Source: Tubulanus polymorphus
Lineage: Eukaryota; Animalia; Nemertea
Direction: 5' to 3'
Length of the DNA stretch: 64,000 nt
NCBI RefSeq assembly: GCF_964204645.1
Contig: NC_134033.1
Location: 3,368,131-3,432,130 of the forward strand
How positions within the stretch are numbered: position 1 is the first letter of the stretch; the number at the start of each line of letters is the position of its first letter. This document shows, one piece after another, positions 1 through 64,000 of this stretch. Under the pieces are notes generated by a model that was not told where the DNA came from, made no database searches, and worked only from the letters and a program-made list of their open reading frames with translations. Both the position numbers and the translations under genes were made by a program.

Positions 1-1913
1 TGTCTTTTAATCGTATATACCTCTTCTTTGTATCAGGTCCGAGCAATCCGACCGTGTTGACCGTCGAACAGGATTCTAAATTTGGTGGAAATGATGATGG
101 TGGAAATCATTTCCAGTCTGTTAGTCAACAGCCGAAACGTGGTTTCATAATAACAAATTTGATCGTATAATTTCAAATTCGAAGTGTGGGATTCCTTCAT
201 GTCGACCGTTGAACAGGATTCTAAATTCGTCATTTTCATTAGGGTGGTGCGCGGCTGCGTCATCGTGGACGACACAGTATCCAGACAAGAACAATAATAC
301 GGCTATGCAGAAAATCCGTTATCGCTGCTTTGCGGCTATATTTGTTTGTATTTCTTCTCGGTAGACCGGTGTGGTCCTTGCTATCCGATGGAACTGTTGA
401 AGTTTCGTCATTTTGTTATAGTAGAATCCGCTTATTTCCAGGGGGGGGGGTCCGAGGGTTCTGGAATACCGTTGAGCTTTGTCAGTGCCCCTTAAGTTGG
501 AGATTCCCCTGAACCCATGGATTTGTCGTAACATCGCCCTCAGGTTTGGCATGATTTGGCGTAGTAAGTGCCCCTGAAAACTACAAGTTTGATGTTAAGG
601 GCCCTTTTGCGTGTTTTCACATAGAAAGTGCCCTCCCACATAATAGCGAGTGCCTTTATATAATTCGGAACCCCTTTGAGATAGGGTCCTGGATCCGTTC
701 CTGAATTCGGATCATTTGGGATCAACAAAATACTTTCGGTTTACACGGGAAATCCGGATTAAGTCATTTTCTTGTACATGGACTGTAATTATTGTCCGGA
801 TTAGACAAAAATCCGGATTAAGCCGATCTGGATTAAGCGGGTTTGACTGTAGTTATTGGACTTATATTTAGAATCGGCAGGTTCGAACTCGGGCCACACT
901 GGTCTGGAAAACTCGAGTTCTGGTGAAACTGTAAAGTTTCGATCGTTTCATTTGTTATCGAAAACGCGATTTAGGCCTAACCAATACCTTTCGAGCCTAG
1001 GCCCACTCAGAATCGATCTCAATAGACCAGGTTGGCAAGCGGGTTGGGGCGGATTCAGGGGTGTTCACTGGGCCCGGGCGCTGCTGCTTTCCCATTTGAG
1101 GTTGCCATTTTCGTCAAGACAAAAATAGGTAAAACCTACAAATTTGACATGTGTTTTGACATGCATGAACAAAAATATCTGCTCATACTTCTAACCATGA
1201 GCAGAAATAATGTGTGCATGAGCAACTTGCAAAAATGTTAAAGAGTGCATGCACAACTTTATGAGCAACTTACAGATTTAGGGCTATTACATACCTGGCC
1301 TATGACATGGCTACTTTATCTGAAAATCTTTTTTCTGGGTTCTGGCCTTCAGATTTTCCTAAATCCACCCCTGGTAGACTCCCCCTGCTATGAGTTAGTT
1401 GGTGGTATTGATGGGCTTATACCAACTTATATACAAAATATCCGATCGTGAAACTAAACCACAGACTGGTTAGCGACTACACTGGGGCGGGCTTGTCATG
1501 AGAGTGGATTGGAACATCCACCATCCACTATCACATTGCGACCGTTCTGCCCCGCCGGTTCGAATCGGTAGGCACTGATGGTATCCACTCGCGGGACTAA
1601 TACAACATTCCCGCATGCGGCCCTATTTTATGCGCCCTCTAGCGCCCAAAAAAACAACGAACAATTCTCGTTTTATTTCAATTCCGAATGTATTCCATCG
1701 CGAAATTTAACACGGTGTTTAAACGTATCGTTTCATCAAATCGTCAGATTTTATACTTTGCTTATTCGGATGATGAGTTGTATCCACGAAAGCTTGCGTG
1801 AAAATGACTCCTATTTTAATAAAATGTTACATTTTTATTTCGACATTGAATACGATGGCTCATATACGCCGCACACTGGGTCATGCATTTACATGAACTA
1901 TAATAGTTATGTT

Positions 1914-4900
1914 ACAGTCATTTGACTTTTTTGCCACGAGTTGGCGGATGACTAGTTTGCGCGGACGACGGCGGTTTGTAGGCGTACAGAACCCGTAGAG
2001 ACGGGAATCCAAGTAGAAACGACTGTATGTCCCATAGAACTCGACAGGACAATGATATATTCCGTTCCCTGTAAAAGAGAAAAATTATGAATCATTTATA
2101 CGCGTCTTAATTGAATTGAGACATAATTACTGATTAATTCATTGAAAAATCTATTTTTAAGGCGGGCCCGGCTTGGACTACCCGTTACCACAGCACGGTA
2201 AAATCATAAATTCTTAGTTAAGTCTCTACAGCTGTGAGGGTAGTTCACTAAGAACCCATGTGTCTGTTCTAGTCACTGCTCTCCCACCACGGCTGTGAGA
2301 AGAGTTCACTAAGAACCCACGTGTCTGTTCTAGTCACTGCTTTCCCACCACGGCTGTGAGGGGAGTTCACTCAGAACCCACGTGTCTGTTCTAGTCACTG
2401 CTCTCCCACCACGGCTGTGAGGGGAGTTCACTCAGAACCCACGTGTCTGTTCTAGTCACTGCTCTCCCACCACGGCTGTGAGGGTAGTTCACTCAGAACC
2501 CACGTGTCTGTTCTAGTAACTGCTCTCCCACCACGGCTGTGAGGGTAGTTCACTCAGAACCCATGTGTCTGTTCTAGTCACTGCTCTCCCACCACGGCTA
2601 TGAGAAGAGTTCACTAAGAACCCATGTGTCTGTTCTAGTCACTGCTCTCCCACCACGGCTGTGGGGGGAGTTCACTCAGAACCCATGTGTCTGTTCTAGT
2701 CACTGCTTTCCCACCACGGCTGTGAGGGGAGTTCACTCAGAACCCACGTGTCTGTTCTAGTAACTGCTCTCCCACCACGGCTGTGAGGGTAGTTCACTAA
2801 GAACCCATGTGTCTGTTCTAGTCACTGCTCTCCCACCACGGCTGTGGGGGGAGTTCACTCAGAACCCATGTGTCTGTTCTAGTCACTGCTTTCCCACCAC
2901 GGCTGTGAGGGGAGTTCACTCAGAACCCATGTGTCTGTTCTAGTCACTGCTCTCCCACCACGGCTGTGAGGGGAGTTCACTCAGAACCCACGTGTCTGTT
3001 CTAGTCACTGCTCTCCCACCACGGCTGTGAGGGGAGTTCACTCAGAACCCACGTGTCTGTTCTAGTCACTGCTCTCCCACCACGGCTGTGAGGGGAGTTC
3101 ACTCAGAACCCACGTGTCTGTTCTAGTCACTGCTCTCCCACCACGGCTATGAGGGGAGTTCACTCAGAACCCACGTGTCTGTTCTAGTCACTGCTCTCCC
3201 ACCACGGCTGTGAGGGGAGTTCACTCAGAACCCACGTGTCTGTTCTAGTAACTGCTCTCCCACCACGGCTGTGAGGGGAGTTCACTCAGAACCCATGTGT
3301 CTGTTCTAGTCACTGCTCTCCCACCACGGCTGTGAGGGGAGTTCACTCAGAACCCACGTGTCTGTTCTAGTAACTGCTCTCCCACCACGGCTGTGAGGGG
3401 AGTTCACTCAGAACCCATGTGTCTGTTCTAGTCACTGCTCTCCCACCACGGCTGTGAGAAGAGTTCACTCAGAACCCATGTGTCTGTTCTAGTCACTGCT
3501 CTCCCACCACGGCTATGAGGGTAGTTCACTCAGAACCCACGTGTCTGTTCTAGTCACTGCTCTCCCACCACGGCTATGAGAAGAGTTCACTCAGAACCCA
3601 CGTGTCTGTTCTAGTCACTGCTTTCCCACCACGGCTATGAGAAGAGTTCACTCAGAACCCGTGTGTCTGTTCTAGTCACTGCTCTCCCACCACGGCTATG
3701 AGGGGAGTTCACTCAGAACCCACGTGTCTGTTCTAGTCACTGCTCTCCCACCACGGCTGTGAGGGGAGTTCACTCAGAACCCACGTGTCTGTTCTAGTCA
3801 CTGCTCTCCCACCACGACTGTGAGGGGAGTTCACTCAGAACCCATGTGTCTGTTCTAGTCACTGCTCTCCCACCACGGCTATGAGAAGAGTTCACTCAGA
3901 ACCCATGTGTCTGTTCTAGTCACTGCTCTCCCACCACGGCTATGAGAAGAGTTCACTCAGAACCCATGTGTCTGTTCTAGTCACTGCTCTACCACCACGG
4001 CTGTGAGGGGAGTTCACTCAGAACCCACGTGTCTGTTCTAGTCACTGCTCTCCCACCACGGCTATGAGGGTAGTTCACTCAGAACCCACGTGTCTGTTCT
4101 AGTCACTGCTTTTCCACCACGGCTATGAGGGTAGTTCACTCAGAACCCACGTGTCTGTTCTAGTCACTGCTTTCCCACCACGGCTGTGAGGGGAGTTCAC
4201 TCAGAACCCACGTGTCTGTTCTAGTCACTGCTCTCCCACCACGGCTATGAGGGTAGTTCACTCAGAACCCACGTGTCTGTTCTAGTCACTGCTTTTCCAC
4301 CACGGCTATGAGGGTAGTTCACTCAGAACCCACGTGTCTGTTCTAGTCACTGCTTTCCCACCACGGCTGAGAGGGGAGTTCACTCAGAACCCACGTGTCT
4401 GTTCTAGTCACTGCTTTCCCACCACGGCTGTGAGGGTACTTCACTCAGAACCCACGTGTCTGTTCTAGTCACTGCTCTCCCACCACGGCTGTGAGGGGAG
4501 TTCACTCAGAACCCATGTGTCTGTTCTAGTCACTGCTCTCCCACCACGGCTATGAGGGTAGTTCACTCAGAACCCACGTGTCTGTTCTAGTCACTGCTCT
4601 ACCACCACGGCTGTGAGGGTAGTTCACTCAGAACCCATGTGTCTGTTCTAGTCACTGCTCTCCCACCACGGCTATGAGGGTAGTTCACTCAGAACCCATG
4701 TGTCTGTTCTAGTCACTGCTCTCCCACCACGGCTATGAGGGTAGTTCACTCAGAACCCACGTGTCTGTTCTAGTCACTGCTCTCCCACCACGGCTGTGGG
4801 GGGAGTTCACTCAGAACCCGTGTGTCTGTTCTAGTCACTGCTCTCCCACCACGGCTGTGAGGGGAGTTCACTCAGAACCCACGTGTCTGTTCTAGTCACT

Positions 4901-5923
4901 GCTCACCCACCACGGCTGAGAGGGTAGTTCACTCAGAACCCATGTGTCTGTTCTAGTCACTGCTTTCCCACCACGGCTGTGAGGGGAGTTCACTCAGAAC
5001 CCATGTGTCTGTTCTAGTCACTGCTCTCCCACCACGGCTGTGAGGGGAGTTCACTAAGAACCCATGTGTCTGTTCTAGTCACTGCTCTCCCACCACGGCT
5101 GTGAGGGGAGTTCACTAAGAACCCATGTGTCTGTTCTAGTCACTGCTCTCCCACCACGGCTGTGAGGGGAATTCACTAAGAACCCATGTGTCTGTTCTAG
5201 TCACTGCTCTCCCACCACGGCTGTGAGGGGAGTTCACTCAGAACCCACGTGTCTGTTCTAGTCACTGCTCTCCCACCACGACTGTGAGGGGAGTTCACTC
5301 AGAACCCACGTGTCTGTTCTAGTCACTGCTCTCCCACCACGGCTGTGAGGGGAGTTCACTCAGAACCCACGTGTCTGTTCTAGTCACTGCTCTCCCACCA
5401 CGGCTGTGAGGGGAGTTCACTCAGAACCCACGTGTCTGTTCTAGTCACTGCTCTCCCACCACGGCTGTGAGGGGAGTTCACTAAAAACCCATGTGTCTGT
5501 TCTAGTCACTGCTCTCCCACCGCGGCTGTGAGGGTAGTTCACTCAGAACCCACGTGTCTGTTCTAGTCACTGCTCTCCCACCACGGCTGCGACTCACCGA
5601 AGGGTATTGATAAATGACCTGGCCGTAGAATGACCAGGTTAACAGGCAAATGTCCCTGAGTTAAGCACTAATGTTTATAGTATATAAGACTGAATATGAT
5701 AATTACATTATCCTAATACATTTAAGACTGACCTGCATAATTTATCAGCAAATACACCTTCACCGACGTGGATCAACCAAATTATAACAACTCTATAAAA
5801 ATAAATATAATCCAAAAACAAAATATCTTAAATCCGATTAGCAAATAGAAAATCATAAAAACATTAATACTCTAACAAAACGTGATCCAACTTACATGAT
5901 ATAGAGGTTATACGGATGGGCAT
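1914..5923 (-). other. Possible spliced transcript of unknown product; the 59-bp satellite would lie in one of its introns
   Basis: On the - strand there are donor-like sites GTAAGT (~5895), GTCAGT (~5731) and GTGAGT (~5597), and acceptor-like sites TTTTTATAG (~5792) and TTTTCTCTTTTACAG (~2070). The reading frame is ambiguous and I recognise no homology. Confidence 0.3.
2232..5589. repeat. 59-bp tandem satellite, ~57 copies
   Basis: Unit CTGTGAGGGGAGTTCACTCAGAACCCACGTGTCTGTTCTAGTCACTGCTCTCCCACCACGG repeats head to tail with a few recurrent variant sites. Confidence 0.98.
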
Positions 5924-6159
5924 CGTTCAGGAATAGGACGAATTTACCCAGGGGTCCCAGATAGTCACACGGTACCCAATCTAGCCGAAACGGCGCCACC
6001 TATGTTCAAAAATATGATTTTCATTTATATGAAATTATTCGAGTAATAGGGAATGTGTTGTTTAATATCAGAGGTTGAGGGGCGAGTGAGTAAAAGATAA
6101 AAATAAATTCGAGCATGCAAGAATTTATTTTTATTTTTTATGAGCTCGACCTCTCGACC

Positions 6160-6760
6160 TCTGGTATGAAACAAGACTTTCCCTATTACAGACAGGCCTT
6201 TATTGGCAAAGCTAATTGGTGTTTATTAGTCAAGTCAATACTAACTGAATGTAACATGGAACATTTTTATGAGAACATGCAGTTATCTATTCTAAATACC
6301 TATCAAAACAAAAAGGTTTTGAATGATATTAGAACAATTTCATATAGGAACTATGCTATGACGTGGTCAAGAAATGTTCCTCTGCAACCAAAACTCCGTA
6401 CTTATACTTCACTTATACCAAAATTTGGAACAGAAGATTATGTCAAATTACACACATCACGATCAAACCGCTCCACAATAGAAAGGTTAAGAAATGGTAC
6501 TTTAACCCTTAAACATAGGTACATCGAATGAAGCTGAAACGGAAGAACATTCCTTGTGCACTTGTCTCAAATACGTTGATCTACGTAATGCCATTTTTTC
6601 TCAATGCTTTCAATCAATGCTAAGATCAATGCTTTCTTGGGAGAAGACATCTATCTTTTGTCTAATGTCGATAAAATCTGTAGAATTTTACTAAGCAATA
6701 GTCGTATCGTAACTAGTGTTTGCGGATTCATATCAGCCGCAATGGAAACTAACTTCGCAA
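6160..6760 (+). mobile_element. Degenerate LINE ORF2 C-terminal fragment
   Basis: The ORF contains KLRTY...FGTEDYV...RSTIERLRNG, which is typical of the region after the RT domain in invertebrate CR1/L2-group LINEs. Confidence 0.65.
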
Positions 6761-6860
6761 TTCTTAATTCAATTTAATCCAGTGGTACCCGCATAACCAG
6801 CTATCCCGTAAGATGGCGTGACGAGCAGTAGGTTGCTCACAACAAATATCGGAACAGAAG

Positions 6861-7540
6861 ATGCCAGAGAAAACGAAAACGCGCAAGGACAGTGGAATAT
6901 CTTCGAAACTTGATGCGATTCTCTCTCAACTCGGGAAATTAGAACTTTTAGACGATCTACAGAAAGACATGAGTGAAGTGAAACAATCTCTAGAGTTCTG
7001 CCACCGGGACGTGCTACAATTGAAAAGCGAAAAAACTGTGCTGAAGAATAGAGTAAAAGAACTCGAATATATCGTTGCAAAACAGGAGACCATCGTCAAA
7101 TCGGATCACGAACTCCTACTCGACCAACAGTGGCGTAGTATGCGGGACAATCTGATCTTCTACGGCACTGGAGAGACTGACGATGAAGACGCAGAAAAAA
7201 TGGTGCGAGATTTCTGCACCAACCATCTCCCGCTTGCGAAAGAATCCGTCGAGGCTAATGAGTTTGCGCGCGTCCACCGTCTTGGAAAAAGAAAGAGCGA
7301 CCAGAAAAAACCGCGTGCGATAGTGGCGAAATTCGAACATTTTAAGGACGGAGAGTTCGTGCGTTCGTTAGCGAGGAATCTATAGCCGGTACTTCACTAG
7401 GCATGAGCGAACAAGTTCCAGAAGAGTGGGCCGCACGTAGACGGGATCTGTTACCAGAACTCAGGGCTGCGAAAGCTAGCGGGCAACACGAGTTTTTCGC
7501 CAGAGACAAACTTGTCATCCGTGATCGGGAACGTGCTGCC
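6861..7540 (+). mobile_element. LINE ORF1 (coiled coil plus L1-type RRM), with an internal stop
   Basis: Motifs RDNLIFYG..E..DE, RVHRLG and PRAIVAKF. Similarity continues past the stop at 7383 (GMSEQVPEEWAARRRDLLPELRAAK). Confidence 0.8.
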
Positions 7541-7580
7541 ATGGACAGCAGCTAGGATTCAGCGGAGGGTGTTAGGGCGC

Positions 7581-7768
7581 CACACGGCCCCTCGATCCCA
7601 GCCACATTATATAAGGGTGATCCATGCACCACCCAGCCCTATCACCCTTATATAAAGTGGCTGGGATCGAGGGGCTGTGTGGTGCATGGATAACCGTTAT
7701 ATAAAGTGGCTAGGATCGAGGGACAGGGTTTTTCCGTGGATTACCCGTGGCTGGATCGAGGGACTACG
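7581..7768. repeat. Foldback inverted repeat with further partial copies (MITE-like)
   Basis: CACACGGCCCCTCGATCCCAGCCACATTATATAAGGGTGAT pairs with ATCACCCTTATATAAAGTGGCTGGGATCGAGGGGCTGTGTG, followed by two degenerate direct copies of the arm. Confidence 0.75.
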
Positions 7769-7771
7769 AGT

Positions 7772-7967
7772 ATGTCGGTTCGTCGGTTTGTCGGTATGTC
7801 GGTTTGTCGGTTCGTCGGTTTGTCGGTATGTCGGTTCGTCGGTTTGTCGGTTTGTCGGTTCGTCGGTTCGTCGGTTTGTCGGTATGTCGGTATGTCGGTT
7901 CGTCGGTTTGTCGGTATGTCGGTATGTCGGTTCGTCGGTTCGTCGGTTCGTCGGTTCGTCGGTTTGT
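7772..7967. repeat. 8-bp microsatellite (GTCGGTHY)n
   Basis: GTCGGTTC, GTCGGTTT and GTCGGTAT units; this explains the repetitive ORFs at 7677-8235. Confidence 0.95.
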
Positions 7968-8394
7968 CTTGAAAATTACGCAGCCGAATTACTCCTTTTC
8001 TAAAAATGTATCTTTGAGCGGGGAACTATTCCACGCTATACTGGACTTGAACCGCAGCGGCTTATGTCGACAAACAACGCGACGCCTGCCGACTCCTACC
8101 GACGCAACTGAGAGCAAGCGCGATCGCAGCCCAGCTTATGTCGAATGCGCTCCCGATTCGCAGCAACTGAGGCCGACTAGCGGGGTACGAGATCCTCCTA
8201 GTTGCTTCCCTGCATATGTCGGTTGCAATTACTAGCAACTGCATTGGCTCAAATGGTCACGTGATAAGCGTTTTGAGAATGAATTTGAATTATTTCGAAT
8301 TTTTGGGAAATATATTTCTATTAGATAAGTTTTTTCCTTAAGACTTCGATCTTTCTGTTTCTGTTTTGAATACAATGTGCTAGCGACATTATAT

Positions 8395-9926
8395 AAAGAT
8401 GGCCGCTCACATTACGGGGAATTTTTTGAACGTAGTTAAAAATATCTATAATTCGGTGAAATCATGTGTTACATTTAACGGTAACACATCACAATATTTC
8501 GCTGCTGATAGAGGATTAAGACAAGGTGATAATTTATCACCTATCCTATTTCCACTATTCTTAAACGATATTGAAGACTTTTTTGCTACCCGCGGTAAAC
8601 CAACTTTGTCGTATATTGAAAATCTCAATGTGAATTGTGACCCATAACTAGGGAAACTACTTAATTTATTCATTATCCTTTATGCGGATGACACAGTCAT
8701 TCTTGCTGAAGATGAGAAATCTCTCCGGTCACATTTAGATACATTATTTGAATATTGCGCTGACAACGGCCTCTGCACGGTGAATGTTGATAAAACTAAA
8801 CTATTAGTCTTCGCTCGAAGTAGGATGAAAGTAGGATTAAACGAATTTCGAAATTCATGTCCAGTATTCAGGAGTTAGAGATAGTTGAGGATTATGTGTA
8901 TCTCGGAGTGAAATTCAATTGGAACGGTAGTTTCGCTAAAGCAAAAAAAATTCTCTATGATAAAGCTACGAAAGCTATGTATTCTATTATTCATAAGGGC
9001 AGACGTCTGAAACTTCCTGTAGATTTAATGTTTGACTATTTGACACGTGTGCCGCTCCTATCGCGTTGTACGGTTGCGAAATCTGGGGTTACAAAATATT
9101 CCCATAACCTTCAAGTATTAGCGGAGTTAGGACGTTATCCTATGTATATTAACGTAGAATGATTAATTTTTGGGTCAAAACGATTGAGTGCAAACAAAGT
9201 AAACTTAGTTCAATTCTCTATAAGATATCTTTTGATTTGTATCTGAATGATAGGTTTAAGGGCCCCTGGCTGTTATTTATTAAGAAGGCTTTCGATGACT
9301 GTGGCATTTCGTATATCTGGATACAACAATCTATGGTAAACTCTAGGACTTCTCCAAAACAGTTACACCGTATACTCCGTGATCAGCATGTGCAAGAGAC
9401 AGAATTTAGGCTAAATAATAACCCGTTATACATTGATTTTAGACAATATAAGAAGGATATCAAATTTGAAAACTATATAAATCGGCTTGATGACGACTTA
9501 GTGACCAGTTTATTCCAGTTCAGGATTGGGTCTTATCTCTTACCTGTAAATAAATTGTCAAATCTCCATCTACCGAGAACCGATAGATTATGTCCCAGTT
9601 GTAACATTTTAGGCAACGAACTACATTTCATTTTTGACTGTAAATTACTTACCGTATTCCGTGAGAGCTACTTAAATTCAAATACCTTTCGGAATCTTGA
9701 TGTTTTAATATAAAATCCAACTTTTAAACTTGCTAAATTTATCAAATTAGGTCTAGATGTATATAGATCCCTCCGGTAGTGTGTGTAAATAGTATGTTGT
9801 AAATAACGTTTGTTATGTCTTAAAGTGCTTTTATCTAATGTTGTTGTAAATAATTGTAAAAACTGTTTTTTCCTACATATACCACGGGAATGGTTGGAGT
9901 GTAATGAATATTCGTATTCGTATTCA
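8395..9926 (+). mobile_element. 5'-truncated, frameshifted LINE (RT, C-terminal Cys/His motif, 3' UTR with (TATTCG)n tail)
   Basis: GLRQGDNLSPILF, LYADD (8679-8693), YVYLGV and CPSCNILGNELHFIFDC, with a short tandem-repeat tail at ~9908-9926. Confidence 0.9.
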
Positions 9927-9927
9927 T

Positions 9928-10225
9928 GCTCGTTTTCGAAATTAGTTCATTTTCAATGAACTTTGAGCTGGATTTTTAGACTCCCGAATCCTTATACTAT
10001 CACAGGACTCACCAAATATGAAATACTTTCATTCTTCTAATCAGATATCGATATATTTTTCATAGATAATTGATTCATTTGAGAGAAAAGTTCAACCCGA
10101 TTTAATTGAAATGTAGAAGGAAACCAAACGCGGACGACCAACTATCTACTAGCGAACCTGGCGGATCCTCGCCTGCCATGAGTGGAATTCTCGATTGCCA
10201 CAGTAGCACTGCGGGTACCCCATTG
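9928..10225 (+). repeat. Unclassified interspersed repeat (here called Rep-X), ending ...GCCACAGTAGCACTGCGGGTACCCCATT
   Basis: Related copies at ~16567-16624(+), 18726-18948(-), 29782-30400(-), 38278-38470(-), 41600-41766(+), 42930-43070(+) and 44770-44935(+). Confidence 0.85.
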
Positions 10226-10329
10226 TAATTAGTTCTATCGGATTGTCACATGTTAGTTGTATTTGTAAAGGTCAAGTGTGTCTTGTGAGCCTTATCATAG
10301 CCTTGTGAGGCTGGTTTTTTATCGAGATG

Positions 10330-13300
10330 ACTCGTAAATAAAGATTATATATACATATATCTTTCTCCAATGAATAAACGTATGCAGTGAATTTGTTTAA
10401 TTTTCACTTTAAATTCGTGTGCAGTGGGGCCGGGACATTTCCCCTTGAATTTTGAGATAGGCCTACTGTGAAAATTGCAGATTGAACTAACTGATTAAAT
10501 AATGTTTTAATTTGACCTTGAATGATTGGGTACTGGTAATATTTTTTAAATGTTTAGGTAGATTATTCCAAACTGTAGGACTGTAAGCCACTTTAACAGA
10601 GAATTTTACTTTATTTGTTTTAAATCTATCGATGCGAAATGAGTTATTATTTCGAGTAGCATAACTGTGGAAATTGGTGCCTTTTTGAAAATTGGAATTA
10701 AAAGAACTAGATAACTCTGAGTTGATGTAATGAATGGCATGAATAAGGATAACCGAAACTTGGTAATAGCTTTGAATTTTAGAATTTTGAGTCTTTTAAA
10801 GATAGGCTCGGTATGTTCAAGATAGTGCGACTTGCTAATAATTCTAATGGCACGCTTTTGCAATATGATCCACGGCTCAAGGATAGTATCATAATTGCTA
10901 GCCCAAATGAGATTACAATATTGAAGGTATGGATAAACAAAGCTACAGTATAGTGAAGACAACAAGTTAGAGGGGAATATCTTTTTCAATCGATTTAAAG
11001 TTCCAAGACTTCAGGCAACTTTGCTTGAAACATGTTTGATATGTACATCCCACTTTAATTTATCGTCTATTTGAAGTCCTAAAAAGTAGTACTATGAACT
11101 CGATGAAGGGATACGTTGTTGAATTATATAGACAGATTTAAAGTACAGAGTTATCGTGCATATCATTGGTCAATGTCTCTGTTAACCCAATGATTGAAAA
11201 TCTACCACTGACACATGACAAAAAATCACTAAAAGCGTCGAAATTTTTTTTGAACACTTCGAACATTATCATGCGAGATTATTGAGAGTTTCCCGTGGTC
11301 CACGAGAAAATCATCTTTTACGTATAAACAATATTGTTGTTTATACTGGGTATATAAAAAACGTTCTCCGTGTAATGTACAGCGATTAATACACGCTAAA
11401 TTACATAAGTGAAAATGGACAATATTCATTTAAATTTGAAGAAATATTGAATCGACACACTCCTCACAATGTGAGGAAAAACAAAGAACTCCCTGGCGAT
11501 CGGGAGAAATATTCAAGTCACTTATACTACTTAACATTTGGTTTTTTGAAGCTTTCTCGGCTGATGGTGGCTTAATTCCTAATCCCTTCTTTTTCGATAA
11601 AACGGTTCGAACGATTGAGATTTTTCTTTCCCCCCAACTCAGATGTGTAGACGATATGAGTTTTAGGCCTGGGCCTGAGTTAAAACAAATGAACGAACTA
11701 TTTTCGATTTGTGAGATTATAATTAATGGATTAAAATAAGATGGAAAAAGAAAATATACCGTGAATATCGTCATAATAGGCACGATCAGCAGAAACCATA
11801 AAATCGAAGGACGGCGAAAGAAATCGTTTTTAGACATTTTGATTCCGTTGAACCGACGTGAAACAGTGCGCCGAACTGATAGGTCGAAAGGACACCTGCT
11901 AAGATAGCGGCTCAATTGGCCTTTTTATGAACCAGCATAATCGGAATAGATTGTCTATTTGGAGTATGTAGCCGACGAGTGTCAATTATCATAACCGGGT
12001 TTGTCTGTTGATAAAAACGCCGGCCATAGAAGTTATCCAAAATGGCGCTGGTGCGAAATTCGAACCGAAGAATAAAGATATTAACAATTGCATCGATATT
12101 AATGCAAGACAGCCAGTTGGCTTCGCTAGCGCGGGTTTATCAGGAGAAGCAAGTGGAGGAACTTTTGAACTATACCGCATCTGCAAATACCATTCTTACT
12201 TATAGTGAAACGATAAAACATTCGAAATCAAAAGCAGACATCGGAAGAGCTCTTTCTTCAACCATGGAGGAAATGAAGTTGCATTGACAATTTTCGATAG
12301 AAAATTAAACCACTAATCGAAGTACAGTCGAAGACCTGTATCATCTACCCAATCGCCAAATCTCATAATTCCCCAAATTTCTTTAAACTTCGATTTCAAA
12401 TTAGCAATTCCACATTCGATTATCCCAGAAATTCTACATTTTTTTTTCGCAGGCGTCAAATAATTTATTGAAATTAATTTTCTTCTTGATAAACGTGATT
12501 ATAATCGCTTATATTCTAAATAGCGGGATTTAAGGGCAATATCTGAATTATAAAGTGTTTCCTAAGTGATTTTTATATTTAATAGAGTTTAACAAGCCCG
12601 TAGTTAACCAGGGTTTAGACTTATTGGTTTTAGCGTTCACGCGTTTAATAAATGGTAAACATGTATCATATAAATGAGTACATTTAGAAATAAATACAGT
12701 ATACGAGCTTCGTGGGTCATTTTCATTATAAATAGCCGACCAATCACACGCTATTAAGCTCCTATAGAATCTATCAATATTATGCACACTAAATTTTCTA
12801 GTTGAGTGAGTACAATTATTGCTAACACGTTTACGTTGATCACACATTGTGAAAATTGGAAAATGATCTGAAACATCTGTACATAATATGCGCGAGTTAA
12901 ATACATTTTCAACATTATTTCAAAAAATATTGTCAATTAGACTGGATGAATTATTAGTCACCCTGTTTGGTTTATCAATTAGTGGGTAAAAAAAGGATGA
13001 AGCTATCAAATTATCTAGAAATAATTCAGTAGGCTTATGAACTTCTGCTTGGAAGTTTATCAATGTTAAAATCATTAATCAAATAACAATCTTTTCTTTC
13101 CCTATTTAGCCTGTTCTAATAGTTAATTAAATTCAACTAAAAATGTAGATATTCCTTAGCCCCGGAGGTCTATATATAATACCAACAATCTTATTCTTCT
13201 GATTCTTACAAATAATTTCAAAAAAGAGAGATTCGAATATCTCATTTTTACCAGAAAGATCTGGGCTTTTTTTAGATTCGTAATCATCTTTGAAATAAAG

Positions 13301-13690
13301 GGCAACGCCACCACCCTTAACATCATTCGAGCGGCTTTTGAAAATACTATTGTAGTCAGGTAGTTTATAAAGATTATTGTTATGGGCATTATCGTTACTC
13401 CAAGTCTCAGTAAGTGCTATGATAGAAAAATCGGATTTTATACAATTGATGTAGTCAGTAAAAGAATCAAAATTTTTATTTGCAACTTCGAATATTAAAA
13501 GTGCAAATTGAAAATTGACGAATTCAAAGTTATTTTCAAAGTACATATTTCGATTTATGCCTGCCGCTTCTGATATAATCATACATCCATTACTATTACA
13601 ATACGTCTTCTCATGATATTCAATGCAATATAACATTTCGACGTTCAAATAGAGCTCATTATATATTCACAGGAAGACATTCTACATCTT
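10330..13690 (-). mobile_element. Fragmented CR1-like LINE(s) (APE endonuclease, linker, RT C-terminus), interrupted by an unrelated insert at ~11430-12300
   Basis: FSIIALTETW, GGGVALY, VGIIYRPP, LVTRPNRVT-like, KPWLTTGLL, and YLQYCNLIW...LQKRAIRII...HTEPIFKRLKILK. Confidence 0.85.
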
Positions 13691-13924
13691 TGTCAATAAT
13701 ATTTTGCCAAATAGCTTGTATGTGTACACATAGACCTGTGACGTTTTACACATCGATTTACGGCTGTCGTTTGTAAAATGACGCTGAATGGTTAAAAACA
13801 TTGTTTAGATTTCATAATGGTAACGTTTTATAAGGCGTCAAAAAACGTGGTTCGGATATAAGTTTGAATAATTTCTTAAGAAAATCAGATTCTCCCGAAA
13901 GAATGTATGTATGCTGCATGTATT

Positions 13925-14190
13925 CAGAGCCATTGGAAGGGATTTTTATGTGGCGAGGCTTATTTCTGAAGGGGGTTTGGGGGCCCTCCCCTTGAAAAAT
14001 TTTGATAATTCAATCGCTGGAGATGCGTTTTGGGGCCATTTCACGGTCTCATTCACAGAAGCATGAGAAGCCGGGAGCCAACCACCTAGTACGGAGAACG
14101 ACGAGCTGCTACGCGGTACAGCGTGCTTTTGAAAAAATTTTGTTAAGCAAAACAGTGGGGCGGCTTTGGCCGCCCCTGTTCCGACGGCCA
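13925..14190. mobile_element. Non-autonomous DNA element; second copy at 59169-59402
   Basis: The two copies share the internal sequence GTGGCGAGGCTTATTTCTGAAGGGGG...GGGGCCATTTCACGGTC and have imperfect CAG..GGAA / TTCCGAC..TG termini. Confidence 0.7.
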
Positions 14191-14472
14191 TGGTATTGTA
14201 TGTACGAAAAAGCATAGTGTTGATAAAAATTAAGGCCAGTTTTCCATTTTATTTTTATCGTCCCAATCACGGTCGAATGGAGAGCGCAGTCAAGGTCGTT
14301 GCTAAGAAAGCGGTCGTAGTGACATATGAAAGAAACATTGAAAATCAATTTTTCAATTCGTCATGTGAGTGTTGGGATATAAAAAGTCAAGGAAAGTCAT
14401 CGAATACAGGTCAGAATAGTTATTATAAAGCAAAAAAAAACTCTTTCATTGGCCGGTGCAACTCTATTCAGA

Positions 14473-15630
14473 ATGGATTTTGATGACGGTGAACTTTATT
14501 CAAACAATTCCGATTTTCAAAAACAATGTGTTAGAGATATTCTAACGTTGCCCGGGTTTCTTCGACAAAACTGCAATAGGAACGTAATGGATATCGGCTG
14601 TGGTAGCGGTGAGGTCACGGTCCTTCTACTAAATAAGATCAACGTTGTTGACCTTATCTTTGCTTTCGATAAGGTAAATAGCAAATATACATAAAGGCTC
14701 CTTTTTACGTATTTTTGATATAAGGCATAGGTGGGATATAAATTTCCATGAACTTTTTGATTTTGTTAGATTCGTGGAAGTTCTTGTTTTCGGAAACTAA
14801 AACTATGAACTTGATTATTATTTCAGAGTGCATCTATGGTTGGATTTGCTCGATCAAAAAATCCGAATCCTAAAATTGAATATTTTCGGTAGCCGACGTC
14901 ACCAAACCCGAAACGTTCAAGCCGGAATGACAACAGAAATTTGACTAGATAACATCGTTCCACGCACGCTCTTCACTGGATTAAGAATCAATACGAAAAC
15001 TTTAAAAATTTAAAATCTCTGTTATCCCTTAATGGTGATGTCTTTTTCTATCTGCCGTACACGTCATCAATGCTTTACATGTCTGATATAACCAACTCAG
15101 TAAAATGGTCTCCGTATTTTCGGGTAAACAACAAAATTTTCCACTTTTTATAAAATGTATTGCGTTTTTCGAGGCCTTTCGACGCTGTTTCCGAACTGAG
15201 AATGTTTCGTTTTTGTAGGGATACACACCGACGTCGGTCATTTCATCCGGATTGGGAGGAATACCGTTAATGGAGATATCCCGTTGAAATCACCGGATAA
15301 CGACGAATTGTAGAATCATTAGGTCTCACGGTTAACGAATGCACGGAACATGTTGGAAATTACATTATTCCCTGATCGTCAATCTGCTAAAGGTATATAT
15401 TTGGAATTCACGAAGAAACTCCTGCTTCATTCAAAAAACATGCATAGGCTTAACAGTGTCATCGTCGTATGCTTTTTAGGTTTTTTGCCGCAGTTTTGCC
15501 TCATTTGATGCGAATTCCAGACTCAGAATCGTCTGAATTTTTAGACGACGCGCTAAATCTCTATTTGAAATGTTTACCGTCGAACGAAAATGGAAAGATT
15601 CGATTTTATTCAGAAAACACGTCTTAGTAA
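14473..15630 (+). pseudogene. Juvenile hormone acid O-methyltransferase-like (class I SAM-dependent methyltransferase) pseudogene, 4 exons
   Basis: Exon 1 (14473-14673) reads LYSNNSDFQ...VMDIGCGSGEVT...AFDK|GT. Exon 2 from 14827 (SASMVGFARSKNPNPKIEY..VADV..KFD*ITSFH..LHWIK) has a frameshift and stops. Later exons start near 15219 and 15480. Confidence 0.8.
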
Positions 15631-16671
15631 ATATGCAAAACAAATCAAATATGGCGTCAGCATAATATGGGGTTTGGTGTGCGTACGTAGTCGCAATATA
15701 GGACCGTTTAATTTATTTCCTTACATTCGACGAATTGTCCAATTGCGCCGGAAAGTTTGGCATCATTTCCCACTGCACGGGCCAAATTTAACTTGGGCCT
15801 GGCCTCAGCCAAATTGTCTTAATTTTGGTCATGGATATAGAAGAAAGCTTAGAAGATAGAATTTATGATTTAAACTATGAATGCGATATTGGAGATACTC
15901 GGTGGGCGAGTTTTCTTTTAAATGAATTTTAAAATCGAGTATACAGATCGGCCTGCTCGATTTTATAGAATTAAGTACATTGCTCCCAACAATGGGTCTC
16001 AAAATCCTAACGTAAAGTTATTTTTTTGACGCCGTAAAAACGAGTTACGATAATGTAAATATACATTGATACCTAGTGTGCGTTATTTAAGGGGTTCTGT
16101 ACTTCATCATCAAATTGGTTTTTCAAAATAAACAATCAAAATTATGAATTTTTGAATCAATATCGAATCATTTTTTTAGAGGATGTGCACTACGTCATCA
16201 TTATAACGGGGCCAGACTGGTTGCCGGTCAATGCGATTCAATTATTGATATATTCAAATACAAAATAACTTTATTAACCCTTAATTTTATATAATTCATA
16301 TTATATTATTCGTTGTCGACAATATTGTGCAAAATATGTGTAATTTTTCAAAGGCGTCAATAAACTTTCAAGTTAATTTTCCTGTTATAGTCTCAATGCA
16401 TTGTAATGTGTTTTTGCGTAGCGGGGATGATCGTGAAAAATTGTTATGTTAATTACATGTATCTGATCATATGCGCCACAATTTCCATACATCATGCAAA
16501 GAATTTGAGAAATTATTGTTAGATTTTGATTGAGTTTGATAAGAAATAGCGTCAGCATCGTATTGTACACTAGCGACACCTGGCGGAATTCCGCTTGCCA
16601 CAGTAGCGTTGCCGGTACCCCATTCGATTAGTTTAATAGGTGTAAGCTTATATACAAGTGTCGCCCCCTAC

Positions 16672-16720
16672 CTGAAACGGCACCGATTGCGCCTACAACC
16701 AACAATATCAAAAGCTTCTT
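16672..16720 (-). pseudogene. Orphan lectin signal-peptide exon (ATG replaced by AAG)
   Basis: Reads (K)KLLILLVVGAIGAVS-G|GTAG, matching the signal exon of lectins A-D. I found no downstream exons. A palindromic MITE (16722-16835) abuts the lost start codon. Confidence 0.85.
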
Positions 16721-16949
16721 AACTTGCTCAAAAGTAGGTTAAAGATAACCAGTGGATAAATGCCATAGTAACAATGAACTGTTGATTGTCACTATGTCAA
16801 CTATCCACTGGTTAACTCTAACCTTTCAGCAACTGACTCCAGTCTGTATTGTACCTGAGCAACGATAAAAATAAACAATTCTTGTCGATTTGTTTTCAAC
16901 TATAATCTATTTATTTCATCGCTAAGTTAAACCACGCATTAAATGTATT

Positions 16950-19900
16950 TCACGGGCTCGAATTTGCTGAGGTGATTTTGCTGACGCACATAGCTCGCTT
17001 GTTCAGCCGGTATTCGCAGACGTAAGGACGTTCACACATAAGCGACGTATAGGCGGCAAATGATGCTACGAACGTGTACCACTTACCGTCGCCCATTATG
17101 AACACTTCACTACCGGAAGCATTCGGCTGATCCGTAGCCCAATTCGAGTACCCGTTCTAAAAACAAGAAGAAATCGAGACTTCGAAGTTTTCATAGTGCA
17201 AGGCAACAACGACGTTTAGGGAACCAACCCGCCAAACGATGCTCGCATAGGGTGACTGGTTTTTTGAGCAGTTCGTTATGGTTAAAATGCGGAACTTTTT
17301 TTACGGATATCAGTTAATGCCTGTCCCATTGCTCGCGATACTGTGCTCGGAGGTCAATGCCAGTCCGGCGTACCCACAGGCCTGCCGGAAGTACGTAGGA
17401 TAAGCTTACGAGTATGTTCAAGTTGTGAAATTCGGGCTCTTCAAATTCTGACTTTTTTTCTGATTTGTGTGGACAGTTCGTCGTAACATTACCGCTATAC
17501 GGTTGCTGCTGCGGCGGCAATCGAGGATAACCGCTGAAAGTACGCTCTATTTTCTAAAAAACCCTGTTTTGACGACAATCAAATGAACTACACGTGAAAC
17601 AAAAATCTTTATATCAACAGAATTAACAGACTGCGGGTTAGTTTCATACTGTATGCATACAAACCCAAATCAGGAAGAGGGGCGGAGGGAGCTTGGTAAG
17701 ATGGGGGGGGGGGGGGCGAGGAGACTGCATTTTCGCGCTGTTTTTTCAAAAACCAGACTTCGACATTCGAACTTCGAAATCGAAATTGCTTCGATTGAGG
17801 GACGCCATGAAGTATTAAAATCATAGTCATAACATAAATAGAAATATTTGTTGTATGCTGACCGGTAGTGACACCTATATCACAGCAGTGACACTTACCA
17901 AAAAACCAACAGTCATTCCAAGATTCGCCATACCATATCTGCTATTTATCAATACCTCTGTCAAAACGAAAAGGAATTTTTGAAAAAAAAGAATAGATAT
18001 CAAAATATATTCATCGTAGGTGGCTGGTATGACGGCATTTTGTCGGTGTAATTTTTAGGTAAGTGTTCGTTTTTTTACTTTATGTTAATTACCAAGGGTC
18101 AAATTGAGGACAATGCTTTCATGGTGGTTTGGGGACGAAATGACTTTAGATATGCTGGAGGTAAACTCGGTTTATGTATTTTTAGTTTGTCGATCCTTAT
18201 TTCTTATTGACCAGTAAACTAGATTAATCGATGAAATCGACGTGATATTTGTTTTTTTACAAGTAATACAATTATTTGAGGGTTAATTTTGGTTTTTATA
18301 GACTTGAGTCACCGCTCAGAAACTTAACTTTTGTTAATGACTTTTCGACTTTAATTATCCCCATCTTCTGGACCCAGTTCCACAGTCGTGAGTTAGAGTT
18401 AACTCTGCGTTCAAGTTAGTTCATTTCCGATCAGTTAACTCAGAGTAAAATCTTTACTCACAACTGTGGAACTGTTCCATTGAGTCAGTTCTACAGTTGT
18501 GAACTCTGAGTTAACTCATTGAGAATAAACTGATTTTAACTCGGGAGTTCACGACTGTGGAACTGGATTCTGGAATAAATTTATCATTATAATTGAAAGA
18601 AACGTTCCTTTTCTGAGTTTGGGATATTTCAAGAAGCAACTCTGAAATCGTTTCGGATGCCCGCATGAAACGAAACGAAATTCCGAACCGCGCTTTGTGT
18701 GAATTCCCAAAATTCCATAATTATCCAATGGGGAACCCGCGGTGCTACTGTGGCAATCGAGGATTCCGCTAATGGCAGGCGAGGATCCGCCAGTTGTCGC
18801 TAGTAGATAGTTGGTCGTCCGCGATCGATTTCTTCTGCATTTCAATTAAATCTTAATGAACTTTTCTAGCGGGTGCTGTGATGGATTCGGGAGTCTAAAA
18901 ATCCAGTTCAAAGTCCATTGAAAATGAACTAATTTTGACAACGGGCGACCTACAGCTCGTCACGCCATCTGGCGGTTTTAGCTGGTTTTTCGGGTACGCC
19001 TTTTTTTGCAACACATTCTCGATTCGTTTTATGAAATGGATTAGCGGGTATTGCATCTCTTACCTGCTGCCGCTTGATTTTCCTGCACGTTGCTAATGCG
19101 AGCCGGTGATGCGCCGGAGGGACAGATTTCTGCCAACCCGATACATTTATCCGATTCGTTAACATATATCCAACCGGAATCACATTGGGTCGACAGTGTT
19201 GTTCCTGCAACGATACATTTCGATGTTTTGAATTCGAAGAGGAGCCGTCTTAACAACGAAACGAATAGCACTTCATAGGTAAACTAAGGTCTAAGTCTAA
19301 GGCCATTTACTCTTTTATGTCAATTTCCCGACATTAGCTCTAAGCTGTATGCAGTTGTTTCTGTATCTACAATGTTTTTGTATGCAAATATGTAACTCAG
19401 TTGTACTGTTTATGTAACTCAGTTGTTGTACTGTTTATGTAACACAGTTGTTGTACTGTTTATGTAACTCAGTTGTTGTACTGTTTATGTAACTCAGTTG
19501 TTGTACTGTTTATGTAACTCAGTTGTTGTACTGTTTATGTAACTCAGTTGTTGTACTGTTTATGTAACTCAGTTGTTGTACTGTTTATGTAACTCAGCTG
19601 TTGTACTGTTTTTTCGACATTCGGTCGCTGATTAATCACCAATTTTGTAACAAGCATTATCTGTGCTCACTGCATGAAATGTATATGGAGCAATAAATAG
19701 ATAATAATAACTAGTTTATTTGACACACGAGCTTTCGCTACTAATGTACGGTAGCTTCATCAGGTGAACGAGTGACTCCTGAAGTTAACGAAAGCTCGTG
19801 CATCGACGAAAATAGTTCACCTGTAAAAGTACTGCTCGAGTCGTTATGTTTTAAATCTAATTCTTTAGCCACACAGGATGGGTCGCGGATAGGGCGCAAC

Positions 19901-20221
19901 AGGAACTTACTTGGTAAGGACGAATTTTTTAATGGGACATCGCCGTCCCAACTGGCAAACTGGCCGTTTGAACAGTTTGTGTCGTTGATTTAATTAGTTT
20001 TTTTTAGTTTTTTTGTGTAAAATTTATTTTACACTGAAACCCATTACAGGGCAACACACAATTTACAGATTTTATAATGCTATAGAAAATTCAATTACAC
20101 AATAAACTTGTTTAAATTAACAAACAGAGATAACATAGTAACTTTGATAGATGTAAACGTGCTGCCCCCTACCTGAAACGGCACCGATTGCACATACAAC
20201 CAACAATGTCAGAAGCTTCAT
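16950..20221 (-). CDS. Secreted divergent C-type lectin-like protein A (151 aa); coding exons 20221-20173, 19204-19064, 17957-17899, 17156-16950
   Basis: Canonical GT-AG introns in consistent phases (1,1,0). Protein: MKLLTLLVVCAIGAVSGTTLSTQCDSGWIYVNESDKCIGLAEICPSGASPARISNVQENQAAAEVLINSRYGMANLGMTVGFLNGYSNWATDQPNASGSEVFIMGDGKWYTFVASFAAYTSLMCERPYVCEY... It has the CTLD hallmarks CxxGW, YSNW..QP, GxW and YVCE, and AATAAA lies ~40 nt after the stop. Confidence 0.85.
18374..18567. mobile_element. Two adjacent ~100-bp palindromic MITEs (CCAGTTCCACAGT..ACTGTGGAACTGG family)
   Basis: Other copies at ~34690-34758, 41828-41933, 54790-54880 and 61038-61100. Confidence 0.75.
19390..19611. repeat. 25-bp minisatellite (TATGTAACTCAGTTGTTGTACTGTT), ~9 copies, inside a lectin A intron
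   Basis: Direct tandem units. Confidence 0.95.
19726..19766 (-). ncRNA. Penelope-type minimal hammerhead ribozyme motif
   Basis: The - strand reads CAC-CUGAUGA-A-GCUAC(cguacauua)GUAGC-GAAA-GC-UC-GUG: intact core, 5-bp stem II, palindromic stem III and 3-bp stem I. Confidence 0.75.
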
Positions 20222-20684
20222 AGCGTCTTGTATATCCAATCCTAAAAATTGGAAAAATACATCATTGACTGTTTCATTTTGAAATATGGAAATATGATCT
20301 TATTATTTGATTGGTTCGATGTTGGTGTTCATTAAACCAGTCACCACTGCCGAGATTGAGCACGGTCGCTGTAGTTCGGACCTATTTGCAAGATGGCCGA
20401 CACTGCAAAATGCGTAAGACAGCACTATAGCACGTTCGGTTATTAGTTCCGACCACTCGACCTCCTACCAAACCAAAGTTCGCCCATCCAATAGACAGTA
20501 AACCTGGCGCTGCATTTTCTTGTAAATGTTTCTTTCTCGACCAAAAACGGGTTAAATGAAGATAAGAGGACCCGGAGAAGCTTTAGACCTTCATACGTAT
20601 TCATTGGCATTATGAAAAGCCTACGTTTTATTAACATCGTACCTAACTAGCGAAACAGAGCTGCTTATGGAATTGGTGCGCAAA

Positions 20685-21530
20685 GACTCACCACTCTAAC
20701 AGACCTAGTGTTACCCGGAGACTCACCACTCTAACAGACCTAGTGTTACCCGGAGACTCACCACTCTAACAGACCTAGTGTTATCCGGAGACTCACCACT
20801 CTAACAGACCTAGTGTTACCCGGAGACTCACCACTCTAACAGACCTAGTGTTACCCGGAGACTCACCACTCTAACAGACCTAGTGTTACCCGGAGACTCA
20901 CCACTCTAACAGACCAAGTGTTACCCGGAGACTCACCACTCTAACAGACCTAGTGTTACCCGGAGACTCACCACTCTAACAGACCTAGTGTTATCCAGAG
21001 ACTCACCACTCTAACAGACCTAGTGTTACCCGGAGACTCACCACTCTAACAGACCCAGTGTTACCCGGAGACTCACCACTCTAACAGACCTAGTGTTATC
21101 CAGAGACTCACCACTCTAACAGACCTAGTGTTACCCGGAGACTCACCACTCTAACAGACCCAGTGTTACCCGGAGACTCACCACTCTAACAGACCTAGTG
21201 TTACCCGGAGACTCACCACTCTAACAGACCTAGTGTAACCCGGAGACTCACCACTCTAACAGACCTAGTGTTACCCGGAGACTCACCACTCTAACAGACC
21301 TAGTGTTATCAGGAGACTCACCACTCTAACAGACCTAGTGTTACCCGGAGACTCACCACTCTAACAGACCTAGTGTTACCCGGAGACTCACCACTCTAAC
21401 AGACCTAGTGTTACCCGGAGACTCACCACTCTAACAGACCTAGTGTTACCCGGAGACTCACCACTCTAACAGACCTAGTGTTATCCGGAGACTCACCACT
21501 CTAACAGACTTAGTCACCCAGGGATCTCAC
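20685..21530 (-). repeat. 35-bp minisatellite (24 units) derived from the lectin A 5' UTR exon and its splice donor
   Basis: The - strand unit is TCCGGGTAACACTAGGTCTGTTAGAGTG|GTGAGTC. Confidence 0.95.
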
Positions 21531-22751
21531 CTATTGAATGATAATGATTTTATGCGTTTTCACGAATTTTTTTTTAGCAACGATAAATTCAATACATTTC
21601 ATTATCAATGTACTATGTTTATTCAGATCTCATCCTAGCTACTCAAATTCTCCTGTTAAACCAAACCAGCTGCCCCTCGTCAGGATCTAACGCAAATATT
21701 CCAATTCGTTGAATATTTTTGAAAATTGTCGCGTACCAATCTTCGCTTTGTGATATATGCATTCTGCATAATCACAGATATCCCACTGCAGTCAGTTATT
21801 TTCTACAGTGAACTTGAAGTTTGATTCGTCGAAACTGAAACCAATGGGAAAACTACGTCATTTTGGTTCCGAGTGCACGAACCTTATTAGCGCTAAGCGA
21901 TGATTGGGCATGACTTGACTAGGAAAGGAGTAGGGTTGGTATAAGGGCGGGTGTGCAGAAGGGATGTGGTTAAATGCGAATGAGGCAAAGGGTAGAGCTG
22001 GGAGTGGAACTGGTGAAACAGAGACGCGAGAAAAAGGCGTGAGAAAGATGTGAATTTCATCCGTCTGCCATTTTGGTCATGATCACTATAAAGGGGAATT
22101 GTACAATTTCGTACACTCGACAAAGTGGAAATTCGTAACTAGGCCATTTGCGAATCCGATGAAGAAATTTGTTTCGTGGAAGGTACAAACAGAAATAGTG
22201 AACTAGGAAATTGACCCAGGAGATTTTTCCCCATGAATAAACAAAACATAAACTTTCAGAGTTGTTATGCATTTCAACCGTATTTTCCCTTTATTTCAGA
22301 TTTTACGAGTGCCCCCACGTGCCTCACGCGCGGCTCCAACCAGCCACAACAGATCATTTTTGTTCGATTCACCGCTAGGTGTCCTATCTGATGACGCCCA
22401 TCACCTATGACGTCTGTATAAGCTTTATCTCTTTCTAAAACAGCTCAATCCAATACGTAGCGAATCCGTATTCAATCGTTATTTTAGCAAATTTTAGGGT
22501 AATTTCTCTATTTATTTAAACCAGCTCGCTTTCGCTCTCTCTCTGGTTGGATTATTAAAAATAAGTATGAAATATCATAATCGATATATTCCGATGAAGG
22601 CCCATTCAATGAGTCGACTCGCGTACATGCGATGTGATATATAGATGTTTTGACAAGAGTGTCCTTCAACGTCTCGATCGCGTTCATGTGATATATAGAG
22701 TACACCTCGTCCATTCCTGTTACCGTTGACACTAAATCCGTGAAGAATATT

Positions 22752-24383
22752 CTACGGAAGCGATAAGTACGGAAGCGATAAGGGGCCTCGAGATGTCGCG
22801 TTCAAACTTGACAAGTCGTCATATTTATGTCGACATACCGCGATATATCGCGTCAAGTCGACATGAATATGTCGATATATCGTGACGTTTTGACGACATA
22901 TTTCGTTCTCTCGACCACTTTCCACGCGACAAGTCGACATATTCACGACGACTTGAAACTCAGTCGTCATTTCACTGGTGTCCTCATCTTCCATTTAGAC
23001 GTGTCTTCAAATGACGGCTTGTCCAGTGGAAAATTGGCGAAAAAGCGAAATTTGTCGTGAAAACGTCACGATATGTCGACATATTCATGTCGACCTGACG
23101 CGATATATCGCGATATATCGACATAAATATGGCGACTTGTCGAGTTGGAACGCGACATCTCGAGGCCCCTTATCGCTTCCGTAGGCCCAAGATTAGAATC
23201 CGGTTAAGTATTTCCAAGACTGATCACGTATTTACATCCATTCGCCCTACAGAGTCCTAACGCGATATATAGCGTCAAGTCGACATGAATATGTCGACAT
23301 ATCGTGACGTTTTCACGACAAATTTCGCTTTTTCGCCCATTTTCCACGGGACAAGCCGTCATTTGAAGACACGTCTAAATGTAAGATGAGGACGCCAGTA
23401 ATATGACGACTGAGTTTCAAGTCGTCATGAATATGTCGACTTGTCGCGAGGAAAATGGTCGAGAAAACGAAATATGTCGTCAAAACGTCACGATATAGCG
23501 ACATATTCAAGTCGACTTGACGCGACATATCGCGGTATGTCGACATAAATATGACGACTTGTCGAGTTGGAACGCGACATCTCGAGGCCCTTTATCGCTT
23601 CCGTACATCTGACTGGTTGGTTGGATAACTGGATGACCGAGTGACTAGATAACTGCAGACTCTAGTCGTCATGAATATGTCGACTTGTCGCGAGGAAAAT
23701 GGTCGAGAAAACGAAATATGTCGTCAAAACGTCACGATATAGCGACATATTCAAGTCGACTTGACGCGACATATCGCGGTATGTCGACATAAATATGACG
23801 ACTTGTCGAGTTGGAACGCGACATCTCGAGGCCCTTTATCGCTTCCGTACATCTGACTGGTTGGTTGGATAACTGGATGACCGAGTGACTAGATAACTGC
23901 AGACTCTAGTCGACTGACTAGGTGACTGTATGACTGGATGACTCCCGATATTCAAGATAAGTGTCACGTACTACGGAAGCGATAAGAGGCCTCGAGTTGT
24001 CGCGTTCCAACTCGTCAAGTCGCCATATTTATGTCGACATATCACGATATATCGCGTCAAGTCGACATGAATATGTCCTTATATCGTGACGTTTTCACGA
24101 CAAATTTCACTTTCTCGACCACTTTCCTCGCGACAAGTCGACATATTCATGACGACTTGAAACTCAGTCGTCATTTGGCGTCCTCATCTTACATTTAGAC
24201 ATGTCTTCAAATGACGGCTTGTCCAGTGGAAAATTGGCGAAAAAGCGAAATTTGTCGTGAAAACGTCACGATATGTCGACATATTCATGTCGACTTGACG
24301 CGATATATCGCGATATGTCGACATAAATATGGCGACTTGTCGAGCTGGAACGCGACAACTCGAGGCCCTTTATCGCTTCCGTA
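22752..24383. mobile_element. Cluster of ~410-bp palindromic MITEs with TACGG..CCGTA termini (two full copies, one truncated copy, one 244-bp tandem duplication)
   Basis: TIR TACGGAAGCGATAAG.GGCCTCGAG.TGTCGCGTT. Copies at 22768-23183, 23260-23604, 23665-23848 and 23972-24383. Confidence 0.9.
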
Positions 24384-24647
24384 GTGTCACTGCCAATCTA
24401 CGGCTTTTATGTCATTGTTTCCTGGTAATGTACACTCATATCCCTCTCATGCGTCCTTCAGCGCGGGCAGCGGCCGGTCAGACATTTTCTTCAGTCAAAT
24501 CGAAGTTTGACTAATCGTGATTTTCATAATAGCAACAGGCGAAAAAAAACCTATCAACAATTCTAATCGTATTGCTTTGATTTATTTCATCACTAAATTG
24601 AACACGTTAAACGTATTTTTAGCGCGGTCGAATTTTATTCAGATCGT

Positions 24648-26353
24648 TCAGACGAGCGGCCGTTGGTTTAGCGTCTGTTCACAGATATAAGGACGATCGC
24701 GAATGTGGGCGTATGCAGCTATGTAAGTATACCATTCACCGTTCGGCAAAATGAACACTTGGCTTCCATCAGGACTCGGCTGACCTGAAGCCCAATTCGA
24801 GTACCTGTTCTGAAAGAATGAAAATTAAGACTTTATATTGCAGATAGTGTAAGGAAATTCCGACTTTTATGAAGACTACCAGCGAATCTATGCCCGTAGG
24901 AAGGGCTGATTTTTGGACGCGAACCGTTTATGCATCTGTAGATATCGCATTGCGAATACGCTCCAAATTCTAGGCTTCTTATGGATTTCATCGCCAGTCC
25001 TACGTAGCTATTAGGACCGGGAGTGCATGGGACGAGCTAAGGATTTTATTCATTTTCTGAAAATTCATTCTTCAAAAGCGGACTTATTCCGATATGTGGA
25101 CAGTTCGCCATAATCCCATTAACGCTACGGGCCCGGAAACGCTGTAGCGGTAAGCGAGGATCCGCTAGGAGCGCTCTAGTCTATTAACGAAATCAACCGA
25201 GTTCTATCCAGTAGGAATAACCCCTAAATCTATATGAAAAGGGGCAGAATAGAAAGAGTGGAATAAGATGATCGGACTTTAACAGAAAAGCGCCCTATGA
25301 AATTTAACATTTCATACATTGATCAACTCAACAAACGGTGCCAGAAGAAAATCTCGGAGTACCTAATTGAACACCTCATTAGTTATATGTGTACTTACAT
25401 TCGAATTAGCGTTGTTTCCGATATTCGCCATTAATGGACTTTTCATTAGACCTGTCAAAACAAATACACGCTTGAGATACAATGAATCCTTATTTGGTTT
25501 GGACTTGATTCTTGATTCGTTTATGTAATGGACATTGTACATGTTTTCACTTACTTATCGCTGCCTGGGTTTCCTGCCAGCTACCAATACGAGCCGCTGA
25601 TGTGCCGGATGGGCAACTTTGCGCAAGCCCGATACACTTATGTGAAGCCGAAATATATTCCCAACCGGAACGACATTGTCCTGCAATGATATATTTCAAT
25701 GTTTAAAAACAAATTTTCAACCTTGCTGGGCGGGTCGATAGGGCAAACTATAAGGTTTGAAATTCCGATGAAGTCCTACAATTCGAATATTAACATGAAA
25801 TAATTCGTTGAAACGATCCCACAACGTTTCGGCTGTTGATGACTACAAACGCTAGCTTATCACTACTTTTCAATATACCATCCTCGAACAAGCAGCCAGG
25901 ACCCGTTCTCTACTCAAGACGTAAGTCCAAAAGTGTTCTTCAATCTTAAGACTGATGTTAAGTTGTTAGATTGGCTATAGATTGGATATAGATCTAAGTT
26001 GGTCTTAGACTGGTCTTAAGTCTAAGTCGTGACTATGGGACAGACCCCCCAGGGGTCAGTCGTTCAGAAATTTGTGAAAGATAGCCAGCGGTTAAATACC
26101 ATCGTAACAATGACCCCCAGGGTAACGATGAACTTTCAATATTGTCACGTTTTGAGCTACTGCTGCTTCAGGTTTACTAACCTTAGCCCCCCCCCCCCCA
26201 GAGGAAAATTGATCTCAACTAAAGTTACTGAATGATTAATTTCCAAACTTTACAGGTAATGCATTTTTTAGACACCATGTATGTGTACACGTGCTGCCCC
26301 CTACCTGAAACGGCGCCGACTACACTTACAACCAACACTATCAAAAGCTTCAT
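24648..26353 (-). CDS. Secreted divergent C-type lectin-like protein B (129 aa); coding exons 26353-26305, 25680-25555, 25451-25399, 24809-24648
   Basis: Phases are consistent. Protein: MKLLIVLVVSVVGAVSGQCRSGWEYISASHKCIGLAQSCPSGTSAARIGSWQETQAAISLMKSPLMANIGNNANSNNRYSNWASGQPSPDGSQVFILPNGEWYTYIAAYAHIRDRPYICEQTLNQRPLV*. Confidence 0.85.
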
Positions 26354-27069
26354 GGCGTCTTGTTTTTCCGATCCTAAAAATTTGAAAAAAGCTATATCAG
26401 ACTGTTCTTGAAATATTGAAATAAGGACCTATCCCTTTTCATCATTAGATTGGTTATACAAGGGGAACGAACTTCGGTTCGAGTAAGTTACCTATATTCG
26501 AACTTAAGTGAAATCGAATGTTTTTCTTAGTACAGAAATAGTCAATGACGGAATTGAATACAGTTGTTGTTGTTGTAATGGACTTACTTCCAAGATGGCC
26601 GACACGAAATGCGTTACGGCCGAACTATAGAACGTTCGGTCATTAGTGCCGACCACAAGTCAAGGCAAACAACGGAATTCGAAGTACGCCCATGCAAATG
26701 ACTGTTATAACCAGGGGTGAATGCACCGAATTTAGGTTTAAATCGGAAATTGATTACGATCTTAAAAACGCAAAAAGGACTGAAACCATTGTCCGCAGAT
26801 ATTTGCAAACGGACATAAAAAACGCCTTCTTGCAAATGTATTTTCTCTCGCCGAAGAAAACGCGTTAGGTAAAGATAAAGATCTCCTGGCGCTCAATTGC
26901 GTGAAATTTATCGTGGGAAGTGCCCAGAAGCTCTGTACCTTCAACGGTTTCGCCGGCGTTATGAAAAGTCTAATTCTTTATGAAAATTGCACCCGACTAG
27001 CAAAAACAGAGCTGTCTATATGAAATACGTATACGACGATTGCACTGACCATGACTCGAAAGATCTAGC

Positions 27070-27208
27070 GGGCCTAGCGTTGTCCAGAGACTTACCTTAC
27101 CTTACGAAACAGACCTAGCGTTGTCCAGAGACTTACCTTACGTAACAGACGTAGCATTACCCGGAATGGTGATGATAGAATGTTTTTTTCACGAATTGTT
27201 TTATATAT
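27070..27208 (-). promoter_or_regulatory. Lectin B TATA box and non-coding first exon with duplicated GTAAGT donors
   Basis: TATATAAAA at 27207-27199, then ~30 nt later TCATCACCATTC, a ~40-nt exon, and donors at ~27136 and ~27095. Confidence 0.6.
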
Positions 27209-27454
27209 GGCAAATATTCAATAAATTTTGATCGGCAATGTTTACCCAGCTCTCATTCTAACTACTCAAATTTTACTGTCAAACCAAACCAGCTGCTCTT
27301 CGTCTGGATCTAACTAACGCAAACATTCGATTTCGTAAAATATTGATAACAAGTGGTCGTTCACCAACGCTGCATGTATTCTGTATATAAAGTCCTCACA
27401 GATATCCCGCTGCAGTGACCGGTCAGATATTTTCTGCTGTAAATTTCCATTACT

Positions 27455-27775
27455 GCAGCCTTCGAAATGAATTGCTACAGGCGCATCCTGAACATCCACT
27501 GGACCAGCCATACTTCAAATGAGGAAGTCAGAGAGAGGATACAGCAGCTCATCGGGACCCATGACAGCTTCCTAGACACGGCCAAAAATAGAAAGCTTCT
27601 ATGGTTTGGCCATGTTACCCGCGCTACTGGCACGCTTACCAACGCCATACTACAAGGCTCTGTTGACGGCCAATGAAAGCGAGGCAGACGAAAGCAATGG
27701 TGGCTGGATGATGTGAAAGAGTGGTGCGGCCACCAGAATCTACCAACCTTACTAAAGCAGGCCAAAGACAGGAAG
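27455..27775 (+). mobile_element. RTE-clade LINE 3' fragment
   Basis: AFEMNCYRRILNIHW...SNEEV...RKLLWFGHVTR...ILQGSVDGQ*KRGRRKQWWLDDVKEW. It is absent from the homologous upstream region of lectin A. Confidence 0.85.
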
Positions 27776-28696
27776 TTTCATTCTTCAAAACTCATGACAG
27801 AGGCCAATGATAAAAGATAAAACGACGTCATTTTTGTCCCGGGTGAACTAAGTCAGCGCTGTGATGATTGAGCATAAGTTCAGTAGGAATGGGGAGGTAA
27901 TGGTATCGATCGATCGCCTATTAGATTGAAGGTTCTCCAAGGATAATCTAACAACCAGCCAATCTCATGGGATCTAACGTCCCAACCGATGGCTGCCAAA
28001 TCTAAAACTCTCTCCCTGTCTACTGTTTTTCCTAACAACCAAGGTTTAACCACGTGATTACCACATTTAGTCTGGTTTCTACGGGATCTGCAACAACTCC
28101 GAACAGAAATACATTACTGACCAACAACATTAAATACCAAGCTTCTGAATCATTCCCTTAGACTAAAAAACTATTACCGGTATATAAATTTGTTATATTT
28201 TCTCAAACCAAATCATATTACTAAAACATCAACTATAATTATTTCCATTATTATTATTATTAGAACCCATTGGTTTTATTGTACCTGCAAATCTAATCGT
28301 TAAGCAGAAAACCCAAGTGTGCAAAGATCGTTTTGATTTTATAAAGATTGTAAGTGGAACTTATATAAGAATTCAAACAGACACGACAGAATCGACACAT
28401 AAGAGCTTCGTGGTAGCCCCGTGAGGGGGGGGGGTTGGAGGGGAGAGGGAGTGGCGTCCAGAACACTTGAAAAGTCAGAATTGAGTTCGAACAAGTCTCG
28501 TACCTAATTGGGAGTTAGATATATTTTCGTACTTTCTTCGGAGTGACACATATATTCTCGTATAATGTGCCTTTTTAATACCATCCGGTGTAAAAAAATA
28601 AACGATTGTCATCTTTTTATTTTCATTTATTTCGGCGCGAAATTTAACACATGTAATGCATTTTTCGGAATAGCATTATACATTTTGATATCTCGC

Positions 28697-31600
28697 TCAA
28701 TGATAGACAGGTGTGACAGGTTCGATGTCGAGCTCGTATTCGCAGATATAAGGCCGAGACACGCCGGCGTATTCCGCTATGTAAGTATACCATTGACCGT
28801 TCGGCAAAATGAACACTTGGCTTCCATCAGGACTCGGCTGACCTGACGCCCAATTCGAGTGCCCGTTCTAAGAATAGAAAATAACAGACGAACAAGTTCT
28901 TTATTGCAAGAAAATAGTCACAATTTTCGGAAACGAGCAGAAAACCCATCCTCCCACGGCAGGGATTCGAACCTGATGACATCGCTACACTCAGCCACGG
29001 CACGAACGTACCGTTGATAGACTGGTTGCCTGTCCCATTCAATATTCTAATTGAAGATAGAGACCGGCAACCAATCTAGTACCGTGGCAATCTCGATGCC
29101 ATCAGTTTCGAATCCCTGCCGGGGCAGGATGAGGAAAACCGTGCTCGGACCTTTTTGATGGATGTCAGTTAATGCCTATACAGTGCGTCCCAGAAAATGG
29201 TTCCTGCGAAATGATTCAATATTCATAAGTAAATCTATGTAAATAAATGAATTTTGTCATGGATTAGGAATAAGTATAGGATTTATTCTTAACATAGTAA
29301 GGATAACGTGTTAAGTCAATTTTCCATATTCTATGTTTCATAATTAAATTTTTCATCTTATCTTATCTGGGAATAATTTCTACACGTGCAGCAACCGGAC
29401 TAGACGGGGACCGGGTAACAGGTAAAAATCCCCCAAATTTGATTTCACAGCAAAATTCAATAAAATACTACCCCAGTGAAGTTTGTTACTTGTTCCTTAT
29501 TCCTTATTCCGTTACTTGATTGATAATTCATCTCCCAAGGAACAAGGAACCGTTACTTGTTCCTTATTCACATTTTCTCGTTACCACCGGTTACAGCGTC
29601 ACTTTGCTAAAGTGCTGATCAGTGTTGAGTGACAAGTGGGTTCGAGTCCTGCTGGCTGCTTACAGTGTGCGGGCAAAACTTCAAAGGCTGGTGAGGTTAA
29701 ACGAATAATCCAATAGGGTTAGTCTTGGAAAACCAAGATCCAAGTGACGTAAAGCCAAAAAACAAACAAACAAACGAAATCAATGGGGTACCCGCAGTGC
29801 TACTCAGGCGCGGATCCAGGCCATTCGGTGACTACAGCACAGTGAAAAAAAGGGCACCAAGTTGACAAGGGCCAGTATTAATGCCCAGCGAGCGAGTTTG
29901 AGTTTGAGTGCCATTTATTGGTATCATGCCACTTAATTTGCCTTAACATTCGATTTGCTTGTGCCTTTTTCAGATTTTTGGCGAAATTTGCCCTTTTTCG
30001 ATTAGATTCATAGAGCAACAATAATGTCTCTTTTAGAACAGTACCCTTTTGATTAAAGGAAAATGCGTTAGATTGCCTTTTTTGATTTTGGGCAATTCAT
30101 TTTCATTCACATTGTGCTTTAGTCCTAGTACAGAAAGGCAATTATTTTCAAAAATTTTCCAGGGCATTTGAAAACTGCGACTTCCGCACGTGCTGCGTGT
30201 GCGGTAGTCTTCTCTGCGCCTGCTACTGTGGCAATCGATGATTCCACCTATGGCAGGCGAGGATCCGCCAGGTTCGCTAGTAGATATTTGGTCGTCAGCG
30301 TTTGATTTCTTCTTCTACATTTCAATGAAATCTAAATGAACTTTTCTCTTAAATGAATCAATTATTATGAAAACTATACCGATGTCCGAGTTGAAGAATG
30401 AAAGTTAGTGAATATCCGGTGGGTGCCGGGGTGACAAAAATCCAGCGCGTTAGTGATGACAATAACCAGTCAGGACGACGGTGAGAGGGGCAGCAGGGAG
30501 GGGTGGGGCTTAAACAGAGCCGCCCTTTAGATTACACTCATCACCTGAACAAGAGGTATCAGAGAAACAAAAAAAAATTTAGAAATTATAAATAATAACA
30601 TAAAATGTAATGCATGCTGACTAGTAGTGACACCTATAATAGAGAGATGTACATACCTCCAAATTATCGGAAGTGACTCCGAGATTCCCCATCATATACC
30701 CGGCATTCTGTAATACACCTGTCAAAACAAATACTGTAGTTAGCAAAATTCACGCGCCAATTCTCAAGATTCCATAGAAATATAAGTCTTTATTGGTTTG
30801 AATTTTTAGTAAGTTTGATTTATGTTTTCGCTTACTACGTGCCGCCTGGTCTTCCTCCCCGCTACCAATACGAGCCGGTGAGGTGCCGGATGGACAAGAT
30901 TCTCTCGCAAACCCGATACACTTATACGAATCCGAAACATATTCCCAACCGGAACGACACTGCGGTGGTGTTTGTCCTGCAACGATATATTTCAACGTTG
31001 CAATGTTGCAGCGCAATGGCACCTTACTAATTAACCGGAGATTTTACCCTCTACTAGCCCGCGTTGCTCACGAGCACCATATTATCGGCCCACCTACGGT
31101 CTGATTATATGACATTTGAACTTTTAAGGCCAATGTTGCTCACAAGCAACTGCTTTAGTACCTATATCAACTGGCAGATGGCGGCACTATACGGTGTTGT
31201 TTTTCAGGGGCGTCGGTTAAAACGCATATATATCTTTTCAATACTCTGGTTGTACCTATTCTAACATATGGTAGTGAAGTATGGGGATTCGAACATGATC
31301 TTGACCAGATAGACTCTATACAGAGAACTTTTTATAAATATTTGTTAAAGCTCCATCGTAACACTCCAACTGTAATGGTTCAGGGTGAATTAGGGGAATT
31401 GCCTATTAGTTGTGTAACGTATCTTTAATAGGATTTGCTCTTACTGGTGTAAATTGAAGAATGATCCTTGTAAAGATAAATGTAATGTTATTTTGTTTAG
31501 AATCATCTCGGAATTGTCGGACAAAGGTTATATAAATTCATGATGTTGGTACGTTAAATTGAAATCTATTTTAAGACACTGCGAGTTGTTGGGCCATCTT

Positions 31601-33929
31601 GGTTGTTCAAGTATTTCAGAAACATTTCTTAAATTAAGAGTGAAACGATATTATAGTCAATACTGTACTAATTAGTTTAATGATCAAATTCAAAATGACC
31701 CACATGCTCTGTCACACATGCTCTTCGTGCGACGTTTTGGTCCGTAATTTCGTTAATGATCGGTTGATCTGTAAATATTATGCATCAATTTGTTCAGTAA
31801 GGAATTTGCATTCAGAAATGAATCATGAACTAGCATAGATTTGTTTGTGTTTTCATCTATCAGCGATAGTTTACCAAGGATACGCTCGCGTTATGCTGAA
31901 AAACGGCTTTTATGGCCCGTCACGTGGCGCCACCTACTGTATTTTGATATGCTAATGAGCAGGTGATGACGTCACTGTAACGTTTCCGAGCGTCCGCGGA
32001 GCGGATTTTTCAGCAATATGCGAGCGTATGCTGAGTAAACTATCGCTCATAAATGCAAACAAAAACAACTTTAGTGAAAATTGTTGTTTATTTCTGAATG
32101 CAAATTCCTCACTGAACAAATTGATGCGTAATAAAGGTAGATAAACCGATTATTAACGAAATTACGGACCAAAACGTCGCACGGAGAGTAGGTGTGACAG
32201 ACAGGTGTTGTTTCTATAAACTATTCAAACCCAGTTTTATGTTACAAAAGTACTTTCATTTACTTCTTGATCTCGCAATTAACTTGTGTAAATTTAGAAC
32301 CTCCAATCTTAATACTACTGCAACTAGAAACCGTATTTTCAACCTTCCTGCGAACATCGGTGATGACAAGAGCCCTCCGTGTAGAGGAAGGGTCATTTCT
32401 AATGAGTCATAGGCCTACTATATCATTCATTGTCCGTCCCTTGTATTTGAAAGACAATTTTTTTGCTGAAGTCCCGAGTGATTGTAATTTTGATAATATC
32501 CTGATTGATCTTTTTGCTCAATCACCTAAAAATCTTGCAGTTTTTTGCAAGAAACTTATTTAAAAAAATTGAATTTGTCTACCGAATGACCGCTCTCATT
32601 TGTATTTTTCTAAAGTGTTATATTTGAATCTATATCTCTATGCATATGCATGGAGAGTTATAATTAGTTACTATGTTATTTTCTGTTTGTTCATTTAGAC
32701 AAGTATATTGTGTTATTGAATTTGTTATTTTTTTATATCGTGTTATACATCTGTAAATCCTGTGTTGTCCCTCTAATACCTGTAATGGGTTTGAGTGTAA
32801 ATAAAATAAATAAAATAGATAAATAAATATTTCTCACTGGTGAATCAAACTTGGCTGACTTCATGACAAACAAGTTATGTAAAACAAAGGTAAGTTCTAG
32901 TGTATTTTCTAGTGCAAATCGGACTAAAATCATGATATAAATGAATTGCACTAACATAGGAGCACTTGAGGGATGTAACCATCGCATGAAATCAATGAAT
33001 TCTGCAAATTGCTGCTGACACAAAAGTTTATTTCAGCGTTGCTGACGAGCAACATTGGTTGAATTTGTTTTGACCTAATTCAATGCAATTGAGCTTATTG
33101 TTATTGCTAATTTAGGTAATTATTTTCATACATTTCTGATGGCCAGTAGCAGAAAATACATGCAAATACTTTTTATTTTAAGATGAAATAGCTTATAATG
33201 AACGGCATACGGTGAAAATACATTCAAATAGGAGACATTATTACATTTTGATGTAATAAGAGGAAATGAAAGCAGCAAATCGGATAGCGAAAACCTGAGT
33301 GATCCCGAGTCCGAAACAATGGACTGTCACCGTTATAGTACTATCACATGGAGTAAATTGTTATGGAGTCTAATACTAAAAGCTATTTTACTGTATTACA
33401 CTCTAAGATGATAAAGTACGAAGTAAAAGTTCGTAAATATTGGGTCATTTATCTTTATATCTTTTAAAAGGTTGAGAGCCGAATAATCAGTATCATTAAT
33501 GAATATTGGTAGGAAAAATCTGTGCGTATGGATGAATTTTTAACTTTCTAGTCATCAGTCGAGGCCAAGGTATCAAAATATGGAACTCCGAGCTGACTAG
33601 CTGATTTTTTTTGTGACAGGTCTGCAACTGTCTACCAATATTGTTCATAAGCAACATTACCAAAAACCAAAAATATGGGCCAAAAACGAATTTTGACATT
33701 GGGAATAAAAAATCTACCCCTTTACCATCTAAGTTCTCACTGGAAATAATTTTCATTCAATTAAAAAGATTGGCGAGTAGAGGGTTAAACGGGACATCGC
33801 CGGCCCAACTGGCAAATGGCCGTCTGAACAGCGGCTTGTTAATTTGATAAGTTTAATAGATGCCAGGTGTCGCCCCCTACCTGAAACGGCACCGATTGCA
33901 CCTACAACCAACAAAATCGGAAGCTTCAT
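28697..33929 (-). CDS. Secreted divergent C-type lectin-like protein C (140 aa); coding exons 33929-33881, 30976-30836, 30718-30657, 28867-28697
   Basis: Phases are consistent. Protein: MKLPILLVVGAIGAVSGQTPPQCRSGWEYVSDSYKCIGFARESCPSGTSPARIGSGEEDQAARSVLQNAGYMMGNLGVTSDNLENGHSNWASGQPSPDGSQVFILPNGQWYTYIAEYAGVSRPYICEYELDIEPVTPVYH*. Confidence 0.85.
28947..29132. repeat. ~190-bp imperfect foldback element in the last intron of lectin C
   Basis: CATCCT..CGGCAGGGATTCGAACCTGATGACATCG pairs with CGATGCCATCAGTTTCGAATCCCTGCCG..AGGATG. The inner hairpin TAGACTGGTTGCC..GGCAACCAATCTA recurs at 37375-37428. Confidence 0.8.
29616..29776 (+). mobile_element. tRNA-derived SINE (5'-truncated); paralogous copy at 38120-38272
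   Basis: B-box GGTTCGAGTCC and a 3' end GACGTAAAGCC followed by a (CAAA)n tail. Confidence 0.7.
29806..30222. mobile_element. MITE CAGGCGC..GCGCCTG with a 5-bp TSD (CTACT), nested in Rep-X
   Basis: The empty site GTGCTACTGTGGC is visible in paralog D at ~38293. Confidence 0.8.
31200..32825 (+). mobile_element. Degenerate LINE 3' fragment in a lectin C intron, split by a MITE
   Basis: VPILTYGSEVWGF...TPTVMVQGELG...LCKFRTSN; A-rich end at ~32800. Confidence 0.75.
31708..32204. mobile_element. ~500-bp MITE with ~190-bp TIRs; second copy at 45155-46380
   Basis: TIR CTGTCACAC.TGCTCT.CGTGCGACGTTT.GGTCCGTAATTTCGTTAAT and its reverse complement at the other end. Confidence 0.9.
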
Positions 33930-34347
33930 AGCGTTGCGTTTTCACAATCCTAGAAAATAGGAAAAATTTATATTAGACCACAAGTGTCGTTTACAAGCCC
34001 ACCAGTCACCCAGGAAACATGGGCAAATACGTACAGTCGAGTTCTGGCTTCAGTCGAATTTAATGGGCCCAGAAATCTTTCTACGAGATAAGTCAAAATT
34101 CGACCTAAAAGGGTTTGCACCTGGCCGTATATGGCAAATGAATAGCTATCTTTTTATCGAAATCGGGAACAATCCTCCAACAGATTGGTGGATCAAGCAA
34201 ACAATTATCACAACACAATAAGTCATTTTGATATCTGAACGAATGGATGATAAATCGTATATTTGAATAGCGTTTCTGGTTTACACTATTAGCCATCATT
34301 AGTACGCCTGATGATCACTTTCATGAATGGAGTAGTAACACGATCGT

Positions 34348-35465
34348 CGGTGTTGTCATATCGCGGAAAGACGGAATCGCGGAATTTTCCAAAAACGCGG
34401 AATTTCTTCATTTTTACTATAAATAGTAAACGGGGTTTTCCCACGGGGATACCCACTGTCGGACAGGGCACCGGACCCAGGTTTTCAACACCGGGAATTA
34501 GTATTTGATAATTTATTATATCGCCAGTCAACAACTTAACGATACTGTTCCAAATAATGGAGAACCTAGGCAATACGTGCTTTGCGAATTCAGTGATACA
34601 GAGTATCGCTGCATTAACTGAAGGAATACAAATCGATGGTACGTAAACGTAGGATTTGTGATGACATCATGGGTCATTCTCCAGGACTCATTTCCGAGTT
34701 AAGATTTGACTCTGGTCTCTGGATTTAAAACAGTTAACTCACAACTGTGGAACTGGATCGATGTCAGACGAAAATAAATAGACATTATGTATATTGCATT
34801 CTGGCTTAGGATTGTTCATGCGTGTTGTGTGTCTACATTGTTGTTATAAGCGAATGTGGTTTATCTTTTAGAATTAAATGATATGAAAGATTATAAAATG
34901 GTTTCGTTTTTTTTAAAGTTTACTTTGTGACTGCTATAACATATATGTCCCTATGCTGATTATTTGGATCAAAAGAATCTTATTGGTACCGGTACTGGAC
35001 GGCCGTAAAATTATAATAATTTCAAAGGAATTTGGACCGGTACTTGTTTGGTCGTAGGATTTCATGTTTGCAACCATCTACAACTACGGTCCTACACCGC
35101 GAACGTGCTCAATATTTATCTGATAATATTCGTTTCTGAAGTTCTCAAAAAGTCGATGAACTTCGATAACCGAAGTTTGCCTAGTAGAAATAGACATTAG
35201 GTGCCTGGTCTCTTTCACCCCACTTGATTCTGACTTCTTCTACAGGTGGCAGCCAGTCAACGGTATCGTAATATAATATTTCCATATAGAATTGCCTGCA
35301 AATAATGGGATTCGAACCTAACTCGTTGCATCGATCGGTCCGGTGCGCTGTCCGACAGTGGGTATCCCCGTGGGAAAACTCGTTTACTATTTAAAGTAAA
35401 AATGAAGAAATTCCGCGTTTTTGGAAAATTCCGCGATTCCGTCTTTCCGCGATATGACAACACCG
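34348..35465. mobile_element. Mutator-like (MULE) non-autonomous element with ~130-bp TIRs and a 9-bp TSD, carrying a USP Cys-box exon
   Basis: TIRs at 34348-34477 and 35337-35465. TSD CACGATCGT/CACTATCGT. The empty site is in paralog D at ~39793. The superfamily is inferred from TSD length and long TIRs only. Confidence 0.8.
34557..34638 (+). pseudogene. Ubiquitin-specific protease (peptidase C19) Cys-box exon fragment
   Basis: MENLGNTCFANSVIQSIAALTEGIQID-G|GTACGT matches the USP catalytic Cys box GLxNLGNTCFxNSxLQ. Confidence 0.75.
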
Positions 35466-35626
35466 CACTATCGTGGGACATTCTAAACGAGGGTTGATCG
35501 GTCGCAGTAATTGTCGTGAAATCGAAGAGATTTCAATGAAAATTATTTTTTTCATGTACTGAACCACTGCCCTGAATTTGAATCTAAGATTCGACTCAGA
35601 GTTAACTAATTGAAAGTATACTGATA

Positions 35627-36016
35627 TTGCCTATTCAGCAGATCTAGTGTTGCTCAAAGACTTGTCTATTCAGTAGACCTAGTGTCGCCCAGAGACTTGC
35701 CTATTCAGCAGATCTAGTGTCGCCCAGAGACTTGCCTCTTCAGTAGACCTAGTGTCGCCCAGAGACTTGCCTATTCAGTAGGCCTAGTGTCGCCCAGAGA
35801 ATTGCCTCTTCAGTAGACCTAGTGTCGCCCAGAGACTTGCCTATTCAGTAGGCCTAGTGTCGCCCAGAGAATTGCCTCTTCAGTAGACCTAGTGTCGCCC
35901 AGAGACTTGCCTATTCAGCAGATCTAGTCACCCAGAGACTTACCTATTTACGGAGCAGACCTAGCGTTAACCAGAATGGTAATGATATGGCTTGTTTTGA
36001 CGAATTGTTATATACT
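35627..36016 (-). repeat. Lectin C TATA box, first exon and 35-bp donor minisatellite (~9 units)
   Basis: TATATAAC at ~36010. The first donor is AATAG|GTAAGT (~35943), followed by units TCTGGGCGACACTAGGTCTACTGAATAG|GCAAGTC. Confidence 0.85.
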
Positions 36017-37759
36017 GACGAAAATTCAATAAATTCTATCATCAATATTTACTCAGCTATCATTCTATGACTACTCTAAATTCTCCTCTTAAATCGATAG
36101 AAGCGAAAACAGTACAAATTTTATTTTCTAACGAGTATATAAATTCATTCTAGCAAGCACCTTCTGAGCACCTGGTATCATGATTGGTAGAGAACCCGGA
36201 CAGGGCGGCTATTCGATCTTTTTTCTCACTCACGCAAACCCAGCGGGGGGGGGGGGGCTGATGAGTTGCAGAATAAATCGTATGTTTCAAAGCCTGGCAA
36301 AGCTAGGCGCGTGGATGATACGTAAAAGTTAGGTATAGGGGATTTCGAGAGCAGGGACCAAGAAATGTACTTTCGTTCGAATCGACCCAAATCCGAAATG
36401 AGCTCGTCAAAAGTAACAGTACATTGATGATATTTCCAACAACACATATACATAAGTTTACGTCGTCGTAGTCTGATGATTTATTTTTTTCATTCATATA
36501 ATACTCATTCATTTCAGATCGTGGAGGTCCGTCTAGGTCTATATAGAAAATATTTGTAATAAAACATAACCGATAAGATTATAACATTTATAGAAACGTG
36601 TATCGAATTCGAACAAAAGGCCGCATCAAGTTGAGATTAAAAAAATAACCATACAAGGATAATGATCCCCCTATAACATCCCAATAACAAAGCTGAAAAA
36701 TTAAATAATTCGAAAAAAGAACCGCAATTGGAAATCCTATGCCAACTGTTTATGTGAGATATCACGGTGCGCATAGGCTATGACCAGAGATACTGTTCTA
36801 CCGCGTGAAACCAGTATAACGCATTCAAGTGTTTTTTACACCGGCTAAAAATTCAATAAATTTCATGATCCGAATATTTACCGAGCTCTCATTCTAGCTG
36901 CTCATGTTTCGCCGCTGAACGAAACCAGCTGCTCCACGTTAGGATCGAAGGCAAATAGCCGATTTTCCAGAAAGCGTCACTCGACAATCCTCGCCTTCTG
37001 GTTTAATCTACTTGCATTGTTTCCTGGTATGTACGTAGTTTCCTATCCCTCTCACACATCCGTCTCACAAGAAACGGTTCCTTGTTCCTTATTACTACTC
37101 ACATACCCAGAGATAGTACAGGACCGAAGACTCGGCCAAGAGAGTATCCCTACACTGCAAAAGATACGCTACCACAACATACGTGGAGAAGCTAAACCAG
37201 ATCCATAACAGTGGCGGAGAACCACAACAAAACCATCAAAATCGAAGGAACGCGAAAAAAGTCGTTTTAAGACTTTTGATTCCGTTGAACCAACATTGTA
37301 TCCGAGACTACACTGATCTGAAAGGCCGAAAAGTCACCTGCCAAGAACGCTGGTCAATTAGCCTGACCAATCCGTAGACTGGTTGCCTGTCCCATTCTAT
37401 TGAAGATATTGACCGGTAACCAGTCTAGGCCAATCACAGTGTGGTCTTTTTTCTGGCACGTTTCGCCAAAAACCACCGAAACCGATAAGAATTACAACAA
37501 TTGAACCTGAAACATCCCTATCTGTCCCACCTTCTCTGCAGTTCGATAGTTCAGAATCGGATGTACCGGGTTCGAACCAGTCTCTGGTCATATCCTCTCA
37601 GGTGTCACATATCCATCCTCGCATGTAGTCTGTTCGACATCCCTCCAGCGCAAAAAAGACAATAAACAATTCTTATAGTCTTGTTTTGATTTATTCAATC
37701 GCGGAATAAAAAATTAACATGTTGATATGAAATTAACATGTTTTTAGCGCGGTCGAATT

Positions 37760-39331
37760 CTATTTGGATCTCGTTCGGATGCAATCAAAGGGGTGCCAAT
37801 CTCGTCGGTTCAGCGTATATTCACAGATATTAGGACGGCGATATGCACCGAAGGGGTATTCCGCTATGTAAGTAAACCAATCACCGTTCAGCAAAATGAA
37901 CACTTGACTTCCATCAGGACTCGGCTGATCTGATGCCCAATTCGAGTACCCGTTCTAAAAGGTGGAAAATTGAGATTTTATAATGTGGATAGTGCCAGGA
38001 AAAATCCAACTTAATCTATTCATATGGCAACTACCAGGTAAACTATGCTCGTAGCAGAGACTGTTTTTTGGAAGTTCATGATCGTTAAAAAGGGAGGTGT
38101 TTTGACGGATGCTACAGTTCTGATCAGTGTTGAGTGACAAGTGGGTTCGAGTCCTGTGCGGGCAACACTTGAAATCCCGTTCTTTTGTGAGGTTAAATGA
38201 ATAATCCAATAGGGTTAGTCTTCGGAAACCAAGATCCAAGCGACGTAAAGCCAAAAAACAAACAAACAAACGAAATCAATGGGGTACCCGCTGTGCTACT
38301 GTGGCAATCGAGGATTCCACCTATGGCAGGCGAGTATCCGCCTTGTAGATATTTGGTCGTCCACGTTCGATTTCTTCCACATTTCAATGAAATCTAAATG
38401 AACTTTTCTTTTTCTCTTAAACAAATTAATGATCATGAAAACTATACCGATATCCGAGTAGAAGAATGCAAGTTAGTGAATATTTGGTGGGTGCTGGGGT
38501 AATAAAATCCAGTGTGTTAGTGATGATAATAACCAGTCTGGACGACAGCGAGAAGGGCAGCAGGGAGGGGTGGGGCTTTAAACAGAGCCGCCCTTTAGAT
38601 AACACTCATCACCTCAACAAGAGGTATCAGAGAAACATAAAAGAAGTTTCGCAATTATAAATAATAACATATAGTGTAATGTATGCTGACTAGTAGCGGC
38701 ACCTATAGCAGAGAGATGTACATACCTCTAAATTATCGGAAGTGACTCCGAGATTCGCCATCATATACCCGGCATTCTGTAATACACCTGTCAAAACAAA
38801 TACTGTAGTTAGCAAAATTCACGCGCCAATTCTCAAGATTCCATAGAAATATAAGTCTTTATTGGTTTGAATTTTTAGTTTGATTTGATTTTTTGATTCG
38901 TTTAATTATGAAGAAATGGACATTTATGTTTTCGCTTACTACTTGCCGCCTGGTCTTCCTCCCCGCTACCAATACGAGCCGGTGAGGTGCCGGATGGACA
39001 AGATTCTGTTGTAAACCCGATACACTTATCCGAATCCGAAACATATTCCCAACCGGAACGACACTGCGGTGGCGTTTGTCCTGCAACGATTTATTTCAAT
39101 GTTTTAAATCCAATTCCTTAACCATACTCAGGATGGGTCGATACAGGGCGCAATGGAAGCTTACTAATTAAGCGGGGATTTCAAACGGGACATCGCCGGC
39201 CCAACTGGCAAATGGCCGTCTGAACAGCGGCTTGTGACGTTAATTTGAATGTTTTAATCGATGTACACGTGTCGCCCCCTACCTGAAACGGCACCGAATA
39301 CACCTACGAACAACAAGATCGGAAACTTCAT
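37760..39331 (-). CDS. Secreted divergent C-type lectin-like protein D (148 aa); coding exons 39331-39283, 39080-38940, 38787-38726, 37954-37760
   Basis: Phases are consistent. Protein: MKFPILLFVGVFGAVSGQTPPQCRSGWEYVSDSDKCIGFTTESCPSGTSPARIGSGEEDQAASSVLQNAGYMMANLGVTSDNLENGYSNWASDQPSPDGSQVFILLNGDWFTYIAEYPFGAYRRPNICEYTLNRRDWHPFDCIRTRSK*. Confidence 0.85.
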
Positions 39332-39944
39332 AGCTTCGCGTTTTCACAATCCTAGAAAATAGGAAAAATCTATATTAGACTTGAAATAGGGACCTATCCC
39401 TTTGACCATCTGATCGATTTGATTTTATATGATTATTTGTTGGTGTCGTTTACAAGCCCACCACCAGTCACCCAGGAAACATGGGCACATACGTACAGTC
39501 GAGCTCTGGCCTTAGTCGAATTTAATTGGTCCAGAAATTTTTCTACGAGATATGTCAAAATTCGACCTAAAAGGGTTTGCGCCTGGCCGTATATGGCAAA
39601 TGAATAGTTATCTTTTTATCGAAATCGGGAACAATCCTCCAACAGATTGGTGGATCAAGCATCACAACACAATAAGTCATTTTGATATCTGAACGAATGG
39701 ATGATAAATCGTATATTTGAATAGCGTTTCTGGTTTACACTATTAGCCATCATTAGTACGCCTGATGATCACTTTCATGAATGGAGTAGTAACACTATCG
39801 TGGGACATTCTAAACGAGGGTTGATCGGTCGCAGTTAGTAGTTGTCATGAAATCCAAGAGATTTCGATGAAAATTATTTTTTTGATGTACTGAACCACTA
39901 ACCTGAATTTGAATCTAAGAGTTAACTAATTGAGAGTATAGTGA

Positions 39945-40269
39945 TCTTGCCTATTCAGCAGATCTAGTGTCACCCAGAGACTTGCCTATTCAGCAGATCT
40001 AGAGTCGCCCAGAGAATTGCCTCTTCAGTAGACCTAGAGTCGCCCAGAGAATTGCCTATTCAGTAGACCTATAGTCGCCCAGAGAATTGCCTATTCAGTA
40101 GACCTAGTGTCGCCCAGAAACTTGCCTATTCAGTAGGCCTAGTGTCACCCAGAGGCTTGCCTATTCAGCAGATCTAGTCACACAGAGACTTACCTATTTA
40201 CGGAGCAGACCTAGCGTTAACCAGAATGGTAACGATATGGCTTGTTTTGACGAATTGTTATATATATAC
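39945..40269 (-). repeat. Lectin D TATA box, first exon and 35-bp donor minisatellite (~7 units)
   Basis: Same architecture as copy C; TATATATATAAC at ~40260. Confidence 0.85.
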
Positions 40270-40958
40270 TGACGAAAATTTAATAAATTCTATGATCAAT
40301 ATTTACTCAGCTATCATTCTGACTACTCTTCATTCTCCTCTTAAATCGATAGAAGCGAAAACAGTACATTGGTAAATTGGAAATCCTATGCCAACTGTTT
40401 ATGTGTGAGATATCACGGTGCGCATAGGTTATGACCAGAGATACTGTTCTACCGCGTGCAACCAGTATAACGCATTCAAGTGTTTTTTACACTGGCTAAA
40501 AATTCAATAAATTTCATGGTCCGAATATTTACCGAGCTCTCATTCTAGCTGCTCATGTTTCGCCGGTGAACGAAACCAGCTGCTCCTCGTTAGGATCGAA
40601 GGCAAATATTCGATTTTCCAGAAAGCGTCACTCGACAATCCTCGCCTTCTGGTTTAATCCACATGTTTCCTGGTATGTACGTAGTTTCCCATCCCTCTCA
40701 CATATGTCCCGCCAGTGACCGACCAGACGCCATTTTCTTCAGCCGTGAAATGGACATTTTCTTCTTTGGAAATCGACATCCTCTCGAATGTGAAACCGAA
40801 GTTTGACGAATTGAAATTTCGGAAACACGTTTTTCATAAAGGCAAATGATATGAATAAGGAGAAAACTTCAGGAAGAAGCCATCCTACGACCGACGAGGA
40901 TAAAGCTAATAGCTTCCATCGCGCTGGAGAGGTATTCGAGGCTAGTAATTTTGGGTAT

Positions 40959-41472
40959 GGGGCCGTGCATAAAGTACGTACGCTTGACTTCCGGGTATTT
41001 TTAACCCCCCTCCCCCCTTGTACGCTCATTGTACGTTTTTTTATAACCCCCCTTGCGTACATACTTTTAGGGGTAACCCCCCAGTAAAACAGAATTTTCA
41101 GGAATAATGGTTTAAAGAAGGCAAAATCCACCCTGATTCAACAGAGTTCCTGCTGACGTTGATCAACGATCTTCCATGGCGACGAAATGAAAGACTGAAA
41201 GTGGGGAATTCCCGAGATCCAAATATAATATATTGAATGCAACAAACCCAGGGAGACCGGTTTCGCAATTAAGGCAGTGTTTGCTATACATTAAAGGAAG
41301 ACAGGTTTACCCACAGACATATGTTTTGTGCACAAAGTACGTACTATTAATATTAACCCTCCCCCTTGGAAAGTATGTACTTTTTAGCTGACCCCTCCCC
41401 TCCCCCTGTACGCTTTTGTACGGATTTTAAGAACCCCCCCCCTACGGACGTACGTACTTTATGCACGGCCCC
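40959..41472. mobile_element. PIF/Harbinger-like MITE
   Basis: TIR GGGGCCGTGCATAAAGTACGTAC with a 3-bp TSD (TAT). Confidence 0.85.
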
Positions 41473-43105
41473 TATGCCCGGAACAGAGCCAGCCGTTAAA
41501 AAAAAAGAACTTGATTACGGGGAGGTGCAACGCCAGGTTCCCCTATACAATCTACACATTTTTATATGACCCAACAAATGTACTTTAAATTTATTTTTCT
41601 ACTTAGATATCGGTGTAGTTCCCATAATATTTGATCTATTTATGAGAAAAGTTCATTCGGTTTACATCGAAATGTAGTAGAAATTGAACGCAAAAGACCG
41701 AGTAAATACTAGCGACACCTGGCTGATCCTCGCTTGCCACGGCAGTAGTGTTTGTAGTTCCCCATTACATTGAAGTTCTCCTGTGCGAGGCAAATTTTCT
41801 AATCGGGTTGAATCAATCGCACACTCGGTCCAGTTCGACAGTTCTGAGTTAAGATTTGACTCTGGGTTAAAAGCATTGAAAATGAACTAACTTTAACTCA
41901 GAGTTAACTTTAACTCACAACTGTGGAACCGGGTCCCTGGACTTTGAAAATCAATATTCCTATAGAAGGCCCGCGGAACCATTCTCAACAACGATATTAT
42001 GAGTAACAGTCCCTAACGCGACATGTTCAACCACAATAAGCATTCAAGCGTTACTTATATACATAATATTAAAGTGCCATTCACGCTGGCGTGGTCGGAG
42101 TATAAGCGGTCAGTCTTCGTTTGTGTGTCTAATGCCTGTTCGGGTCGCGAGTGGATTCCAGAGTTGCTTCCATATTCAACGCGTAGGAATGGATTTAAAA
42201 AACAAAAACAAAGAAAAAAACAAAGCTATGGCCTTCGTAAACGCGTCGATAGGTTGTATAGGCTCGGAGGTCTCGGATCATGGCTTGACGTTCGTTAACT
42301 GCGGAGCTGAGGACGCTAACCTATATAGGATGACAAGGTGGATAACGATTTCAATAAAGAGCGCTCTAAAAAGCGCGCAGAAGGAAATAGGATCTCGGTG
42401 ATACCGGAAGTGGTTTCATGTCATTTAATCCTCACCATGTGACGTAATTTTCGAAGAATTACAATACAAATTCGACATTCAACATCGTTAAGGTAAGAAT
42501 CGGTTTAGTTTTCTCGCTCATTTTGACATTGAAAAGAATTTGAAACATGAATTGTTTACATTACCACGTTGACGATACAGTTAATTTACAAAGTTCGTCA
42601 ATCGCTACTGGCCTGGCAAAATATCTACCTCCTTATTGATATCAACATAGGAATAATAAATTCAACCGCTGAATAGAGGAAAAAAGGGTGTCCCAGGTTC
42701 GAAACTATATCGTTGTGACAGCCAATGTACATTCAATGTGTCCATTGTAGTTGGTGATGTCAGAGGAGACTCTAGGAGGCCATAATAGTATGGGGCACTC
42801 ACCAGATGGCGCAAAAAACACTGTGTCATTCGTATAGTGAAAATAAGTTCATTTTTTGATTAAATTTGAACTCGATTTTTAGGCCAATTTACTCGGCCAT
42901 CGAATAGAAATAAAGATTTGCTTTCTCACTCGGTAAAGATTTCACTGAAAATTCATTTCATATGTCGATTCTAGTTTGATAAGATGGAAATTGAAGCGCG
43001 GTAACCCAGTGACCACTAGCGATCCTCGTGGATTATCGACGAATCCTCGCTTGCCACAGTATAGCGTAACCGGTTAGCGTTTAGTTCTGGATTTAGGGGT
43101 ATCAC

Positions 43106-46100
43106 TCAATAGTTTGATAGCGCGTTAGCTTCGATGCGTGTGAGTTTCCAGTACGTGTTACCAGTTACGCTGTTCATTTGTGAGGACAGTTTATACATTT
43201 TACACAGACAATTCAATTCATCTACAATGTACGCCTCGCATTGTATTTCTGCCGAGCAGTAATCCGCACAGAATATATCAGCTCCACAATACCTCAGCTT
43301 TACAGAGTTTACAAGCGATCCAAGTGCCGCATCTGTGACCGTCCTATAGTTGAACTTAGTCTTCAAATAATCTGTAATAAAAAAAGCGCGCATTCAAAAT
43401 CGATTAGACAACCGTGATTTGCATAAATTTGCATGAATGAAATCGATTATACGCACAGGAAGCAGTGAAATCCGATCCTAACTTCAGATCCCGATTTAAA
43501 GTGATCACGAACATTTTTGAAACGCTGTTGAACACATACTCGACACCATCCACATCGACAGTCACCTGCGAAAATGATTAACACGAATTATGTAATTGTT
43601 TATAAGCGGATATTCGGCGACGTAAAAACCGTTACAATTAGTGTTGATAACTACTATGCGTTCTTTCAAGGGTTTCTGCGGTGAGTCGATGTGTACTACG
43701 TCATCAATATTGCCGTTTCAAAATAACAATTACAATTATGGCGTTTATTTCGTTGATTTTATATCATCTAAAATATTTGGTTATTTTCTGAGTTGATTAT
43801 ATTTTAATAATTCGTATTCCCTATTCTATGATTTCAATAATTATTTTTGGGAGGATTATGCGCACTACGTCATAAATATATCGGGGTTAGACTGGTGGCC
43901 GGTCAATTCAATAACCGATGAATCCAAAATGTTGACCCGTTTTACCGAAATCTATCGTCTATACTTCATCTTTTACTATCGACAATATTATGCAAAATAT
44001 TGAGCGATTTTCCGGGCGTCGATAAACTCTCAAGTAAGTTCTCTTATTATCATAGCATTTGTTTTTTGTTTGTCTAAAATAATAATGATTTAGATGGCGC
44101 GACTTTTGTAAACTTATCAAGAAAAAACTTTTAACGGAAAATTGCGGCATTTTGATTGTATCGCGGTGGAAGGCAAATGTTGGTTTTACCTTTGTATAAC
44201 GGGACACCTTGGCACTATTGCTGAAGAATCGAATATAGTGCAGGCGTCCTGGACTACAATTGGGTATTGTGCTCGTTGTAGCGCTGAAAATATCCGTAAC
44301 ACATAAAGTAACATATAGCAAAGAAGAAAAGCCGCAATCGATTACGTAACAACGATGATAAGATGAAGGATTGAAGTTTCGACTTAACAGCTATGAGCCG
44401 TTTTCATAACAGATGCATTTACGAGGAGCCGTGGAAATGTTTCGAAACTAGCGCACCTCGAATCAGTCGATACGTCAATCCTATATATGTTTCACTAATG
44501 CGTAGCCATTTGTAGTTTTTATGTCAGCACAAATTTATCTCCATTTGTCCATGGTCTACGGAAAACTGGAATAAATATCGGTTTGATTGATGTTAGTATT
44601 TTACCTATTTGCTAGCAGTTTTGAAAACAACCTGATCTCCGGGCAATTTCCAGTTGATCCTTTTACTACGGCATAAGTTGCGGCATTTGTACCGTCATAT
44701 CGACCAGGGCCAGTATGCATAGTCACTTTTACTTCATCTTATATGGAAAAAATGTGTTCAATATTAGTTTTCTTAAATGATTGATTCTTTAGGAGAAAAG
44801 TTCATTCAGATTTAATTGAAATGTAGAAGGAAATCGAACGTGGACGACCAACTATCTACTAGCGACACCTGGTGGAAACTCGCCTGCCATAAGCGGAATC
44901 CTCGATTGCCACAGTAGCGGCGCGGGTACCCCATTAGCATTCACACACAATGATTGGACCCGTGCCGACCTGGTCCGACGTTTGGCCCACATTTGGCCCA
45001 TATCAAATGTGCACTGTCGCATTGGGAAAGTCGTTGGTACTTATTGGCGTGGGTCAAACTTGGCCAGGGTCAAAAAGTATCGCGCATTTCGTGGCTTAAC
45101 CGGTCGGCTCCAGATTACCAACCGTTGGCCTAGTTTCATTTACAAACAGAATTACTGTCTGTCACACCTGCTCTCCGTGCGACGTTTCGGTCCGTAATTT
45201 CGTTAATAAACAGTTTATCTACCTTTATTACGCATCAATTTGTTCAGTGAGGAATTCGCATTCAGAAATAAACAACAATTTTTACTAAAGTTGTTTTTGT
45301 TTTCATTTATGAGCGATAGTTTAATACTTAGCATACGCTCGCGTAATGCTGAAAAATCCGCTCCGCGGACGCGCGGAAACGTTACAGTGACGTCATCACC
45401 TACTCATTAGCATAACAAAATACAGTAGGCGGCGCCACGTGATGGGCCATATTTATTTTTAAGGGATAAATTTAAGAGCCCTTGGTTATCATATATAAAG
45501 AAAACGTTTGATGACTGTGGTTTGTCCTGCATTTGGACGCAGCAATTCATGACTAACAGTAAATCTTTTTCAAAACGAATAAAACAGATACTCCGTGACC
45601 AGCACCTTCAAGAAACTGTATCTGCCATAAATACTTATCCGATATACACTAACTTTAGGCAATATAAAAATGATATTAGGTTAGAGAAGTATATAATAGA
45701 ACTTGGTGATGACTTAGGAACTAGTTTATTTGAATTTAGGGTCGGGTCCTATATTTTACCTGTGAACAAATTTTCAAACCTTCATTTAGACAGAGCCGAT
45801 AGAATATGCCCCACTTGTAATACTCTAGGTGACGAATCCCATTTTCTGTTTGACTGTACCTTACTTAACGAACAACGCAAAAACTTTTTGAATTTGAATA
45901 CCTTTAATACCCTTGATATTCTGAAAAACCCAACGGTCAACTTAGCTAAATTCATTAAGACCGGCTTAGATGTATATAGATCCCTCCAATAGTATATATA
46001 GTATTGTAAATAGTTGATGTATATATATATTTCGTTACGTTTTCATTCTCTAAATTTTAATCACTTCAGTATTGTTTTGTAAATATTTGTATATACATGT

Positions 46101-47420
46101 GTAATAGTTTTCCTCCATATACCATGAAAATGGTTGGAGTGTAAATAAATCGTAATCGTAATCGTAATCGTAATCGTAATAGCCGTTTTTCAGCATTACG
46201 CGAGCGTATGCTAGGTAAACTATCGCTGATGAAAATACAAACAAATGTATGCCACTTCATGATTTATTTCTGAATGCAAATTCCTTACTGAACAAATTGA
46301 TGCATAACATTTAGAGATAAACCGATTATTAATGAAATTACGAACCAAAACGTCGCACGGAGAGCATTTGTAACAGACAGTAACTTAGTAATCAATTTAA
46401 TAACTTCAATAATTAAGCTTAAATCGTTTTAGGTATTCATTCTTTTGGTGAAACAAACTTAATCAATTAAGTATGATTTTGCTAGCTGCAGCAGATTGCC
46501 GCAGAGATGCGAAAAATACGTACACAACCATAGAATTTCATTCTGCGATAAGAATATAATAATTTTTCGCTAGGGGGCGTTCAAATAGTACGTACGGCCA
46601 GTTTTACCGTTTTTAGACCCCCCCCTTGTACGATCTTGGTACTTATTTCATTGTCCCCCACCCGTACGTACATATTGAAAGACCCCCTCAAATCAAAGCG
46701 AGGTTGTTTGTGGTACTATATAGGCTAGTGTTAACTAAGAAGTATGATTTCATGAGATAAGGATTGGTTTACTGTAATTTATTTTGTCTCAGACATTATG
46801 TTTGACGTAATTTTGGATATCTCTCGTCCATTAAGTACGTACATCTGTTTGAGAAACCGTCCTACCAGAAATTTACGTACATTATACTTTAACCCCCCTC
46901 CAGGGTCGGATTTAGACCGTCGGAATTTTAAAGTGCCTTTTTATTTTTTCTCTTTATCAAAATTTTCCGTTGTAACCTCCTGAGATACGCAAAATAAACA
47001 TAAACATAAATATATAACCTATGCTAAATATAGCTAAATATATAACCTATGTTTCTTGACTAAATGCCTCTCAGAGATGCTCAGAAAGCTCTAAAATGAT
47101 AGCGAAATTTCAAAAATTTTGCTGATATGCTTTCCGCCCTAAATTAAGAATATATGCCCTTTTTATCGGTCGACAAGGTCACAACATGTCCCTGGATCCG
47201 CCCCTGCCCTCCCCCATACGAAGTTAGTTCATTATTTTTACCCCCCCCCCCTAAAATCGCACGTACTATTTAAACGCTCCCCTAAAATGTTCAATGTCAC
47301 TCATCGAAACCGATGAAATGAATGATGATAAAATATACAGAATCGTTTAGAATGTTACTTACTCGACACAACTTGAAGTAGCATCACGAAAATGTGAATC
47401 CGAACCAATAAGTTGTTCAT
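43106..47420 (-). CDS. Secreted protein (~211 aa) with a C-terminal PAN/apple-like Cys pattern; exons 47420-47363, 44283-44190, 44073-43965, 43565-43457, 43371-43106
   Basis: All four introns are GT-AG with matching phases (1,2,0,1). Signal-like N-terminus MNNLLVRIHIFVMLLQVVS. The C-terminus is CADYCSAEIQCEAYIVDELNCLCKMY...GNTYWK. Confidence 0.6.
45155..46380. mobile_element. MITE (same family as 31708-32204) interrupted by a LINE
   Basis: TA|CTGTCTGTCACA...TAACAGACAG|TA termini. Confidence 0.9.
45451..46180 (+). mobile_element. 5'-truncated LINE, same family as 8395-9926, with an (AATCGT)n tail
   Basis: ORF 45522-45992 is clearly homologous to 9159-9713, and both share the 3' UTR motif ATGGTTGGAGTGTAA. 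Confidence 0.9.
46573..47282. mobile_element. Harbinger-like MITE with a nested CAGGG..CCCTG element (~46901-47206)
   Basis: TIR GGGGGCGTTCAAATAGTACGT / ACGTACTATTTAAACGCTCCCC, flanked by TA(G/A). Confidence 0.7.
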
Positions 47421-47893
47421 TGTCAGTTGTAAAGTAGCTGCAAGCCTTCACTGGAAAGTTTAGATTAAGTTGCGGTTCTGGTGAACTTCATATACCTTTA
47501 TGAAACTCAATAATTGATAGTTTGACGCGTGCTCGCGATAAACCAGAATCTACACTCTCAACAACTCTCACCGTTTCTAACCTCTTTTCTTCTCTCCTTC
47601 TCCCTCTCCCCCTCTCTCCTTCTCCCCCTCTCCCTCTCTCCTTTCCCTCTCTACTATCGGTTTTTCATAGAAAAAAAGCTTCCTCTTTATCATCGCAGTT
47701 GACAACGTTCAAAACGGATAGAAATCTTCATCAATATTTAATTCGCTACTTTTTGCTGTTTGCATAAGTCGGCGTTGGCCCAATACTGGGACATGGCATC
47801 AAGCAGTGCTTGGAGCGCCCCCGAAGAGCTGAAACTACTTGCCTGTGGTCGACAGGGGTAAATGACCCTGTGGGGATAGATGGATGCAATTTG

Positions 47894-48213
47894 GAGAGGG
47901 AGAGGGAGAGGGAGAGGCAGAGGCAGAGGCAGAGGCAGAGGCAGAGGCAGAGGCAGAGGCAGAGACAGAGGGAGAGACAGAGGGAGAGGCAGAGGGAGAG
48001 GCAGAGGGAGAGGCAGAGGGAGAGACAGAGGGAGAGGCAGAGGCAGAGGGAGAGGCAGAGGGACAGGCAGAGGGAGAGGCAGAGGGAGAGGCAGAGGGAG
48101 AGGCAGAGGGAGAGGCAGAGGGAGAGGCAGAGGGAGAGGCAGAGGGAGAGGCAGAGGGAGAGGCAGAGGGAGAGGCAGAGGGAGAGGCAGAGGGAGAGGC
48201 AGAGGGAGAGGAG
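47894..48213. repeat. GA-rich hexamer microsatellite (GAGGCA/GAGGGA)n
   Basis: Explains the RG, EA, ER and LP low-complexity ORFs. Confidence 0.97.
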
Positions 48214-49659
48214 CGATCACGGTATGCATCGTGGCAATATTCAACCCGTTGAACAGGACAAGGGTTATAATTTTTGAAATTTGCAAAAATGTGGAACTCA
48301 GCTTCCGTAGTTCAGTGGATAAACGGCTTCGTTTTTTGTTCGTGAACTATCGCAGCCAGCTTTTGGTGCTTTCTGGTTCTGATAAGACTTTTATCAGGTA
48401 CGTACCACCAAAACTGGCTGACCTAAACCACCTGATATACTCCAGGTCAAGTTGAAATCGACATTCAGAAACCAGTGACATGAATATTGATTATCACTGC
48501 GTTCATTAGATATCGTTTTTTTCAAAGCGTCGTCACTCAACTATATATAACAATCACGTTTATCGGTTATTTTCTAGTTTAAGTACAACGTTATCGGAAA
48601 TGTGGGATTCGAACCCGATTTAGTGTCATGTCTCTTTTCATCCATCTCGTGTAGTGTCTTATTTATCTTTTCTTTGTTTTTTTTTTTGGGTACAATCACC
48701 ACTTGGTATGGTCGAAAGTTGGTACAGCTCTGTGACTGCACCCTCAATTATCGATTTAGTTTCCGCATTCATATTGATCAGTTCAGTATCTTTAAGTGAA
48801 GAATGAATTACATTGTACATCAAAGGGAGGGTCAACTCATCCGAAAATGGCGGTTAATAGTCGGGGCGGGTGTCCTGGCGAGCTATGCAGGCTCTCGCCA
48901 CGGCCCCGCTGTGGTCACCACGCTGAAGGACGGTCCTGCTGTGGTCACCACGCTGAAGGCCCCGTGGCGCTTGCAGGGGGCGCGGGGATCCTCCCCCCAG
49001 AAAATTTCTCAAATCTAGGTACGTTTCATGCAATTTTTGTGCATATATATGACTGCTTTAAGCAGTGCTTTGGACTTAAGTCTTAGATCAATTATAAAAG
49101 TGCACTTGATCGGAAAGGGGTTAGGATCTGCCCCTGGGGTAGGCCTTATTGTGCTTGATTAGAGGCTCCACACAGATTTGTAGGTCACCACACCGATCAG
49201 ACGCACTGAGACACTAGTTCAGTGACGCAGTTCAAATCAGTTTCGCTTCAAGTTTGTTATCTTTCCAACAGAAAATTTCTCTTGTAAATGGAAAATTCTG
49301 CTTGACTACCGCTGACTTGACAGATATGTGCGTATACTATGTAATGCGGTTAAATAATGAGGAAACTTCCCAACCTGTTCCGATTTTTTTTTTTTTACTA
49401 TTGACATTTCACCATGATGATGAATATTTGTACAACGAATATTGATATCTGTTGGAGCTACATTCATATTTCACGAGTTTCACTAAACCGTTTATCCATT
49501 GTGTCAGATTTATGAGAATTGATCTTTGATTTTACGCGAACAATAAATCCCGCAAATGAATAGACGAATTGTGATGCAATGATTGGTAACGAATTCTTGA
49601 TATCTAAGTTGAATTGATTTTTCTGAAAAATGCGAGAAGAAACGGCCAGTTCCAGAACA

Positions 49660-50507
49660 TTCTCAGACAGTCAGTTGACTCTCTGATTCGACCAACAGTA
49701 CGCTCTCAGACAGTCGGTACACTATCAGACAGTCGGTACACACTCAGACAGTCGGTACACTCTCAGAGACAGTCGGTAAACTCTCAGACAGTCAGGACAC
49801 TCTCAGACAGTCAGTACGCACTCAGACAGTCAGTACACTCTAAAACAGTCAGTGCACACTCAGACAGTCGGTACACTCTCAGACAGTCGGTACACACTCA
49901 GACAGTCAGTACACACTCAGACAGTCGGTACACTCTCAGACAGTCAGTACACACTCAGACAGTCGGTACACACTCAGACAGTCGGTACACTCTCAGACAG
50001 TCAGTACACTCTCAGACAGTCGGTACACTCTCAGACAGTCGGTACACTCTCAGACAGTCAGCACACTCTCAGACAGTCAGTACGCACTCAGACAGTCAGT
50101 ACACACTCAGACAGTCAGTACACTCTAAAACAGTCAGTGCACACTCAGACAGTCGGTACACTCTCAGACAGTCGGTACACACTCAGACAGTCAGTACACA
50201 CTCAGACAGTCGGTACACTCTCAGACAGTCAGTACACACTCAGACAGTCGGTACACACTCAGACAGTCGGTACACTCTCAGACAGTCAGTACACTCTCAG
50301 ACAGTCGGTACACTCTCAGACAGTCGGTACACTCTCAGACAGTCAGCACACTCTCAGACAGTCAGTACGCACTCAGACAGTCAGTACACACTCAGACAGT
50401 CAGTACACTCTCAGACAGTCAGTACACTCTCAGACAGTCAGTACACACTCAGACAGTCGGTACACTCTCAGACAGTCAGTACACACTCAGACAGTCAGTA
50501 CACTCTC
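49660..50507. repeat. 18-bp minisatellite (CACTCTCAGACAGTCRGTA-like), ~46 units
   Basis: Direct tandem units ending ~10 nt before the GPCR ATG. Confidence 0.97.
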
Positions 50508-50516
50508 CGACGAATC

Positions 50517-51461
50517 ATGAACCAGACGCAATTTGGTCGAACTTACAACAGCTACATCGTTCTCATGTCCGTGGTGAACAGGTCCGGAATCTACCTTACC
50601 GCGTCACTGGTCGTTCTGCCTGTCGTGTTCATCTTCGGCGTCTTCGGAAATTCGGCTACTTTACAGATCATGATAAGTCGCCGATTCCGCGGTTTATCTT
50701 ACGCTAACTATCTGATCGTTTTGTCTGCCAGTGATTTCATGTACTGTATCAATTACACGCTGATGCCCGTTTTACAGTTTGTTCTCTTGCGCGCTGACGT
50801 CGGTCCGATATTCATGATGAGTTCACTGATCAGTTGTAAACTGTACGAGTTTATAATGGTCACCGCTTTTGCCAACAGTTCGTGGTTGATAGTAGCGATA
50901 TCTCTAGAACGCGCGGCAGTTGTTCTCTTCCCGTTCACATCTCGTTTGATATGTACACCGAGATTCGCTAGATTTACTATACTGATAATAACAGCAGTGA
51001 ATGTACTGCTGATATATCTCACGCCGGCTTTGTCGATACATTTTACCGACCAGTCTTTCGGGTGTTACTACGATTTAGTAGACCAATTTACATTTTTTGC
51101 CATAATCGTCGTCCACAATCACATTATACCTTTGACTTTGATTATCACGTCAAATACTGTAATAATAGTTCAGTTATTCAGAGGTTCAAAAATGGTTTCG
51201 TCCGATCAGAAAACCACGAAATCGAAACGTACGACAATAATGCTCGTAACAGTTTCATTCGCCTTCGCAATATTTACCATTCCTTCGACTATTACTTCAT
51301 TGTTAACAGTTTCGCCGGAACAGCGAGAATTTCTCTTGGAGATTTTCACTCAGTTTCAAATGTGGAACTACGTGGTCAATTTCTACATATATCTCCTGCT
51401 GGGACGGGAAATCCGCGAATATTTCTGTATGAAAATCCGCTGTATAGGTTCGGATAAATAA
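50517..51461 (+). CDS. Intronless rhodopsin-class (class A) GPCR, FMRFamide/peptide-receptor-like orphan, 314 aa
   Basis: Seven hydrophobic segments with GVFGN (TM1), LSASD (TM2), CK..SLER (TM3), IIP (TM5), FTIP (TM6) and NFYIY (TM7). The first ATG is at 50517; the ORF-track start at 49614 is a non-ATG codon. Confidence 0.9.
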   Translation: MNQTQFGRTYNSYIVLMSVVNRSGIYLTASLVVLPVVFIFGVFGNSATLQIMISRRFRGLSYANYLIVLSASDFMYCINYTLMPVLQFVLLRADVGPIFMMSSLISCKLYEFIMVTAFANSSWLIVAISLERAAVVLFPFTSRLICTPRFARFTILIITAVNVLLIYLTPALSIHFTDQSFGCYYDLVDQFTFFAIIVVHNHIIPLTLIITSNTVIIVQLFRGSKMVSSDQKTTKSKRTTIMLVTVSFAFAIFTIPSTITSLLTVSPEQREFLLEIFTQFQMWNYVVNFYIYLLLGREIREYFCMKIRCIGSDK

Positions 51462-52768
51462 ACATTTGATTTCAAGGTTGATTCGGCCTGCGGGTTCGCG
51501 TGTCTTCCCGAAATTTCAGAAGGCTCCGTTTGCCTCGGTTTATCGCGTACCCCAGAAGTATGTTTTGCCATTTTCAACTTCGTCCAGTCTAGCAACCATA
51601 AGTATGGTCAGATTTAATGCAAATACACTCTATCAATACAGATGGCCAGGCGAGCGGGTTCGCACTGGACGCCTCTCCTAGTTTTTGAACTGGTAAGCAA
51701 TTTTGATATCTGTTCATTGCGATAAACATCGCAATATCTTTTGTTGAATATCCCTAAGCGGTGAAGTTTGGTAATCGTTCAGTTTTGCGCCGTATCATCG
51801 GTCGAGATACCGAACCAGGTGGCCGCTTGGCTGGCCGTTCTATTTTTACCGATCAACTCGTCTCTGAATCCGCTTCGTTATACGATATCAATTATCGATT
51901 ATCGATAAATTCTCCTTGAACACCGCTCACTTAAAACAGATGAATAATTAGTAACCTTCCAACCAGTTCAGATGATTTACTGTGGTATTTTCCCCAATGA
52001 ATGCTTTTACAACGAACATTGATATTTGACGGTTTCACGAAAATTGATCTTTATTTTGAGGCGAAAAATTAATCTTACAAATGAATAGAATTACTTAAAA
52101 GTTAAAGCCACTTTTTCATTCTAATTTCATGATTGGAAACAATTTTTGTTATATTTCTAATTATCATCTCGCATCGATATCGGAAAGGAAATATCTTCCT
52201 AAAGACTTCTTCAATTTGTCTATCGATACAAAGAGTGTTTCAAGATAGTAAAGTCAATCTTACCAGAAAATACTAGCGGTTTAAACTGTTTAGAATTAAA
52301 TCGGCTTGCATTTAGATAGGATTTCAAATTCCCGAAGATAAAGATCAAAATAAAACTTGGTTCTAAATATGAATGTTATATATATGAAATATATATATCA
52401 AATATGAATTATATATGCAAAATTATATAGAAATAACATTGGAGTTTCACCTTTCGAAAATTCAAACCAGATATATTTTGATTGTGAGATTAAATCACAT
52501 TTGAGCTTATAGCTATTAGAACTGGTGAACTAATACGTAATTTTTATTGAAATTGTACAATGACTATGATACTCGTGATATTTCTATGTAATGCATTTGA
52601 AATGCGAATGAATTATCGAATATATCCGTACGAATAAATTGACCTCAAAATTCTAATTCCATTCAAAAGTCGAGTGGTTTCTACCTACTGTGAATAATTG
52701 GGGATTTTTACCTAGGGTATTTCCATAGTTATTCGTTGTAATTTTTGAGTATATCTATATCTCTGTGC

Positions 52769-52946
52769 TATGGTGGCTGATTCGGGCCAATTCAAAAATG
52801 TTTTGTTTTCTCGCTCGAGAATTCAAAACTTTTTGAATTCTCGCGCGACAAAACCAAAAAAAAACGGGCCAATGTGAAATTGTTTTTCATCGTTGCTTTA
52901 GCCGTACAGAAAAATTTTTTTAGTATGGCCCGAATCAGCCGCCATA
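52769..52946. mobile_element. 178-bp MITE with TATGG..CCATA termini and a 6-bp TSD (IS3EU-like)
   Basis: CTGTGC|TATGGTGGCTGATTCGGGCCA...TGGCCCGAATCAGCCGCCATA|CTGTGC. Confidence 0.8.
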
Positions 52947-53069
52947 CTGTGCAATGTTACTGTAACTTGTCGAGTAATAAACCGAACTGAACTGAAATCG
53001 AGGGGAGGGGATTTTACCCAGGGGACTTTTACCTACATTCGCTTATACTGCTACTTCATATGTATGTAT

Positions 53070-53480
53070 ATTTATTTTATTATTGTCACATGTAGTTATA
53101 AGTCTTCTTTACCAACACATAATATATACATTTCAACACTACCCAGCCCTCAACGGGTTTATAAGTCACCATTAATTAGATTTATCTATAAATATATTCA
53201 AGTGACACTGAAAGTGCATGAACTCCTTTTACTCCAACATTGTTCAAGGTTGCTAGAGTTATTGGATAGTTAGCCATTAATATTTGAAACTGTTGTTGTT
53301 TTGTTAGTTCTTGGAAGTCATGCACCTCCTGTGACATATCTACAAAAAGTTTATGCCGTTCTTGTTCGTATTTCTTACATGACATAATAAAGTGAAATTC
53401 ATCTTCAACGCATGCTTCAGGTCTACAAACGTAACATACGCGTTCCTCAACCCTTTTACCCCTAAACCGACCCAATTATA
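53070..53480 (-). mobile_element. LINE 3' fragment (C-terminal Cys/His motif)
   Basis: GRFRGKRVEERVCYVC...VEDEFHFIMSCKKY. Confidence 0.85.
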
Positions 53481-54282
53481 TCATATTCTATCCATATATT
53501 CATTTTGTGATCTTGTATTACTGACGAAATGGATATAATTTTCTGTTTCTTCACGGAAAACTCCGTTGATATTCGTGTGATTATTTGGTTTCTGCTGCTT
53601 TAGTAGAAACAATTCTGTTATTCTGCAGATTATTATCAGGGTTTCTGTTGGAAATCTCTGTAGTATTAACACACGTAGCCCGACAACACAATTCCGTTTG
53701 CTGGTTTTTGAGTTTCTTCGCTCAATCAATATAAAACAGATCGACGAAAATCGTCTCCTTGTGATCAAATCTTTCTGATATATAAGTCCGCTCATGTAGA
53801 GGCATATCAAACGCACGTGAAATATCGAGCTTTGCTTAGAATAACAATGTTAAAGAAGTTTATGACTCTACTGGAACAATCTACGACTCTACCACCGACA
53901 CTTTCAATACGATGGTATAAACAAAAATCCGGTTTTTCAAGATTACCTTTCAGGAGCTGGCGCATTGAACAATAACCTGGAAATTCGCCCCGGATAAAAC
54001 AAACTTGAATTGTGTTATTTAATGCAGTAAGGTACAAGGTTGTTGTCGAAACGACTCTCGTCGCAAAGAGAACCGGACTGAGGAATAGCGTCGCAACTAC
54101 GTCGATACACAGCATTGGGGAAGTTTAAGGCACGATTCGATTGTACGTACGTACTCCTCTAATTGATTCCATAACTTATGGACATTCCGAAATATCCGAA
54201 TTCGGACGATTATTGGATTTATCTAGAATCAAACTCGGCCAAGTCGTTGCCCTATTTAGTCTAATTAAAATAACTGAATCTC

Positions 54283-54324
54283 ACACCTGACGATGATCTC
54301 TAGGGTGAGATCGAAACGGCGTGT
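54283..54324 (+). ncRNA. Penelope-type hammerhead motif, probably inactive
   Basis: ACAC-CUGACGA-U-GAUCUC(uagggu)GAGAUC-GAAA-CG-GC-GUGU; the cleavage triplet is GGC rather than GUC. Confidence 0.6.
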
Positions 54325-55289
54325 CTTATATATATTCTAGATTGAATAAATAAATTCTTGTTTTTTCTGTGTTTTCTTCTTTTAACCTGTAGATATAGGG
54401 TTTTTATCTTATTATCCGTTCACCACGTTTGAGTGTGGTTATCGTTCTACAAATAACTGAAATAGTTTCTATTTTTTGAGTCTCAATCCTAGTTTTTCCT
54501 TCTCTTTTCCGCTTCAGGGTCCATTTTCGTGAGAAAGTTTTATCAGTTAAGTTCGAATGGTTGTCGTCGTTGAAAACATGAAGTAACCAATAGCGATTAC
54601 ACAAACATTTTTAGTTAAACTTCTTCGTGAAACTGGATCGTGAAACATAGATCTAAGGTCGTATGGTGTGATTTGATATTTTTGCTACCTGTATCCATTC
54701 TTATCTTGAGAGCAGCAGCATCGAGTCGATAAGAGCAGATATAATGGTGTCTAATCATTTGAAAAAAACAAATCACAATTTCACTCGACCCAGTTCCACA
54801 GTTGTGAGTTAAGGTTTAACTCTGAGTTAACTCATCGAAAATGAACTAACTTAAACTCTAACTCACAACTGTGGAACTGGTCTGTCTAAACAACCTTCAT
54901 GAATTTGCTTACATTAAAATTGTATCGTGTAATGTAACGCCGCGGTGAATATTTCAGCCAGATGCCGTTCATCCATTCTATAATTCAAGCTTAACGTAAA
55001 TACATTTTTGATTAATTAGCACATATTTTGCTTATCCGCAGAACGTCTGGCGCGGGACATTACGGCCGGGCCATATCAGCAAAACAGCGCAAACAGGACG
55101 CCACGCGCGCACTCGGAATTCAACTACGCATTCTAAACCGTTTCAGGGTCCATCACATTTCAGCCGATAATCTATTGCCGAAACACACGAAAAAAGAACA
55201 TATTCGAGGAAATAAATCCACCTCCGAAATCAACAACGAACAACGGACGTATTCGAAGAAACGTCGTACAACATCGTGAAAAGGAGAAA

Positions 55290-56753
55290 ATGACGATGAT
55301 GAAAGCACTTCCGGATTGGTTACGCGAGGAATTACGTTTCTTTCTCGTCACGTCGTGGCCGATTCTTGTCATACCCGTTTTGAACGAAGTGCCTTTTTTA
55401 ACGTGTACTTTAATCGTCGCTCAATCGGATCTAGTTTCGCAGGCCGCGTTTTCCCTGATCGACTCGCTTTTCGGACTGGTCTACTCGTTCGGTATGGGCA
55501 TGGCGACCGGTATAGAAGGACTATTCGCGCAAGCTTTCGGCGCCAGAAACTATCGCTATCTGCGCTTGTTGTTACAGCGAGGGATGTTGATGCTGTTTTG
55601 TTGCGGTTTACTGTTGTTGCCGCTTAGTTTCACTGCCGAAAAAATATTCGTACTTTTCGGACAGAACGCGACCGTGTCCGAAGAGGCTGGGCGGATTCTG
55701 ATGGTGATGTCTCCCAATATCTTTCTCGTGTTCGCCAACGATATTTTCATGCGTTTTTTGATGTGTCAAGGGGTTGTTTTACCGGTCGTTATTGTACCAA
55801 TATGCACCAACGTTATTACCGCAGTAATCTGTTACGTCATGGTTATCGTACTACGCCTACCCAGTATAGGAGTGGCCGTCACTTTCCTCGTATTTTTTGG
55901 CCTCAGCGCAGTTTGCTTGGGTATAGCATCTCACATGGTCAATAAAGACACTCTCGCTATATTCAGAACTAATATGGAGATATTTAAGAATCTATGGGAG
56001 GTCATTAGTATGGCAGTCGGTTCAATAGCGTCAGTAATGTGTATTAGCACAGCTCTGACTGTCGGTACCTTCTTGACCGGTACTTTCGGAGTGGTTGAAC
56101 TTGTAGCGTTGAGCGTCTCGTTGCAAGTGATATATTTCGACCTCAATATATTGTATGGCATAGCGGAAGCTTGCAGTATGAGAGTCGGTTTCCTGTTAAC
56201 ATCCAAGGACGGTCACGCGGCCAAACGAGCTTTGTTCTTTTATCAAGGTATTTCGTTGATGGTCGCCGTAGTTCTCGGTGTATTGATTTGTTCGCTTCAC
56301 GCTGTTTTAGCGCGGGCATTTTCCAGCGATAGTTCGGTCGAAGCCGAACTGAAATTCACGTTACTGTACATCGGAGCAACTTTACCCCTATTCGCTGTGG
56401 ATGCTATATTCAACGGTGCAATTCGAGGATGCGCTAAAATCGCCGTTATAACAACGACATGTTTGGTGACGTTAATAATTGGAACGGCGTTAGGCATGAT
56501 TTTGTTATATTTTACCCGGTTAGGCGCTCTGAGCATAGTAATAGGTTACCAGAGTTCGTGCGTTTTGAATTCGTTGGTATTCGTTATGTACGCCATCTTT
56601 GTTTTAGATTGGGACGAACAATCCGAACTAGCGCGTCAAAGAACCGCAGACGATATGAAATTAATCCCAGACGGATCCGAAAATAGTGAATCGGATTATA
56701 ATACGTTCGAATTAACACCCAACGACGCCACCGCGAGGCGAGATCCATCATGA
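55290..56753 (+). CDS. MATE (SLC47-like) multidrug and toxin extrusion transporter, intronless, 487 aa
   Basis: About 12 TM segments; GMATGIEGLFAQAFGARNY, LLLQRG, RFLMCQG, SMRVG, FSSD and NGAIRG resemble eukaryotic MATE motifs. Confidence 0.92.
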   Translation: MTMMKALPDWLREELRFFLVTSWPILVIPVLNEVPFLTCTLIVAQSDLVSQAAFSLIDSLFGLVYSFGMGMATGIEGLFAQAFGARNYRYLRLLLQRGMLMLFCCGLLLLPLSFTAEKIFVLFGQNATVSEEAGRILMVMSPNIFLVFANDIFMRFLMCQGVVLPVVIVPICTNVITAVICYVMVIVLRLPSIGVAVTFLVFFGLSAVCLGIASHMVNKDTLAIFRTNMEIFKNLWEVISMAVGSIASVMCISTALTVGTFLTGTFGVVELVALSVSLQVIYFDLNILYGIAEACSMRVGFLLTSKDGHAAKRALFFYQGISLMVAVVLGVLICSLHAVLARAFSSDSSVEAELKFTLLYIGATLPLFAVDAIFNGAIRGCAKIAVITTTCLVTLIIGTALGMILLYFTRLGALSIVIGYQSSCVLNSLVFVMYAIFVLDWDEQSELARQRTADDMKLIPDGSENSESDYNTFELTPNDATARRDPS

Positions 56754-56954
56754 AAAATGGATACAAGATAGATTAAAAATGAATATCTGTTCAGTTTCGT
56801 TAATATCACATTTCGTAGTTATTGACACGAATATCGTTTTCCTCTAGAAATATCTCCAAACAGAAATTTATTTCTAAAACCTGTTTTGTGGAAACAGCTA
56901 ATTTTTATTGTTCACTCACTACAATCGAACCGACAACTCTTATGTCTTTAGTAC

Positions 56955-56992
56955 GCCTGATGATGGCTAAGAGTTGTTAGCCGAAACGTCGC
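56955..56992 (+). ncRNA. Penelope-type hammerhead motif
   Basis: GC-CUGAUGA-U-GGCUAA(gaguug)UUAGCC-GAAA-CG-UC-GC: intact core but only 2 bp of stem I. Confidence 0.6.
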
Positions 56993-57774
56993 TCCTCAAA
57001 TACAACCATTCTGATAAAAGAATTTTTCAATCTTGGCTTCGTTATTGAGGGATTTCTCTCGTCGAATTCTAATGTCTACCTTGAGAATTTCATAATTCTG
57101 ATGTGATCAGGATTAAGGTTAAGGATTATTGTAAATCGGAAGATAGGATTCTAAACTTTAGGACAGTTTGTAAACAGGTATATGTATGAGATAGTATCTG
57201 GTACACAGTTTGGCGATGAGCTGACACCGTGAACATCTATGACCCTTTTCGATTACAATTAGCACTAATGATTTGGAAAATAATTCTCCAACCTTGCTCA
57301 TACCAGACTGACTGACTCCAAAATTCTCTCTCTAATTTGGCACAAACGCTTAGGTTAAATTTCTGGACTAGAATTAAAAGGTGTGCACAAAAAGCAGCAC
57401 ATCGACCCTACCATTTGATACATAGGATTTTGATTAGGACACATGACGGGAATTTTAGTTTAAAGGGATGTTTGTAAAGAGACGATAATTCCACATGCGA
57501 AGTTACAAGTTAAAAGTTAGTTTATTCATCATAATCAAATGACATGATCGTCAATGAACAACGTAACAGAAGAAAAAGAAAAACAAGACTTTATGAAGCT
57601 TCTAGTAGTATAGGCCTACATTTTAGTAGCGAAAGCTCGTGCGTCAAATCAATAGTTAACCTATGTACTCATCTTCACCCGTCAAGGGATTCGAACCCAC
57701 TACGCTAAAGCTGTTCCCCGAACCCCTTGACCTCACGAGTCGTTGGAGTCGTTACTTGCCGACCAGAATCCGGT

Positions 57775-57905
57775 CGTACCAATCACAGCGCTTGTAACAA
57801 ACCGTCAGTAGACTTCTGTTGGTTTTCCCGTTAAATTGACCAATCAGCGAACGTTTTACCGAACAAGGAAGTATTTCGCAAATCGATATATGACGTCACG
57901 CGCAA
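57775..57905 (+). promoter_or_regulatory. Possible Pol II promoter
   Basis: Two CCAATCA boxes (~57779, ~57840), an ETS-like GGAAGT and a perfect CRE TGACGTCA (57891), followed downstream by several AG..GT exon-like blocks. Confidence 0.4.
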
Positions 57906-59516
57906 CAGCGCCAGTAATGAAATCACGCTTCGTGAGGCCAGGGGGCTGGTGGAAGCGAGTTCGGGAGTGATACCGGACCCCTGGCAAGCGAGGATGCTAT
58001 GTACTATACTCGTCTACTGCCAGGGTCTTTACACAGTGCATTTCACGCGTTTCGTACCGAACACATCGACTCACTGCATTTATATATCGCCCATATACGC
58101 GTGGATTCATCATATAATTTCATGCTAATCGCTGATTTCTTTCGCAGGCCCAAAACGATAAATGACTGTAGTGGTCATGATTGAAAGTTTCCCCCACCGC
58201 CGCGAAATCTCTGCAACACCCAATCCCCCAAGCAAATCTGAAACATTTGGAAAACTGTTACGTTGTGTATGAATAAGTCTAATGTTAATATTCGATACAA
58301 CCAGAATATGTGAGTGCGCGATTTAAAACGAAGCTAAATCCTGCACAATAACATAACACGTACGATGTGGGACGGTTTGGATATTTGGAAGAAGATTAAA
58401 TACGATTATATTGACTTGTTATGCAACGGATTGGCATGTATGAGGATTCCATATTACACATTTATACACGAACCAGCTACGTTTTAATGGTCGTGTCAGG
58501 CCACGCGAAAATACGCTTGTTTCTCGTCGTAGGAAAAGTAACGAGGACGGCGGGTTTTATTTTCAATTCTCTTTTAAAAAAGGAGAAATGAAAACCCTTA
58601 TTCCAAATTTCGAAAGTGGCGAGGCCGACTATTTTCTCATTTTTCAAATGGGGAAATTAAGGCGCGTCGACGACCTTGATTCAGGATGGAAAGCACGTCG
58701 TTACCGAAACGGTCGCCTGCCACAGTAGTAACAATTGAGTAGCGACCGTGATACAAAAAAAAAATCGAGAAAAGTGTGATCAGGTTGTTTTTCGGGATGC
58801 GTGAGGCACTTGACAAAAAAAGAAACGACAACAGATTTCAGCATGCGGGATGCGCATTTTATTTTCATCACTTTTACTGACGAACTTTTGGTTCGGACGC
58901 GCGCGTGCGCGGAAAAATAAAACTGCCGAGACGCGTATATGATTCTATGCGTGGCCTAATCGATGAATAAAAATGGTATACATTTAAAACTATACGGATA
59001 ATAACTTATTACCGTTACACATCGCATATACTAGACAACTAATGCGTGCTCATTATTAACCCATCCCGGAATATCAGGTATATCATCAATATGACGCTTA
59101 TATTCGACAACGTTTGACACGTATTTACATAAATGCGTCATGTACATTTCTGATTTTCGGTCTGAAGCAGAGCCGTCGGAAGGAATTTTTCAGTGGCGAG
59201 GCTTATTTCTGAAGGGGGTCCCCTAGAAAATTTTTGAAAATTCAATCGCCGAAGATGCGTTTTGGGGCCATTTCACGGTCCCATTCGCAGAAGCATGAGA
59301 AGTCGTGAGCCAACCACCTAGTACAGAGAACGACCAGCTGCTACGGTATTTTGAAAAAAATTTTGCTAAGCAAAAAAAGTGGCCCCTGTTCCGACTGCCC
59401 TGATGAAGTTAACTGGCGTATTCATGATTTCTACACGACTGCGTGATCACCAGGTTGTCTGACCTTATTTGAATCATCGATTCGAATTTAAAATTCTTAT
59501 GGTTTTACTTTTTAGG

Positions 59517-61560
59517 CGGTGCCCCCTTTTGCGCAGTATTGCTCGCGAACTGATTGCCGCTAGTACCTTAGCGACGAAGTACGCGGCATAATGTCAAAAT
59601 AATCCACGAAGCTCCGCCACATGTCACATGAATTGGTGAGTGAACTCGTTTATGCATGAATGTCAAACCATGGATTAAGTTGGGTCGGAAAGTTGAATTA
59701 AGTTGAATCGTGTGACAGTTAGTTGTTTAATAAAACGAACTACGCCGATATACAATGGGTATCATGTCCAATATTGAACATTTTTCAGAGAAGGTCGTCC
59801 TGTTCAGGATCTGATTCCTAACAACGCGTGGGGACCACGATGCTTCAGACATAATTTGGTGACTGGTAAGCGGGAATTTTAACTTCTTTCCCGAATATTA
59901 AACTTAAGTTAGGTCGGATTCAAGCCGATTCAAGTCTTTTTAAACACTTTTTCAGAATAGACGTTCCTGCTGGCTAGGATTCGATCGCTGCCAATGTGTG
60001 TTGACTAAACCGAGAAATACAGATTCCAGTTTCCAGACCTCACTGCATCAGGACCTGATCGCAACAAAAGCGTACCGATTTAAACAACCTGGTCAAATAG
60101 ATGACTCCTTTGAGCTGAGTGGTACATCTCATCAAGGTGAAGATAATCCAAAATTGGTGAGTAGAATTTCGAATTGTTTCTGTTTAGGAAACTTAGGTTA
60201 GTCAAACAGATGACGGACCCTCGTTATAGCAAACTGAAATACAGTAGACTCAATCTTAACTCGAATCGATTTGTGACAAGTGATTTGTGTTTGAATTCCA
60301 ATTAAACAACGGAAATTTGATTTCTAACGATTTATCAAATATAAACAACTGAAAACATTTGCTTCATTGCATATTGGATCATACAATTTAAATCGTGTAT
60401 GTTGTAACCCGCTTCAATCGTCTGAGACTGAAACCATTAGATTTTCTATCTAGACGCGAGACAAATATGAAAATCATCATTGAGAAATATCTAAAATTGT
60501 GAATTTGTCACTTGACGCCCAATAACACAAAACTTGTGCAGGGATTAACATGAATTATAAGTGTCCGTTTAACCTTTTAGATTGGCTTAAAGTGAAAAAA
60601 TATAAAGCAAACTTTAAACACATTTGAATACTATGAATATTCGTTCACATCTAAATTGACCACAATCGCGCAGTATCGGGAATCGAACCCCACACAGCCA
60701 GAAACCTTCACGGCCGCAAACCTGACTGATGGCTTAGAGCCCGACTGTATGATTTGGAACAGGAAAATACGGGTCATACGGATGTCGGTCGGTGGTTTCC
60801 TGTCCTGGCCTGACGATTTTCGGGAGAGGCTCCGCCGGTGAGTGCAGATACTAGTCCAAAGTTCACACGGGTAATTCGACACGGTAGTGCGGGTATCAAT
60901 CTCTAACCAGGAACCGCCTCGTCAGACATTTACAATTTACAGTTTATGATTTGCGGACCATCAGTTTGATAAAGTGTGCTGATTTCAATGTATGTCTAGT
61001 GTTTGTATAGTATTGTCTCGGGTGAAACCCGGTGGACCCAGTTCCACTCATTGGAAATTATAACTCAAGAGTTCTCTCTGACTCACAACTGTCAAAGTGG
61101 ATCCTGAAAACACATGCTCCCTCAACCTCATCACCCCATCCTCCCTCAATCTCACCCCAACCTCTCACCTCATCCTCCCCAACCTCTCACCCCATCCTCC
61201 CTCAACCTCATCACCCCATTGTCCCCAACCTATCATCCCATCCTCCCCCCAACCTCTCACCCCATCCTCCCTCAACCTCTCACCCCATCCTCCCTCAACC
61301 TCCCCCAACCTCTCACCCCATTGTCCCCAACCCCATCACCCCATCCTCCCCCAACCTCATCACCCCATTGTCCCCAACCTCATCACCTCCTCCTCCTCAA
61401 CCTCTCACCCCGTCCCCAACCTCTCACCCCATTCTCCCCAACCTCTCACCCCGTCCCCAACCTCATCACCCCATCCTCCCCCAACCTCTCAGTCAGTCTC
61501 CCTGTTTATGTGATTTCAATTTCATATTTCAGGTTTTACTGTCGGGCTGTCGTGTGTAAA
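59517..61560 (+). other. Exon-like blocks of an unidentified, possibly non-coding or UTR, transcript
   Basis: TTTTTCAG acceptors (~59788, ~59955, ~61532) and GTGAGT/GTAAGC donors (~59636, 59866, 60157, 60838). I found no coherent protein. Confidence 0.3.
61117..61490. repeat. C-rich degenerate minisatellite (CCTCAACCTCTCACCCCATCCTC-like)
   Basis: Explains the Pro/Ser/His-rich ORFs. Confidence 0.9.
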
Positions 61561-61630
61561 CTTCATCACGAATACTGGACGTGGACTTCAACTGAAATTC
61601 ATCACAGTTTTACTTCTTCAGTCAACTTCT

Positions 61631-61760
61631 TCCGGACTACTAGTCAACTAACCGGACTACTAGTCAACTAACCGGACTATTAGTGAACTAACTGGACTAT
61701 ACGTGAACTTACCAGACTATTAGTGAACTAACTGGACTGTTTAGTCAACTAACCGGACTA
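61631..61760. repeat. 20-bp minisatellite (CCGGACTACTAGTCAACTAA), ~6 copies
   Basis: Direct tandem units. Confidence 0.9.
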
Positions 61761-63300
61761 AAGTGGATTGATACTCATAAAAAACAGGCAGTGGTGGACT
61801 CCAGGAGGTGTGGAACTCTGTATGTGGATTTGTGGAACTCGGTGGACTACCATTACTGCTAGACAAGGGCTAGTGAGTGTGTGAGTAGAATTTCTTATAA
61901 GTTTCCAAAACAATTATGAGAAAGCAGTTTATCTGTAAACACTGTTCACTGCATTTCATAAGAATTGTCAATGGGGTTATTTGAAGCAGCCTGTAATTGT
62001 GTTGCAGGAATTATAATTCAGGGTTTTTAGAAAGAGCATCAATTTCTACCTTAAAAATTAATTGAATATTTGACATAATTGAATAAAAATCGTTTTTGGA
62101 CCGAATTTCGCGGGCGAATCATCAAAATTTGTGACGAAATTGAGGGGGTAAAAACACGAAATCCTGAATATCTCATTTTAGGAACCTCGGATCCAAAATC
62201 TAACCTCATATTTGTAATCAGCACCATAAAAAACATGTCTGCACTAAATTTAATTAAAATTGGGCCAAAAAAAAAATTTTTACTTTGTACCCCATTTTTG
62301 GGGTGCATATTTTGGGCATTAAAACCCTTATTTGCTCATGAAGATGAATCTCGATTCAAAATCTGATTGCATATCCGGAATCTACACCTCAGAATACATA
62401 TTCCTACCAAATTTTGAAGGAATCGGAGAAAAAAAAATTTTCGCTGAAAAAAAACTCCTGGACCTTAAATTTTTGCCATTTTTGGCAAAAAAATCGAATC
62501 TCTTCGATTTGCTTGATATTTTAGTTCTTTATATATTCAGGGGTGCGGATTCCAAATCTGCGATCAGATTTTGAATATCTTGATAACTCTGGGGTCCAAG
62601 GCCTTTTGAAAATTTAGGGGTCCCCCCAAAAATTCGAATTTCTGATTTTCTGGGCCTCGGATCCGAAAAATTCTTTCAGATTTGTAATCAGCACCTAAGA
62701 ATACATGTCTATACAGAATTTCATCGAAATCGGAGACAAAAATTATTTGACCCTTGGCCCCCTACCTTAGATTGCCATTTCTCTGATACACCGTTAACTA
62801 GACTTAACTCTAACTGCATATAACTGATTGGTGGCCTCAAATCTATTAAGTTTCATTTATATCTTTTAGGATGTTTGTCATCATTAGGATGAAATTATTG
62901 ACGTTTGTGTTTGATGATCAGGACTACATCAGATGAACTGGATAAATATGTGTTGGCAGCGTTAACAAACAAACGAAAACATATTGGGAGAACTTCTCAG
63001 TCTCATCCTCATCTCATCATACTCATCTCTCATTCTCTGTCTCATTCTCATAGTCTCATCCTCATAGTCTCATTCTCATCTCACTCTCTCATTCTCATCT
63101 CTCCATCTCATAGTCTCATTCTCTCCTCTCGCTCTATTTCATTCTCATTCTCTCTCTCCTTACTCTGGTCTCATTCTCCACCATCTACCGGGTTGTGATA
63201 GGAACTAGTTCCTGTCTCGCCCGGTAGATGGCATTATTTTTTTGATAAAATTTGCTTAAGCAATGGATAAATAGGAGTTCCTCTGCAGATCGTCATATAT

Positions 63301-63364
63301 GTCCCTATAGCGTAGCGGGTAGGGTGCTGCACTGCTAGGCGAGTGGTTGGTGGTTCTAATCCCA
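63301..63364 (+). mobile_element. tRNA-like SINE head
   Basis: A-box TAGCGTAGCGG and degenerate B-box GGTTCTAATCC; no full cloverleaf. Confidence 0.5.
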
Positions 63365-63728
63365 TAATTATATTTTATTGATGATTAAATAAAATGTTGA
63401 ATTTACTTTTGCAATCAAGCTGTTGAATTTTTATTTTCGATTTTGGTCGTTTCAATAAAATGTTGAATTTTACTTTTGCAAACAAGCTGTAACAAATTCC
63501 TACTTTGAATTTGGAATAAATGCTTCGTCCTTTCCTTTCCTCGAACGTGAGAAGTTGAAAGCGGAAGAGTCCTCCGGTCAAGTGTGAAGTTGTGAGAGGG
63601 AAGAGTCCTTTCCGGGGCAAAGTGCCCGAGACAAAGAGATTTTATTAAAGAGAGCATTTTATATAGATTTATACTTATATTTATACTTTTTATAACATGC
63701 GGCAAAACGAAATAATGACAAGATGTTG

Positions 63729-64000
63729 AGATGGTTCTGTAGTCGGAGTAGAGTCTGCGTCTCGAGGTTTGAAGATGGTTCTGTAGTCGGAGTAGAGTCT
63801 GCGTCTCGAGGTTTGAAGATGGTTCTGTAGTCGGAGTAGAGTCTGCGTCTCGAGGTTTGAAGATGGTTCTGTAGTCGGAGTAGAGTCTGCGTCTCGAGGT
63901 TTGAAGATGGTGCTGTAGTCGGAGTAGAGTCTGCGTCTCGAGGTTTGGAGATGGTGCTGTAGTCGGAGTAGAGTCTGCGTCTCGAGGTTTGAAGATGGTG
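63729..64000. repeat. 44-bp tandem repeat running off the window end
   Basis: Unit AGATGGTTCTGTAGTCGGAGTAGAGTCTGCGTCTCGAGGTTTGA, ~6 copies visible. Confidence 0.95.

Follow-up and report, generated by a model that had tools for sequence, protein, structure and literature searches.

A probable small, lineage-specific family of secreted proteins with a heavily reduced C-type lectin-like domain in the ribbon worm Tubulanus polymorphus

The gene array, its public annotation and its extent

The window, by which we mean the whole 64,000-nucleotide stretch of Tubulanus polymorphus DNA that was analysed (contig NC_134033.1, positions 3,368,131 to 3,432,130), carries on its minus strand four intact genes of four coding exons each, A to D, which encode 151, 129, 140 and 148 amino acids. 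Gene A (LOC141911231, 16950..20221) comprises exons 20221-20173, 19204-19064, 17957-17899 and 17156-16950 and is counted from an MKLL start; gene B (LOC141911232, 24648..26353) comprises exons 26353-26305, 25680-25555, 25451-25399 and 24809-24648. Gene C (28697..33929) is assembled from 33929-33881, 30976-30836, 30718-30657 and 28867-28697, and gene D (LOC141911234, 37760..39331) from 39331-39283, 39080-38940, 38787-38726 and 37954-37760. All introns are GT-AG in phases 1/1/0, and internal stops are absent from all four models. The first-pass annotation, made from the sequence alone, had described a tandem array of small genes, each with an N-terminal signal-peptide exon, as four complete spliced genes whose last exon keeps a fixed frame; this description stands, as all four last exons lie where it placed them within intact models and the conserved frame is present in each.

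The same annotation had called the genes hidden, which does not hold, as A, B and a variant of D, three of the genome's five copies, are already RefSeq "uncharacterized proteins" of this species. The RefSeq entries also rule out human or contaminant DNA. Public gene predictions lend the models independent support: our gene B model is identical to P0001 (XP_074658315.1), and gene A agrees with P0002 (XP_074658314.1) from the MKLL start onward, RefSeq adding a short 5' exon that ends at 20625 and an upstream ATG at 20637. The RefSeq model of gene D is 112 amino acids long; it splices out of exon 4 at an internal GT, with its last exon near 36090, and thereby truncates the domain, as the W-x-T strand and everything between it and the stop codon are missing. 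No matching protein for gene C or for the fifth copy (E) was found in the databases searched. Genes C, D (at full length) and E entered the searches exon by exon, while the joined proteins used were P0001, P0002 and P0009.

Across the 268-Mb genome the family totals five copies, A to D in tandem and the fifth on a second contig (C33, at 94-97 kb), and in all of them the reading frames are open and every splice site, the intron phases and the four core cysteines are kept. Among 1.84 billion representative proteins we found no orthologue, word-based homologue searches that took either P0002 or the family alignment as query returned family members only, and the literature searched yielded no paper on this five-gene family. 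The family would have grown by local duplication, with C and D as the youngest pair, preceded by B and then by A. Beside the four genes lies, as first proposed, a relic copy of the signal-peptide exon 1 (16673..16721, minus strand), which is 83-91% identical to the live copies and has an intact donor site and an AAG in place of the start codon ATG; exon matching across the genome found no copies of exons 2-4 after it. A 35-bp minisatellite of 23.7 copies (20684..21514) lies upstream of gene A, and B (27073-27155), C (35627-35948) and D (39946-40198) each have a related array upstream.

A probable C-type lectin-like domain and its reduction

Pfam Lectin_C is silent on these proteins: single exons gave no match at E ≤ 10 and full-length P0001, P0002 and P0009 none at E ≤ 1, and a genome scan with PF00059 at E ≤ 0.001 listed 63 matches elsewhere and none in the array. 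Profiles built from the family point consistently to the C-type lectin-like domain (CTLD). Against the PDB, 31 of the 39 hits of the exon-4 profile are CTLDs, the best being MBP (E 1e-3), and all 16 hits of the whole-protein profile are CTLDs, with W-Y-T aligned to the W-N-D of MBP-A. Among the 1.84 billion proteins, the exon-4 profile matched, beyond the family's own members, mostly true Lectin_C proteins of snail, mayfly, bivalve and fish (E 6.5e-15 to 5e-4), with some unrelated bacterial repeat proteins intermixed. Sequence homology to CTLDs is limited to the C-terminal two thirds of the protein, and the exon-2 profile alone found no CTLD in the PDB, returning one irrelevant hit.

Structural comparisons agree with the profile searches. 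In the ESM Atlas, 29 of 30 feature neighbours carry Lectin_C, as do all ten structural neighbours listed (TM 0.53-0.72, for models with pLDDT 0.70-0.74). Two AlphaFold2 models were obtained from a 9-row family alignment, from which the misaligned exon 3 of the fifth copy was left out; with pLDDT of 53 and 57 and pTM of 0.49, they are too poor to place the variable patches described below in three dimensions. The Foldseek top hits of both of these low-confidence models are all CTLDs, and an unbiased VIA search of 48,161 chains returned 69 with Z ≥ 2, of which the top 39 are all CTLDs, led by Codakine (Z 7.5) and CD302 (Z 7.2) and spanning model residues 31-148, although all structural Z scores are below 8, a range that according to the tool's own warning can mean merely a common arrangement. 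Despite the silence of Pfam, this concordant if individually weak evidence from sequence profiles and predicted models supports a CTLD fold, as the first-pass annotation had proposed.

Each gene is predicted to encode a signal peptide of 16-19 residues, on its own exon, followed by a single domain of ~110-135 residues, which would be a heavily reduced descendant of a CTLD. The parts that appear to have been kept are the long-form N-terminal cysteine pair (QC...KC), the core cysteines C1 and C4, helix alpha-2 and strands beta-2 to beta-5; those that appear to have been lost are the C2-C3 pair, the EPN/QPD + WND calcium-sugar site and the greater part of the long loop region. C-P-S-G (C1) and [IV]-C-E (C4) are invariant in all five copies. 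Where MBP and SP-D have '(E)DCV' the family has V-F-I with a three-residue gap, and the C2 cysteine is missing; C3 is absent in B, C, D and E, and the single loop cysteine of gene A has no C2 to pair with. Gene D alone has an odd number of cysteines (five). The calcium-sugar motifs read QPS in B, C and D, QPN in A and QPD in E, all five copies have W-[YF]-T in place of WND, and no copy combines EPN/QPD and WND into a calcium site with the acidic Ca2+-site-2 ligands. The WIGL position is likewise degenerate (MANLG, MANIG or VVGDF). These losses bear out the initial description of the domain as minimal.

The spacing ahead of C1 may point to a further reduction. Between the beta-1 cysteine and C1 the family copies have 5-7 residues; the corresponding distance in MBP-A, a short-form CRD, is 15 residues, from Y108 on beta-1 to C1 (C124). 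Both low-confidence AlphaFold2 models contain a single helix in the mature domain, and helix alpha-1 has probably been lost. The proteins are presumably secreted and soluble, and may be regarded as putative Ca2+-independent binding proteins rather than classical lectins.

Four variable patches and how they evolve

The most variable internal segment is the loop after W-x-T (8% mean identity, 4-9 residues), which differs in length in every copy: AAYTSLMCE in gene A (17031..17057), AHIRD in B (24696..24710), AGVS in C (28757..28768) and PFGAYR in D (37838..37855), all on the minus strand. The segment between W-x-T and RP had been singled out from the start as variable, and its sequence and length do change sharply; the truly variable part is limited to these 4-9 residues, as the aromatic stretch [YF][IVY][AQ]x[YF] preceding them is conserved. 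Its assignment to the WND/beta4 ligand-binding surface also needs narrowing: W-x-T does align with the WND of MBP-A, but the variable segment is the beta-4/beta-5 connector that follows the WND-equivalent strand, where canonical CTLDs have cysteine C3, as distinct from the Ca2+/sugar site, which is missing here. Loss of the C2-C3 disulfide, by which the connector is normally pinned, may explain why it varies so freely.

Variation is not concentrated on this one loop, as had been supposed, as four patches vary: mean pairwise identity is 0.10 in the mature N-terminus, 0.35 in exon 3, 0.08 in the loop and 0.06 in the C-terminal tail, compared with 0.59-0.66 in the core. Nor are the tails wholly unrelated: in A, B, D and the fifth copy they begin alike, with Y/Q-x-L-N/D-x-R. 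In the core, pN/pS is 0.42-0.61 (p = 1.8e-5 to 7e-3 for the older pairs), consistent with moderate purifying selection. For the variable patches taken together it comes to 0.5-1.1, in no case significantly above 1; with n = 5 sequences, such values fit relaxed constraint and diversifying selection alike. For the loop alone, where a pair offers ~3 synonymous sites, it lies between 0.24 and 3.9. We consider it likely that the array belongs to a small lineage-specific family (four genes in tandem and one on the second contig) of heavily reduced, CTLD-derived secreted proteins, in which a core under moderate purifying selection carries surface segments nearly free of constraint. The four segments, namely the mature N-terminus, the stretch after beta-2 in exon 3, the beta-4/beta-5 connector and the C-terminal tail, would on this account be essentially unconstrained and gain substitutions together with small, partly frame-shifting indels.

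The first-pass annotation had instead seen a diversifying repertoire, and a version of this, in which positive selection on the beta-4/beta-5 loop, and perhaps on the exon-3 patch, gives each paralogue a different target in recognition, defence or as a toxin, is the alternative with most to recommend it, though we think it unlikely. Loop nucleotide divergence (0.57-0.83) is far above that of the exon flanks: the B-D loop has 10 mismatches against 2 matches while its flanks differ by ~10% (p = 1.7e-7), other pairs giving p = 5e-4 to 0.05, and the change of loop length in every copy would be expected of such a repertoire. In B, C and D, pS upstream of the loop in exon 4 (0.10-0.15) is moreover below the mismatch level of the adjacent intron (0.29-0.49), which would fit homogenisation that spares the loop, and both internal variable patches sit in what is, in canonical CTLDs, the ligand-binding half of the domain. 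Measured against the intron, however, the loop's excess divergence is insignificant in four of six pairs, and the two remaining cases (B-D, p = 5e-4; A-D, p = 0.04) rest on gap-rich alignments. Small compensated frame-shifting indels, as we read the alignment, account for part of the loop difference, the termini vary as much as the loop, the pN/pS values of the patches are insignificant, and there are only five copies genome-wide. Nothing shows a selected "diversity" system as opposed to an unconstrained loop, and we rejected programmed diversification, DGR-like or otherwise, as the locus gives no hint of it. A still more specific picture, in which a new, minimal CTLD scaffold (no alpha-1, a C1-C4 core disulfide and the long-form N-terminal pair) presents the unpinned connector and the post-beta-2 patch as an adaptively diversifying putative binding face, tuned to a different target in each paralogue and employed by the worm in secretions such as mucus, proboscis fluid or immune factors, strikes us as rather improbable.

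That the copies are functionless, being decaying duplicates or artefacts of gene prediction, is very unlikely. The relic exon does show that copies are lost, the databases gave no protein for C and E, the RefSeq model of D omits the end of exon 4, and P0001, P0002 and P0009 sit in 90% clusters that contain nothing but the RefSeq sequence, on one contig, with no transcript-derived copy in the collection; against this, frames, splice sites, phases and the four core cysteines are intact in all five copies and core pN/pS is significantly below 1. Finally, a small secreted fold with cysteines that is unrelated to CTLDs and imitates a few of their motifs, to which the silence of Pfam, the lack of a significant CTLD match in the N-terminal half and the low-confidence models might point, is likewise very unlikely, as five approaches have CTLDs as their top matches and four do so exclusively (the whole-protein profile, ESM features, ESM structure, and Foldseek together with VIA; the exon-4 profile against the PDB is mixed, at 31 of 39).

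Comparison with known CTLD families and significance

The reduced family that we favour finds its best sequence and fold matches among canonical CTLDs (PF00059; MBP-A, SP-D, CD302, Codakine), with which it shares the order of elements, from beta-0/beta-1 with the long-form cysteines through alpha-2, beta-2, Y-x-N-W-x-x-x-Q-P, beta-3 and the W-x-T/WND strand to the beta-5 'ICE' with C4. In contrast to them it falls below Pfam detection, has neither the C2-C3 pair nor the EPN/QPD + WND site, has a reduced WIGL, is about ten residues short at the position of alpha-1 and has a shorter stretch between beta-2 and Y-x-N-W. In consisting of only a signal peptide and one CTLD of ~110-135 residues it resembles the vertebrate group VII (REG/lithostathine) proteins, the type II antifreeze proteins and the snaclecs, many members of which do not bind sugar, although in all three both core disulfides and alpha-1 are retained. 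In the antifreeze-like CTLD genes of fish, an intron follows shortly after the WIGL position (PMC514892), and the Tubulanus family has one there too. Snaclecs, which occur among the fold matches of the family, are loop-swapped heterodimers, whereas for the Tubulanus proteins there is no evidence of dimerisation. Invertebrate CTLD expansions, such as nematode clec and mollusc and insect CTL-S genes, also arose by tandem duplication and have secreted single-domain products with fast-evolving loops; compared with these, the family described here is tiny (five genes), limited so far to one species and far more eroded in its domain.

At present we see here an ordinary tandem gene family specific to one lineage, which does not amount to evidence for a new immune or diversity-generating system. 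The secretions of ribbon worms are a subject of toxin research, and in another ribbon worm conventional C-type lectins have been listed as toxin candidates (PMC7460313). If confirmed, the Tubulanus domains would count as some of the most reduced CTLDs in animals, lying below Pfam detection without the C2-C3 disulfide and probably without alpha-1, and they would be of modest interest both for the limits to which the CTLD fold can be trimmed and for the annotation of "uncharacterized" secreted proteins in nemerteans.

Gene models, family size and neighbouring repeats

The window (C9:3368131–3432130) is eukaryotic DNA, with a G+C content of ~40%, no long ORFs and many satellites and retroelement fragments. 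A human origin is rejected, as proteins that it encodes are RefSeq entries of the ribbon worm Tubulanus polymorphus. In six-frame motif scans the minus strand yielded four last exons, four copies of exon 2 and the exons for the signal peptide, all at the positions assigned by the first-pass annotation, and the exon boundaries define four neighbouring genes (A–D) with four coding exons each. Exon 1 (ATG + 16 codons) ends in TCAG/gtaggg in phase 1, exon 2 also ends in phase 1, exon 3 (53–62 nt) ends in phase 0, and exon 4 extends to the stop codon. The splice sites are all GT-AG, and the open frames of the four genes give products of 151, 129, 140 and 148 aa. The previously reported relic exon was also recovered (16721–16673, minus strand); it is an exon-1 copy that keeps its donor but has AAG in place of ATG, and genome profile searches found no family exons downstream of it.

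These genes had been described as hidden, and while they are absent from the ORF list, A, B and D have RefSeq proteins, all labelled "uncharacterized protein" and returned as three close matches by an exon-4 peptide profile among 1.84 billion representative proteins. XP_074658315.1 is identical to our gene B model at every residue, XP_074658314.1 is gene A extended at its N-terminus by 11 residues that a short 5′ exon encodes (end AAAAC/gtaggc at 20625), and XP_074658319.1 is gene D spliced out of exon 4 at a GT inside the N-G-x-W codons, with a small last exon near 36090, within the upstream region of gene C. This gene D isoform would lack β4, the variable loop and β5; it may be a genuine truncating isoform or an artefact of read-through. 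An in-exon GT is present at these codons in all four exon-4 copies (37876–37882 in D, with counterparts in A, B and C), that of gene A being a perfect G/GTAAGT donor. For gene C and a fifth copy, gene E, no protein was found in either of the two databases searched. The gene cluster is real, was correctly described and is already annotated in part.

Using exon-4 and exon-2 profiles, exactly five loci were found in the 268-Mb, 77-contig assembly, four in the window (contig C9) and one on contig C33. Gene E (C33:94464–96538; 868–2942 of L016, the stretch of C33 that carries it) is an intact, unlinked paralogue with four exons, the same intron phases as genes A–D, a 19-residue signal exon and a QPD motif. 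Past the family's own three entries, the exon-4 profile matched mostly bona fide Lectin_C proteins of snail, mayfly, bivalve and fish, with unrelated bacterial repeat proteins scattered among them, and no orthologue was found among these matches. The family has five members and is so far restricted to one species.

Each copy has, on its upstream side, a related 35-bp minisatellite at a distance of between a few hundred and roughly 1,700 bases (20684–21514, 27073–27155, 35627–35948 and 39946–40198; the minus-strand unit includes GGTGAGT). The short first exon of RefSeq gene A (end 20625) lies about 60 bases 3′ of its array, and the minisatellites may be part of a promoter, part of a 5′ exon or neither of these. 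The interval from gene A to gene B contains repeats in direct and inverted orientation (22767–24384; units of ~240 bp, 80–98% identical) with many short, mutually antisense ORFs. Inverted repeats of ~140 bp (34339–34477 and 35337–35475, 95.7% identity) enclose ~860 bp upstream of gene C, whose upstream region is longer than that of gene D because of this and other insertions. A short interspersed repeat of ~140–160 bp (18726–18867, 30221–30376, 38277–38409, 41586–41739 and 44765–44935; L016 about 2566–2763) is a mobile element and not an exon; it is present in intron 3 of A, C (30221–30376), D and E, and elsewhere in both orientations. Elsewhere the window carries a 61-bp satellite (2231–5589; 55 copies, 95% identity) in a stretch where G+C is raised to 0.51–0.52, a single-exon rhodopsin-like GPCR ORF (49614–51461, plus strand) whose N-terminal half is an in-frame 19-bp tandem array of 42.8 copies, and after it a MATE-like transporter ORF, also in a single exon, that encodes 487 aa (55290–56753, plus strand).

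A reduced C-type lectin-like domain

We place the proteins in the C-type lectin-like domain (CTLD) superfamily, as lines of evidence that are each weak alone are together convincing, but not among the C-type lectins proper. Pfam Lectin_C matched no single exon or full-length protein, and a Pfam genome scan listed at least 63 canonical CTLD exons, none of them in the A–D array. Against the PDB, CTLDs made up 31 of the 39 matches to the exon-4 profile (best mannose-binding protein, E = 1e-3), with Y-S-N-W-A-x-x-Q-P aligned on Y-x-N-W-x-x-G-E-P-N and a 3-residue gap at (E)DC before β3. All 16 matches to the whole-protein profile were CTLDs, the alignment covering α2 to the C-terminus and placing W-Y-T on W-N-D. 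In the ESM Atlas, Lectin_C was present in 29 of 30 feature neighbours and in all 10 structural neighbours listed for A and B (TM 0.53–0.72). The AlphaFold2 models are weak (pLDDT 53 and 57, pTM 0.49; shallow family alignment), and their top Foldseek matches were all CTLDs (E down to 7e-4). A Foldseek-independent search of 48,161 representative chains gave Z ≥ 2 in only 69, of which the best 39 were all CTLDs, including codakine (Z 7.5, 81 aligned residues, rmsd 4.5 Å) and CD302 (Z 7.2), and cover model residues 31–148, the whole mature domain. For genes C and E and for full-length D, the searches used single exons.

The extent of the reduction can be read from the sequence together with the PDB and fold alignments. 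The domain keeps its long-form cysteine pair at the N-terminus (Q-C ... K-C), the canonical cysteines C1 in C-P-S-G and C4 in [IV]-C-E, helix α2 and strands β2 to β5, and it has lost cysteines C2 and C3. The EPN/QPD position reads QPS, QPN or QPD, the WND position reads W-[YF]-T and, judging from these residues, Ca2+ site 2 cannot form. The WIGL position is MANLG, MANIG or VVGDF, and the stretch from β2 to Y-x-N-W is short. In canonical CTLDs helix α1 lies between β1 and C1; here the β1 cysteine and C1 are only 5–7 residues apart and both low-confidence AlphaFold2 models contain a single helix, suggesting that α1 has been lost.

Variation among the five copies and a proposed mechanism

The first-pass annotation had placed the variation on one loop. 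In exon-by-exon alignments of the five genes this loop is indeed the most variable internal segment (mean pairwise identity 0.08), but there are four variable patches, not one: identity is 0.10 for the mature N-terminus, 0.35 for exon 3 and 0.06 for the C-terminal tail, and 0.66 for the signal peptide, 0.65 for the exon-2 core, 0.59 for the exon-4 core before the loop and 0.64 for the R-P...C-E...L block. The aromatic [YF][IVY][AQ]x[YF] stretch is part of the conserved strand and not of the loop. At the DNA level 57–83% of aligned loop positions differ, plus gaps, versus 6–30% in the exon flanks (p = 1.7e-7 to 0.05) and 29–49% in the 100 nt of intron directly upstream, the excess over the intron being clear only in B–D (p = 5e-4) and marginal in A–D (p = 0.04). 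Some of the B–D difference seems to stem from small indels that displace the reading frame and then bring it back (alignment A6). In comparisons between B, C and D, the part of exon 4 before the loop has a pS of 0.10–0.15, below the intron mismatches, and exon 3 of A is closer to C and D than exon 3 of B is; both features hint at gene conversion or a mosaic history.

Core pN/pS is 0.42–0.61 and significantly <1 for the older pairs (p = 1.8e-5 to 7e-3), and the genes are therefore maintained. In the variable patches pN/pS is 0.5–1.1, in no pair significantly >1 and in 9 of 10 pairs not significantly different from 1 (exception A–E, 0.53, p = 0.02). Relaxed constraint suffices to account for these values. 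With five sequences positive selection is neither demonstrated nor ruled out, and the proposed diversifying repertoire on one loop is a hypothesis.

The N-terminal exon is hydrophobic, small residues precede its junction, and there is no second hydrophobic segment, from which we infer that the proteins are secreted. They would be soluble, single-domain CTLD-like proteins that may bind ligands by a route other than calcium-mediated sugar binding. Loss of the disulfide that normally ties it to β3 is the probable reason why the connector following the WND-equivalent strand can vary freely. Conventional C-type lectins are among the toxin candidates listed in another ribbon worm (PMC7460313), and nothing seen here links the A–E family to them. 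The family presents a very common domain in a new and strongly reduced form, and it may plausibly act in mucus, in proboscis secretion or in humoral defence.
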